This document shows positions 1-64,000 of a DNA stretch of 64,000 nucleotides, piece after piece; within the stretch, counting starts at the first letter, position 1; the number at the start of each line of letters is the position of its first letter. The notes beneath the pieces are model-generated. The model saw nothing but the letters and a program-made list of their open reading frames with translations. It was not told the DNA's origin and did no database searches. The stretch is from Raillietiella orientalis (taxonomy: Eukaryota): NCBI GenBank assembly GCA_036172245.1, contig JAYWIR010000026.1, positions 558,001 to 622,000 of the forward strand, read 5' to 3'. Both the position numbers and the translations under genes were made by a program.

Positions 1-2909
1 AGTGTCTTACATGATTAGGAACTCAAACCATCACTTCATCAATACTACCTCTCAGACACATTTCATCACTCATCTACTTTACATTCTTCATTATATTCCC
101 CCCCGTCTACACCACCAAAGGGACATGGAGAGGGTGCTGCCTTACTGGATGTTTGGGAAATTGGAGCAGCAAGGGAAAAGGACGAAATTGTTTGCATTTC
201 AGCTTTTACCATCTTGCGAGAGAGGATCGCCGCGATGGAAGATGAAAATGTATTTGTGGGCCCCGTGAACTGGGCAGCAGCACCTACTACTTCAAGGACA
301 GAATTCGAAGGAGGATAGCATCGGAAGCAACTGATTCGAGTGTTCCTTCCAGAGGATCCGCGACTAAATCCGAGTGCGGTTGACCAAGCGCAGCCAGAAG
401 GTATCCGTTTTCTTCGCTCTTATCATTTGCAAGCGGATTTCTGCATGGAGTTTTCTCTCCACTCGTGTAACTACAAGCTTTCACTTTTTTAAGGCATCGC
501 ATATAGTGGGATGCGTTTAAGCCTCTCTAATTCTTGGTTGGCAGTGTATTCTAAGAATGCAATGAGCTCGTTTTATTGCATTCCATTTACACATTCACGC
601 TCATTGATTTGATGACTCCTTTATGAGATGTGAGTGAATTCGGAGACTCATGTGCTGGCCATGCAGACAACTGTAGGATATCCATTTAATCTTCGAGGTG
701 CAAGAGCAGCGTTGATGATAAGAAACATACTGCAGGACACTGTCCGTTTCGTCGATTTGCACATCAAGTCGAGAGGGCAAAACGGGGCACAGCAGTACTC
801 TGCAAATGGGCATTCCTGGTTTCCAAGAGCTGATGGAAAAAACGAGACTTGGTCCAGTTGCGAGAACATACCACAGAATCTTCCGTGTGCCTCCATATCA
901 GCTCTCTCCAACGCCTTCATGGGCACCAAAAACTCATACTCTTTCGCTGAAGAATCTTTTCAAATATAGAAACTCGGAGAAGTTGAAAAAAATGGGTTTA
1001 TGTTTTGCTGAGCTCTGATGCAAACTGCTTCCAAGTCTGACACGTGACGGTAAAAGTGTTGTCGGTAGCCGCTTCTGCTCTATCATTGCCCAAGTCAACG
1101 GGTTGAACACCATCATGGATAAGCCCCGCCGTGGCTGTTCTTTCTAATGATTGCGCGTATCGTCTCCTCTTCGCTTCGCTGCGCTAAACAGGGAAAATCT
1201 AATATTCATTGAACTATTCGTTGTACCTATTAAGTGTTTCGAGACCATTAGTCAAGTCATCCGCAGATACGACTTCGCTTGCGCAAGAGACTGAACCTTC
1301 TTCTATATTGTCTCAAATACTGGTAATCTGAGCATTTGTTAGTATGATGTACACAGTCGTGATGGGTAGGGCAAGAATTTTGGCCACCCGAAAGACTCCA
1401 CACACTTGTCCACAGCACTTTGTTAGATATGATTGCTGTATGCACTTTCTTTTCTGTCAATCTAAAGTTGAACCATATCGAATATCTCGCTGACGTGTCA
1501 GTCGTTTTTTTCTAGAGCTTCTTTTGTATCAGTTAGCTGCATTCATTCCAGAACAGTCACAGATCGTAATCAACTCTATGGTGATATCGTCTCCTGACCA
1601 TGTTTCCTTGATATTTTCGCCGGGTTCAATGTTGTTTGATTTAGCTGCAGCAGCATCTAGCCAGTTCCATTAGTGTTTTTCGTTTTTTACAACTTTTCTC
1701 ATCTTCATAGGTGAGTACTCCTCACTGATCTTGGGATATGGGAAAGTGCATATAGCAGTTTATCATGATCTTCCTTTGGGATCCCCCAAGACTAGAAAAT
1801 ATCTGCGTAGAGACAACTGCCTTCACATGAGTAACGTCTGCAACTTCATAAAACCGAGCTCTGATTATGCAAACCCTCAAGTGTTTCTGCAACCAGACCT
1901 TTCCATGTTCTCATCGGGTGGCAGAGTGCACTGTCCTTTGATGCACCTTTTGACCCAAGTTTCCTCTTCTGGAGAACATCTCGGAGGTCCAGCATTCTAC
2001 ATTGTCCAGTGATTAACAGGCACTGAATACTCTGACCAAATTTGCAGATTTCACTCATTTCATGCATCCTTTCAAAACTCAATGACCGACTTTTTTTTCA
2101 TTTTCTGTGTCATAGGAATCCCATGGACTACACGAGGGGTGACTCGACACAGTCTGTCCCAACCGGGATCAAAATCTCTGAAACTCCGTCCATGCAAAGA
2201 GAGACTATCCTAGTGTAGATTTGGGAAACATCGCAAGACCCCAGAATGCCCAATCAAGTTTGACAGTCCATGTCGTTAAATAGCGTCCTACCAAAGCCAG
2301 TAATGTATCGCGCTCCAATATCGTATCTCTCCGGAAGACACATTACATCAGTATGAGAGCATGCGAGATTTTTGTTCTCTCCAAGATCAGGGCAGCACTG
2401 AGCCAAATTATTGTTCAACAGGCGTCTAATGCAATAGCTGCTGGGTGAGTTCCTGTTGGAGACGGGTGGAACCGTGTTTACGGCTTCCGCAGCTTAATCC
2501 CCCAGATTTAGTAGCTCCTGTTTGATACAGGAAGCCGTTGTGTCTCTTGGACATGTGTTTTACTTTCTTGCGTATGTCTCAGGTGCTCGTGTTATGCTCG
2601 GGAGCGTTAGCCATCGCTACTGTCTTGTCAAAGGGGATTACACCATAGTGCACGGTAATCACCTTCCTCGGTTGCTCTTTGGACTTTGCTTAGCACACAC
2701 CGTCCCTTATTTTCACTTACACATCGCCTTCGTGGATGTTGCCAGTGCTAATCCAATCCCGTCTTCGCATTCGCCCTTACGTTTTTAAAACGAAGGGCCG
2801 AGCTAGATCCACGCCTAGTGCCAGGAATGTTCAACATTTACACAGAAGAAATAAGAAGCTCACCATTCGGTCAATCATCAACTCTAACCCTCTTGCTTTC
2901 AGTGGCCAT

Positions 2910-3782
2910 ACTGATGAACTCCACGCCCATTACAAAGGAAAATTCTCCCATAAACCTTGCGACCACTCTCTATTCGACTCCCTATCCCCCTCCTTAACAT
3001 CAGAGCAATATCAACTTATGCCCCATAACGGCTGATGAAGTTGTCTATGCCCTGAAATTTGCGACCGACTCGACACCCGGAAATGATGGAATTCCATACT
3101 CCGCGTTGAGAAAGGCTGATCCGTCTGGCTCATGCCTTGCGCTGCTCTTTTCTCTGTGTATTAAATACAAACAGATCTCGCCCTCCTGGAAGAATTCCCG
3201 AACCATCTTAATCCCGAAAGCTAGCTGCATCCTCCCCGTCCGACATCTCACAATTCCGGCCCATAGCGATAAGCTGCACCACTGGGAAACTCTTTTGCAA
3301 GATCCTGGCTAGAAGACTCCGCTCCTGGTATAGGAAAATTCATTACTTGGCACCCACCAAAAAGGTTTCCGTACGATGGAGTGCTCGAACAGAATTTTCT
3401 ACTTGCTACGTTGCTTGAGAGAGCAAGAGTCCACCACCATGATCTCTGTATATGCTGGTCGGACTTCAAGGAGGCTTTCTTCTCCATTCCCCACTCTCTG
3501 ATTCTACGATCTTGAAAGCACTTTGGCGTTGGAGATGACTTTACTTGCCTCATCCAGAACCTCTATGAGGACTCATCAACGAAGATGTGTGGCCTCGATC
3601 GTTTATCTGACCCTATCCCTTTGAATGCCGGTGTCAGACAAGGATGTCCTCTCAGTGACCTTTCATTTGACATCGCCATTGAACCACTTATCCAATTTCT
3701 TCTAGCGACCTTTCCCGATATCATTCCCCTAGCCTACACAGATGACATTGCCCCATCTGTTTACTCCTTCGAGGAATTTCAG
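2910..3782 (+). pseudogene. Degenerate RT of an R2-superfamily (NeSL/Utopia-like) non-LTR retrotransposon
   Basis: Frameshifted motifs in order: STPGNDGIPY, WKNSRTILIPK, FRPIAISCTTGKLF, EQNFLL, WSDFKEAFFSIPH, GVRQGCPLS, AYTDDI. Sequence is lost after the YxDD motif. Confidence 0.75.
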
Positions 3783-4309
3783 ATGGACGATGGAAATCCT
3801 TGCGTTCTTCTTTTTCTTCTGACTTTGCTGTTCTTCTTCGCTTTCTTTCAGCTTGTTTTTTTTTTTTTTTTTTTAAGAGTTTTCATTTTTTTTTGGTTCG
3901 CTAGGTACTTCAGAGCTGGTCGCGTGCCTCGCGGCGCACATGACTTTTTTTTAAACATTAAACACACTATTCGGTTTCCACGCCCCTCCGCCCGCGGCAA
4001 CCCGCAGAGGGGCGTGTAATTCTTCAGTGTAATTCTTCAGGATAGGGGACACCCCGGTATGGGGGTCCTCCTTATGAATCCAGGAAGGACTCGGAGTCCG
4101 TTCCTCTCACGCTTGGGGAGGGATCCCCCCGGACGGAGGGGATAGCACCTCCCACCCTAGTTGTCTCCGAAGGGGAACCCCGAAGGAAATCTCCTTCCTC
4201 ATTCTCTCCGGAGGGACACTCCCCCCCCAATGGGGAGGGGCTGTCCTCTCCAAGATAAGACGCAAGTCCTTGCGCTAGATAGCAGGGAGGCACCTCCTTC
4301 GCTGGTCGC

Positions 4310-4854
4310 CTCCCTGCCCCACCTGCTAGTGGACTGCGCTGCCCTCCGGCTCCTGCGGGAACGTTTCTCGACGACCCTCCGGATCCCAGTCGGCAGCCCC
4401 TCAGGGACGTTTTACGGCTTCTCTTTGTGAGGGACTCCTTGAAACCAGCCTCGGCCCTGGCAGCACTTTGCTGCATCCAAGGGATTGTGGCTGCGTGGAG
4501 CGCAGCCAACAGAAGAAGCAGCGAAAGGGACGCCATCGTACACGCAGCTCGCTACCTGCAAATTGCGACCAGATGGTCCCACCTGGAAGGTATGCGCAGG
4601 GACCTCGACGGCATGCTGCAAAGGATGGACCTTCCCCCAGCGGACTGTGATCCCTTCCCGGCCCTCCAAAGTGTTTCTTTTTTTTTGTTTTTCTTTTTCT
4701 TTTTATTTTTGTCTCTGCCACCCATCCCCCTCCGCTGGCAAGCCAGACTTCGTACCGGCGACCCGGCAGGTCCCGAGATGTATTGGCCGTAGTGAAGCTT
4801 CGTACCACGAATGTCCAGCAGTTTGAATGAACGCCCCTGCGTGACCGGGTGACA
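4310..4854 (+). mobile_element. Isolated 3' fragment of the L1/Tx1-like family (ORF2 C-terminus and 3'UTR)
   Basis: LPHLLVDCAALR...ALAALCCIQGIVAAWS...RWSHL; U-rich UTR similar to C/I; terminal motif AATGAACGCCCCTGCGTGACCGGGTGACA at 4826-4854. Confidence 0.9.
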
Positions 4855-4907
4855 CTCCCTAGTGTCCAATGAGAGGCGTGCTCTGCAAAGCAGTCCCAAT
4901 GCAGTGC
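4855..4907 (-). mobile_element. Short antisense remnant of a same-family host element (LHWGLPCNARRxHWT region)
   Basis: Reverse complement reads ALHWDCFAEHASHWTLG, a decayed match to LHWGLPCNARRSHWTRG in the cluster copies. Confidence 0.6.
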
Positions 4908-7030
4908 ATTTTAGCGCAAGCTACTGCTGCTGACTTATCTCACATTTTATACCTTTTTAATTTGATTTATAATTCTTATCCCTACCCGTCGTATAGTGAT
5001 GACGACTAAACACGTTAGAGGCAGACGCGGGAAAGCGTCAGCGAAGATTCACGAAGAGAAGTTTCGACTAAGAATTGGTAATGAAGTGAAGCAAGAATAT
5101 AACTCCATCCTTGCTCAGTTCGCCGACATTGATTTGGCTGTTACGGAATAAGTAAGTATTACGTCACCGAAAACCCGTTGTCCCAACGTGATGGAGACCA
5201 CTTTACTTCCTTTTTCTTTTTGGGTGCGTCAAACACTCAAGGATCATTGTTTCCATGCATAAAAGATCCCAAAGTGGCACAAAGAACCACCACATATCAC
5301 AAAATTGCGTTGCGTTCTGGAAGGTTCCCGATTTCCGTTTCCAGGTCGATGGGTCACGCAGCTGCAGACGCGAGAGCGTACTGCTGTCTATGCACACGAC
5401 AAACCCGGAGTCGTCGCAGTGATCTCGCGGAGAAACTCGAAAATTCACGACCTCGCTCCCCTTTACGGTGAGCCCGTGGCACTGGTGCCGGTACCGTGCG
5501 ACCGCCTACCTATCCGAGTCTCTCGCAGGCCCGCTGACATAAGAGGACTTTAGGGACAGTTGAGACGTTAAAGTCCTGAGTGAATCCTTCTCTGGTCAGA
5601 AAGACCAAGTTTTTCACGGAACTCATGAAGGTAGGAAGCACGTCCACCACACGTCCTACGTACCACGAGATGATGTGAAAACGCTTCACGGTTGAGGCGC
5701 TGCATCCTCCAACAGCCCTATTAGTGGCTGCCGCCACCCACGGTTCTGCGTCATTCGTCACCAAGCATTCCCGCTGGTCCTAGACATATGGCAAAGAGAC
5801 AGAACAAGGTTATTCCTTGGTAGCTCCGCTTTCCGATGATCCGACTTCGACTTTGTTCACATTCTTTCTGTAGGTGGTCTCACATTCAATGCGCTTCTTT
5901 CTTCTCCCTCAACTGCAGAGCACGGCGCAGCCTTTCTGCGTACCAGCGGCCTGGCAGGTCCGTCGCGGAATCGCGTACTTCACCTGCAAAGTGTCGTTTC
6001 TCGAGTTAATGCCACGGTGTGAACGGGTAGCAAATCACTGTGCCGCTTGCCAGTGCGCTGGTGCCCTCCGGCAAAAATCGAGTCAAGTTGTGATGAGCCA
6101 CTGCCGGACGAAACGTGCATGGAAGGGAAAAGCGAGAGCCGTGTGTGGAGCCTGCATTGGGCGACGGATTGACGAGACTGCCCAAGCTGAACGTTAGAAG
6201 AGAAAGCGCAGGAAGGCCAGTGGCAGTCTTGTTAGACAAGATTTGCCCTTATCGTTGTCCCTACTTTGGCGTCCCTGTTTTGCGGAAAATAAGAGGAGGA
6301 CGAAAATGAGCAATTGCAGTTTCCTGCAAAGGAAGAAACCTGAGAGAGGGCATCCTCGTCGTGGATGCGTCCACAGTGGCTCATGCTGCCGCCTTGACAG
6401 CGGTAGGAGCGGTATGCCTCCTCCAGCGGGAGAGGATGAGGAAGTCGCTGCACACTGCAGAGAAGGTAAGGTTTTCCTTCTCCCGCTCCTTGCGCACGTG
6501 TTCGAGATCAACGTAGAAAGTGTAAGGACTGTGCTATTCGCCACCGCTGCTCTCGCAGTCGTCACGGGAGGAGGGGCAGTAATCCCGCGGGTGTCATTCA
6601 CGCCCGTGACGCCACCCTCGGTGGGTCATTGCCTCGAACCGGAGGCGGTGAGGGGAAGGAAGGGGTCTTTCTCGTTTTCACTGGCTCTATTGCCCCCGGG
6701 AGACACTACTCGACCTGTTTCGTGCTTTAATTGGTCTCGTAGCTCGGTCGCCTGAGGCCCTCTGAGCACCGTCGCCGTTTCCTCGAACGTAAGCTCGCGC
6801 GCGTTGTCTCTGCGTGGAAAACGCTTTACCGCTGTCGCGGATGGGAACGGCAGGAGTCCGGTGACGGACGTCCGTCCGTGTCCTTCCAGAAGCTCTTCCG
6901 GCGTAGTGAGGAAGCAACGCGAGCGTATAGCGGAAAGGCACATGCTGACCTCTCAGCCGAGTATCTGGTGGACAGAGAACCGATGTGGTCGCCAGGCAGC
7001 GCAGCGCCAGTGAAGAGGAATTCCAAGCAA

Positions 7031-7150
7031 GAAGACCCGATTCCTGAGATCCCGAAGGCAAACGATCCGTTGCCTGAAATCCCGTACAATTGAGACCTGG
7101 TGCCTGAGATGCCGGAAGAAGAACAGCACGTGTCTAGGATGCCGGAAGGC
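7031..7150 (+). repeat. Four degenerate 30-bp tandem units encoding 10-aa repeats
   Basis: EDPIPEIPKA / NDPLPEIPYN / *DLVPEMPEE / EQHVSRMPEG in one frame. Confidence 0.75.
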
Positions 7151-9380
7151 GAGCAGGATGCGGACGTCAACGGTGGATTTTTGGCCATCGCTGCCGAATG
7201 CTGCCCTTCGCATTACTGCGCTGTCTTCTGACTTCATCGTTGAAGGAGGACGCAGACGCTGGGCTCACAAAATCAGACGATCCCGGGAGCAGAAACGCTT
7301 CTACGCCCACACCACCAGTAAGTCGGTGGTAATCCGTGCCGCGGAGGGCTCCCCAGGAAGGCAGAGGCGCTCTTCCTGATTAAAAAGGATGCCACCAGGA
7401 CGGTGCGTGGAATCACCACCAACTGCGCCCTGGGAAGCTAAAGAATGACAGCAGAGATATCCAAAAACCGCGATCCTCTGTGCTACGTTTACAGGATTGC
7501 ACCAGCGTGCTTCCAGAGGCTGCACAAGATGTTTCTCTAACCCTGAACTTCCCGGTGCGTTTCCAGGGACCGGGGTCTTAGAAACGAAAGGGAAGGAGGA
7601 GGAACTGGAAGTAAAAGACGAGAAGTAACGAATGGAAGAAAACAAATGCCCTGCATAACTGGTCACAGATGAGCCAGATCCTAATGGGCGCTGCCGTGTC
7701 TTGAGCCTCGCGGGCGTGAGTGCTGAAAGGCGGGATTGCACTCCGCATCCCGCCTTTCAGTCTTCGGAGCAGCGCGATTTCTTTGGTGATCACTCTCCAG
7801 TAAGGCACTCGCGTGTTGTGTTGCGTCCACGCCCATAGCACATCAGCACCATGACGAGGGCGCCCTTGCGGGAGCGGACTGCTCTAACAACCTTTTCACA
7901 CTGGCAGCCTAGCCTTTCTCTTCCTGGTGTGGAGCACAAGAAGGATCCGACGAGAAGGCATTCCAGAATAAACTTTCGTTCCGATGACCATCCCAGAGTG
8001 ACGGTGTCTTGGCCGGACTCAGTCCGACGATGGCAGTCGTAGAGGCGCTGTTTCCAGGCAGCAGGATGCGCGCGATAAGAAAGGTACTGCTCAAAAAATG
8101 CGGATGAGGTCGGAAGAGGAGTAATCGCGGAATCACAGTCGTGCGCGCGCTCGTGTTGGCGGCAGATGCGGTCAAGGAGGTCCTCTCCGGCATCTTGACG
8201 AGCACGCCGTCGAGAGTCTTCATCAGCATGGGAAGGATGTTTACCATTACTGTGATGTCATCCGCATAAGCTTGGGAAGTAACATAGGAGCATTCAACTC
8301 CTACTTTACCGACATTTTGGATATCGCCATTCTGTTCCTATCCAGCCTTCCATTTATCAGTATTAAATCTTTACCCCCCTAACTGACAGTGACTATTTAC
8401 TGCACCCTGGTGGTGAACACTGGAGATGGTTCACAACCAGCTGTTGAGCTATAGTGGGCTCATGGCTGTGGAGTGTGGGGATAGAGTATCTCCAAGATGT
8501 AGCCGAGCGCCACAACAAGGAAATGCATTCCCTCAACGGAAATATCAATTTTTCCGTAGTAAGGCAGCTATAGGAACAGGGGATACAGGACCTGCTGTGG
8601 TTTGGGGATCGGTTACGACCAACGTCACAGCATGGCCGAGTAATCCCCAGTTAGGAGGCAGCTACTATCATTGCCGAAATGACGAATAGGCATCGGGTAC
8701 CTAACATCTTAAACCCGCGACTAGGCACCCAGGTATGGATGTACCCCAGCCAGATAGCTGCCCTTTTATCATTAGTATGCCCCTGCTATACCTTGCAAAG
8801 CGGCTTCTGTGTCTAGACGCTCTGGTAGGAGATGGAAGCGAATACCTCTCGTGTTGGTACGAGACGGGAAGCCAACACTTCTAACAAACGAGATCATCAG
8901 TTACCGCCATTTGCACCAGCACCTAGGCCAGATCCAAGCACTGTGAGCACATGCAACACTTGGAGAAATCCTAATGATTAACCTATCTCAGATCTTTATC
9001 GAGTTCTCCGAGCCCCAGACTTTAAACCTTATTATAGGCATTAATCTACGTTTGGGCTCTGTCCATGGCAACCGATTGACACCGAACTCGTACTCCTATC
9101 TATACCTGGAGACCAGTGGTGAATGTCTATACTCTTATGACCATGATAGGTCAGATATGACCAATGTTATATGCATATTAAATGATGTCGTTCCTAATGT
9201 TTGACATCGAGGAATCATAGAAGCTAACGCCTGAGCACGTTTTCTCCTTCAGGCCATATATTCCTTATGTTATCAATGTGCAAACAATCCTTGGGTCCAC
9301 ATCACGGAGGATGGCTGGACAATAGCTTCACGGCGAGGAAGGGATCTTAATTCCTACGCTGGAGTGTTACCACTAATATT

Positions 9381-10190
9381 TTGAACAGTATGGACTTCAC
9401 AGCAACACCTGCACTAGTCTGCAATGTTAATTTAACGGCGAAAGTTGTGAGCAATATATTTACATGGGCCATTCCTCGGTGCAAAGCTCAGGTGCTCACA
9501 CAAATAGGAAATCTCCTCTACATTCAAGCTTTTGTACCTTCCGCAAAACGAGGACAAATAACACCTACCAAAGCAAATAACATAAACTAAAATATGATTG
9601 ATGAGGGGTATCCAATTCCGTCACTGTCACCAGATTATGTAGAAAAGCTATATATGCAACTGGGGCACTCTGTAGATGAGACAAATGCTAATGATATCTT
9701 CACAACATGGTCTAGCAATGCACGTGACTTTTCTCTAGGGATACGTGTTACATTGAATCGTACTGTGAGATCTAGGCTAACTAAACTAGTAGTTATGCAC
9801 AAAGCCAATTCTGATTTGAATTAGGATGCCATTGCCGTTCTTTTCCCTAAAGAGTAGAATGACATTTGTGTAGCTCTAGCAACCGGAAACAACAGTGCTT
9901 ATTATGGATTTTCTAAAGAGTAAAGGAACGTTACACCCACCCTAAACAAGAACATTGCTCATGTTGCCAAGGAGATACTGCGTTTATACGTAGGACCATC
10001 ATATCCGACTATAGATGAGTATCAAGGATGGACCACAAGTCCACGACATCGAAAGGTTATCGATGTAATGCTTGCTCCGTACGACACAACAGGTGTCAAC
10101 TTACAAGATGTGCCTCAATCAGCCAGGAATGTAGTCGGACGGCTTGGGACTTTGTGCTCAAGTTCCGACAGAACTTATCGCCATTTTTAA
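9381..10190 (+). pseudogene. Endogenous viral element: chuvirus-like (Jingchuvirales) nucleoprotein
   Basis: One frame read through four stops: ...IRVTLNRTVRSRLT...SDLN*DAIAVLFPKE*NDICVALATGNNSAYYGFSKE*RNVTPTLNKNIAHVAKEIL...EYQGWTTSPRHRKVIDVML. This matches my recollection of the chuviral N core; two TAG stops fall at expected Trp positions. May extend upstream to ~8.7 kb. Confidence 0.7.
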
Positions 10191-10543
10191 CATTGCTATT
10201 CAACTATGTCCTCAGAAATGGTTGAATGGCGACCTCGAACAAGTGGCCATTCAACGGCTTCAACGGAACGATCCTTTTAAGGTATTAAAAATTAGTTCAC
10301 TCAGGGAACAATCTTGGAGAGCATCTGCAGAATACGAAATTGAATCAGTTGAGCTTCTTTACTAACGCTGAAAGTAGAGGAATTGGAACAAAGATCAGTG
10401 TATTTGAGTACATGTGCATATGAGCTGTTGGTAGCGGGCGTATAGACGAGGCTTGGATGTTTATGGAGAGCTGAGAATTTCGAAAAGTTTTCTTCAGGAA
10501 GGAGAGAGGAGAGTTCTACTGATAATGGTTCGAAAGCCTCTTC

Positions 10544-11113
10544 TTAAGTTTCAAAAATCCTTATTGCTCCGATAAGTTCATAAGAGGGATCAGTTTTATA
10601 GTCACCAGTCATTGCCTCTGAAGGCTGATCAATTGGATGAGATGGAAGAGACAGTTCAGGAGAGGGGCCACCAACTACTATCAACCCTCTGTCATGAGCA
10701 TCGATGGGCTCCGTGACAGATCTCCCGAATAGCTCATAACAGGTTGCCATCTTTGGTCTTTTAAAGTGCATACTCAACCTATGGTTTTTGCGCAGTTGTT
10801 TGTGCTCGACGTTGGAATCGCGCTGATCCCATTTATCACTGAGGTATAGCAGTGGGACAGACAGAAGCGTGGATCCTTTCATTCCTGTGCAAGAGTGGGC
10901 AGGCGTAGAAAAGGAAGGCACTTTGACGCTGAAATAGCACGTTGTGCAAAAATAAAAGCATTGTGTGGAAAACACTGCAGGTATTCTGCTTAAATGTTGT
11001 TTTGCGTTCCTCCATCTATTATGGTCATCGTCTGCAGTGGAGGCGAATTTATAACTCTTTATGGCACAAGGATGGGGACGAGGAAGAACACGGGAGAAGC
11101 GTACCTCCTTCAT
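10544..11113 (-). pseudogene. Cys/His-containing ORF, possibly the N-terminal zinc-finger region of an R2/NeSL-like element
   Basis: 189-aa ORF containing FCTTCYFSV...TPAHSC; no RT seen downstream. Confidence 0.3.
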
Positions 11114-11894
11114 ATCATGGATAATGTGCCTCTTACATTATAAGCAGTCATTTTGTTTATTGTATGAATTGCAAAACACGAGGTTCTGTTTCTGAACAAC
11201 AAGAGAGATATGCAACGAATGAGTTATTGGGTTACAGACCAAAAGGCTTTGCATTGAATACGCTATGAGATGGAAAAGCCACCAAATGATCACAATGAGT
11301 AGAGAAAGAAATCAACCCTCACAACCCATGCATGGTAAAGTATTTTACGTATGTAAATCTATTTCAAGGATTCTAAAAATAAAAACAAAAACGAGGACAA
11401 GAACCACTCTATGCATGCCCCCCCCCCCCCGCCTCTCAAAAAAAAAAAAAAAAAGTCAATCTAAGAAATGCTCGAACACCAAGTAAGATGAGTGACGTCA
11501 CTATCGCTGACGTTTAATCAATATCATATGCATCTCATATAGAAAGACAGATGGCGCCACCGCAATTTTCTCAGAAATCTCAAATAAAACATTTCAGCCG
11601 AAATTGTAGGCACGAAATTTTGGGTTTGAGGATGTTGCAGCACCTTGTGAACATATCTTCTACGTACAGTACAAAATTCCCACTATTTGGAAAATAATGG
11701 GATTTAGGAATTAGTAATTCAGTCCTTCTGCAGATGGCACTGATTATTTTGGATTTAATTATTTTGAATTGAATTTATGTATTAAAACACGAATTATTAA
11801 TCAAATATCAGATCACAAAAAGTCACAAACTGGTACTTTTCCACCTATAGTAAATTTTATACGATGCGAATGACAAAAGTAGAAATTTCAAACA

Positions 11895-12390
11895 AACCCT
11901 AGTTGTGAATGACGTCACACCTCATCAAACGAGTTATTTCAAAAGCACAAGAGATCGATTGAACAAATGACTTAATGACCAATTACAATTATGATGTTCT
12001 GACTCTAAATAAGACGAAAAGTTAATGAAACACCAGAAATCACATGCAAAGAATAGAATTGGCGATTTGAACGAAATAGCACAACCTCGTTGAGAGTGAC
12101 GTCACACCTCACCGATCGAATGAACTCCACGACGGAGCTGTTCAAAAAGTTCCATAATTATTGCAAATTGCAATTTCGAAGTGTAAGTTCAAATAGAAAA
12201 AAAAAACAGTGGAATGCATGCGACCACAGAGACTGAACGATAGGAAAGCTCACAAGAAATGGAACTTAGTTGTGTGACGTCACAGAACAGCGATCAATAT
12301 GTTTCGAACAAAGTGTTCCAAAAGATCTTTAAGTATAAGAAATTTCCAATTTTGATGTTTTAGGTCCAAATAGCGTCAAAAGTTTGTGGA
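11895..12390. repeat. Degenerate ~180-bp AT-rich tandem repeat (about 2.7 units)
   Basis: TGACGTCAC cores at 11910, 12097 and 12275 (spacing 187 and 178), each followed by a similar AATTnCAATT..GA(A)TGT..AAATA block; a further TGACGTCAC at 11493. Confidence 0.65.
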
Positions 12391-12639
12391 ACAACTTAAA
12401 TCCGTACCATTTTCGAATGGACGATGGGAAAATGCATCTTACCTCCTAAAGACGGCAGAGTCAACACCCGATACCATAATTGATGGAAATGATTATTTTA
12501 TAGGATACGTCAGCAAGTTTTCAAGAACAGAACGCAAATACCCTCAATCAAGGAAAAAGGCACCAAATTCAATTCACCAACTCAATGAATCGGACCAAAA
12601 GCGGAAGAAAAGAGGGAACTTTTATGCCCTACGCGGAGG

Positions 12640-15600
12640 GCGGCGTACGCACCACCGACAAACGCGGGCGACACCCGTCAACAACGCGGTAGCGAAGCGG
12701 CCGCGTCCGTCGCCAAGGCCGTCCTCGATGACGTCACTTCCGAGCGAGCGGCGGAAGGGCTCACTGCTGCGCTGCAGCGCGCTTACGAGGCCGCGGAAAA
12801 GGGTTTCGGGCACGGCGGGGTCCGAGATCTCCGATGCGGAAGCCGGAAAGGCACCTTCCGTCGCCTCCCCTCCCCCCCGGAAATCTAGACGTAAGTCCCA
12901 GAATCCGCGGAGGATCGCCTCCGCCGTCGAAGGGGAAGAGATGGGGAAGCGAGGGTGCGATGAGCGTGGGAAACTCCCGGAACCCATCGCCCGAGACATT
13001 CCCACGCTCCGACACGGAGGGGATAGAAGGGGTGCAGGCCGAGTCTCAGAGGCCTCAGGGGCCTGACATGGCCGTCGTCCCCGTGGACATCCTGTCTACC
13101 TGCCGCATGGCAGGAGCTGCAACGCCAATTTCCCAGCCTTAATGCCGGGAATCGCCCCCGCCGTCGTCTGCGAATCGCCTACTGCAACGTCAACGGCCCA
13201 AGCGACGACGGCAACAGACGAGACGTGACCGCCACCCTGGCATCCATCGACATGGTGATGCTACAGGAGATCCACGTGAGCTCCACGGATCACGGGTGGA
13301 CGGCTGCCGTGGCTCTGCAGCGCCGTCCAGTCTTGCAGCATTGCCTTCCAGCTTCGGCCGGCTGTCGAGGCCGCGGAAAAGGGTGTGCTGTACGAAGGTT
13401 TGGGCAGAGCGCCTGGGACGAGTGGCAAACGCCTTCATCAGCCCGGAACAGACTTATGCTGTTCGCGGGCGGAGCATGGAGGCGAACCTGTTCCACGCTT
13501 CCACATGGTTAGAGGTCCAACAAGGAAGGGGCTTATTGAGCAGCCGGGATTCCGGTGCGTCCGTTGGCGGGAGACGGGACGGTCGGGTGGGGAAGGGAGC
13601 CCTTGCGGTCGCTGTCGACTTGCGTAAAGCATTCGACAGCGTCGACCAGAATCTCCTGCTGGAGCTTTTGGAACGCTTATGCTTCCCGGCCTCATTATTG
13701 GCCTATCTGCGCTCCAGCTGGTACGATTCGCTCATGAATCTTACTTTCAGCGGGCAGACTGTTCACGGCGTTCCGGTGCGACGTGGGATCCGGCAGGGAG
13801 ACAGCCTGAGCCCCTTGCTGTTCAGTACCTACTTCGAGTTGGTACTGAGAGCGTACAGGGAAACTCTTGCGCACCTACCGCACGAATGCGCCGGAACGCC
13901 GGCCGTTTCAGCTTACGCGGACGACCTTCTGCTGCTGTTCCCTATGTCTACCCCGGCTTCGGCGGTCGAGAAGTTCTTCGACCTGCTGAATCGAGGAACC
14001 GGACTTACAGTGAACAGGGCGAAGTCGTCCGTGAAGCCAGTTGGTGCGGCGTGGGCAGGGCAGCAGGACTGGGACCGTTTAGGGATCCCCACGGTGAGGT
14101 ACTTCAAGTACCTTGGTGTGCCGTTGGGGGACTACTCCCCTGAGGAAGCGTGGTCCGGCTGCCTCCAAAAAGTAGAGACGGTGATCGGCCCGTTCCGAGG
14201 CGGCAGGTTTTTCCTGCCTGAACGGGCCGCGGTTTGGAACATGTTCGCGGCTCCCCTCCTCCGTTCCCTGCTTTTTGTTTGCCCCCCCCACAGAGAGGAT
14301 CAAAAAGCGGACGGAGGACCTTCTCCGTATCGCCCTTTGGGGCAATGGGAGGGCCCGAGTCCGCTTAAAGGACTTGTGCGCTCCACGTCGGGACGGTGGT
14401 CTCGGCCTCCTGACATTGGAGCGGCTGGAGCTACAGCTCCAGTTCCGTTTCATGGCTATTGTGCCGGAGTTGTGGTGCACCTGCTGGTGCGTTCCTGCAC
14501 GTCTCCTCCTTCAGCAAGCCACCGGCAAGACGGGACTTACGTCCTTTCTTGCACTTTGTCGCCGCGTCAACCGATGCGGACTCCAGCTACGGAGGATGGC
14601 TGCGCTAGCAAGGAAAAATCAAGGATTGCTCACCTGTCGCCCGTTTAACGGTAGTGCCTGGTTGCAGGAAACCGTTCGCACCTGGAGACAGTTCGGCATG
14701 CAACGCTCCCAACAGGAACAAAGGTTCCTGTTTGGGGGTTACAGAAGTGGCACGCTCCGCGAGATCCTGGAGGATCCAAAGAAGAGAGCGTGTGCAGGAA
14801 GAACCCCTCTTGCTGCTGTGCTCGACTCCCTAGTGGAACATCAGGACAGCGATGTTGCGGCGAAGTGGGAGGTTTCAGTTACAATCTCCGGAAAGGAGAA
14901 GAAGATAGGAGAGTGGAAGACGGGCCAGTTAACAGACGCTGCGACCCCGAGTACGCCTTCCAATGGACTTCTGAGCTGGGGCGCGCTGCTCGACGTTCCC
15001 ATTCAACGTTTGAAGTGGTCCCCGGTACTGATGAACACCTCCACCCTTCCCTTAAAATGGCAGGAGTCGGCTCTCCTGTTACAGCACTGGGGACTCCCCT
15101 GCAACGCCCGCCGACACCACTGGACCTGGGGAGCGGTGGACCCCAATTGCGTCAGGTGTGGGGAACGGGAGTCCCTCCCCCACCTGCATGTGGATTGTGT
15201 TGCCCTTCGGCCCCTTTGGTTCCGCTTTGCCGCGGACATCGGAATCCCCTGCGGCAACCCCAGGGACGTACTGAAAGCCCTCTTCGTTGCCGACGCCCTT
15301 CGGCCAGCGGCCTCGTTAGCAGCCCTGTGCTGCCTTCGCGGGATCGTCGCCTCCTGGAGTAAGCCTACGGGAGGACCACACGACCAGGGTGCCATCCAGC
15401 CAGCCTCCCAGTTCCTGAGGCAGGCGTCCCGATGGCCCCACCTGGATCCAGGAATACAGAAGGAGCTTGCCGGCATCCTGCAAAGGATGCAACGGCCCCA
15501 CCAGCAACTGTGATCCCTTCCCTTACCCTACCAGTTTTTTCTTTTCTTTTTGTTTTGTTTTTGTTTTTCCCCCTTCCCCCTGCTGCCGTGGTGGACCGTA

Positions 15601-15730
15601 CCGGTCTGCGAACCGGTGACGCGGCAGGCTCTGTGTTTCTTCGTGCGTTGCTGGAGCAGTGGTTCAGCCACAGCACGTCTTTGTAAATGTTTATATTACA
15701 ATAAACGCCTCGGCGAAATCCGGATGAAAA
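12640..15730 (+). mobile_element. Element A: L1/Tx1-like LINE, 5'-truncated and internally deleted
   Basis: ORF1 tail; TAATG at 13140-13144; EN start to QEIHV, then about 1.3 kb missing; RT (DLRKAFD, RQGDSLSP, YADD); CVRC..H..C; AATAAA at 15700 plus hairpin. Confidence 0.9.
13142..15513 (+). pseudogene. A ORF2 (EN largely deleted; RT and C-terminal CCHC; frameshift near 14285)
   Basis: ORF track 13296..14648 and 14275..15513. Confidence 0.88.
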
Positions 15731-15744
15731 TCGACCGCATTATG

Positions 15745-17137
15745 CGCTCTAGGGTGGACGTGTTTTCTCGGTGCTCCTTGTGCCAGGAAGTCTTCCCTAG
15801 TGCAAGCGCCGTGTGGTTCGGTGGTCGATCAGGCAGCGATGCCTGACGCGACCACCAGGGATGGCCAGAGGGCAGCAAAACGCCGCCCCCAGTGGCGATG
15901 GAGAGCCAGATGGCGGTGACAACGTCGCCCCCAGAGGCGATGGATATGGGGGCACCCGCCCACACAGAATCGGTCTCCGCTGCAGCGCGGGCGTGGAGCG
16001 CCGTTGTGTCGGCGCCATCGCCTGCAGCCGCGGCGGAATCGTCAGCCTATGTAGAGGAGGGGTACAACCCCTCATTGTTCTACAAGGTAGGCAATTTATA
16101 TTCTTTAGAGAGCGCGCGCGCCTTTTCGAAGGGCATGCGCGCTCTCGATGTGAAAGAGGAGGAGCTCAGCGCTATGAACATCCGCAGCGGGGGTCAGTAC
16201 GTTGAGGTCATCTGCAAACAAGCAGAGCTGGCCCAGCGACTGCTGAAAACCCCCGTTGTGATGGGGAGGCGTAGGCTTCTCCCCACTACGACGGACCGCA
16301 GCATGGTGGTCCACCTGTTAGGCGTAACCGCGCGAATGCGCAAAGAACAGGTTCACGCCGCTCTAGAACAATTTGGAACGGTCCACGCGCAGTGGACGAA
16401 AGTAAGTCCTTTCGAGGACTACACGGATCTGCAACACGGCATCACGGCTACGCGCGTGACCGTTTGGGAGGGCTGCACCCTTCCCCACAAACTGGTGGTC
16501 GAAGGCAAAACCGTCGACCTCTGGTATGTGGGGAAGCCGAATTACTGCGGCTTCTGCAATACGTCGGGCCACCTCAAAAAGAGGTGTCCCAACGTGCAGT
16601 GCCAAGTATGCAACACAATGGCTCACACGAGGGAGGTGTGCCCTAAAGCAGCAGTGCTGGTGGTTTCCAAGAGAAACCTTAAAAAACGTGCCCGGCTTCT
16701 GCAGAAAAGGCTGGTGGAGAAAGCTGCCGCGTAGGCTGTGCCAACCGCGCCCAAGACCCAGGCCGCACCCGATATCCCGGCGACCAACGCCGAAAAAGTT
16801 GAGAGAGCCGGCCAGGATACTGGCTGGCAATTGGCAACGGCCAAAAACTCAAAGAAGGAGAGGAGATTAGAGGAAGAGCTCGCGTACCGCCAGAAAAAAC
16901 AGCAGGCAAGCGAGCAGATAAAAGAATGCAGCGTTGTCGTGAAGCGTATTCCCGACAGCTGCGAAAAACAACTCGCCGCTACCGACGACCTCCCCTCTGT
17001 TGACTCTGCCAACAGCGAGGGGAGCGAGCCGGCGGCAGAGTCCGTCATCGACACCACCATCGATGACGTAGCCTTCGCGCGAGCCGCGGAGGAGCTGGCA
17101 GCCTCGTTGCAGCCAGAACCCTACGCGGCCAGTAGGA
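15745..17137 (+). mobile_element. Element B: 5' end and most of ORF1 (E subfamily), 3' part lost
   Basis: Starts CGCTCTAGGGTGGACGTG, as in E. ORF1 from ATG 15839 has CGFCNTSGHLKKRC and CQVCNTMAHTREVC knuckles, a frameshift, and a TAG at 16732. Confidence 0.9.
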
Positions 17138-17223
17138 GGACGTGTTTTTCCTTCACTCCCCAAAGAGTAGTAGGAAAGCGCTTTTTCTTCTGTGTGGTGT
17201 TTTGTGTACATCGTCGGTATCCA

Positions 17224-18824
17224 ATGGCCACGACGCCAGAGGACACCGCGATGGAGGTGGGAGTGGGGGAGGCTAGTTCGCCCCCACAGCCTACTGGAGC
17301 AGGGGCAGCCGCCCCGGATTCATCCCCGGCCACGCCGAGGACATGGAGCGCCATGGTGGCCGCGCCCAGCGCAGAAGCCATGGCGGAGATGGCCGCATAC
17401 AAGGCCTCCGGGTACAAGCCATCGCTTGTCTACCAGGTAGGCAACTTGTTCGACGGCCGGACAGCGCGCGCCTTCAGCAAAGCGTTGAAGGACGCGAATG
17501 TCACAGAGAAGGATCTGGACGGCCTCTCCGTCCTCAGTGGCGGGCAGCGGGTCGAGGTGGTCTGCAAAGATGTCACCTTGGCTCACCGCCTTATCCATGC
17601 GCCGCTGAACGTAGACGGCCGCAAGATCCTGCCAGTATCAATGGACCGCTCCGTGGTGGTCCACATGACTGGCATCACCAGCCGCATGACGCGGTCAGCG
17701 GTTGGTGAGGAATCGCGAAAGTACGGTGAGGTGCACGCACTGTGGCCGAAACCCTCCATTTTCGACGGCTTCGATAGCCTTTTTGGTGGGCAGGCTGCAG
17801 CGCGGGTCACCGTAAGGGAGAATTGTGGGCTTCCCCACAAACTACAGGTGGCGCAAGAAAACGTCGACCTGTGGTTTGTAGGGAAGCCCCGGTATTGCGG
17901 GCATTGTGATACCGTGGGACACCTACGTAAAAGGTGTCTCAATATACAATGCCATTTGTGCGGGGAGCGGGGCCACGTTCGGCGCGAGTGTCCCAAACGC
18001 CCCACCCCGGTTCCCCCTGCCGCGAAAAAAGCGCAGGGGAAACGCGCTTCAAAGGTCTCTAGACCTAAAGTAGAAAAGGGCCACCACAAGCTGCCAACAC
18101 CTCAACCTCCGGCGCGTAAGCCGGAGGATAAACCTTCTGAAACGGTGGAAGGCGAAGAGGGATGGAAGCTTGTAGAGGCCAGAAAGCCGAGGAAACTCCC
18201 TCCCGCGGAGAGCAAAGAGCGCAAGACGGCCGGTAAGCCGAAGAAACTCGGTCCGCGCTCGAAAACTCTGCGCGAGTGCACGGTGGCACTGGAACGAATC
18301 GTCGTTCCCGAGGTTGCCACCCGGAGCGACGATCCTCCCCTTGCTGTGTCCGCTGCGCCCGAGGCTCGCGACGGCGAACCCTCTGTTTACACAGAGGGTG
18401 AGCCACGCGACATAGCGGCGGTCGAAGCCGCGGACGCCGCGTTCGCGCAGGCGGCGGTGGAGCTCGCGGTCACGCTGGCCGAGCGTGAGAACCCCTCGCG
18501 CAAGGCCGTGCGAAGGCCGGCTCCGGGAGCGTGGGAAATTCGGAGGAGGAATTCCTACGCTCGGAAGCCGTCGATCCGGCCACCCCCATGGAGGAGGGTG
18601 AACAGGGGGCTGAAGTCCCCCCTGCAGGCGCCGACACTGAACAGCCCGCCCCCATGGAGGAGGGAGAACAGGTAGGCGCGACCCCACCTGTGGGTGACCC
18701 GCTCGACGTACAGTTTCCTATGGAGGAGGGGGACCAGGTGCCTTCAGCACCTGACCCCCCTCCTCCACCTAGCGTCCCGCCCCAGCAGGTGGCGGACGCA
18801 GCACTGCCATCTTCCTAGGAGTAA
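17224..18824 (+). pseudogene. C ORF1 (RRM-like region, 2 CCHC knuckles, acidic/Pro tail; deletion-frameshift near 18530)
   Basis: CGHCDTVGHLRKRC, CHLCGERGHVRREC; collinear with the intact I ORF1. Confidence 0.88.
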
Positions 18825-19370
18825 CACCTGGGCTCGCCAGTCGCCGTCGGATTCGCGCCGCCTGTTGGAATGTCAACGGGCTGCGCGACGACGGTAACAG
18901 GCGAGATACAGCCGACACCCTGCGGGAGTTCGACCTGGCCCTGTTGCAGGAGATCCACGTGATCACCTCGGCAGACGTCCAGGAGATCGAGACGATCGCG
19001 GGGGGTCGGCTGTATTGGCGATGCGGCATCCGCAACACCTGCGGGGTCGCGTTCTTCGTGAAGCCCGCCATCGACGCTGCCGTGAAGGGCGTGCGCTTCG
19101 ATGACGACGGTCGGGTCGGTCAGCTGACTCTCGGCTGGTCCGACTCGATCGATCTGATCGTCACGAATGTGTACGCCCCAACCGGTCAAAAGGGATACAG
19201 CGACCGTACTAGGCTGCTTGAATCCCTGAAGCGCGATTGGCTGGCGGACACGAATGTGCAAAAGGCTCACCTGATAGCGGGAGATTTCAATCGAGTGCGG
19301 ACGTGTTTTTCTTCGCTCTCGTCTCCGTGCTCTCATCCGCTTCATCTTGGCGTCGTACATTTTCACGACG

Positions 19371-21293
19371 ATGTCGACCCAACTTGAAGCTACTGAAGTT
19401 GGAGGAACAGCATCCGGATCTGCAATCGCGGAACCGACGGCCGCCTCCACTTCGTCTTTCTCGCCAATGGAGAGGAGATTTGCTGACGTTGCTGCCACAG
19501 CAGCCGTCAAAGGGAAACCACTCGACGACTCGGAGTTGCGGGCATACGTAGCCCAAGGCTATAGACCTGCTCTCCGATATAAGGTGAGTGGTTTTCTTTC
19601 TGCGCGCGACGGGAATCAGTTCAACGATGAACTGACCCGTGTTGGCGTGCGGGAGGAGGACCTTCTCGCCATTATGCCCGTAAAAGACATGGGCTATTTC
19701 AAGGTGCGTTGCAAAGACTCTGCACTTGTGCAACGCTTGCTGCTCACCCCGTTGTCGATCCGTGGCCAGAAGGTCTTCCCGGCCGCCATGGACGACTCAT
19801 TTGTGGCGGAGATTTTCGACATCGAGTCGGAAATCTCCGATACTGATATTCGGAACGCGTTGGCGAAATTCGCCACGGTCCATGCGCTGTGGAGGGTGCG
19901 TAGCAACCTCAAGGACTTCCCTTCCATACACAGCGGAGTCGCTGGAGTCCGGCTTACAATGCCGGACCGCCGTCTGCTGCCCACCAAACTACAGGTGAAA
20001 GACACGGTCGTTCACCTGTGGTTCGTGGGCAAAGTAAAAACGTGCGAGCAATGCGGGAAGGAAGGGCATTGTTTGGATAAATGCCCCTCTGGAAAATGCC
20101 GTTATTGCAAACTATCCGGGCACCAATTGAAAAATTGCCCGGATCTTTTGCGAAAAAAGGCAGCCGCGGAGCTCCATCTTAAAAAACAAAGCGCGGATAA
20201 AAAGAAAAGATCTGCGAACAACCTGGAGACCCCACGGCAGAAATTCGGTAAAAACGCGAGGCGGAATGTCGCCCCAAAGCAGCAGGAAACCTCGCACGCG
20301 AAGCCCTGCGCGCCCGCTCTCGCGGCAGGGGAGCCGCAAAAGAAAGGGTGCGGGGAATCCGGGGCAATGGTAAGTCCCCCTAGGCGCAATAGCTGTCCTT
20401 CCCAAGCACGCCCGGCTCTTTCGGAGTTCGAGCAACTGGCGGGGACGCCAATGGACAACGGCGGTAAGGACACTTCCAGTACCGTCAGATCCATTCCTTC
20501 ACCTCCTGCAGTGGCTAAGAAGCCCAAATCGGGTAGGAAGGGTTGTGCCGTGTCGACTTCGAAAGTCGGCAAAAAAAAATCCGCGTCGCGATCCAACACC
20601 GCGAAAGCGGAGAAAAATCTCACGCCATCGCAGTCGGAGAGCAAGCTCTCGACTGGCGCGGATGCCATGCCAACGAAGGGATTAAAAGCCCTTCCGAAGG
20701 CAGCGTCCATCACGAGCGTGTCGAAGCCATCCAAAGTGCTCCCGTTCAAAGACGCGGATGGCTTCAAGGATGGCAATGGAGCACAATCTCCATTTACGGC
20801 GCCACGCGAAGTGAGGAACCGTAATGAAGTAAAGAAGACTCCAGCAAAGGTCCCTCGTGCAACTGCGCGTGAGCACGCTGAAAACGCGCGCGCCGGGAAA
20901 GCAGCCGTCACGAAAAGCGATGCTCTGGTGACGGAAAACGAAAACAGGACAGCTGTCAATCCAGCAGAACCTGTCACTGCTTCGCGGAAGGCCGAAACCC
21001 GATCGAACATGCGCCGGTCGGACTCCGAAATGGATGCCGTTCCGATCACCGAGACGAGGACAACTCGTTCGAAAGCGTGTGCGCGCCGATCAAAAGTAGG
21101 CAGCCAGGCAACTCTAGCCGCGAAGCCACGCGGAGTCTCCACGAAACCCGACGGGGATAAGCCTGGCGTGGAGGCATTACATGCATGCAGCACGACAGAG
21201 GACGGTGGCGACCGTCCCCTCCAGCCAGTCGTGCTGCTCGCCGTCTGCTCGCCGGATAAAGCGAGCAAAAAGCCGCCACCTTCCCAGCAGTAA
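19371..21293 (+). CDS. D ORF1, open (about 640 aa), nucleic-acid-binding protein with CCHC knuckles
   Basis: CEQCGKEGHCLDKC, CRYCKLSGHQLKNC; long basic tail; ends at TAATG. Confidence 0.85.
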   Translation: MSTQLEATEVGGTASGSAIAEPTAASTSSFSPMERRFADVAATAAVKGKPLDDSELRAYVAQGYRPALRYKVSGFLSARDGNQFNDELTRVGVREEDLLAIMPVKDMGYFKVRCKDSALVQRLLLTPLSIRGQKVFPAAMDDSFVAEIFDIESEISDTDIRNALAKFATVHALWRVRSNLKDFPSIHSGVAGVRLTMPDRRLLPTKLQVKDTVVHLWFVGKVKTCEQCGKEGHCLDKCPSGKCRYCKLSGHQLKNCPDLLRKKAAAELHLKKQSADKKKRSANNLETPRQKFGKNARRNVAPKQQETSHAKPCAPALAAGEPQKKGCGESGAMVSPPRRNSCPSQARPALSEFEQLAGTPMDNGGKDTSSTVRSIPSPPAVAKKPKSGRKGCAVSTSKVGKKKSASRSNTAKAEKNLTPSQSESKLSTGADAMPTKGLKALPKAASITSVSKPSKVLPFKDADGFKDGNGAQSPFTAPREVRNRNEVKKTPAKVPRATAREHAENARAGKAAVTKSDALVTENENRTAVNPAEPVTASRKAETRSNMRRSDSEMDAVPITETRTTRSKACARRSKVGSQATLAAKPRGVSTKPDGDKPGVEALHACSTTEDGGDRPLQPVVLLAVCSPDKASKKPPPSQQ

Positions 21294-23009
21294 TGCGGGG
21301 AATCGCGTCTGCTCGTCGTCTGTCCGTAACGTGTTGGAACGTGAACGGACTACAGAACGACGAGAAGAGGTGGTTAGTAGCCAACGCCCTGCGCCCCTTC
21401 GACCTCGCGCTCCTGCAGGAGATTCACGTAATCTCCGACGAGCAGGCAGCCGAAATCGAGGAGCGCGCAGGCGGAACGCTACATTGGCGGTGCGGCGGCG
21501 CACACACGTGCGGCGTCGCGTTCCTCGTAAGAGGAAAAATGGCGGAAGCGGTGCGTAGTGTTCGTTTCGATGACGACGGACGGATAGGCCAGCTTGTCAT
21601 CAAGTGGTCCGAGTCCATCGATCTCGTCGTTACGAACGTCTAGCGCCGAGTGGCTCTCGCTACCTCGAAGAAAGAGTAGCTTTCTTTGGTGAGGTGCACA
21701 GCCACTGGCTGAACAACTCAAGCTTCCAACTGGCGCACCTGTTCCCTGGGGACTTCAACGTCCGCCTGCTCTCCGACGATTAGAGCCGCCCGAGCGAGCG
21801 CGCGCTGCCCATCGAGATGTGCGCGTCCGTGCACGCCGCCAACTTGATGGTCAGCGAACCTGGAATAAAAAGATCGCTCGATCACGTTTTCGTTGATGAA
21901 AACCTGCATTCGCGTGTGGGTAGGAGAGGAAGATTGTTGACTAGGCTTTCTGACCACCACAGGTTGGAGTTTGAGATCCTTCCGCCAGGCAGGGGGCCTC
22001 CGTTGCAAAGCTGGAGGATGCAGGCGGATTGGCTTAGCCAACCGGAGGCTGCGGAGCATCTACGTGGATACCTCCGAGGCTTTGCCATTTAAGAACTTGC
22101 GGACTGGGACGATCTCAAAAGATCTGTCCGCGAGTTCTGCTGCCAATTCCCCTTGCACCGGCTTCCACGCGGTTTCGGAGAGGGCGTGGCCAACAGTAGA
22201 GACTTTCTGCAGGCCCGCACGTTTTCGAGACGCGCAGATGTCGGGCGTCTCGCAGAGTACAAGGCGAGGGCCGAGCGCCAGGTCTGGTAGTCCGGAGCAG
22301 CATGCCTGTTGGACGACAAGAGCCAGGAATGTTCGGCCCCAGCCGAAGTACGCCGCATTGTGAGACGCTACTACTCCTCGCTGTACGCGGAATCCCCGAC
22401 GGAGGATATTTTTTCTGAGATACTCCTGTCTCAGGATGCTCGTGTTGTCGGCGAGAAGGAACGCGAACGTCTCAACGAGCCCTTCACAGCGGATGAATTT
22501 TCGTCCGCCATCGCTGGGCTGAAGAGACGAAAGGCGCCAGGCGAGGATGGGCTCCCTGCAGAGTTTTATCAGTGCTTTGCAGTGGAGCTCATTCCCTTGA
22601 TGCTGAAACTCGCGACGCTGACGAGTGAATCCGGGAATGTCCCGGATTCCTTCCGCTCAGCGAAGGTGCGTCTCCTGCCGAAAGGCGGAGACTTGCGCCA
22701 ACTTAACAACTGGAGTCCGATCACCTTGGTGAACTCGGACGTCAAGTTGTTTTCCAAGCTGTGGGTCGCGCGGTTAGGAAGTATCGCGGAATCTGTGGTG
22801 AGCCCGGAACAAACCTACGCGGTTCCGGGACGATCCATAGAGGCGAACAACCTTTTCGCGCGTACATGGATGCAGCTGCAGGAAGTTGTGGCGCAGCAAA
22901 GCCAGGCTGCTGCGAAAGTCACTGCCGCAGGCAAAAAGAACAGGCGCCGACGGCACCAGGGAACGCCAGGTGCCTTGGCGGTCGCGGTCGATCTCCACAA
23001 GGCGTTCGA
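21293..23009 (+). pseudogene. D ORF2, 5' part (EN and RT to DLHKAFD)
   Basis: WNVNG, QEIH, GDFN, SDH, KAPGEDG; several stops. Confidence 0.88.
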
Positions 23010-26000
23010 TTTTCACCCGGATTTCGCCGGGGCGTTTATTGTAAAATAAACATTTACAAAGACGTGCTGTGGCTGGAACATTGCTCCAGCCACGCACGAA
23101 GAAACACAGAGCCTCCCGGGTCACCGGTTTGCAGACCGGTACGGTCCACCACGGCAGCAGGGGGAAGGGGGAAAAACAAAAACAAAACAAAAAGAAAAGA
23201 AAAAACTGGGAGGGTAAGGGAAGGGATCACAGTTGCTGGTGGGGCCGTTGCATCCTTTGCAGGATGCCGGCAAGCTCCTTCTGTATTCCTGGATCCAGGT
23301 GGGGCCATCGGGATGCCCTCCTCTGGAACTGGGAGGCTGGCTGGATGGCACCCTGGTCGCGTTGTTCTCCCGTAGCCTTGCTCCAAGCGGTGACGATCCC
23401 GCGTAGGCAGCACAAAGCTGCTAACGAGGCCGCTGGCAGAAGGGCGTCGGCAACGAAGAGGGCTTTCAGTGCGTCCCTGGGGTTGCCGCAGGGGATTCCG
23501 ATGGCCGCGGCAAAGCGAAACCAGAGGGGCCGGAGGGCAACACAATCCACTAGCAGGTGGGGGAGGGACTCCCGTTCCCCACACCTGACGCAATAGGGGT
23601 CCACCGCTCCCCAGGTCCAGTGGTGTCGGCGGGCGTTGCAGGGGAGTCCCCAGTGCTGTAACAGGAGAGCCGACTCCTGCCATTTTAAGGGAAGGGTGGA
23701 AGTGTTCATCAGTACCGGGGACCACTTCAAACGTTGAATGGGAACGTCGAGCAGCGCGCCCCAGCTCAGAAGTCCATTGGGAGGCGTACTCGGGGTCGCA
23801 GCGTCTGTTAACTGGCCCGTCTTCCACTCTCCTATCTTCTTCTCCTTTCCGGAGATTGTAACTGAAACCTCCCACTTCGCCGCAACATCGCTGTCCTGAT
23901 GTTCCACTAGGGAGTCGAGCACAGCAGCAAGGGGGGTTCTTCCTGCACACGCTCTCTTCTTTGGATCCTCCAGGATCTCGCGGAGCGTGCAACTTCTGTA
24001 ACCCCCAAACAGGAACCTTCGTTCCTGTTGGGAGCGTTGCATGCCGAACTGTCTCCAGGTGCGAACGGTTTCCTGCAACCAGGCACTACCGTTTGCGGGG
24101 AGACAGGTGAGCAATCCTTGATTTTTCCTTGCTAGCGCAGCCACCCTCCGTAGCTGGAGTCCGCATCGGTTGACGCGGCGACGGAGTGCAAGAAACGACG
24201 TCAGTCCCGTCTTGCCGGTGGCTTGCTGAAGGAGGAGACGTGCAGGAACGCACCAGCAGGTGCACCACAACTCCGGCACAATAGCCATGAAACGGAACTG
24301 GAGCTGAAGCTCCAGCCGCTCCAGCGTCAGGAGGCCCAGACCACCATCCCGACGAGGAGCTCACAAGTCCTTTAAGCGGACTCGGGCCCTCCCATTGCCC
24401 CAAAGGGCGATACGGAGAAGGTCCTTCGTCCGCTTTTTTATCCTCTCTGTGGGGGTGCAAACGAAAAGCAGGGAACGGGGGAGAGGAGCCGCGAACATGT
24501 TCCAAACCGCGGCCCGTTCAGGCAGGAAAAACCTGCCGCCTCGGAACGGGCCGATCACCGTCTCTACTTTTTGGAGGCAGCCGGACCACGCTTCCGCAGG
24601 GAAATAGTCCCCCAACGGCACACCAAGGTACTTGAAGTACCTCACCGAGGGGATCCCCAAACGAACCTAGTCCTGCTGCCCTGCCCACGCCGCACCAACT
24701 GGCATCACGGACGACTTCGCCCTGTTCACCGTAAGTCCGGTTCCCCGATGCAGCAGGTCGAAGAACTTCTCGACCGCCGCAGCCGGGGTGGACATAGGGA
24801 GCAGCAGCAGAAGGTAGTCCGCGTACGCTGAAACGGCCGGCGTACCGGCACAATCGTGCGGCAGGTGCGCCAGAGTTCCCCTGTACGCTCTCAGTACCAG
24901 CTCAAAGTAGGTACTGAAGAGCAAGGGGCTCAGGCTGTCTCCCTGCCGGATCCCACGCCGCACCGGCACGCCGTGCACGGTCTGCCCGCTGAAAGTAACA
25001 TTGATGTGCGCGTCGCGGCAGCAGGAGCGCAGATAGGCCACTAATGAGGCCGGGAAGCCCAAGCGTTCCAGAAGCTCCAGAAGGAGATTCTGTTCGACGC
25101 AATCGAATCCTTTTCGCAAGTCTATTGCGACCGCAAGGGCTCCCTCCCCCACCGGACCAGCCAACCCCTTGCCAGCGCACGCACCGGAATTCCGGCTGCG
25201 CACCAAGCTCCTTTCATGTTGAAGCTCTAGCCAGGTGGAAGCGTGGAACAGGTTCGCCTCCATGCTTCGCCCGGGAACAGCATATGTCTGTTCCGGGCTG
25301 ATGAAGATGTTGGCAACCCGTCCCAGACGCTCTGCCCACATCTTGGCTATCAATTTGGCGTCCGCATTCACTATTGTGATGGGACGCCAGTTGTTCATGC
25401 TCCTCAGATCTCCTCCCTTAGGGAGGAGCCGCACCTTTGCCGATCGAAACGAGGCGGGAACGTCACCTGTTTTGCGTATCAGCAAGGTGAGTTGCTGTAC
25501 CAGGAAGGTAAGCTCAGCCGCGAAAGTTTGGTAAAACTCCGCGGGCAGGCCGTCCTCCCCTGGGGCCTTGCGTTTCTGGAGCTTTCCGATGGCCAACAGG
25601 ATCTCGTCCATCGTGAAAGGCTCGTCGAGGCTTCTTTTCTCCTCCTCCCCGATCGCTGGAGCACCTTCCGGAAGCAGAAGTCGTGAGACGTCTCGCTCCG
25701 GAGGCGCCCTGGTGTACAGGGAGGAGTAAAATTTCCTCACTATCCCGCGTTTCTGAGCGGGAACCGAGTGCTCCCGGCCCTGGTCGTCCAGCAAGCTGGC
25801 CGACGCGGATTGCCAGGCTTGCCTCTCGGCTTTCGCTCGATACTCTGCTAACCTGTGCATGTCGGGGGTTCTCGCGTAACGTCGGGTTTGAAGATAGCAC
25901 CTTTCGTTACGCGACCCCTCCCCAAATCCCGCAGGTAGGCGATGCAGGGGGAACTGGTCGCAGAGCTCCTGGACCGACCGCTTGAAGCGGTCCCAATCCT

Positions 26001-28573
26001 GGAGTGTTCGGAGCCTGAAGCTCCGTATGAACGTGCGGAGAAGTTCCGCCGCGTCCGGGAGCTTCAGCCTGTCCCCTGGGAGACGACACGCTGACGAGGG
26101 CGGGCCCCTGTCGCGCGGATGGATCTCGAGGACTAGCGGGCGATGGTCGGACAGCTCGCACGGTAAATTGCCGCGCCTGCCCACGCGAGGGCACAGGTGC
26201 TCGTCAACAAACACGTGGTCAATGCTGTCTTCCATCCCCGGTGCACTGGCCAACAAATTCCAGGTGTGCACCGCCATGCACACCTCGTTGACCAGGTCAC
26301 GCTCGGGTTTCTGCCCATCTGGTTTCAGGCGAACGTTGAAATCGCCTGCAACCAGATGGGCATTCCGCACGCCTGCTTCGGTCATCCGGTCTCGCCGGAG
26401 GGCAAGGAAAAACTCTTTCCTCGCCCTCCTGTTCATCAGGTCCTTGCCGCTCGGTGCGTACACGTTCGTGACGATCAGATCGATCGAGTCGGACCACCTG
26501 AGAGTCAGCTGGCCGACACGACCGTGATCGTCGAACCGTACGCCCCGAACCGCGGCCACGACGCCTGGCCGAAGCAGGTAGGCGACACCACAACTTTTCG
26601 CTCTCCCACACGTTTACCATAGCCGCCCTCCGGAGATCCGTTCGATCACTTGTGCTTGTTCTGCAGAGATCACGTGGATCTCCTGCAGCAGCGCAAGGTC
26701 GTAGGACTCGAGAAGGGCGGCCATGTCTCGTCTCCTGCCGGCGTCTGTCATGCCGTTCACGTTTCAAACGGCGATGCGCAGACGACGGCGGGAGGAGATT
26801 CCCGGCATTACTGCTAGGAAGATTAAGGTGTGGGGGAGCCCTCCTCTTGCGAGAAGGGCGGGATGTCCATGGGGGTTTCGGCCTTCTCAGGCACCCGAGG
26901 CACCTGTTCGGCCTCCATCCCCTCCATCCCCTCCGTGTCCGTGCTAAGGAGTCTCTCGGGCGACGGGTCCCGAGAGTTTCCCACGCTCATGGCACCCTCG
27001 CTTGCGGAAGCCATCTCTTCCCCTTCGACGGGGGAGACGAGCTTCCTTGGCTTTGTGGACTTACGTCCAGCCTTCTTCCGCGGTGCCGTGGAAACCGAGG
27101 CTGCGCTTCAGCCCTCCACCTCGGGGTCGGAAGTGGGGGACTCCTGAGGGGAGGCCGGACGCCTTACGGCCTTCTTGCCAGCCTTGGAGGGTTCTGGCTG
27201 CAACGAAGCTGCCAGCTCCTCCGCGGCTCGCGCGAAGGCTACGTCATCGATGGTGGTGTCGATGACGGACGCCGCCGCCGGCTCGCTCCCCTCGCTGTTG
27301 ACAGTGTCAACAGAGGGGAGGTCGTCGGTAGCGGCGAGTTCTTTCCGGCAGCGTTCAGCAACATCGAGAACGCGTTCGACAACGACGCTGCACATTTTAA
27401 TTATCGCGCTACCCTTCTCTTTCTTCTTCTGTTGGTAGGCGATTTTCTTTTCCATCCTCCTCTCCTTTCATTTTTTGGCCGTTGCCACTTGCCACCCAGT
27501 CTCCTGACCGGCTCCCTCAACTTTTTCGGCGTTGGTCGCCGGGGTCTCGCGTGCGGCCTGGGTCTTGGGCGCGGGTGGCACAGCCTTCGCGGCAGCTTTC
27601 GCCGCCAGCCTTTTCTGCAGAAGCCGGGCGCGTTTTTTAAGGTTTCTCTTGGAAACCACCCGCACTGCTGCTTTTAGGCACACCTCCTTCGTGTGGCCCA
27701 TTGTGCCGCATACTTGGCACTGCACATTGGGACACCTCTTTCTGAGGTGGCCCGACGTATTGCAGAAGCCACAGTATTTCGGCTTCCCCACATACCAGAG
27801 GTCGACGGTTTCGCCTTTGACCACCAGTTTGTGGGGAAGAGTGCAGCCCTCCCGAACGGTCACGCGCGCAGCAGTGAGGCCGTGTTGCAGCCCCGTGTAG
27901 TCCTCGAAAGGACTTACTTTCGTCCACTGCGCGTGGACCGTTCCGCACTGTTCCAAAGCGGCGCGAACCTGTTCTTTGCGCATTCGCGCCGTGACGCCTA
28001 ACAGGTGGACCACCATGCTGCGGTCCGCCGTAGTGAGGAGGAGCCTGCGCGTCCCCATCACAACGGGGTTTTAAGCAGTCGTTGGGCCAGCTCAGCATGT
28101 TTGCAGATGACCTCAACGTACTGAACCCCGCTGCGGATGGTCATAGCGCTGAGCTCCTCCTCTTTCACATCGAGAGCGCGCATGCCCTTCGAGAAGGCGC
28201 GCGCGCTCTCTAAAGAATATAAATTGCCTACCTTGTAGAATAATGAGGGGTTGTACCCCTTCTCTACATAGGCCGACAATTCCGCCGCGGCTGCAGGCGA
28301 TGGCGCCGACACAACGGCGCTCCACGCCCGCGCTGCAGCGGGGACCGATTCTGTGGGGGCGGATACCCCACCTCCATCGCCTCTGAGGACGACGTTGCCG
28401 CCGCTTCCTGGCTCTCCATCGCCTCTGGGGGCGGCGTTGCCGCTGCCCCCTGGCCATCCCTGGTGGTCGCGTCAGGCATGGCTGCCTGATAGACCACCGA
28501 ACCACACGACGCTTGCACTGGGGGAGACTTCCTGGCACGAGGAGCAACGAGTAAACGCGTCCGCCCTAGAGCG
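23010..28573 (-). mobile_element. Element E: full-length (5.56 kb) LINE inserted antisense into D's RT
   Basis: Perfect 14-bp TSD CACAAGGCGTTCGA at 22996-23009 and 28574-28587. ORF1 28479-26808 and ORF2 26808-23227 are both disrupted; YADY replaces YADD. Confidence 0.95.
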
Positions 28574-30463
28574 CACAAGGCGTTCGACTGCGTAAACCAG
28601 AAGCTGCTTTTGGAGCTTATGGAACGTCTTGGGTTCCCGGCGCAACTCCTGCTGTATTTGCGCGCGTGCTGGCGCCACGCGCTAACCTGCATTACTTTCA
28701 GCGGCTGCCGCGTGTATGGTATTCCCGTTCGTAGGGGCATCCGACAGGGCGACAGCTTAAGCCCGTTACTCTTCAGCATCTTCTTTGAGTTGGTGCTAAG
28801 AGCATACAGGCTGACGCTGTCTCACTTGCCAAGCTCCTGCCCGGGAACGCCTGCCGTGGCCGCCTACGCTGAAGACCTGCTTCTTCTGCTCCCCATGTCC
28901 ACCCCGGCGTCCAGTGTCGAGGATTTCTTCGACCTGATTCGTCGGGGAGCGGGCATGAGCGTGAACAGGGAGAAGAGCGTGGTCGTTCCTGTGGGTACGT
29001 CGTGGGAGGGGCAGTCCGACTGGATCCGCCTGGGGATCCCCACGGGCGGGTACTTTAAGTACCTTGGCGTTCCGTTGGGCGCTTTCGGCGCAGCCGAAGC
29101 GTGGGCGGACTGTCTTCAGAAAGCAGAGTTGGCCATCAGCCCGTTCTTTAACGGCAAGTTTGCCTTGCAGGAACGGGCGACTATTTGGAACACCTTTGTG
29201 GCCCCCCTCCTCCGTCCCCTGTTTTTTGTTTTGGACCCCCCCTATGCGGCAAAACAGCGGGCTAAGCGCCTGCTCAGGAACGCTCTCTGGGGTCCGGCGA
29301 GATCCAGGATCCGCCTTAAAGATTTGTTAGCTCCGCGTCGGGATGTTGGTTTGGGTATCCTGACAATGGAGCGAATCGGACTGCAGGTGCAGTTCCGACT
29401 GCTGGCACTGTGTGCCCAGCTATGGACATCCCCCCTGTGTGTGCCAGCCCGCATTCTCCTGCGGAGATGCGCCGGCAGCGGAGGATTTCTCTCGCTTTTG
29501 CCGGGCACTCAATACAGGAAGCGGGGTTTCGGGTTTCCATTGCGGCAGTTGACCGCACTTCTGGAAGCACACTCGTGGATTTCCTGCCGCCCAATGAACT
29601 TTGAAGCTTGGCGGCAGGAGTCTGTTGAATCCTGGGCGGCGTTCCAAGGAATACGCCCTGAAGATCTTCGCCCCCTGTGCCAATTTTTTCCACGATCCTT
29701 GGAAGAAGTACTGCAGGACGAGGTGAAGTTTTCTACCCTGGCTGCCACGCCTCTTGCCGCAGCGCTGTCTGCCCTCAGTGCAAGAAACGACAGTTACCAA
29801 CCGGCGAGATGGGAGGTCTCCTGCACGATAGCGGGAAAGACCAAACTCCTTGGCGCCTGGAAGACAAGTGAGTTGGCGGACGCCGCCACTCCTCGTGTTA
29901 CTGCAAAGGGACTCCTCCGGTGGGCAGAAGAACTTGGTGTCACCCCCGAAGAACTTGTAGTCCCTCCACAGTGTATTGACAGTTCGCTGCTCCCCCTTGC
30001 TTGGAAACAAGCCGTGCTGCTTTTCGTTCACTGGGGTTTTCAGTGCAACGAGCGTTGGCATCGTGACTCCGGGGGACTTGCGTCTGCGAACTGCGTTCGG
30101 TGCGGATCGACGGAGTCGATTCCGCACCTACGTCTGGACTGCGGTGTCCTACAAGGACTGTGGCGTAGGCTGGCAACAGCACTAATGCATCCCGTGGACA
30201 CCGCAAGAGACTTGCTGCGACGATTCTTCACGCCGAGCGGGCTGTCACTAAGCGCAAGGATTGCAACCATCGGTTGCATACGCGCGATAGTTTCCGTACG
30301 CCAGGCGTTGGTAATCAACGGACAGCACCAAGAGGTAATCAGCAAAGCATCCTTCTACATGGGAGCATCCGCTAGATGGCCTTATTTGACAGAGGAGACA
30401 AAAAGGAATCTCGCCGCAATACACCGCCGGTTTACACACGCTCAGCAGCGGCCAACCCGGTGA
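28574..30463 (+). pseudogene. D ORF2, 3' part (RT with YAED, C-terminal CCHC)
   Basis: Resumes HKAFDCVNQKLLL; RQGDSLSP; CVRCGSTESIPHLRLDC. Confidence 0.9.
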
Positions 30464-31855
30464 TCATTGCCCTACCCTCCATAAACCATTTTTGTATTTT
30501 CTTTTTACACCCGCGTCTCCATAGGCTCCGGAACATTTTAGGTGCTCATCGTTTAAATCCCCGTGAGTACGGAGCCTAACCAAAAACCCGTTACCCTTCC
30601 CTCCATTTTTTGATTTTTGTTTGTTTCCCCTCATTCCTCCCACGCTGCGAGCGGTTTGTTTACCAGGCCTGCGTGCCGGTAATTTCTCTATGTTCTGTGT
30701 CGTTCTGTTTCTTGGACACATTGTCCCTGACCAGTTTATTATTATTAATAAACGCCCCGGCGTGACCGGGTGATAAATTTCAATCTCCGCCTGCTAACAG
30801 GTGAGCCAAAAACACAAGTGAACGCGATGAACGAGTTGTGCGCCGCCATGAGTGCGCGCAACTTGTTCGCAAGTGAGAGGGGAATGGTCCGCAGCATCGA
30901 CCACGTCTTGCTCGACGCTGACCTGTGTTCACGGGTCGGCAAACGTGGGAGGGTTGCGTCAACGTTGTCGGACCATTCCCGGTTAATTTTCGAGAAGTGG
31001 CCTCGCGACAAAGGACCGCCATCCAGAGTCTGGCGTCTGCCGGGGGACTGGACGCGACTCTCAGGTGCGAAGGAACACCTTCGCGAATACCTGAGAGGCG
31101 TCACGCTCCGGAATCTCCATTGAAACCCGGGTGCGCCAAGACGTTTATTCTCACGAATAAACCTATACAATCTGTGACTGGACCAGTAGTCCAGCCACGC
31201 CCTGGAAAGATATAGCCTGCCGGGCTACCGGTGCGCAGACCGGCGCGGTCGACCTCGGCAGCAGAGGGGAGGGGGAACGAAACAAAAAGAACACAAAAAA
31301 TAAACAAAAATCAAGGAGGGAGCAGGAAGGGATCACAGTCTGCTGGGAGGGTCCGTCATCCTCTGGAGGATGCCGGCAAGCTGTTTCTGCTTGTGTGGTT
31401 CCAGATGGGGCCATCGCGTCGCCATCCTGAGGAAACGGGCGGCATACACGTTGGCATCCCTGTCGCTGGATCCTCCCGTCGCTTTGCTCCATGCCACGAC
31501 GATCCCGCGTAGGCAGCACAGGGCTGCAAGCGAGGCCGCTGGAGGCAGGGCGTCACGGACGAAGAGGGGGCGCAAAGCGTCTCTGGGGTTGCCTCCGGAT
31601 ATCCCCAGGGCTGCGGCAAAGCGTTCCCACAAGGGACGGAGGGCAACACAATCCACTAACAGGTGGGGGAGGTATTCCCTCTCCCCGCACCTGACACAAT
31701 TAGGGTTGACACCCCCCCGCGTCCAGTGGTGTCGGCGGGCGTTGCAAGGAAGCCCCCAATGCAACACCAGCAGTGCCGACGGTCAGACGTGTTCTCTGCG
31801 CGCTCCTGACTCGCTCGACTTTATTGGTGTAATGCAGTGCATCAGTGGTCGGGGG

Positions 31856-33457
31856 ATGGCAGAAATGCCTGATCCCGCCACTAGTGAATGTGGGGTGGGG
31901 GCCGGGCGAACGTCCCCCGTACCCATGGAGATAGGGGCACCTGCCCCGAAAGCTTCGTCCCCCGCGCCGGCGAGGGACTACAGCGCCGCGGTCGCCGCGC
32001 CATCTGCAGCGGCCATCGCCGAGGCCCAGGCCTACAAGGCCTACAACTACAACCCGAGTCTGCTGTATAAGGTAGGCCGGGTGTTTGATGACCGTGTGGC
32101 GCGCTCCTTCGAGAAGGAGCTCCACCGTTTGAACGTTAACAAGGAGGATCTGCTGGGTCTCTCCATCCGCAGCGGGGGACAGCATGTCGAGTTGACCTGC
32201 AAAGAAGCAGGGTTGGCGCAAAGACTGCTGCGAACCCCCGTCAGGGTCGAGGGCCGCCAGATCTTCCCTGTCCCGGTGGACAACTCAATAGTTGTCCACC
32301 TCCGTGGAATCACCGTGCGGATGTCACCGAGCACCGTTAGGGCTGAACTCAGCAAATTCGGCACCGTACACGCGCTGTGGCTGAAGCCCAACAGGTTCCG
32401 TACTTAAGACGGACTCCTGAGCGGACTCGCCGCGGCACGTGTGACTGTGAATAAGGACATTGGGGTTCCCCATAAACTAGTAGTCGACGGAGATTCTGTC
32501 GACATCTGGTATCTGGGGAAACCCAAATACTGTGCGTTTTGTGATGGTACGCGGCACGTGAAGAAACGCTGCCCCAACATCACCTGCCGCAAGTGCGAGG
32601 CAATCGGGCACACGGAAGAAGTGTTCCCCAAAAAGACTTCGCGCGCGCCGGCTGCTGCCGTGAGCGGCACGAACGCGAGCAAGAAGCCTGGCAAGACCAG
32701 GCCGCCGTCTGAAAATACGGTTGACCCGGAGCCAGCCAAAAAGGGCATCCCGACCACCCCGTCTGCAGAAACGCAGGCAACCGAGGTGGAAGGAGAAGAG
32801 CCTGGCTGGCAAAAGGTCAGTCCAAAGAAAAAGAAAGAAAAAAAGGACGTAAATAATAAAAATAAAGTCCCTGCAAAAACCGCGAAACCCGCGAAAAAGC
32901 AGGGACTGAAAAAATGCACGATCGTACTTGAGCGCCTTGCAGACGCCGAAGTGCCGTGCGAACAGGACGTTGACGTGTGCAACAACGCTGACAGCCCCGT
33001 CGCTGTGCAAACAGCGTCCGAGGGCTGCGGCGAGGGGGAGAGCCGCGATGACGCGGGCTTTGCAAAAGCCGCCGCCGAGCTCGCCGCCAGTCAGCAGCCT
33101 CCCGCAAAGGTCGGCAAGAAGGCCGTTCGACGTCCGGCCGAGAGGAGGGGGACCGGGACCTCGGACTCGGACCCGGAGACCGGACACGCACCATCCGCAT
33201 CTGCACCCCCGAGGAAGACCGGAAGGAAAATCCGTAACCCGAGGAGGATCGTCTCCTCCGAGGAAGGGGAATCCTCCGGAAACGAGGGTGCGGCGAGCGT
33301 GGGAGAGATGGACACGAGTCCTGAACTCCCACGATCGGTCGAGACGGAGCCGATGGAGACGGAGGGGGTCGTCGAGCCGCCTCCCACCGCACAGGAGAAA
33401 GCCGGCGTCCCGCCCCTAGGTGAGGCGGGAGACGCAGCATCACTTTCCCAGCAGTAA
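31856..33457 (+). pseudogene. H ORF1 (single in-frame TAA at 32405)
   Basis: Same frame on both sides of the stop; CAFCDGTRHVKKRC knuckle. Confidence 0.88.
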
Positions 33458-36400
33458 TGCCGGGACTCGCCACCTGCCGTCAAATACGCATCGCCAGCTG
33501 GAACGTCAACGGGCTTTGCGATGACGGCAGGAGACGAGACATAGCTGCCACCTTGCAAGCCTTCGACCTCGTGCTGCTGCAGGAGATCCATGAGATTTCC
33601 GCAGAACATGCGCGGGAGATCGAACGGATAGCAGGTGGTCAGCTTATGTGGCGATGCGGCCACCGCCGTACGCGCGGGGTCGCTTTCCTTCTGAAGCCTG
33701 CCTTACAACGCGCGGTGCGGAAAGTTCGTTTCGATGAGGCAGGTCGGGTCGGGCAAATCACCTTCAGGTGGTGCGACTCCATCAATCTCGTCGTCACGAA
33801 CGTGTACGCGCCGAGCGGCGGTCACGCGCGCGTGGCACGGACGGCGTTTTTCCGTGCGTTCAAGCGCGACTGGCTGTCGGAGGCAGGGGCGCGCACGGCG
33901 CACCTGATAGCCGGCGATTTTAATATTCGCCTGCTATCAGGTGCGGCGAGGACAGAGGCCACCCCGGTTAACGAGATGTGCGCTGCGGTGCACGCATCCA
34001 ACTTGTTAGCCGGGGATACCGGGATGGAACGGAGCGTGGACCACGTCTTCCTCGACGATCATCTGCGCTGTCGCGTGGGCAGGCGAGGTAAGATACAGTC
34101 CGCAGTCTCCGACCACTCCCGTGTGGAACTCGTCATTCGCCCGCGCGACAGGGGGCCCCCCGCGCAGGCGTGGCGTCTACTGGGGGACTGGCTGACCAAG
34201 CCAGGCGCAGCGGAACACCTCCGCGCGTTCTTGCGAGGTTTCAGCCTGCAGACGCTCGACGACTGGGACGATTTGAAAGTCTCGGTGCGAGAGTTCTGCC
34301 AACAGTTCCCCATGGACCGTCTCCCGAAAGGATTTGGAGAAGGTGTTCGGAACGATAGGGCTTACCTGCAGGCCCGTCGTTACTCCCGAACACCAGACGT
34401 CCGAAGACTGACGGAATTTAAAGCCGGGGCCGAGCGGCAGGCCTGGCAATCGGGGTCGCCCAGCCTGCTGGACGACGAAGGCCAAGAGCACTCGGCCCCG
34501 GCAGAGGTGAGTAGCCTAGTGCACGGCTATTATTCTTCCCTGTACACCAGGGTGCCTCCGGACCGGGAATTTTCCCAATTTTTGCTTCCGGACGGTGCCC
34601 CGGCGATCGGGGAAGAAGAGAGAGTACGCCTGGACGAGCCTTTCACGATGGGTGAAATCATCACCGCAATCGGGAAGCTCAAAAGGCGGAAGTCACCGGG
34701 GGAAGACGGCCTGCCCGCGGAGTTTTTTCAGTGCTTCGCGGCGGAGCTGGCTCCTCTGGTGCAGCGGCTAACGCTGCTGATCCGGGAGACAGGAGACGTT
34801 CCCGCCTCCTTCCGATCGGCACGTATGCGTCTCCTACCGAAAGGAGGAGACTTACGGAACCTCAGCAATTGGCGTCCGATTACCGTACTGAACGCGGACG
34901 CCAAGCTGGTTGCGAAGCTATGGTCGGAGCGAATGGGGCGGGTGGCGGAAAGCTTCATCAGCCCGGAGCAGACCTACGCTGTTCCCGGGCGAAGCATGGA
35001 CGCCAACCTGCTCTTCGCGAACACCTGGTTCGAACTTCAAAGAACCAGAATGAATGGAGGGAACAAGGTCGGCAGCCCGATTTGCGGGACGTCCGCTGGT
35101 GGTTCGCGGGATAGTCATGAGAGAGAAGGGGCCCTCGCGGTCGCTGTCGATTTGCGGAAAGCATTCGACAGTGTCGACCAGGAGCTCCTGCTGGAGCTTC
35201 TGGAGCGCTTGGGCTTCCCGGCCTTTTTATTGACCTTTCTGCGCTCTTGCTGGCGCGACGCGCTGACCAACATTTCTTTCAGGGGAAGGAACGTGTTCGG
35301 TGTGCCGCTGCGCCGCGGGATACGGCAGGGTGATAGCTTGAGCCCCTTGCTCTTCAGCATCTACTTCGAGTTGGTGCTGAGGGCATTCAGGGAGACTCTT
35401 GGTCGCCTGCCGCGCGTGTGCCCAGGTACACCGGCCTTGGCGGCGTATGCGGACGATCTTCTGCTGCTGCTCCCCATGTCCACCCCGGCGTCGGCGGTCG
35501 AAAACTTTTTCGAGCTGCTGCGTCGCGGGACAGGACTGGAGGTGAACAGAGCAAAGTCGTCCGTTGTTGCAGTCGGTTCCTCGTGGACAGGGCAGCTAGA
35601 CAGGTCTCGCTTGGGGATCCCCACGGTACGGTACCTTAAGTACCTCGGTGTGCCGTTGGGGGACTACTCCCCAGCGGAACAATGGTCTTGCTGCCTCCAA
35701 AAGGCCGAGAGAGCGATCGGCCCGTTCCTGGGTGGCAAGTTCTTCTTGCCGGAACGGGCCGTGCTGTGGAACACTTTCGTGGCCCCCCTGTTTCGCTCCT
35801 TGCTTTTTGTTTGCCCCCCACCCCGTGGTGTGAGAACACGTACGAAGGACCTCCTCAGAATCGCCATCTGGGGCAGAGGAAGGCCCCGCGCGCGTTGGAA
35901 GGACTTGTGCGCCCCTCGTCGCGATGGGGGCCTTGGCCTCCTTACGCTGGAGCGCCTCGAACTGCAGCTGCAGTTCCGAACAATCGCCCTAGTGGCGAAG
36001 ATGTGGAGCGCCAGCTGGTGCGATACTGCACGATGCCTGGTTCAGCGAGTCGGCGGCTGCGCGGGACTGTCTACCTTCCTAGCGCGCCGCAAACGCCGGT
36101 ACCTGTTCCACTGCGGACTGGCTCTTCGGCGAGTGGCGAAGCTGACCAGGAAGAACACCTGGATCTCCTGCCGGCCCGCGAACGGCACTTCCTGGTTGCA
36201 GGAAAGCCTTCGCACGTGGGCCCAGATCGAGGAAGCGAGCCCGGAGTTGCGGCAGCGAATGCTGCACTCCTATCATAAGAGCCGCTCGCTGCAGGACATC
36301 ATCGTGCAGCCCGCCTTGAGTGCGTGGGCTGAGAGGACCTCCCTTGCCACAGCTCTGTCCCACCTCAAGGAACATCTGGGCAGTACCCAGCCGGCCATGT

Positions 36401-37023
36401 GGGAGGTCCGGTGTACGATCAGGGAAACTGAGGAAGAACAAGGTGGTTGGACCACGGGTCAGCTTGCTGATGCCGCGATCCCAGGTTCCCCACCGAGAGG
36501 ACTGTTGCGCTGGGGCGAGCTGCTGTGCATCCCGCGGGATGAACTCTAGTGGCCCCCAGTGCTGAGGAATACTCGGGCCCTCCCCCTAAAGTGGCAGGAG
36601 TCGGCGTTCCTGGTGTTGCACTGGGGACTCCCCAGCAACGCCCGCCGCTCTCATTGGACGAGGGGGGTTGTGGACCCAAACTGTGTCAGGTGCGGGGAAC
36701 GAGAAACTCTCCCGCACCTGCTCGTTGACTGTGTTGCCCTCCGGCCCCTGTGGTTGCGCTTTGCAACAGCCGTTCGTGCACCCTTGCACGCTCCCAGAGA
36801 CGTTTTAAAGCGCCTCTTCGTGCGCGACGCCCTTTCGCCTGCCGCAGCCCTTGCAGCCCTCTGCTGCCTACGAGGGATTGTAGCGGCTTGGAGCACCGCC
36901 ACTGGTGGACCGAACGATAGGGACATCTTGTGCTACGCCCTGCGCTTCCTGAGGACGGCAGCCAGATGGACCCATCTGGGACACATGCAGTTTGAACTTG
37001 CCGGCATCCTGCAAAGGATGTAG
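33457..37023 (+). pseudogene. H ORF2: APE endonuclease, RT and CCHC (1030 aa open, TAG at 36547, same frame continues)
   Basis: SWNVNG, LQEIH, VYAP, GDFN, SVDH, SDH, KSPGEDG, WRPITVLN, DLRKAFD, RQGDSLSP, YADD, KYLG, CVRCGERETLPHLLVDC. Confidence 0.95.
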
Positions 37024-37272
37024 AGGACGTCTCCAGCGGAACGTGATTCCTTCCCCAACCCCTCCCTGCTTTTGTAAATAGTGTTTTCTTTTTGCTTTTT
37101 TCTATTTGTCCCTTCCCCCTCCGCTGCCGAGTCGACCTTGGGAGCCTGCGTGCTGCCCACTCGGCGAGTTCAGAAGAACATGTTCTGAACACTGTAGGGG
37201 CGATAGCCCTACACTTGCTTGTTTATTTTTTTTTATTAAAGAAATAAACGCCCCGGCGCACCCGGGTGTGAA

Positions 37273-39540
37273 AGCAGTGCCGACTGTTGCCACTTCATGG
37301 GGAGGGTGCGCGAGTCCATGAGCACCGGGGGCCACTCGAGATGTTCCTCTGGAACATCCAGTAGCTCTCCCCAGCGCAGGAGTCCATTTGGGGTGGTCCT
37401 CGGGGTCGCAGCGTTGGTGAGCTGACCCGTTCTCCAATCCCCGATCTTCTTTGCCCTGCTGGCGATCTTCACAGTTACCTCCCATTGTGCCGCGACGTCG
37501 CTGCCCAGATGTTCCCGTAGGGTAGGCAGTACCGCAGCAAGGGAGGTTCTTTGTGCCCACGCTCTCCTTCGGGGATTCTCGATGATTTCTCGGAGCGTGC
37601 GGTGGACATGCGACCCGAACAGAGCTATTCGCTCGTGTTGCGGGCTCTGCTCCTGAATCATCGCCCACGTGAGGACGGTTTCCTGCAACCAGGCAGGACC
37701 GTTCGCGGGGCGTACGAGGATCCGCGCCGAGTTGTTCTTCACGAGCTTGGCCGCCCTCCGAAGTTGAAGTCCGCAGTGGCAGATGGGGCTTCGGAGTGCA
37801 ACGTAGGACGAGAGTCCCGGATTGCCGGTGGCCCGCTCGACTAGGAAACGTGCAGGGAGGCACCAAGGGGTGCACCAATTTTCTGCCATAAAGGCGACAA
37901 CTCGGAACTGGAGCTGTAGCTCCAGCCGCTCCAACGTCAGGAGGCCCAGACCACCATCCCGACGAGGAGCGCACAAGTCCGAAAGACGGACTCGGGGCCT
38001 CCCTCTGCCCCAAAGGGCGATCCTCAGGAGGTCCTTCGTCCTCTTCTTTGACTCCGCTGAGGGGGGGCAAACAAAAAGCAAGGGGCGAAGGAGGGGTGCC
38101 GCAGACGCGTCCCACGCCGCGGCCCGTTCCTGCAGGTAGAACCTGCCGTCCTGGAACGGGCCGATCGCCGCCTGAGCCTTCTGAAGGCAGCCGGACCACG
38201 CTTCCGCAGGGGAGTAGTCCCCCAACGGCACACCAAGGTACTTGAAGTACCTCATTGTGGGGATCCACAAACGGACCCAGTCCTGCTGCCCGACCCACGC
38301 CGCTCCGACTGGCATTACGGACGACTTCGCCCTGTTCACAATAAGTCCGGTTCCCCGATGCAGCAGGTCGAAGAACTCCTCGACCGCCGAAGCCGGGGTG
38401 GACATAGGGAGCAGGAGCAGAAGATCGTCCGCGTATGCCGAAACCGCAGGCGTACCGGGACAATCGCGCGGCAGGTGCGCCAGAGTCTCCCTGTACGCTC
38501 TCAGCACCAATTCGAAAAAGGCGCTAAAGAGCAGGGGGCTCAGGCTGTCTCCCTGCCGTATGCCGCGTCGCACCGGTACTCGGTGTACGATTTGCCCGCT
38601 GAAAAGAACATTAATGAGCGCGTCGCGCCAGCTGGAGCGCAGGTAGGCCAACAAAGAGGCCGGGAAACCCAAGCGTTCCAGAAGCTCCAGCAAGAGATTC
38701 TCGTCGACGCGGTCGAATGCTTTACGCAAGTCGACAGCGACCGCAAGGGCTCCCTTCCCCACCCGACCGTTCCGTCTCCCGCCAACGGACGCACCGGAAT
38801 TCCGGCTGCTCAATAAGCCCCTTCCTTGTTGGAGCTCTAACCATGTGGAAGCGTGGAACAGGTTCGCCTCCATGCTCCGCCCGGGAACAGTATAAGTCTG
38901 TTCCGGGCTGATGAAGATGTTGGCAAGCCGTCCCAGACGCTCTGCCCACATCTTGGCGATCAACTTAGCGTCCGCATTCACTATTGTGATGGGACGCCAG
39001 TTGTTCATGCTCCTTAGGTCTCCTCCCTTCGGGAGGAGCCGCACCTTTGCTGAACGAAACCAGCTGGGAACGTCACCTGTCTCGCGAATCAGCAAGGTGA
39101 GCAGATGTACCAGGGGGGTGATCTCTGCCGCGAAAATTTGGTAAAACTTCGCAGGCAGGCCGTCCTCCCCTGGAGCCTTCCGCCTCTTGAGCTTTCCGAT
39201 GGCCAAGAGGATCTCGTCCATCGTGAAAGGCTCGTCGAGGCTTCTTTTCTCCTCCTCCCCGATCGCTGGAGCACCTTCCGGAAGCAGAAGTCGTGAGACG
39301 TCTCGCTCCAAGGGCGCCCTGGCGTACAGGGAGGAGTGAAATTTCTTCACAATGCCGCGCTTCGGAGTAGGAGCCGAGTGCTCCCGGCCCTGGTCGTCCA
39401 GCAAGCTAGCCGACCCGGATTGCCAGGCTTGCCTCTCGGCTCCCTCTCGATACTCTGCTAACCTGCGCATGTCGGGGGTTCTCGCGTAACGTCGGGCCTG
39501 AAGATAGCACCTTTCGTTACGTGGCCCCTCCCCAAATCCC
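37273..39540 (-). pseudogene. F ORF2, central piece (open RT region)
   Basis: GFGEG to KWQQSALL, including YADD. Confidence 0.9.
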
Positions 39541-39544
39541 TTGG

Positions 39545-39565
39545 CGAGCGGACGTGTTTTTCCTG
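39545..39565 (+). promoter_or_regulatory. Conserved 5'-terminal motif CG..GACGTG-T-tract (candidate internal promoter); representative copy
   Basis: GACGTG at 15757, 17139, 19300, 31786, 39551, 45930, 63743 (+) and 59414 (-); GACGCG at 28561 (-). Confidence 0.6.
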
Positions 39566-39636
39566 AGCTCCCGAGCGCGTCGACAGGAAGCGGTTTTTTC
39601 TTTGTGTGTGTTCGTGTGGAACATCGTTGGTGTCCG

Positions 39637-41391
39637 ATGGCAGCGATGCCTGAGGACACCACGATGGTGGTAGGTGTGGGGGAGGCTTGCCCACCCCCAC
39701 AGCCTGCAGAATCAGGGGCGTCCGCCCCGGAATCATGCATGGCAACGCCGAGGACGTGGAGCGCCATGGTTTCCGCGCCGAGCGCGGAAACCTTGGCAGA
39801 GCAAGCGGCCTACAGGGCCTCCGGATATGAACCATCTCTGGTTTATAAGGTAGGACCCCTCTTTGATGGTCCTACCGCCCGGGCTTTTAGTAGGGCACTG
39901 AAGGATTTCCCTGTACGCGAGGAGGATCTTGACGGCCTCTCCGTACTCAGCGGGGGGCAGCGCGTGGAGGTCGTCTGCAAAGACGTAGCCTTAGCACAGC
40001 GCCTCATTAACACCCCGCTGAATGTGGATGGCCGGAAGATCCTGCCGGTTAGCATGGACCACTCCGTAGTGGTCCATCTAACCGGCATTACGAACCGCAT
40101 GACGCGATCTGTGGTGAGTAATGCACTAAGTAAGTACGGTGAGATACACGCGTTGTGGCCAAAGCCTACCATTTTCGAAGGCTTTAATAGCCATTTCGGT
40201 GGCCAGGCCGCAGCGCGTGTAACAGTTAATGAGGGCAGTGGCTTGCCCCACAAACTGGAGGTCGCAAAGGAATCCGTCGACCTCTGGTACGTGGGGAAAC
40301 CCCGCTATTGTGGCTACTGCGATGCAGTAGGGCACTTGCGCAAGCGGTGCCCGAATATCGAGTGCCACTTGTGCGGGGTTAAGGGACACGTTCATCGTGT
40401 GTGCCCCAAACGCCCCACCCCGGTGCCACCTGCTGCCAAAAAGGCGCAGGCTAAAAAAGGAAAAAAGGTCGAAAGCCCTTATCGCGATACTGGCCGGCCC
40501 CAGCCGCCATCTCCTGTTCCTCCCACCCAGGCGTCGGAGGAAAAACCCGCTGAAGACGCGGGAGAGGAAGAAGGATGGAAGCTGGTAAAGGCCAGAAAAG
40601 AAAAAAAAGTTCCCCCCGTGGAACCCGCGAGAGCGAAGAGAGAAAAGAGCGGGAAACCGTATAAACCCGGTCCGCGCTCGAAAACTCTTCGCGAGTGCAC
40701 GGTGGCACTCGAACGGATTGCCGTCCCCGAGGCTGCCACCCGGGGCGACGAGCCTCCCCTCGCCGTTTCCGCCGCGCCCGAGGTTCGCGACGACGAACCC
40801 CCTGTTTGCACAGAGGGTGAACCGCGCGAAGCGCGCGCCGAAAGCGAGGACGCCGCGTTCGCGCAGGCGGCGGAGGAGCTCGCGGCCACGCTGGCCGAGC
40901 GTGAGAACTCCTCACGCAAGGCCGTGCGAAGGCCGGCTCCGCCGAAGAAGGCCCCCGCAGGTGAGTGCGACCTGGGGGCCGTAAGTGCATCCTCCTCGTC
41001 GGAGGCACCCCCCCGGAAGACGGGACGCAAGTCCCAAAAGCCGAGGAGGCGCCTCCCCTCCACGAGCGAGGAGGAGAAGCAGGAAGCCGACGGCAGCGTG
41101 GGAATCCCGGAGGGGGAAATCCCACGCGCGGAAGTCGTCGAGCAGGCCACCCCCATGGAGGAGGGTGAGCAGGGGGGCGAAGTCCTCCATGCCGGCGCGG
41201 ACCCTGTACAGCCCACCCGTATGGAGGAGGGCCAACAGGTAGGCGCGACCCCACCGGAGGATGACCCGCCCGACGCGCCGTTACCCATGGAGGAGGGGGA
41301 CCAGGTGCACGCAGCGCCTGACCCTCCTCCTCCACCTAGCGTACCGCCCCAACAGGTGGCGGACGCCGCAGATCCGATTTCCCAGGAATAA
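39637..41391 (+). CDS. I ORF1, open (about 584 aa)
   Basis: CGYCDAVGHLRKRC, CHLCGVKGHVHRVC; repeated PMEEG motifs in the tail. Confidence 0.87.
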   Translation: MAAMPEDTTMVVGVGEACPPPQPAESGASAPESCMATPRTWSAMVSAPSAETLAEQAAYRASGYEPSLVYKVGPLFDGPTARAFSRALKDFPVREEDLDGLSVLSGGQRVEVVCKDVALAQRLINTPLNVDGRKILPVSMDHSVVVHLTGITNRMTRSVVSNALSKYGEIHALWPKPTIFEGFNSHFGGQAAARVTVNEGSGLPHKLEVAKESVDLWYVGKPRYCGYCDAVGHLRKRCPNIECHLCGVKGHVHRVCPKRPTPVPPAAKKAQAKKGKKVESPYRDTGRPQPPSPVPPTQASEEKPAEDAGEEEGWKLVKARKEKKVPPVEPARAKREKSGKPYKPGPRSKTLRECTVALERIAVPEAATRGDEPPLAVSAAPEVRDDEPPVCTEGEPREARAESEDAAFAQAAEELAATLAERENSSRKAVRRPAPPKKAPAGECDLGAVSASSSSEAPPRKTGRKSQKPRRRLPSTSEEEKQEADGSVGIPEGEIPRAEVVEQATPMEEGEQGGEVLHAGADPVQPTRMEEGQQVGATPPEDDPPDAPLPMEEGDQVHAAPDPPPPPSVPPQQVADAADPISQE

Positions 41392-44300
41392 CACCTGAGC
41401 TCGCCTGTCGCCGTCGAATCCGCGTGGCCAGTTGGAACGTCAACGGGCTGAGCGACGACGGCAACAGACGAGATACGGCCGACACCCTGCGTGAGTTCGA
41501 CCTGGCGCTGCTGCAGGAGATCCACGTGATCACCTCGGCAGACGTCCAGGAGATCGAGACGATCGCGGGGGGTCGACTGTATTGGCGATGCGGCGCCCGA
41601 AACACCTGTGGGGTCGCGTTTTTCGTGAAGCCGGCCATCGACGCTGCCGTGAAGGGCGTACCCTTCGATGACGACGGTCGGGTCGGTCAGCTGATTCTCA
41701 GCTGGTCCGACTTGATCGAATTGATCGTCACGAACGTGTACGCCTCAAGCGGGAAAGGGGGATACAGCGACCGTACCAGGTTGCTGGAAACCCTGAAGCG
41801 CGACTGGCTGGCCGATACGAACGTGCGGAAGGCACACCTGATAGCTGGGGACTTTAATCTCCGTCTGCTGTCAGGTGAGCCCGAAGAACAAGAACGCACG
41901 GCCAACGAGTTGTGCGCTGCCATGCGCACGCGCAACTTGTTGGCGGACGCGGAGGGAATGGACCGCAGCATCGACCACTTCTTCCTGGATGTCGACCTGT
42001 GCTCGCGGGTCGGCAAACTGGGAAAAGTTGCGTCGACGCTGTCAGACCATTCCAGGTTAATCGCCGAGGTATGCCCGCGCGATAAAGGACCCCCGGCCAG
42101 GGCGTGGCGGTTGCCTGGGGATTGGACGCGGCTCTCAGGTGCGAAGGAACACCTTCGCGAATTCCTGAGAGGCGTCACCCTCCGCAGTCTCAAAGATTGG
42201 GACCTCTTCAAGGCCCCGGTCCGCGAGTTCTGCGAGGAGTTCCCCCTGCACCGCCTGCTCCCCGGATTTGGGGAGGGGGCTCGGAACTATAGGGCCTATT
42301 TACAGGCCCGCCGGTACGAGAGGACCCCCAATGTCCGTCGCCTGGCCGAATATCGAGCCGGGCCCGAGCGCCAAGCCTGGCAATCCGGGTCGGCCAGCTT
42401 GCTGGACGACCAGGGCCGGGAGCGATCGGCCCCACCCGCGATCAGGCACCTCGTGCGGCAGTATTATTCCTCCCTCTACGCTAGGGCACCCCCAGAGCGG
42501 GACGCCTCGCGGCTCCTGCTTCCGGACGGAGGCCAGGCAATAGGGGAGGAGGAGAGGATCAGCCTCGACGAGCCTTTTTCTACCGGTGAAATTCTCGCCG
42601 GTATTAAAAGGCTTAAGAGGCGTAAGGCGCCAGGAGAGGACGGCCTGCCTGCGGAATTTTTTCAATGCTTCGCGACAGAGCTGGCCCCCCTGGTGCTCCA
42701 GTTGACCGGGCTGATCCGAAACGAAGGCGACGTTCCCGCCTCGTTTCGGTCAGCCCGTGTGAGGCTCCTCCCGAAGGGAGGAGACCTGAGATCCCTAGGC
42801 AACTGGCGTCCGATCACAATTGTGAATACGGACGCCAAGCTGGTCGCTGGACTGTGAGCTTCGCGTCTAGGACAGGTGGCAGACTCCATAATTAGCCCGG
42901 AGCAGACATACGCTGTTCCCGGGCGAAGTATGGATGCCAACCTGTTCTTCGCGAGTACATGGTTCCATGTGCAGCGCTGCCTGAATGAAACTGGCGGAAA
43001 GATTGGCAACCCCACTTTGGGGCCGCCAGCTGGGCTGGGAATGGACACCCGGGCTGGGGAGGGGGCCCTAGCGATCGCGGTCGATCTCCATAAGGCGTTC
43101 GACTGCGTTGACCAGGAGCCACTGTTGGAGCTCCTGGGTCGCATGGGCTTCCTACCCTCCCTTCTCTCCTTCCTGCGCTCCTGCTGGCGCAACGCCATCC
43201 TTAACATCTGCTTTTCCAGCCAACAGGTGTACGGCGTGCCGGTGCGGCGATGCATATGGCAGGGCAACAGCCTACTTTGAGTTGGTGCTGAGAGCGTACA
43301 GGGTGACTTTGGCTGCCCTGCCCAGCTCTTGCCCCGGCACGCCCGCCGTAGCAGCATACGCCGACGACCTTCTGCTCATGTTGCCCATGTCCGCCCCGGC
43401 AGCCGCAGTCGAGGATTTCTTCGACCGGCTAAGTCGTGGGACTGGACTTCGGGTAAACAAGGCGAAGTCGTCGGTCGTACCGGTGGGTGCAACGTGGCTC
43501 GGACGGCCTGACTGGATCCGCTTGGGGATTCCCGCGACCAGGTACTTGAAGTACCTGAGTGTCCCGTTGGGGGACTTCTGCCTCGCAGAAGCCTGGTCAG
43601 GTCGTCTCCAAAAGGTAGAGTTGGCAATCGGCCCTTTCCTGGAAGGCAAGTTCCTTCTGCCGGAACGGGCCGCGGTGTGGAACGCGTTCGCGGCTCCCAT
43701 CCTCCGCCCCCTGCTTTTTGTTTGCCCCGTCCCCCGTGATATTAAAAAGAGGACCAAGGACCTACTCCGCATCGCCCTCTGGGGCAGCAGGAGGCCACTT
43801 GTGCCTCTAGATGACTTATGCGCTCCTCGTCGGGACGGCGGTCTCGGCCTCCTGACGCTGGAGCGCCTGGACATACAGCTGCGATGGCGCACCCTCGCCA
43901 TCGCAGCAAAGTCATGGAGCACCCCTTGGTGCGTTCCGGCCCGCATCCTCGCCAGCCGTGTGTCCAGGACGCAAGGACTCGCGTCGTACCTTCTGTGCTC
44001 TGGCAGGAAGGTCACAAGATGCGGCCTTCTCCATGGGCGCATGGAAGCCCTGGTGAGAGACAACGGCTGGACGGTATGCAGCCCCGCCAACTCCTCCGCC
44101 TGGCTGGAGGAATCCGTTCCGACGTGGGCCAAGCTGAACCTCCAGACTTCCCCGGACTGGAACCGCCTGCGATTCGGCCCCAACGCCTGCTGCGCACTGC
44201 GGACTACTCTGGAGTGTCCCGCCAGGAGCACGTGGGCGGAGACTACCCCCCTAGCTTCGACCCTGCCCTTCCTACGAAGGGCTTTAACCAGCGGCCGCAA

Positions 44301-44964
44301 GCCAAAGTGGCAAGTCTCCTGCCGAATCGCAGGCAAGGAAAAGAAGATGAGCGGTTGGACCATGGGAGAACTGGCAGATGCCACAACCCCGAGTGCCCTC
44401 CCGCGTAGACTTCGTAGATGGGGCGAGCTGCTCGGCATCCCGACGGATGACCTGAAGTGGCCCCCAATATTAATCGGATCCAGGCTTCTCCCCCTTAAGT
44501 GGCAAGAGTCGGCGCTGCAACTGTTGCACTGGGGTCTACCCTGCAACGCGCGCCGCTTCCACTGGACGCGGGGAAGTGTAAGGCCTGAGTGTGCCAGGTG
44601 TGGGGAGCGGGAATTGCTCCCCCACTTACTTGTTGACTGTGCTGCCCTCCGACCCCTCTGGGAACGGTTCGGGACGACCTTCGGTCTCCCAATGGGCAGC
44701 GCGCCCAGAGACGTTCTTCGGCTCCTCTTCGTGCGGGACGCCTTGCAGCCCGTCGCAGCCCTCGCAGCCCTCTGCTGCATCCGGGGCAACGTGGCGGCCT
44801 GGAGCGACATTCGCGACGAAGGAGTGGATGCCAACGCGAGGGATGTCATCCCGTATGCGGTCTGCTTCATGATGAGAGCTGCGAGATGGCCCCATCTGGG
44901 AAGCATGAAGATGGACCTGGAGGGCATCCTGCGAAGGATGGGCCCTCCTCCCAGTGGATTGTGA
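41391..44964 (+). pseudogene. I ORF2 (TGA at 42855; small deletion-frameshift near 43270)
   Basis: EN, RT and CARCGERELLPHLLVDC motifs; ACA in place of ATG. Confidence 0.9.
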
Positions 44965-45181
44965 TCCCTTCCCCTCCCTCCCAACTCTTTTTGTTTTTCT
45001 TTTCATATCTTTATTTTTCTTTTTGTTTTCATCCCTATCCCCCTCCACTGCCGAGGAGCGTCACGCCGGGCTGCATCCCGGCGTCCCGGCAGGTCCGGTG
45101 TTGTGTGGCCGTTAGTGGGGCCTCGTACCACGTTTATGCAGAGTTTTTTCAATAAACGCCCCGGGCGTACCCGGATGACAA

Positions 45182-45918
45182 CCCCAAATCCCGCAGGTAG
45201 GCGATGCAGGGGGAACTGGTCGCAGAACTCCTGGACCGACCGCTTGAAGCGGTCCCAGTCCTGAAGTGTCTGCATCCTGAAGCTCCGAATAAACGCGCGC
45301 AGGTGTTCCGACCCGTCGGGAAACTTCAGCCAGTCCCTTGGCAGACACCACGCTGACGAGGGGTGGCCCTTGTCGCGCGGACGCACTTCGAACATGATCC
45401 GACCATGGTCCGACAGCTCGGATGGTACCTCGCCGCGCCTGCCCACCCGAGAGCATAGGTGCTGATCAAGGTACACGTGTTCGATGCTCCGTTCCATGTC
45501 CGTATCTCCGGCCAGCAAGTTGCACGTGTGCATTTGCGCGTACAACTCGCTGACGCGGTCGTTCAGTGTATCCAGCGCACCTGAAAGCAGGCGCAGGTTG
45601 AAGTCACCTGCGATCAGGTGCGCTTTGCGAACTCCTGCATCAGTCAGCCAATCGCGTCTCAGGGCAAGGTAGAACTCCCTTCTTGCCTTCGCCCTCAACG
45701 CGGCGTTTCCGCTAGGAGCGTATAGGTTGGTGACGACCAGGTCGATAGAGTCGGACCAGCTGAGAGTCAGCTGACCGACGCGACCTGCGTCATCGAACCG
45801 AACGTCCTTTATTGCGGTCTCGATGGCTGGCCGAAGCAGGAAGGCGACACCGCTTGATTTCGAGGTGCCGCAACGCCACAACAGCCGCCCACCCGAGATC
45901 CGTTCCATCTCTTGCGCT
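45182..45918 (-). pseudogene. F ORF2, endonuclease piece
   Basis: ERISGG...GVAFLL, LYAP, GDFN, SDH...LHRLPAGFG. Confidence 0.88.
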
Positions 45919-47415
45919 CGTACAGTGCAGACGTGTTTCCGCGTCTATCCGCGCCAACGATAGGGCAACCTTGTGCCTGCGTTGTTGCTCGCACTTGTGT
46001 GTTCCTGTGCAATCTGCCAAGTAGCATAGTGCAACATGGCCAGTACACAGGATAGTGTGGAGGAGCAAGCCACTGGATGCACTTCAGCTGCACTTGAAGT
46101 GGCCGCATCCTCCGTAATGGTTTCTTCGCCCCCGATGCGGAGTTACGCCGCCGTTACCTCCCAAAGACCAGGACCCTGCGATGCGGAGTTCCAGGCATAT
46201 GTGTCATCAGGATACATGCCTGCACTCCGTTATAAGGTCAGTGGACCCCTCAACGGGAGAATCGGTCGTGATCTCAATGATGAGCTCGTCCGTATCGGCG
46301 TTCGCGAGGAGGAACTCCTTGCCATAATGCCTGCTGGCAGGATGGAATATACAAAGATTCGGTGCAAGAACGCAGCACTTGTGCAGCGCCTTCTCCGTAC
46401 GCCGTTAACCATCATTGGCAAGGAAGTCCTACCTACCGCGATGGACGACTCTTTTGTCGTTCAATATTGCGACATCGAACCGGAAATCTCCGACCGCGAT
46501 GTCGTAAGTGTGCTGGCGAAGTTCGCCACCGTGCACGCTCTGTGGAGGAGGCCAAATCCTCTTAAGGATTTCCCCTCTGTCCACATTGGACAAGCCTCCG
46601 CGCGGATCACCGTCGCGAACAGGCGTGTTGTTCCTGAGTAGCTGCAGGTGAACGGCACGGTCGTTCACCTGTGGTTCATAGGCCAGACTCGCGCGTGCGA
46701 GCAGTGCGGCAAGGAGGCGCACCGAATTAAAGAGTGCCCCTCTCCAAGATGCCGCTATTGCAAAGATTCCTGGCACGAAATCAAAAAGTGCCCGGTCCTT
46801 GCAAGAAAAAGAGCCGCAGCGGAAATTCGTCGGGTTCAAGAGACCACTGCACGAAAAGCAGCAGCGGCAAATAAAAAACGTCGTCCGCAAACACTCGAAA
46901 AAAACCACGAGCGATCGGCGGATAAAAAGAAAGCATCCCCGCCCGCAACGCCCCGAAAGGGAAAAGTCACGGCGGGGAAGCCAATTAAAAAGGGGCGCGA
47001 GGGTTTGACGCGTGCCGTGCCTTCCCTCTCTGCCGAACTCGCAGGCACCTTTCCGAGCCTGGTACCAGGAAATCTCCGTAACACCCTGGAGGGAAAGGTA
47101 GCAAAACAGGAAGATCGCAACAGTGCGAAGACTTCTTGCCCCGTTCCGTTGTCCCTTCCGAGTTCCGGACAGCCCCACTGCAGCGCAGGCCCCACTGCAA
47201 AGGCTACGAAAGCCGTAAAAAGCAGCGTCGCAACGAGCAAAAGCACGCTGCATGCAGTCGCCCCATTGCCGTCTCGGCAGGTTTCCCCAAGTCCCACAAG
47301 GGGTGGGGTAAGTTTATTTTTCTATAAAAATACAAAATTTACATTCGCACTCTCATTCACTCAATACAATTATTTTGCACTTGGGGGTCCTTGGGTTGCA
47401 CTAGAGTTCTGCTTT

Positions 47416-50400
47416 TCAGGGGGGAATTCCAGCTGGATGGTCCCGGGCGTCGTCCTGGATCCTCTTCAGGATGAATCGGTACGTCCAGCCGTGGATCTTC
47501 CCGCAGTTCCTGATGCCGATTTCCCTCTTCAAGAGCCCTTGTAGGATCTCCATCGGTGGTGCGGCTCTTCTGGCTTTCCTCATTTTCCATCACCGCACAA
47601 GTATGGCGGTGATGAAGAGGGCTATGGTCGTCCTCACCATGGGATTGTAACAGGGAACATTACCATCCCCATGAAACATCCCGGCGAGGATCTCCATAAC
47701 GGACTTGTTGGTAAGTCCTATGATCCTTTTCAGGATCAGCCAGTCATGCAGGAGTGTGGGACCCGTCAAGACGTGAAGTCTCGTGTCGTCGTCTCCACAT
47801 GCTGCGCAGTCTCGGTCTTCCCGTCTTCCTGTAAAGTGCTGCAATCGGGACCCACTCTGGATTCCTCCGTGATAAAACATCAGGAGGTCATCCTGGGTGC
47901 CCGGCGGAAGGTCACTCCTCCAGAGCGTCGTGCCGATCGCTAACAAATTGAACTGTTCACTCCCGTAGCGTTCGGTGGCTTCCTGGAGGGCACTGGTGTC
48001 ACGGTCGTTTTCTTGGATAAGCCTTTGGAGGTTTGTTCTGGTTACCCTCGACCATGCGAAGTCGTTGTGGTTGAACCACACTTCGCGGGTCCTGTGTGTA
48101 AACCTTCCTAACATCATCTCTGTATACCGAAGTATACGTGTTTGATGTAGGTAGCCTCCTCGCCTCCACTCCTGGATTTGCAGTAGGGTAACTCTGGACC
48201 GCTGGTAGATCCAGCTTCTCGTGTCCGGCGTGACAGGAAGCAACCAAGGGATCACCAGGATGGACTCGTCCTGCCAGAGTTCCCTGCTTCGCGGCACGAT
48301 CTTGATTTGGTGCTTCCGCACCAGCCGTTGCTTCCTCCTCCAGGTCGGGTCGATTGTTATCCATTCCCCTACTTTGCCTAGCAGCGCAGTCATCACGCCT
48401 TTCGAGTTGTTAAGCAACAACGCGTAGGCCCTGTGCGCCGCATACGGCCAGTCATCCCAGTGAGTGGAAATGTCCAGGATGTGTCGCGTATCCATGATTT
48501 CCATGGAATGTGCAAGCGACTTCATCCCGGAACCGCCTTCTTCCCTGGGACGACACAGGGGTTTCAGTCTTACTCTTGGACGATAGTGGCCCCAGAGTGT
48601 TTTTCTTTGCAGCTTGTCGAACTCCCTAGTAGTGTCCTTGTTCATCCTCGCGAAGGCCGCCCCGAAGAGCACTTTCGGAAGGAGTAATCCGTTCCATATG
48701 TTGGCCTTTCGCTTCATCCCAAGGTCCGTTCGGGTGTACTTGGCTGCTTCCTTGGCCGTTTTCCCCAGGATTTCTTTCCACAGCAGCTTCGACGCAGAGC
48801 CGTCGCCGATGTAGACTCCCAGGTACTTGGCCGTGTCCACCGTACGGAATCCACTACCCGTTAGAGTGGAGAGATCCAGGATTCCGACGGGCAAAAGCTG
48901 GCTCTTCTGGGAATTGATTTTTAAGCCCAAGCCCTGTTCCATCTGGTCCACCACATCCAGAAACGCACGCTGATTTTTCTCTCCCTTGATGAAGAAGAGT
49001 AGATCATCGGCGTATGCCAGATGAGTAAGACGCTGGCTATCGATGGTAATCCCGCTTAGTCGTCCGCTCTTCTCGATAAAGGACGACAACGCCTCCATAT
49101 AGATGACGAACAGCATCGGACTTAGCGAATCGCCCTACCGGACTCCCCGTTCCATCCGGATTGCTGCCGTCTCCTGGCCGTTGATCTTGATCCGGCAGTA
49201 CTGGTTCTGGAGTACCACCCTCACGAAGTTGCTGAAGTGTTCCGGAAGCCCTAGCTTCTCCAGAACCTTCAGCAGCATCCCATGGTCGATGGAGTCGAAG
49301 GCCTTCTCCATGTCAGTGAACACCAGCACCAGGTTCTCGCCGACGTATCGACTGAGTCCAACAGTGGCCTGGGCACACTTGACATTGTCCGACATGTGTC
49401 GTCCCGGGACTGCACATGTCTGGACCGGAGAGATCAGCCTCGACATGACCTTGCCTAAGCGGTTGGACCAGATCTTCGCCAACCACTTGGCATCGGAGTT
49501 TAGAATCGAGATTGGCCTCAATTGGGCGATCTGGGTAGAGTCGCCTCCTTTCGGCAGCAATCTCATCCGACTCTCGTAGAAGGACTGAGGTAGTCTGCCT
49601 TCTTCCCGGATGCAGAGGTTCAACTGGTGGAACAAGCGCAGGTAGGCGTGCAGGTACCGCTGATAGTGCGTGATGGGTACACTGTCAGGGCCCGCTGCCA
49701 CGTCCTTGCGAAGTTGCCCAAACGCAGTCTTCACCTCATCTCCGGAGAACTCCTCCTCCAGTCTGTTTTGCTGAAGATCGTCGGTCCTCTTCTCGAGATA
49801 GCTCAAGAAGGCCTGTTGACTAGAGCGACACAGCTGCTGTCGCCTGAAGTGTTTCGTGTAATGCCTGTGAAAGGCATCCACGATGTCCTCAGACGACTGT
49901 CGCTTTTGGCCGTCGTACTGGATGCAGAAGATATCTGTTGCCAGATTTCTATTCTCCAGCACGCCGACTTCCCCTTTTATGTTATTGAGGACGTACCGTC
50001 TCTCGTACTGATCGAAGTACTTTGAGAGGGAGCGATCTTGGATGTTCAGCTCCCGGTACGCCTCTTGCCTCAAGCGCCTATCCCCGAACTGCATGTTCGC
50101 AAACAGGTGTATCCTGTGTTTCAGGCTGTCCCAGTCGGCGACTCTTCGGATTGTTGTTGCCTTCAGAATCTTCTCCAGGACAGCCTGATGTCCGGGATGG
50201 GTTTCGAACCAGGCGGGCATGCTGATGAGCGCCGCCCTGGTGCCTTGCCTCCGCCGAGGATTCTCCGTTCTTAGGGAAAACCGCACCAGGGGGTGATCGG
50301 ACACCGTAGTCATAGTGTCGCGAAACCCCTGGATGCGGTTCCCAAGGTCGGTGCTGTGCAGGACGTGATCGATTGGCTTGTGGCTTGCTGTTCGCCAGAC

Positions 50401-50934
50401 CAGTCCGAACTCCTCGGATAGCCGTCGATACGCCGTCCTTCCTCTGGCGTCTTCCGAATGAATGATCTCATCCAAAATGTTGAGATCGCCAGCAACAATG
50501 ACGACGTCCTTGGAAGCAACCTTTTCACGGAGTGCTGCATGCAGCGCCTCCGCACAACGATGTTTTAGCCTGTGCGGTCCGTACACGTTCACCAGGATGA
50601 GGTGAACAGTAGCGGACCAGGCGAGTCGCACGCCGATGATTCGTCCGGGTTGGGGACAGAACACTTCCAGAATAGTGGGGGCCAAGTTGTTCTTGATTAG
50701 GACCGCCACTCCCTGCGTGTTCCGTTCTCCCTCGCTGACGAAAATCTGCCCGTTGAATCGCCGTTTCATTTGCTGGCTAATCTCGAGACCCATCTTGTGG
50801 GTCTCCTGCAGGCACACTATGTCTTGTTGTGCGATGGTCCGCACAATCCTTCTTCTTTTTCCCTGGTCGACCATCCCGTTTACATTCCAGGAGGCGATGT
50901 TCAGCCTCCTGGCGGTCGATAGGGAAGAGGCCAT
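47416..50934 (-). pseudogene. J ORF2 (EN, RT, decayed Cys/His motif; stops at 49135 and 47590)
   Basis: SWNVNG, LQETH, VYGP, GDLN, SDH, DMEKAFD, GVR*GDSLSP, YADD, KYLG, CAACGDDDTRLH. Confidence 0.9.
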
Positions 50935-51035
50935 AAAAGGGGAAGACCTATTTCTTGGCCTTCCTGAGCTTCTTCTGTCTGAGAGAGCGTGCTCTTCCAG
51001 ACAATGAAGAAGCAGCGGGCTTCTCGCTGCCGGCG

Positions 51036-52760
51036 TCACTCTGTTCCGGTGAGGTCGGTTACTTCCGCCTCCTCCGTCGAGTGTTCGGCCCGCTCGATCA
51101 ATTTTCGAGATAGAGCCTCTATCTCGACCTTGGCGCAGAAGTTCGTTTTCACGTCGAGAAGCTGTTCCTCTAACTTCTCGCGTTCAGCGACCTCCACCAC
51201 CTGGTTGATGTTCTCTTGTGCAGTGCAGATCTTCTGCAAGATTTTCTCTTGCTGAGGACCGCTCTGCACCTCCAGGATCTCCTCCGCCAGTGTTGCCAAC
51301 TCCTCCGTAGTCTGCAGAGCCTCCTGCGACACTTTAGTGGCTTCCTGTCTCTCTTCCTTCGCGCCTTCCTGCGCTACCTCCATCTTCTCGCCTTCCTGCT
51401 CTGCTGTTTCCAGGATTTGAGGAGTTCCTTGCTCCTTGACGAGCATCCTCCTCTTTCCCTTCTTTCCCACTTCTATGAAGCCGTCCGCCGACACCGGGAC
51501 GGCTTCTTTCACTTTTTTTCTGCCTTCCTGCCTTCTGAGGCTGTTCGGCCTCCTTGATGTTTCTCTCTCTCACGGGAGAGAGACCTCGAATCCTTCTGCA
51601 GTTTTCAAACTCCGGACAGCTCCATTTCGCATGTCCGTGTTTCTTGCAGAAGGAGCACACCTCCGGATGCGGGCAGTTTCGGACTTGATGTCCTACTTTG
51701 CCGCAGCGGAAACAACGACACGTTGGGCAAGAGCCGGCCCTGTGACCGAACTGCTTGAACCCGGTGCAGAATACCGGTTGTTGCCGGTAACGCACATTCA
51801 CTCCCTGGGATTGTTCGTCAATAACGGCCAATCCAGGGATCACCGCTCCCTCCCTCAACTTCATCTTGGGATCATGTCGCCAGAAAATATGTTTCCAGAG
51901 AAGTTCTGGAATTCAAGGTCCAGAACTTCCCCAAACTGCTCCAAGGAATTCCACACCGCTAGTTGCGGTGTGAGGATGGAGATGCCGTTTAAAAAGACGG
52001 TTGTGTATGGCATCTCGCCAATACCACAAACCATCCGTTCTTGTATATTGATCCCCTTCTGGATCAATCGCTCTCTAATGTTTTCACAGTCTGTAAAGAC
52101 TGTGAACCCGTTGTTTGATGGAATGATCGCCTGAATGCGATCAAAGTCTATGTCCGTCTTGTCGAGGGACAAATAGACCTCCCTGATGTTATTAAATTTT
52201 ATTAGCCCCGTCTTGAAGATAATGGGCTTCACGTTGGGGCCTAGTTCGACTATTGGTCGGTCCACTTTTAGTACTTTTCCGCTAAGCGGCTTACCGAATT
52301 TCCTAGGTGGGTGGACACTCGCCTGTCCAGCCGCCACCGACGCATAAGAAAAAGGCTGCGACGCCGCAGCCGAACAAGATGGCGTCGCTCCCTGCACCGC
52401 GTGGACGCCCGCGGGTCCCGCCTGGGACGCCACCGCCGCGGGCGCAAACCTCGACGTTGCCGCCGTTACCGCCGCGGGCGGCACCCTCGGCATTGCCGCC
52501 GCAGGCGCGACCTTCCCCGCCGCGGGCACGATCCTCGGCGTCGCCGCCGCGGGCACGACCTCCGCCGTCGTCGCCGCGGGCACGACCTCCGCCGTCGTCG
52601 CCGCGGGCACGACCCTTGGCATCGCCGCCGCCGGCGCAGCAAAGCCCGCCGCGGGCGCGATCCTCGGCATGCCTGCCACCGCCTCGCCGTTGCCGCACGT
52701 TACCTCCATGGCTTCCATGGGGGACGACGGTCTCTCCACTCTTCTTCTAGGTGCCTGCAT
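51036..52760 (-). pseudogene. J ORF1 (Ala/Pro repeats, RRM-like region, 3 CCHC-type knuckles; stop and frameshift)
   Basis: CTGFKQFGHRAGSC, CFRCGKVGHQVRNC, CSFCKKHGHAKWSC. Confidence 0.85.
52425..52670. repeat. GC-rich ~27-bp tandem repeats in J ORF1 (VVPAATTAE-like)
   Basis: GCCGCGGGCACGACCTCCGCCGTCGTC occurs twice exactly, with degenerate flanking units. Confidence 0.85.
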
Positions 52761-53606
52761 CCTGGCAGCTGGTCTTGCTGCACGGGACCACTGCAGGTCT
52801 TTTGCCGCGATCTCCTCGCCGCTTCTTTTTTTTTTTTGTTTCTTCTGGAAAACTTCCCCTCTCCGGGCACACACGAGCACAATTAACTAATAAAGTTGTC
52901 AAGCGCACAATACTTTGAGCCGCGGAGCAAGTTCACCGACTCGGCAGGAGAGGAGCAATCTCCCGACTGTCAAGAAGGTGACTCCGTTGCCGCCTTTTAA
53001 AGGCGTAGCGAAAGCAACGCCCCCAGAGAACGCAGCGAAAATCCCGGAGGTTTCCGCAACTACTGTCGCGGAAGCTTCCGAAAATCGCGAAGGCGAATGG
53101 AAGGTTGTGGAGAGGAGGAAAGAAAAATCTCCAAAGAAAGCTCCGCAACCTCCATCCCTGAGCTCTTCCAAAGGAAAAAGCAGTCGCGCGAATACAAAAA
53201 CACGCGCGGCTTGTGACTCTTCCAAGGAAAAAGCCAACGCCTTCAACGCGTGCAAGTCCGCTTCTGTGACCGCCGAGAAGACCATTCCGGTGCAATCGGA
53301 CGGATGCAAGCGCACGTCGATCGTGCGAGCATCAGACTTCGCAAAGGAGTCCGATAACGCAGCTGAACGACGCGTAACTCGCGCGGGAGCGAGCGCCCGC
53401 AGGGCTGAAGCCCTGAGGCGTGACACACTCGCCGCGGAACGGCGAGTGCTCACCCCGGAACCCACAGGTTCTGCACACGGGGAGGAGCACCCGATTACGT
53501 GCAGCACAGTTGAGGCCGGTGGCGACCGCGCCCTCCAGCCCGTCGTGCTGCTTACTGCCCGCTCGCCGGGTGAGGCGAGCACCACGGCCTCGCTTTCCCA
53601 GCCGTG

Positions 53607-56600
53607 ATGAGGGCACTCGCGTCTTCTCGTCGTGTTGCCGTAACGTCTTGGAACGTCAACGGGCTCCAACACGAGGAGAAGAGGCGACTAGTGGCTGACG
53701 CTCTGCGCGCCTTCGACTTGACGCTCCTGCAGGAGATTCACAGCATCTCCGGAGAGCAGGCTGCCGAAATCGAACGGCGCGCGGGCGGAACGCTACTTTA
53801 TAGGTGCGGCGTTGCACATACGTGCGGCGTCACTTTCCTCGTGCGAGGAACTTTGGCGGGAGCGGTGCGCAGCGTTCGTTTCGACACGGAAGGCCGAGTG
53901 GGACAGCTTGTACTGAAGTGGTCCGACTCGATCGACCTTGTCGTAACCAACGTGTACGCGCCGAGCGGTGCTGGACGATGGGCCGAAAGGATTGAGTTCT
54001 TCGGTACCCTTCAAGGCCAGTGGCTCACTCGATCTCACCCTACTGTGGCCCATCTCATTGCGGGGGACTTTAACGTCCACCTGCTTTCCGAGAATAGATC
54101 CCACAAAAGGGAAAAGTTGCTAGCGGAATAGATGTGCGTGTCCTTGCACGCGTGCAACTTGTTCGCTAGCGACCCTGTTATGGCAGCAACGCCGGACCAC
54201 GTATACCTTGATGAACACTTGCTCTGTCGAGTAAGTCGGAGAGGTCCCGTGCCGTCCGTGCTTTCAGACCACAACAGGCTCGAGTTCGATTTGCTTTCGC
54301 CAGGCAAGGGGCCTCCAAACTGTTTTTGGAGGATGCCGGCAGACTGTCTAAGCCACCCGGAGACGGCTGAGCATCTTCGCCAGTACCTCTTTGGCTTTGC
54401 CATAAGTGAGCTCGAGGACTGGGACGATCTGAAAAGATCGGTCCGCGAGTTCTGCTGCCGGTTTCCCTTGCACCAGCTTCCGCGCGGCTTCGGAGAGGGC
54501 GTAGCCAACAGCAGAGATTTCCTGCAGGCCCGCTCCTTTTCCAGGCGCGCGGACGTTGGTCGATTATCCGAGTACAAGGCCAAGGCCGAGCGCCAGGTCT
54601 GGCAGTCAGGGGCGACAGTTCTTCTCGACGACCAGGACCGGGAATGCTCGGCTCCAGCCGACGTGCGACGGATAGTCAGGCGCTATTACTCTTCTCTTTA
54701 TGCAGAGGCACCGACGGAACGCAGCCTCTCCCGGCTGCTTCTGCCGATTGATGCACCTGTTGTAGACGAGGAGGAACGCGCGCGTCTTGATGAGCCCTTC
54801 ACGGCAGAGGAAATTTCCTCGGCCATCTCGGGGCTCAAGAGACGAAAAGCGCCAGGCAAAGATGGGCTTCTTGCGGAATTCTTTCAGTGTTTTGCGGCGG
54901 ATCTCATCCCCTTGGTGCTCCAACTCTCGTCGCTGATGCGAGAATCGGGCGATTTCACGCCTCGTTTTGCTCAGCGAAGGTGCGTCTACTGCCGAAAGGC
55001 GGAGATTTGCGCCAACTGAGCAACTGGCGTTCGATCACATTAGTGAATTCGGACGTCAAGTTGTTCTCGAAACTTTCGGTGGCGCGGATGGGTAGGATCG
55101 CGGAATCCTTGGTAAGACTGGAGCAGACGTACGCTTTTCCTGGACGGTCCATAAACGCGAATCTCTGGTTTATCCGCCCATGGCTGCAATTGCAGCATCG
55201 TGTGGCGGTGGATCCTCGTGCGGAAGCAACGCGTTCGATCTCTCACCGACGGAGGCGCAGGACGCAAAGGGAGACACCGGGAGCCTTAGCGGCTGCAGCC
55301 GATCTGCACAAAGCTTTCGATTGCGTGAACCAAAAGCTTCTTCTTGAGCTTTTGGAACGTCTGGGTCTTCCGGCATCCCTGTTGGCGTACTTGCGCTCCT
55401 GCTGGCGTTACGCGATTACATCCATTGTTTTCAGTGGCTGTCGCGTGTACGGCGTGCCGGTACGACAAGGAATTAGGCAGGGTGACAGCTTAAGCCCGCT
55501 GCTCTTCAGCATCTATTTTGAATTGGTGCTGGAGGCTTACAGGCTGACGCTAGCCAACCTGCCGAGCTCCTGTCCAGGTACGCCGGCCGTTGCAGCCTAT
55601 GCCGACGACCTGCTTCTCCTGTTGCCCATGTCCATTCCGACAGCGTCGCTTGAAGATTTCTTTGAGTTGATCCGTCGCGGTGCGGGCGTGAGCGTTAACA
55701 GGAGTAAGTGTATGGTTGTTCCGATGGGTGAGACGTGGGAGGGGCAGTCCGACTGGATCGATCTGGGGATCCCCACGGGCAGGTACCTAAGGTACCTTGG
55801 CGTGCCGTTCGGCGACTTCTGCATCTCAGAAGCGTGGTCGGACTGCCTTCGGAAGGCAGAGCGTGCACTTAGCCCGTTTTCAGGAGGCGAGTTCGTCTTG
55901 CCGGAACGGGCCTGCATCTGGAACACCTTCGTTGCCCCCCTCCTCCGCCCCCTGTTTTTTGTTTGTCCACCCCCCCAGGAAGTCAAAGTCTGGGCGCAGC
56001 GCCTTCTACGCAAAGCGTTGTGGGGCGCTGCAAGATCCCGTGTTAGACTTCAAGACTTGGTGGCGCCGCGTCAGGATGCAGGTTTGGGCATCCTCGACTT
56101 AAACAGCATCGAACTGCAGGTGCAGTTTCGCATGCTGCGGCTCTGTGCCAAGCTGTGGTGTACGCCGTGGTGCTTACCCGCACGCCTTATACTGAGGCGC
56201 TGCACGGGAAGCGAGGGACTGCTTTCGTTGCTACCCCACTTTCGGCACACCAGAATAGAGTTTGGCTTCCCGCTGAGGCAGCTGTCCTCACTGCTGGAAG
56301 CCCAAAGCTGGATCTCCTGCCGCCCCATGAACATTAATGCATAAGGACAGGAATCTTTTTCATCGTGGGCAGCTTCCGAAGGAACGCGCCCGGAAGATCT
56401 TCGACGCCTGCGACTTCTCCTCAGTCATCAAATGGACGAAGTCATGCAGGACAAGAAGTTGTCTGATCGTCTGGCCGTCACACCAATCGCCGCAGCGCTG
56501 TGTGCCCTCAGGGAAAGCAACGACGGTTGCCTACCGGCGGAATGGGAGCTCTCCTGCAGAATAGCGGTAGTCAGTAAGCTCCTCCGTAGCTGGACCACAA

Positions 56601-57176
56601 AGGAGCTGGTGCAAGCCGCCACACCTCGGAATCGGGCGAAGGGACTGCTTCGGTGGAGCGAACATTTAAGTGTGCCCCCCGGAGAGAGAGTTGGTTCCCT
56701 CTGTTTGTTTGACAGCTCCGTGTTCCCTTAAATGGAAACAAGATGTGCTCCTCTTTTACATTGTGCATTTCACTGTAATAGGCAGCGAAGATCGTTTCCG
56801 GGGGAGCTGCTTTTGGTTAAACTGTTTAAGGTGCGGAGAGATCGAGTCTTTTCCGCACCTTTTGTTGGACTGCGGTGACCTCCGGGAACTGTGGCGAAGG
56901 CTCACTTCGGCCATCATGCCACAAGGAGGCACTGCCAGTGATGTGCTGCGGCGCTTCTTCAGCAGAAATGGACTTTCGGTTGGCGCGATTGTCGCAACCA
57001 TGTGTTGCGTTCGCGCCATCGTGAAGGCCCGCTACGCCCTGGAGTTTTCATCGCAGCGAAGGGAGGCTCACCTGCTTGCAGCTCAATTCATGGAGAAGGC
57101 TTCAAGGTGGTCTCATCTTCGTGACAAGGTGAATGAGGACATCACCGGCATACATCGCCGGTTTACACACCTTTGA
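53607..57176 (+). pseudogene. G ORF2 (stops and frameshifts)
   Basis: EN and RT motifs, YADD, CLRCGEIESFPHLLLDC. Confidence 0.9.
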
Positions 57177-57501
57177 GAACGACGTAATCCGGTGACCCCT
57201 GCTACCTCTCGCCCACCCATACCCCGTCCCCGTTCGCTCGGTAAAATTTCCGGTGCCCATGCTTTTATCCCCGTGTCTTCCAGAGCGATCCCAAACACCC
57301 TTATCCCGTCCTCCTTATTCATTGTTTTTATTTTATTTTGGTTTCTTTGTGTTTCCCGCCCCTTCACACCGTTCACAAAACTGTTACTCTTGCCTGCGTG
57401 CCAGCAATATTCTCTTCATTCATGTTCAGTCGTCGGTTGGGAGTTTGGTTCCCAACTGGTTTATTTTGTATAATTGCTTTTTTTTTGGTTATGTTATATG
57501 G

Positions 57502-57531
57502 AATAAACGCCCCGGCGTGACCGGGTGAGAA
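57502..57531 (+). terminator. Conserved 3'-terminal AATAAA plus CCGG-N5/6-CCGG hairpin; representative copy
   Basis: Copies at 4826, 15700, 30747, 37243, 45151, 57502, 62392 (+) and 23040, 31149 (-). Confidence 0.75.
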
Positions 57532-57694
57532 ATCTCCCGGGCTTGATCTGCGGAGATCACGTGGATCTCCTGCAGCAGCACCAGGTCGAAGGATGCCAGG
57601 GTGGCGGCCACGTCACGCCTCTTGCCGTAGTCGCTTAGCCCGTTCACGTTCCAACAGGCGATCAGAAGACGACGGCGAGAGGCGATTACCGGCA

Positions 57695-59338
57695 TTATGG
57701 CTGGGAAAGTGGCGTCGCGGCACCTGCCGCGGGGCAGGTGTAGGGAAGGTCCATCGGTACGAGGACGGAGGTCTCTTCAGGCTCCTGGGGTACCTGTTCG
57801 GCCTCCATCCTCACCATCCCATACGTGTCCGAGCGTGGAATTCTCTCGGGCGACGGGTCCCGGGAGTTTCCCACGCTCATGGCACCCTCGCTACCGGAAG
57901 CCATCTCTTCCCCTTCGTCGGGGGAGACGATCTTCCGGGGCATTGTGGACTTTCGTCCTGCCTTTTTGCGGGGTGCCGCGGAGATGGATGCTGTGTTTCC
58001 GGCCTTCACCTCGGGGTCGGAAGTGGCCGACTCCTGAGGGGAAGCCGGACGCCTGACGGCCTTCTTGCCAGCCTTGGGGGCAACCGGCTGCAACGAGGCA
58101 GCCAGCTCCTCCGCGGCGCGCTCGAAGGCGACGTCATCGAGCGTGGGCTCGATGATGGACGCCGCCGCCTCGCTCCCCTCCTTGTTGACTTTGTCAACGG
58201 AGGGTTGAGCAGGGGCAGCAGCGAGTTCTTTAGCGCCGCATTCGTCGATGGCGGGAATCCGCTCTACAACGACGCAGCAGCTTTTAATTTTTTCGCGGCG
58301 CAGAGCGGTTTCGCTCCGTTTCCCCACGTTCTTTCCCTTCTTATGGGAGTTTTTCTTGGGGTCGACCTTCTGCCACCCTGGCTCTTGACCCTCGCCCTCG
58401 ACCTCTTCGGCGTTTTTCGACGGGGTCTCCGAACTGGCCTTCGCCTTGGTGGCGGAGGTGACCTCCTTAGCAGCAGCACGAGCTGCCAGCTTCTTTCTCC
58501 TTTCTGCCGCGCGCTTTCTCGCGTTTTTCGCGGACACGACGCGGACTGTGTTTTGGGGGCACACCAGACGGGTGTGCCCCGATTGTTTGCATTGCTGGCA
58601 CTGCACGCTCGGACACCTCATTTTAAGGTGACCAAAGCTGCTGCAGCAGCCGCAAAACTTGGGTTTCCCCACGTACCACACGTCAACGGATTCACCGTTG
58701 ACGGTGAGTTTGTGGGGAAACTCACATCCCTCGCGAACCGTCACTCGCGCTGCACCCAGGCCGCCAAGCACCCCGTCGTAATCGACAAAAGGAGTAGGCT
58801 TTCCCCACAGCGCGTGGACAGTTGCAAATTTTTCTAATTCGTTCCGGACGGCCTCCTTCGTCATCCGGAACGTGATACCGGTCAGGTGAATGATCACCGA
58901 CCGGTCTTCAGTAATGGAGAGAAGCCTCCGGCTGCCCATAATTACGGGGGTTCGCAGAAGTCTCTGCGCAAGAGTTGCCTCCTTGCAGATAACTTCCACA
59001 AATTGACCCCCGCTTCTGACGGACATAGCCAGAAGCTCCTCTTTCTGTACGCCGAGAACGCGCATCGCCTGTGAGAAGGCGCGCGCGTTCTCGGGAGAAT
59101 ATAAACCGCCTACCTTATATAGAAGGGGTGGGTTATACCCCTCCTCCAGGTAAGCGCGCATTTCCGCCATAGCCGCTGGCGTAGGTGCCGCAGCCACGGC
59201 ATTCCAAGCCCTGGGTAGGGCCGGGGGCGCATCCGTGCTGGCGGGAGCCTCCACTGATGCGGGAGCCCCCACCTCCATCTCCTCCGGGGGCAATGAGGTC
59301 ATCGCCCCCGGATCCTCACCGGTGGTGGTATCAGGCAT
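57695..59338 (-). CDS. F ORF1, open (547 aa)
   Basis: CGCCSSFGHLKMRC, CQQCKQSGHTRLVC; ends at TAATG 57697-57693. Confidence 0.87.
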   Translation of the reverse strand: MPDTTTGEDPGAMTSLPPEEMEVGAPASVEAPASTDAPPALPRAWNAVAAAPTPAAMAEMRAYLEEGYNPPLLYKVGGLYSPENARAFSQAMRVLGVQKEELLAMSVRSGGQFVEVICKEATLAQRLLRTPVIMGSRRLLSITEDRSVIIHLTGITFRMTKEAVRNELEKFATVHALWGKPTPFVDYDGVLGGLGAARVTVREGCEFPHKLTVNGESVDVWYVGKPKFCGCCSSFGHLKMRCPSVQCQQCKQSGHTRLVCPQNTVRVVSAKNARKRAAERRKKLAARAAAKEVTSATKAKASSETPSKNAEEVEGEGQEPGWQKVDPKKNSHKKGKNVGKRSETALRREKIKSCCVVVERIPAIDECGAKELAAAPAQPSVDKVNKEGSEAAASIIEPTLDDVAFERAAEELAASLQPVAPKAGKKAVRRPASPQESATSDPEVKAGNTASISAAPRKKAGRKSTMPRKIVSPDEGEEMASGSEGAMSVGNSRDPSPERIPRSDTYGMVRMEAEQVPQEPEETSVLVPMDLPYTCPAAGAATPLSQP

Positions 59339-59420
59339 TGCTGCCTAATCCTCCACCCACACCACACACAAGCACCAACGGAAACGAAACTCAGGAGCAA
59401 CGAAAAGACACGTCCGCTCG

Positions 59421-62215
59421 ACGCTCCGCAATCTCGATGATTGGGACCTTTTTAAGGCCTCGGTCCGCGAGTTTTGCGAGGAGTTCCCCTTGCACCTCCT
59501 GCCCCGGGGATTTGGGGAGGGGATCCGTAACGAACGAGAGTACTTGTATGCCCGTCGTTACGCGAGGACCCCCAATGTCCGTCGCCTGGCAGAGTACCGA
59601 GCCGGGGCCGAACGTCAAGCCTGGCAATCCGGATCGGCCAGCTTGCTGGACGACCAGGGCCGGGAGCACTCGGATCCGGCTAGAATACGGCACCTCGTGC
59701 GGCGTTATTATTCCTCCCTTTACGCCAGGGCGCCCCCGGACCAAGATGCCTCTCGGCGCTTGCTTCCGAACGGTGCCCCGGCAATAGGGGAGGAGGAGAA
59801 GGAAAGCCTCGACGAGCCTTTTACCACCGGCGAAATTCTCGCCGGTATCAAAAGGCTCAAGAGGCGGAAAGCACCAGGGGAGGACGGCCTGCCTGCGGAG
59901 TTTTTTCAATGCTTTGCGGCAGAGTTGGCACCCCTGGTGCTTGAGTTGACAAGGCTGATCCGAGATGAAGGCGATGTACCGGCCTCGGTTCGTTCAGCCA
60001 GAGTGAGGCTCCTTCCGAAAGGAGGAGACCTCAGGAAACTCAGCAACTGGCGTCCGATCACAATTGTGAACACGGACGACAAGTTGATCGCCGGACTGTG
60101 GGCTTCGCGTCTGGGGCAGGTGGCTCATTCCATAATTAGCCCGGAGCAGACTTACGCTGTTCCCGGGCGAAGTATGGAGGCCAACCTCTTCTTCGCGAGC
60201 ACATGGTTTCATGTGCAGAGTAGTGAAGAGAAGGAAGAGGGAAGGATTGGCAGCCTCGCTTTGGGGGCGTCAGCCGGGCAGGGACAGAACTTTCAGGTGG
60301 GGAAGGGAGCCCTAGCGATCGCAGTCGATCTGCATAAAGCGTTTGACTGCGTGGACCAGGATCTCCTGCTGGAGCTCCTAGGACGCATGGGCTTCCCTCC
60401 CTCCCTACTGACCTACCTGCGCCCTTGCTGGCGCGGCGCGCTAATCAATATCTCTTTCAGAGGTCAAATGGCGTACGGCGTGCCGGTACGGCGGGGCATA
60501 CGGCAGGGAGACAGCCTCAGTCCCCTGCTCTTTAGCACCTACTTTGAATTGGTGCTGAGAGCGTACAGGGTAACTTTGGCCCCCTTGCCGAGCTCGTGCC
60601 CCGACACGCCCACCGTAGCAGCGTACGCCGACGATCTTTTGCTGCTGTTGCCGATGTCCACCCCGGCGAACGCGGTCGGGGATTTCTTCGATGTGCTTAG
60701 CCGCGGGACCGGACTTACGGTGAACAGGGCGAAGTCGACGGTGGTTCCAGTCGGTGCGGCGTGGGCTGGGCAGCAGGACTGGGTCCGCTTGGGGATCCCC
60801 ACGGAGAGGTGCTTGAAGTACCTTCGTGTGCCGTTGGGGGACTACTCCCCTGCGGAAGCGTGGTCCAGCTGCCTCCAAAAAGTGGAAACAGCGATCGGCC
60901 CATTCCTGGAAGACAAGTTTCTCCTACCGGAACGGGCCGCGGTATGGAACGCGTTCGCGGCTCCTATCCTCCGCCCCCTGCTTTTTGTTTGCCCCGTCCC
61001 CAGAGAGTTGAAAAAACGGACGTAGGACCTCCTGAGAATTGTCCTTTGGGGAAGAGGGAGGCCCCGAGTCCCGTTGAAGGACTTGTGTGCTCCACGTCGG
61101 GATGGCGGTCTCTGCCTCTTGACGATGGAGGGAGTAGAGATTCAGCTGCGGTGGCGAACCCTCGCCATCGCAGCGAAGTTATGGAGCACCCCTTGGTGCG
61201 TTCCGTCCCGACTCCTTGCCAGCCGTGTATCCGGGACGGAGGTTCTCGCGTCCTATCTTCTCTGCCGTGGCAAGAAGATCAAGAGATGCGGACTTCTCCT
61301 GGGACGCATGGCAACTCTGGCTAAGGAAAACGGCTGGATGGTATGCAGCCGCGCCAACTCCTCCGCATGGCTGGAGACAGCTGGCACGTGGGCGAAGATA
61401 AACCAGAAGAACGGAGAGATGTGGAACTGCCTGCGACGCGGCGCCTATTCCCGCTGCACTCTGCGGAAGATACTCCAGTGTCCCGCGAGAAGCACGTGGG
61501 CAGAGACAACCCCCCTAGCTACGGCAATGCCCTTCCTGAGGAAAGCGCTTTCCAGCAGCCGCAAGCCTAGGTGGCAAGTCTCCTGCCGCATCGCAGGCAA
61601 GAAGTTGATCAGCGGCTGGTCCACGGGTGAACTGGCGGACGCCAGTACCCCTAGTGTCCAGCCGAGAGGACTTCAGAGATGGGGCGAGCTACTCGGCATC
61701 CAGCCGGATGACCTGAAGTGGCCCCCGGTATTAATTGGTTCTAGGATCCTCCCCCTGAAGTGGCAGATTCGGCGCTTCTGTTGTTGCATTGGGGTCTACC
61801 CTGCAACGCACGTTGCAACCACTGGACCAGGGGTCGAGGAGATCCTACCTGCATCAGGTGTGGGGAACGGGAAACCCTCCCCCACCTCCGTGTTGATTGT
61901 GCTGCCCTCCGACCCCTGTGGGAACGTCTTCGTGCCTCCCTACGGATCCAGGAGGGCAGCCAGCCCAGAGACGTTTTTCGGCTTCTGTTCGTGCATGATG
62001 CCCTGCGTCCAGCCGCTAACCTGGCTCCACTTTGCTGCGTACGCGGGATTGTGACGTGCTGGAGCAACGTCAGAAGACCGAGCCACAACAGGGATGCCGT
62101 CGTACTTGCAGTCCGCTACCTGCGGATTGTGACCAGATGGCCCCACCTGGGAATTATACGGACGGACCTCGAGGGCATCCTGCGAAGGATGGACCCTCCT
62201 CCCAGTGGTCAGTGA
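59421..62215 (+). pseudogene. C ORF2, 3' part (RT and CCHC; TAG at 61023, frameshift near 61765)
   Basis: KAPGEDG, DLHKAFD, RQGDSLSP, YADD, CIRCGERETLPHLRVDC. Confidence 0.9.
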
Positions 62216-62421
62216 TCCCTCCCCAACCCTCCCAAATCTTTTTGTTTTTATGTTTTATTTTTCTTTTTGTTTTTTCCCCCACCCCCTTCCGCTGCCGAGG
62301 AGAGTCGCGCCGGTCTGCGTACCGGCGACCCGGCAAGTCCAGTTGAGTTGGCCGTAGTGGGGCCTCGTACCACGAATCAAAGAGAATGTTTAATAAACGC
62401 CCCGGCGTGACCGGATGGCAA

Positions 62422-63731
62422 CTAGCAACTTGGCGTCCGCATTCACTATTGTTATTGGACTCCAGTTGTTCATGCTCCTCAGATCTCCTCCCTTAGGGAG
62501 GAGCCGCACCTTTGCCGAACGAAACGAGGCGGGAACGTCACCTGTTTCGCGTATCAGCAAGGTGAGTTGCTGTACCAGGGGGGTGAGCTCAGCCGCGAAA
62601 GTTTGATAAAACTCCGCGGGCAGGCCGACCTCCCCTGGAGCCTTTCGCCTCTTGAGCTTTCCGATGGCCGAGAGTATCTCGTCCATCGTGAAAGGCTCGT
62701 CGAGGGTCTTTCTCTGCTCCTCCCGGATCGCTGGAGCGCTTTCCGGAAGCAGGAGTCGTGAGACGTTCCTCTCCGGAGGTGCCCTGGTAAACAGGGAGGA
62801 GTAGTAACTCCGCAGCAGTCCGCGGATTTGGGCAGGTGCCGAGTGCTCCTGGCCCTGATCCTCCAGTAAGCTGCCCGATCCGGACTGCCAGGCTTGCCTC
62901 TCGGCTCCTGCTTTGTATTCCGCCAGCCTGCGGATGTCGGGGGTCCTGGCGTAACGGCGAGCCTGCAGGTAGGCTCGTTCGTTACGGACCCTGGTCCCAA
63001 AACACGTAGGTAGAAGGTGAAAAGGGAACTGGTCGCAGAACTCGTAAACGGACCTTTTGAAGCAGTCCCAATCCTGGAGTGTCTGCATCCTGAAGCTTTG
63101 TCTGAACGTGTGGAGATGTTCCGTAGCGTCCGGGAGCTTAAGCCAGTCCCCTGGGAGACGCCACGCTGACGAGGAGGGGCCCCTGCGGCGCGGATGGATC
63201 TCAAGGACTAGCGGGCGATGGTCAGACAGCTCGCACAGAAACTTGCCGCGCCTGCCTACGCAAGGGCACAGGTACTCGTCAAGAAACACGTGCTCAATGC
63301 TGTCTTCCATCAACGGTGCACTGGCCAACAAATTACAGGTGTGCACCGCCATGCACACTTCGTTGGCCAGGTCACGCTCGGGATTCTGCCCATCTGGTTT
63401 CAGGCGAACGTTGAAATCGCCTGCAACCAAATGGGCATTCCGCACGCCTGCTTCGGTCAGCCAGTCTCGGCGGAGGGCAAAGAAAAACTCTTTCCTTGCC
63501 CTCCTAGTCATCAGGTCCGCGCCGCTCGGTGCGTACACGTTCGTGACGATCAGATCGATCGAGTCGGACCACCTGAGAGTCAGCTGGCCGACACGACCGT
63601 GATCGTCGAACCACATGCCCCGAACCGCGGCGTCGACGGCTGGCAGAAGCAGGGAGGCGACACCGCAACTTTTCGCTCTCCCACACGTTTACCATAGCCG
63701 CCCTCCGGAGATCCGTTCGATCTCCCGCGCT
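62422..63731 (-). mobile_element. Element L: internal piece (EN to RT NADAKL), E-like; host of C (3' junction) and K
   Basis: ORF 62390..63616 closely resembles E ORF2; bounded by C's 3' end and K's 5' end. Confidence 0.88.
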
Positions 63732-64000
63732 CGTACAGTGCAGACGTGTTTCCGCGTCTTTCCGCGCCAACGATCGGGCAACTTTGTGCCTGCGTTTTTG
63801 CTCGCACTTGTGTGTTCCTGTGCAATCTGCCAAGTAGCATAGTGCAACATGGCCAGTACACAGGATAGTGTGGAGCAGCAAGCCACTGGATGCACTTCAG
63901 CTGCACTTGAAGTGGCCGCATCCTCCGTAATGGTTTCCTCGCCCCCGGTGAGGAGTTACGCCGTCGTTACCTCCCAAAGACCAGGACCCTGCGATGCGGA
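63732..64000 (+). mobile_element. Element K: 5' end of a G-subfamily LINE running off the window
   Basis: Nearly identical to 45919-46187; ORF1 ATG at 63849. Confidence 0.92.

Follow-up and report, generated by a model that had tools for sequence, protein, structure and literature searches.

Positions 12677 to 64000 (51,324 bp) of the window, which is the whole 64,000-nucleotide stretch of DNA analysed, were found to form a contiguous mosaic of 14 LINE pieces and copies with no gaps between them. Within this island the copies are nested to five levels, the complete insertions are flanked by target site duplications (TSDs), and two insertion sites have been reused. LINE clusters that nest within themselves (Zepp) and LINEs that target transposons (Tx1) were already known; what is new here is the two cases of exact site reuse. 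As an explanation we favor, at about even confidence, sequence-directed targeting between sibling subfamilies, in which at least two subfamilies would choose their target by sequence and the orientation of the insert would be fixed by the site.

Composition of the island

The map of the island was built with self-BLAST, tblastn, and one reference copy, and all positions are given in window coordinates. It confirmed that about 51 kb of the window is LINE-only DNA, as the preliminary description had claimed. Among 16 long ORFs searched against Pfam, nine contained RVT_1, four contained Exo_endo_phos, and one, an ORF1, contained zf-CCHC (21.9 bits; cut-off, 20.8), while no Pfam domain was found in five. 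The L1-like C-terminal zinc domain was also sought, and zf-RVT scored 20.5 bits, under its cut-off of 27.5. In the ORFs of copies H, J, and E, both Exo_endo_phos and RVT_1 exceeded the Pfam cut-offs. With endonuclease (EN) and reverse transcriptase (RT) in ORF2, TSDs, and no terminal repeats, the island elements are APE-type non-LTR retrotransposons (LINEs).

The eight complete copies each have the full length of 5.5 to 6.0 kb, and within a subfamily the start is at one and the same base, as seen for E with V and for G with K. ORF2 is broken in all island copies; that of H is open across 1041 residues. The 3' motif AATAAACGCCCCGG occurred eight times at up to two mismatches (six of them exact) compared with 0.40 expected, and no poly(A) tail was found on the island copies. 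The 3' end is conserved in sequence and has a putative stem-loop of four predicted pairs with no compensatory changes. Eleven metagenome loci with the 3' motif were rejected as chance matches, none of the 11 being BLAST-similar to the window or its proteins. In protein searches the closest database proteins were at most 32% identical, bar one at 74%, and neither these searches nor the Atlas returned a named close relative.

GC-rich sequence sets in at approximately 12625 to 12640, with a GC fraction of about 0.54 to 0.63 in the island versus 0.40 to 0.56 in the flank. In the 12.6-kb flank beside the island, family DNA was limited to one degenerate 3' fragment (4311 to 4854, + strand), and a Pfam search of 22 flank ORFs gave a single sub-threshold RVT_1 match and nothing else. 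An Rfam search returned no families.

Nesting and orientation of the insertions

The nest runs L/V > C > F > G > J, and the map of interrupted copies showed each host resuming colinearly beyond its insert. The five levels and colinear hosts of the nest proposed earlier (L>C>F>G>J) were therefore upheld, but C lies in L on one side only: its 3' end adjoins L, and its 5' end adjoins V(+) in the sense orientation. C itself (+ strand) is in three pieces, 17126 to 19292 (5' UTR, ORF1, and the start of EN), 30777 to 31120, and 59421 to 62421, which are colinear with I and overlap by the TSDs. L (62422 to 63733, - strand) is an E-type piece corresponding to E coordinates 1907 to 3227, and it hosts both the 3' end of C and the 5' end of K. 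K (63734 to 64000, + strand) is a G-like 5' end lying antisense in L, with 267 bp in view before it leaves the window.

All seven complete insertions are TSD flanked, the TSDs being 9 to 18 bp long. D (19293 to 23009 and 28574 to 30776, + strand) entered C in the sense orientation at the EN 'GDFN' codons, with the TSD ATTTCAATC at 19284 to 19292 and 30777 to 30785 (9/9 matches). E (23010 to 28573, - strand; full length, 5564 bp) was inserted in D in the antisense orientation, within the codons of RT motif A (HKAFD), with the TSD CACAAGGCGTTCGA at 22996 to 23009 and 28574 to 28587 (14/14). F (- strand) lies antisense in C in four pieces, 31121 to 31780 (the 3' end), 37273 to 39540, 45182 to 45920, and 57532 to 59420, which are colinear in E coordinates, and its 18-bp TSD is at 31103 to 31120 and 59421 to 59438 (16/18). 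Three copies are in turn antisense in F. These are H (31781 to 37272, + strand), full length with Pfam EN and RT, in the 3' UTR with the TSD AGCAGTGCCGAC (12/12); I (39541 to 45181, + strand), a full-length C-type copy with the TSD CCCCAAATCCC (11/11); and G (45921 to 47281 and 52936 to 57531, + strand), a D-type copy in the EN region with its TSD at 45907 to 45920 and 57532 to 57545 (10/14). J (47282 to 52935, - strand) is a full-length member of a second, distant LINE family, approximately 30% identical to H in ORF2 amino acid sequence, and is antisense in ORF1 of G (TSD at 47269 to 47281 and 52936 to 52948, 12/13).

All nine inserts (E, D, F, H, I, G, J, K, and C) lie in a copy of another subfamily, with host and insert typically 65 to 80% identical. 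By-eye inspection of the insertion sites revealed no nick-site consensus, and at each target no homology between target and insert end was seen by eye. The statement that the TSDs lack a consensus thus holds in that they have no common motif; two sites are nonetheless reused.

The left edge of the island is less regular. It begins with U (12677 to 13394, + strand), a 5'-truncated piece running from the ORF1 C terminus to approximately ORF2 residue 100, which is 72.7% identical to F, passes the G/K site uninterrupted, and joins A without a TSD. A (13395 to 15730, + strand) is an E-type 3' half (E coordinates 3230 to 5564; 93.6% identical to E) that starts exactly where L ends (E coordinate 3230 versus 3227); A and L, as two halves of a single element, are now 47 kb apart in opposite orientations. 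Head-to-tail with A, after an unstranded 14-nt spacer (15731 to 15744) between the A 3' end and the V 5' end, comes V (15745 to 17125, + strand), an E-type 5' part (E coordinates 1 to 1386) that is 89.5% identical to E and has the 5' start CGCTCTAGGG in common with it. Both U|A and V|C are irregular sense-sense junctions without a TSD, located at non-homologous positions (E coordinates ~2045|3230 and 1386|1). None of three candidate mechanisms (twin priming, simple two-break inversion, or template switching) accounts for the A/L and U|A configuration at every one of its three junctions.

Six of the seven TSD-bounded inserts (E, F, H, I, G, and J) are antisense to their host and only D is sense, reproducing both the TSDs and the orientations of the preliminary description (two-sided p=0.125). 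When the one-sided junctions of K in L and the C 3' end in L were added, both antisense as described before, the count became 8/9 (p=0.039), with the caveat for both p values that same-site events are not independent draws. A further one-sided junction proposed at 4854 was dropped, since no sequence to the right of it could be convincingly assigned to the family. The antisense bias is therefore real within the window and statistically thin. Absolute orientation is mixed, with nine on the + strand and four on the - strand, indicating that orientation is set by the immediate host and not by a regional cue; a replication-direction bias was rejected on the same ground. Three family-to-family joints were seen in X1, the sole sequencing run found to share words with the window (share, 0.05; no RNA run was among the matches), and were left out of the orientation counts. 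Two of them look antisense (30771 + 16 nt + 26341 and 25930 + TCTCC + 19291), and one, joining 22978 to 25246 on opposite strands, looks sense-sense.

Two reused insertion sites

When the host sites were aligned, the insertion points of G (in F) and K (in L) coincided to the nucleotide, and both inserts pointed the same way relative to their hosts; the site lies in the EN region at about E coordinates 1907 to 1920. G and K are identical at 258 of 267 positions (96.6%) with no gaps, whereas the hosts F and L are 74 to 79% identical over 100 to 738 bp, and a single duplication therefore cannot give both. The probability of the coincidence by chance is about 9e-5 for one pair and about 0.004 over 45 pairs; the reuse is a single pair, in which K is seen for 267 bp and from one side. 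At up to three mismatches, the site was absent from the homologous place in D or G. H carries the site with one mismatch, and it is empty. The 7 nt preceding G and K are more alike than the two TSD copies of G; gene conversion or a carried 5' flank may have contributed at this site.

The second site is that of E, whose perfect 14-bp TSD falls within the 'AVDLHKAFD' codons of D. The 14-nt spacer between A and V looks like RT motif-A codons read on the antisense strand, matching the E TSD at 11/14 positions (p of about 4e-5 for one comparison) and the motif-A DNA of I at 12/14. Its sequence suggests that the spacer is the expected trace of a second insertion into a regenerated target. At motif A, the sequence in A and F, which are E-type copies, is CGTAAAGCATTCGA, matching the target at 10/14 positions. 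The motif A of I, which is empty, has no mismatches to the degenerate pattern TCGAACGCCTTRTG and matches the TSD of E itself at 13/14. As with G and K, this reuse consists of one pair.

Coincidence at a single nucleotide, as expected of a target-specific element, was thus seen in one pair of each kind, G with K and E with the A|V spacer. It was not seen for C versus I, which belong to one subfamily and lie at different host sites, or for F, an E-type copy that is not at motif A; both cases argue against site specificity, as do the empty sites in H and I and the lack of a nick-site consensus. The exact reuse of sites, together with targets that are missing from the copies of the inserting subfamily, points to sequence recognition that fixes orientation. 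A recognized site is confined to a single strand and would thereby dictate how an insert is oriented in its host, and the antisense excess would follow from targeting without being a separate effect. The earlier proposal that the target is the family itself is accordingly supported in part, by 51 kb of pure family DNA beside a near-empty flank and by the two exact reuses; its antisense component is thin at the p values given above.

Explanations for the nest and comparison with known systems

If subfamilies choose their targets by sequence, the island would have grown by successive target-primed insertions of full-length LINEs into copies of other subfamilies of the family. The target of G-type copies would be a single site where E-type copies encode the endonuclease; that of E-type copies would be the antisense strand of RT motif A, in the codons of its 'HKAFD' variant, in C/D-type copies, entered with a fixed 14-bp stagger. 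Recognition would probably rest with the endonuclease or the RNA of the inserting element, and looser rules presumably apply to the other subfamilies (C/I, H, and J). A bolder version, which we regard as possible but doubtful, is that the sibling subfamilies are sequence-specific parasites using short sites in conserved coding motifs (the endonuclease region and RT motif A) that their own copies lack, such that antisense full-length insertion disables a competitor and builds a LINE-only island. Should site reuse hold genome-wide, the subfamilies would be aiming at each other's genes and not at host multicopy genes or microsatellites. This would bear on the origin of LINE-only islands, including centromere-like ones, on the coexistence of competing subfamilies, and on how APE-type elements gain new sequence specificity.

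It is also conceivable, though we judge it unlikely, that the island marks a regional niche, a chromatin domain that tolerates or attracts insertions (centromere-like, for instance, as proposed for Zepp/ZeppL), where any LINE lands and both the antisense excess and the coinciding sites come from sampling noise or conversion. Zepp nested clusters, one per chromosome, are GC-richer than the genome according to excerpts of PMC3446292 and PMC8226300, and the island is likewise GC-richer than its flank. The landing of J, from an unrelated LINE family, in the island also fits a niche, as does the non-significance of 6/7 antisense. However, a niche alone would not be expected to yield reuse of the same nucleotide by 96.6% identical inserts in 74 to 79% identical hosts, or the 14-nt spacer, and the window shows neither satellite DNA nor any other sign of a centromere, all five tandem-repeat rows lying inside elements.

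Quite improbable, in our estimation, is a transcription-coupled bias (through an R-loop or RNA homology, or through transcription-coupled repair), by which insertion into transcribed hosts would depend mostly on priming of the host sense strand. The primed strand was the host sense strand in 8/9 events, orientation tracks the immediate host and not the region, and a repair-generated bias against sense insertions in genes is described for human L1 in an excerpt of PMC5717806. Yet the exact-nucleotide reuse and the fixed 14-bp stagger would go unexplained, and with every ORF2 here broken, host transcription is only putative.

We consider survivorship less probable again. Orientation would have been random, with sense-in-sense nests, being direct repeats, lost or scrambled by recombination and antisense nests merely inverted. 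The irregular TSD-less U|A and V|C junctions would fit this, and the separated A and L halves suggest rearrangement within the island, but host and insert subfamilies, at typically 65 to 80% identity, are a poor substrate for homologous recombination, and the irregular junctions lie at non-homologous positions.

Mis-joining of dispersed copies during assembly is hardly credible: repeats do pose problems for assembly and A and L are oddly arranged, but seven inserts have matching TSDs and colinear hosts, the non-homologous junctions are not where assemblers switch, one X1 contig (19263 to 23009) crosses the C|D junction with 30 letters on the C side (one short of the 31-letter rule), and another joins 19283 to 30777 through nine shared letters, as a C-type copy without D, i.e., an empty site.

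Among known systems, the L1-type Zepp/ZeppL elements of the green algae Coccomyxa and Chlamydomonas form LINE-only clusters via insertion into existing family copies (PMC8226300 and PMC3446292, in excerpt), and the island resembles them in having been formed by insertion into family copies, as a 51,324-bp nest, and in its GC-rich elements. Zepp arrays are described in the excerpted text of PMC8226300 as tandem, with mostly 5'-truncated 3' ends; in contrast, the complete copies of the island are full length (8/8), 6/7 are antisense, poly(A) tails are absent, and the insertion sites are at internal coding positions.

Some Tx1 lineages have other transposons as their targets: Tx1D, Mariner-N4, and certain LTR elements (PMC4494074, in part). 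As in Tx1-clade and other target-specific APE-type LINEs, a defined sequence appears to be used repeatedly in the island, a likeness of behavior, and the A|V tandem suggests re-entry into a TSD-regenerated target, as seen in target-specific LINEs. The island differs from Tx1 in that insertion is into coding motifs belonging to sibling LINE subfamilies and reuse is seen in two subfamilies only, one pair each. For human L1, an antisense excess in transcribed genes is generated at insertion, according to the portion of PMC5717806 consulted, and the island similarly shows an excess antisense to the unit entered. The L1 bias is statistical and site independent, whereas the island exhibits exact site recurrence.

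Layout of the LINE island and its element families

The left flank of the window (1-12000) is moderately AT-rich, with a GC content of 0.40-0.56; from 12001 to the end, the GC content is 0.54-0.63, and long ORFs encoding LINE proteins occur throughout. A domain search of 16 ORFs detected RVT_1 in 9, Exo_endo_phos in 4 and zf-CCHC in 1, with no domain in 5. Self-BLAST, tblastn (ORF1 and ORF2) and mapping against H, E and D as reference copies revealed a gap-free LINE mosaic at 12677-64000 (51,324 bp), in which the copies and pieces follow the order U+, A+, a 14-nt spacer, V+, C+, D+, E-, D+, C+, F-, H+, F-, I+, F-, G+, J-, G+, F-, C+, L-, K+. Host copies continue colinearly past their inserts, with overlaps equal to the target-site duplication (TSD) lengths, and the nest depth of L/V > C > F > G > J agrees with the five levels of the preliminary description. 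All eight complete copies (C to J) measure 5.5-5.96 kb and none is 5'-truncated. ORF2 is intact in none of them, the longest being that of H (1041 residues). Outside the island, a degenerate LINE remnant at 3462-4854 comprises an RT piece (3462-3749) and a 3' region (4311-4854) whose end matches the 3' motif described below with 2 mismatches; not all copies therefore sit in family DNA.

By DNA identity, at least four subfamilies were distinguished: E-type (E, A, V, L and F; 82-94% to E), C-type (C and I; 76-87%), D-type (D, G and K) and H. J is from a second, distant LINE family (about 30% amino acid identity). For 9/9 inserts, the host was of a different subfamily.

The 3' motif AATAAACGCCCCGG has 8 occurrences at ≤2 mismatches (6 exact) versus 0.40 expected, and AATAAA lies ~25 nt before every 3' end (e.g., 30747-30776). 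A short, conserved stem-loop (CCCGG...CCGGG) and then NNAA make up the 3' terminus, with no poly(A) tail at the element 3' ends; since the 4 predicted pairs exhibit 0 compensatory changes, the stem-loop structure is unproven. The last 2-4 nt ahead of the terminal AA differ among copies, which may reflect variable cleavage/polyadenylation sites and copying of no more than the first A residues of the tail. The 5' ends have the motif GGACGTGTTT in common. The E-type copies V (15864-15944) and E (28372-28454) have a 42-bp tandem duplication in their 5' region, and ORF1 of J contains 27/36/54-bp repeats (52432-52635).

Target-site duplications and orientation

As previously described, six of the seven TSD-bounded inserts are antisense to their hosts, namely E in D (TSD 14/14), F in C (16/18), H in F (12/12), I in F (11/11), G in F (10/14) and J in G (12/13), and only D in C (9/9) is sense. 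The one-sided junctions of the K 5' end and the C 3' end in L were likewise found to be antisense. The claimed insertion of C in L holds at the C 3' end but not at its 5' end, which adjoins V(+) in sense, and at the further junction proposed at 4854, family DNA was not recognizable to the right. The U/A joint is sense-sense and A/V is head-to-tail, both running counter to the preliminary description. Two-sided binomial p values for antisense were 0.125 (6/7), 0.039 (8/9) and 0.021 (9/10), for events that are not independent; antisense bias in the window is suggestive and not established. Absolute orientation is mixed (9 on +, 4 on -), disfavoring regional cues, for example replication direction.

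Reuse of insertion sites and complex junctions

Alignment placed the G insertion in F and the K insertion in L at the identical EN-region nucleotide of their E-type hosts, in the identical orientation and with the identical 5' start. The chance of such an exact-site coincidence is about 9e-5 for one pair and about 0.004 across 45 pairs. The inserts are identical at 258/267 positions without gaps, whereas identity between the hosts F and L across the neighboring 100-738 bp is 74-79%; L is 90% like E in this region. A single duplication cannot yield both figures; either a G-type element inserted twice at one site or conversion copied the insert between poorly matching hosts. The target sequence is present in F and L (0 mismatches) and in H (1 mismatch; 33607-33620, -, unoccupied), and was not found at the homologous place in D and G at ≤3 mismatches. 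At 13255-13330, U is missing ~20 bp at precisely the place where this sequence occurs in E, F and L.

A second site lies in RT motif A. The perfect 14-bp TSD of E corresponds to the HKAFD codons of motif A in D, and the D reading frame is restored when one TSD copy is kept. The A 3' end and the V 5' end are both E-type, share their termini with E and enclose a spacer of exactly 14 nt, which matches the E TSD at 11/14 (p of about 4e-5) and the motif-A DNA of I at 12/14. Such a spacer would be expected if one regenerated target had been entered twice. The E-type copies carry an RKAFD variant, 10/14 to the target. The motif-A site of I (43089-43102, -) is unoccupied, with 0 mismatches to the degenerate E-type pattern and 13/14 to the E TSD.

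Related sequence was carried by contigs of one public sequencing run, X1, that are 95-99% alike. One contig connects 19283 to 30777, the 9 letters at the joint being compatible with either side; it is a C-type copy without D and supports insertion of D with a 9-bp TSD. A contig over 19263-23009 extends 30 letters into C beyond the C/D junction, one fewer than the 31-letter criterion. Further family-to-family joints were observed in contigs of this related genome compared with 12001-32000. In one of these (25930 + TCTCC + 19291), a D-like 5' start occupies the homolog of the I site in F and may mark a third case of site reuse.

A (13395-15730, +, E 3230-5564) and L (62422-63733, -, E 1907-3227) complement each other exactly as the two halves of a single E-type element in coordinates of the 5564-bp E copy, broken between E 3227 and 3230 with no overlap or gap (chance of about 0.003); they are 47 kb distant from each other and oppositely oriented. 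The C 3' end is exactly at the break in L, and the C 5' end is in V. A single inversion, a twin priming event and a template switch were considered, and none fits all three junctions. At the U/A junction (13383-13400), two + copies of different subfamilies meet at non-homologous positions (about E 2045 and 3230); the junction shows a microhomology of roughly 5 nt (CGAAG) and lacks a TSD.

Candidate mechanism and known systems

Our best reading, to which we give an even chance, is that insertion between sibling subfamilies would be directed by sequence, with the recognized strand fixing insert orientation; the target sites look like "non-self" for the inserting subfamily. Against strict specificity are the different sites of C and I, the location of F away from motif A, the good but empty sites in I and H, the poor TSD of G, and the lack of any consensus among the nick sites. 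A chromatin niche, as proposed for Zepp, may well act jointly with such targeting; J, from an unrelated family, landed here too. Targeting through R-loops, as first suggested, and transcription-coupled repair (PMC5717806) are both possible, but leave the exact site reuse unexplained.

In a non-exhaustive full-text literature search, antisense targeting of coding motifs between LINE subfamilies was not found described. LINE clusters nested in themselves are already known from Zepp/ZeppL (PMC8226300, PMC3446292), and other transposons are already known to serve as targets of Tx1-clade LINEs (PMC4494074).

Follow-up and report, generated by a model that had tools for sequence, protein, structure and literature searches.

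Two closely related L1-like retrotransposons probably inserted independently at the same nucleotide of diverged sister elements in a nested LINE cluster

The targets known for site-specific LINEs are rRNA genes, telomeres, small RNA genes and a single DNA transposon. In the portions of PMC1950540 available to us, Tx1L (Xenopus) and R1Bm (Bombyx) are described as having specific endonucleases of the APE type, with Tx1L directed to a single sequence inside the DNA transposon Tx1D and R1Bm to one site in 28S rDNA, and human L1 as following a loose TTTT/AA nick consensus found at several hundred thousand locations. According to the accessible parts of PMC8226300 and PMC3446292, Zepp and ZeppL target copies that are already present and build up nested clusters in this way. 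Nucleotide-precise addresses of individual subfamilies are not described in the accessible parts of PMC8226300, PMC3446292, PMC9940879 or a 2025 CENH3 preprint, and the original Zepp description may bear on this point.

The window analyzed here, a stretch of 64,000 nucleotides of Raillietiella orientalis contig JAYWIR010000026.1 with an overall G+C content of 57%, consists from about 12.7 kb to its end of a nest of L1-like non-LTR retrotransposons that encode an APE endonuclease and a reverse transcriptase (RT). Frames with Exo_endo_phos and RVT_1 matches, together with CCHC knuckles, lie on both strands of the nest. The longest intact ORF2 (33424-36546, 1041 aa) matches Pfam Exo_endo_phos at 1.2e-14 and RVT_1 at 2.2e-22, and Pfam endonuclease (EN) and RT domains are also found in several other copies; an N-terminal APE-type endonuclease followed by RT is the ORF2 arrangement of L1-like elements. 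Among solved structures (PDB), the best match of this ORF2 is human L1 ORF2p (1e-48), with R2 at 2e-16. A protein search returned one 74% identical fragment of 619 aa on a 2.9-kb contig; the remaining matches reach at most 29% identity at 30% or more query coverage, with one exception of 31% at 19% coverage. The endonuclease domain is less conserved across subfamilies (51-60% identity to element D) than the linker plus RT (60-72%).

Target-site duplications and 5' truncation, both marks of target-primed reverse transcription, are present. The duplications match at 8/8 positions for element F, 11/11 for X_G, 12/12 for D, 14/14 for E, 13/14 for Hg and 6/8 for G, and the 5'-truncated copies are B, A and a fragment at 4311-4860. 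Targeting of LINEs is not absolute, because at least this last fragment of the family lies in non-LINE DNA. All copies have the 5' motif ..G(G/C/A)(G/A)GACGTGTTT.. in common. Eight of the nine 3' ends compared read AATAAACGCCCCGG, a variable stretch of 4-7 nt, CCGG(G/A)TG and a last 4-5 bases that close with AA, the flank following directly; the ninth, that of Hg, is a diverged version that terminates in CAATG. The 3' ends in the nest contain AATAAA, an inverted repeat that is short and rich in GC, and AA, and none of the nine has a poly(A) or simple-repeat tail. A 3' hairpin predicted by RNAalifold (5-pair stem, zero compensatory changes) is without covariation support. When metagenomes were scanned for the motif conserved at the 3' ends, two loci turned up, neither of which matched the window by BLAST, and these were set aside as chance hits.

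The order of nesting was derived from alignments to uninterrupted relatives, with element E (window 28587 down to 22996, minus strand) as the coordinate reference onto which all other pieces were mapped. The elements are as follows:

12677-13400: A
about 13401-15730: B (E-type)
15745-17122: B' (E-type)
17123-62421, plus strand: C', of mixed orientation, with the junctions at its margins described below
19292-30776: F (G-like), inserted into C' at the GDFN codons in sense, duplication ATTTCAAT (8/8)
23010-28573, minus strand: E (E-type), inserted into F at the RT codons HKAFD in antisense, duplication 14/14 (22996-23009 and 28574-28587)
31118-59421, minus strand: Hg, inserted into C' in antisense, duplication 13/14
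31781-37272: D, inserted into Hg in antisense, duplication 12/12
39541-45181: X_G, inserted into Hg in antisense, 11-bp duplication CCCCAAATCCC
45915-57531, plus strand: G, inserted into Hg in antisense, duplication 6/8
about 47.6-52.9 kb, minus strand: N, a distantly related LINE nested in G
62422-63727, minus strand: H (E-type), to the right of C' and followed by K
63728-64000, plus strand: K (G-type), of which the first 273 bases lie in the window

Between 12.7 and 64 kb there are at least 10 insertions of a LINE into a LINE, a nested cluster of the kind that defines Zepp and ZeppL. Relative to the host, seven are antisense, F in C' and B in A are the two sense cases, and the orientation of C' is ambiguous; the bias alone is not significant. 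The stretch 59421-62421 was at one point taken as a separate 5'-truncated element (X_K), and proved to be the 3' portion of C', which the Hg nest, with its 14-bp duplication, divides in two.

Some junctions at the margins of C' are of a different kind. H stops at reference coordinate 3241, where it adjoins the C' 3' end, and the E-type copy B, 49 kb leftward and in opposite orientation to H, starts at reference 3247. The C' 5' end adjoins B' at reference coordinate 1400, and the junction of A and B has a microhomology of 8-9 nt (TGGGCAGAG). Inversion, twin priming, template switching and insertion with deletion were each considered, and none explains all three junctions. Given some 20 breakpoints, chance could well bring one pair to within 6 nt of each other (expected ~0.4). 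The rearrangement around C', B and H leaves the reading of H as the host of K untouched.

The elements G and K are the main subject here. A preliminary description of this DNA had placed their 5' ends at 45919 and 63732 and called them nearly identical, and the alignment bears this out: 264 of 273 bases agree (96.7%), gapless, between 45915-46187 and 63728-64000, and the junctions shift by no more than 4 nt, to 45915 and 63728, when the shared CGCTC is counted as insert. The 16-nt motif at the 5' end of G, GTACAGTGCAGACGTG, is found at 45920 and 63733 and nowhere else in the window. The left flank of G ends in ATCTCTTG and that of K in ATCTCCCG, and from the junction onward both read CGCTCGTACAG. 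G has the termini CGCTCGTACAGTGCAGACGTG (5') and AATAAACGCCCCGGCGTGACCGGGTGAGAA (3'), and its Pfam EN and RT matches fall within 53574-56341. As first described, both inserts are antisense to their hosts at endonuclease codons; the inserts lie on the plus strand and the hosts on the minus strand, the codons read A(R/Q)E(I/M)ERISGG, and tblastn reproduces the translations quoted at the time. The insertion point lies just after the endonuclease catalytic motif LQEIH. The host pieces that meet the two inserts are:

45182..45914, minus strand: piece of Hg downstream of the site, reference 1921-2668 of E, with the EN codons AQEMERISGG...
57532..59421, minus strand: piece of Hg upstream of the site, with 5' UTR, ORF1 and the first part of EN; its last letters are ...LLQEIHVISADQAREI
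62422..63727, minus strand: H, 87.5% identical to E over reference 1921-3241, with the end AREIERISGG against K and the other end against the C' 3' end

These hosts had been judged clearly different, and over 45183-45914 and 62996-63727 they agree at 537 of 722 aligned bases (74.4%), with 20 gap columns in addition. The proposed comparison of inserts with hosts accordingly gives 96.7% against 74.4% (Fisher p = 6e-19), and identity jumps precisely where the element ends, with 74% on the host side and 97% in the insert. The hosts do not become as alike as the inserts near the junction, the outcome that had been named as pointing to duplication followed by conversion: identity shows no rise towards it, at 83%, 75.5%, 76.8% and 77.8% over the last 30, 50, 100 and 200 bases, and the value for the last 50 argues against any conversion tract running up to the junction. 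In the stretch around the site H matches E at 659 of 732 positions (~90%) and Hg at 560 of 725 (~77%). Hg was retrotransposed as a complete copy, has a 13/14 duplication of its own inside C', and carries D and X_G; on the far side, the breakpoint lies at reference 3241 in H versus 2668 in Hg. Duplication of a block of host plus insert would leave both equally diverged, and their divergence is unequal.

Two more elaborate versions of a duplication were weighed against this step in identity. In one, an ancient block of host and insert was duplicated and one host flank was later overwritten by gene conversion from an E-type element, the tract stopping at the insert. H is indeed E-type (87.5-90% to E), and a heterologous insert would halt a tract at this point, but the conversion would have to postdate the split of G and K (3.3%), and H is 10-12% from the only visible E-type donor. 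A tract of at least 1.3 kb would also be required, the hosts differ in their other insertions and breakpoints, and Hg, being a full retrotransposed copy with a duplication of its own in C', is no DNA-level duplicate; we regard this course of events as very unlikely. In the other, the duplicated block is old and only the inserts were homogenized by gene conversion, G and K acting on each other or further G-type copies serving as donors. Clustered repeats can evolve in concert, and K can be compared over 273 bases only, yet the step coincides precisely with the terminus of the element, where homology to the empty site in E stops as well, the host contexts differ, and hosts at 74% are too distant for a recent common origin; of the explanations considered, we give this one the least credence. 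Both require a tract whose limit coincides exactly with the terminus of the element, and additional assumptions besides.

The target-site duplication of G bears on the same question:

45907..45914: left target-site duplication of G, ATCTCTTG
57532..57539: right target-site duplication of G, ATCTCCCG, a 6/8 match to the left copy

After the 3' end of G (...GGGTGAGAA, 57531) the host restarts as ATCTCCCG GGCTTGATCTGCGGAGATCACGTGG, just as E continues past its empty site. Once one of the two 8-mers is deleted, the host is in frame across G (...ISADQAREMERISGG) and the residues QAREMERIS are restored. The imperfect match counts against independent insertion at a common site, as the five other events have duplications of 8/8, 11/11, 12/12, 14/14 and 13/14. 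By our own arithmetic, two or more differences in 8 bases would have a chance of ~9% if G has decayed by 3.3% at most; with the other five duplications perfect or nearly so, the mismatch remains a minor flaw. At another site, the related element F has an 8/8 duplication, so the lineage makes 8-bp duplications. The identity step, the distinct host contexts and the 8-bp duplication of G together lead us to reject the duplicated block in favour of independent insertion. We therefore consider it probable, at roughly 0.7, that G and K are separate retrotranspositions of one young subfamily into older, diverged sister elements, at the same nucleotide and in antisense. The number of G-type copies in the window (n=2) counts against this reading, as does the position of the 3' end and duplication of K beyond the window.

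Contigs from sequencing runs were compared with the region 45100-47600. Among the runs listed, a single DNA run, X1, contains a share of 0.37 of the words, and RNA runs are absent; 40 X1 contigs were aligned to the region, and eight of the nine pieces listed come from X1. One contig of 864 nt begins exactly at 45920 and has the K letter at seven of the nine differences between G and K, the other two being absent from the rows listed. One host contig matches up to 45909 and continues with 33 unlike letters, and none of the pieces listed bridges the junction between 45914 and 45915. The loose-end consensus at 47556 has zero occurrences in the window.

As the preliminary description had noted, the homologous site is empty in E, where ATCACTTG continues without interruption into TGCTTG (26645-26652; letters of the plus strand, element on the minus strand). 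It is also empty in D, C', X_G, F and G. Element A (12677-13400) was considered as a third insertion at the G-type site; on realignment it runs through the region and lacks ~21-24 bases there. Among the nine elements compared (one with the site deleted), GAGAT.GAACGGATCTC is present in the two occupied ones only, as are the inverted arms (GAGAT / ATCTC) around the nick; the site in H is a 7-bp inverted repeat, GGAGATC GAACG GATCTCC. E has the downstream half of the site only and is empty. D has only the upstream half, near-perfect (GGGAGATCGAACGGAT), and is nevertheless empty, which counts against the preferred reading.

One possible explanation for the shared site is coincidence under weak specificity, in which the endonuclease needs only GARAT^S, a motif with about ten occurrences per host, and two insertions happened on the same one. 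The putative nicks of G, K and F all read GA(G/A)AT^(C/G) and go with 8-bp duplications, F used a different site from G and K, and each 5.5-kb host offers about 8-12 such motifs. The motif was, however, read off these three events after the fact, and the occupied sites have 17 nt in common, not 6. Under a uniform null, the chance that a given pair shares nucleotide and orientation in a 5.6-kb host is ~1 in 11,000, a figure that is weakened because the short GARAT^S motif is common to G and its relative F; if this motif alone guides insertion, a shared site has a chance of ~0.1 per subfamily and ~0.01 for both subfamilies that reuse a site.

The second of these subfamilies is the E-type. E lies in F between perfect 14-bp duplications, TCGAACGCCTTGTG, and the uninterrupted relative G has a single TCGAACGCCTTGTG, which lies antisense to the RT codons HKAFD. 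A similar sequence is found where both E-type copies at the left of the nest join:

15731..15744: 14-mer TCGACCGCATTATG between the B 3' end and the B' 5' end, an 11/14 match to the duplication of E

B and B' are thus arranged head to tail and joined by exactly one 14-mer, which is the pattern that repeated insertion into a regenerated target would be expected to leave. E and the B/B' pair reuse one 14-mer, G and K one site, so that two subfamilies each reuse a single site, and the two sites differ. With independent reuse by the E-type bringing the joint chance to ~0.01, coincidence is in our view unlikely. Separate insertions directed to a common address, the preferred reading, have to accommodate the subfamilies X_G and C', which are 79-87% alike and went to different sites. 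The preliminary description had gone further and assigned an address within ORF2 to every subfamily. Its independent insertions at the same nucleotide are supported, and within this window an own address is indicated for the G-type (2 of 2) and the E-type (E and the tandem pair); the other subfamilies, at least four, are represented by one event each, every one at a different site.

If the insertions proceeded by target-primed reverse transcription, the APE-type endonuclease would cut the sense strand of the host at GGGAGAT^(C/G)GAACGG, and another nick would follow at a distance of 8 bp. Choice of one site among the ~ten GARAT^S of each host would call for further recognition. The ORF2 protein may make wider contacts with the DNA, as the sequence common to the occupied sites would suggest. 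Alternatively, a read-through transcript carrying the flank of the parent copy may pair with the nicked target, by analogy with R1 elements, for which such pairing of read-through transcripts is described; the address would then be heritable within a subfamily while the protein stays unchanged.

A wider reading, which we offer as tentative and rather doubtful, is that the cluster houses a guild of L1-like subfamilies with heritable, nucleotide-precise addresses in each other's ORF2, and that the hits are reciprocal. G-type elements would hit E-like ones in their EN codons, and E-type elements would hit G-like ones in the RT codons HKAFD, with the sequence of each subfamily differing at its own address. 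If so, the subfamilies would inactivate one another, and a LINE island like the centromere islands of some green algae would build itself. Fixed EN and RT codons as true targets of sister subfamilies would explain how such an island builds itself while host genes are spared, and would amount to direct interference between competing retrotransposon lineages. They would also provide a natural series of related APE-type endonucleases, or of RNA-guided homing tails, with different long targets, of possible use for programmable insertion.

Of the known systems, human L1 resembles these elements in its two ORFs, APE endonuclease and RT, target-site duplications, and 5' truncation with junction microhomology (here at the junction of A and B), and differs in the nick sites, since none of the eight putative ones in the nest is T-rich. 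Tandem copies in R1 arrays arise by repeated use of a regenerated target, and the tandem of B, 14-mer and B' is similar to these. As in Tx1L and R1Bm, an APE-type LINE would enter one defined sequence, and the target of Tx1L likewise lies inside another transposon. Unlike in these two elements, the targets here are codons of sister LINEs (EN for the G-type, RT for the E-type), hit mostly in antisense, and sister subfamilies appear with differing addresses; there are 2-3 copies per subfamily, and the endonuclease specificity is putative. GC-rich clusters of mutually nested LINEs are a likeness to the L1-type Zepp and ZeppL of green algae, as is the nearness of ORF2 to L1 ORF2p among solved structures; Zepp arrays are described as tandems mostly of 3' ends with 5' truncation, and in this nest most copies have their full length. 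An address for every subfamily beyond two is still a generalization, and the behaviour of this cluster may combine target specificity like that of Tx1L and R1 with nesting like that of Zepp.

Across all insertions in this nest of L1-like LINEs, the length of the target-site duplication tracks lineage, as follows:

8 bp: the G-type copy G (45915-57531, plus strand) and F, another LINE of the nest
14 bp: the E-type element E (23010-28573, minus strand) and the E-like Hg, host of G
11 bp: the LINE X_G
12 bp: the LINE D

The nine 3' ends, which represent all subfamilies, share a conserved AATAAACGCC(C/T)CGG, after which come a stretch that varies, then CCGG(G/A)TG and a handful of further bases. 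Examples of these 3' ends are:

57502-57531
45151-45181
23010-23040

An A-tail is present at none of the nine, and no compensatory changes were found in the small 3' stem among these copies.

The G-type address, that is, the EN codons A(R/Q)E(I/M)ERISGG at which G and the second G-type copy K (from 63728, plus strand) lie antisense in their hosts, is set in a region with two consecutive GGAGATC / GATCTCC inverted repeats (57540-57600 and 63690-63727, host sense strand), one corresponding to codons QEIHVIS and the other to EIERIS. The left arm of the second (EIERIS) appears to hold the G/K nick. The LINE A (12677-13400) lacks about 21-24 bases (7-8 codons) at 13270-13300, precisely where its relatives carry the address, which is therefore absent from the subfamily of A.

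Within ORF1 of G lies a further LINE:

~47590-52900, minus strand: N, nested antisense

N is a far more distant LINE: its EN and RT share 31-39% amino acid identity with those of D, and nothing else in the window matches it at the DNA level. It possesses CCHC knuckles, and tandem repeats of 27-54 nt occur at 52432-52635.

In reference coordinates along E, the E-type host of K, H (62422-63727, minus strand), breaks off at 3241, facing the 3' end of the LINE C' (62413-62430), and the E-type copy B, oppositely oriented, begins at 3247 (13394-13411); its head-to-tail partner B' is adjoined by the C' 5' end at 1400 (17114-17132). Inversion, twin-priming and deletion were considered for the H/C', A/B and B'/C' junctions, and none alone explains all three. 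The A/B junction (13399-13408) falls within an 8-9-nt stretch, TGGGCAGAG, compatible with both elements, B being 5'-truncated; it looks like a microhomology-mediated 5' join.

Positions 1-12600 are LINE-free apart from a 550-bp X-like LINE 3' fragment (4311-4860), embedded in DNA without other LINE similarity. The window seems to include the left-hand boundary of the LINE island.
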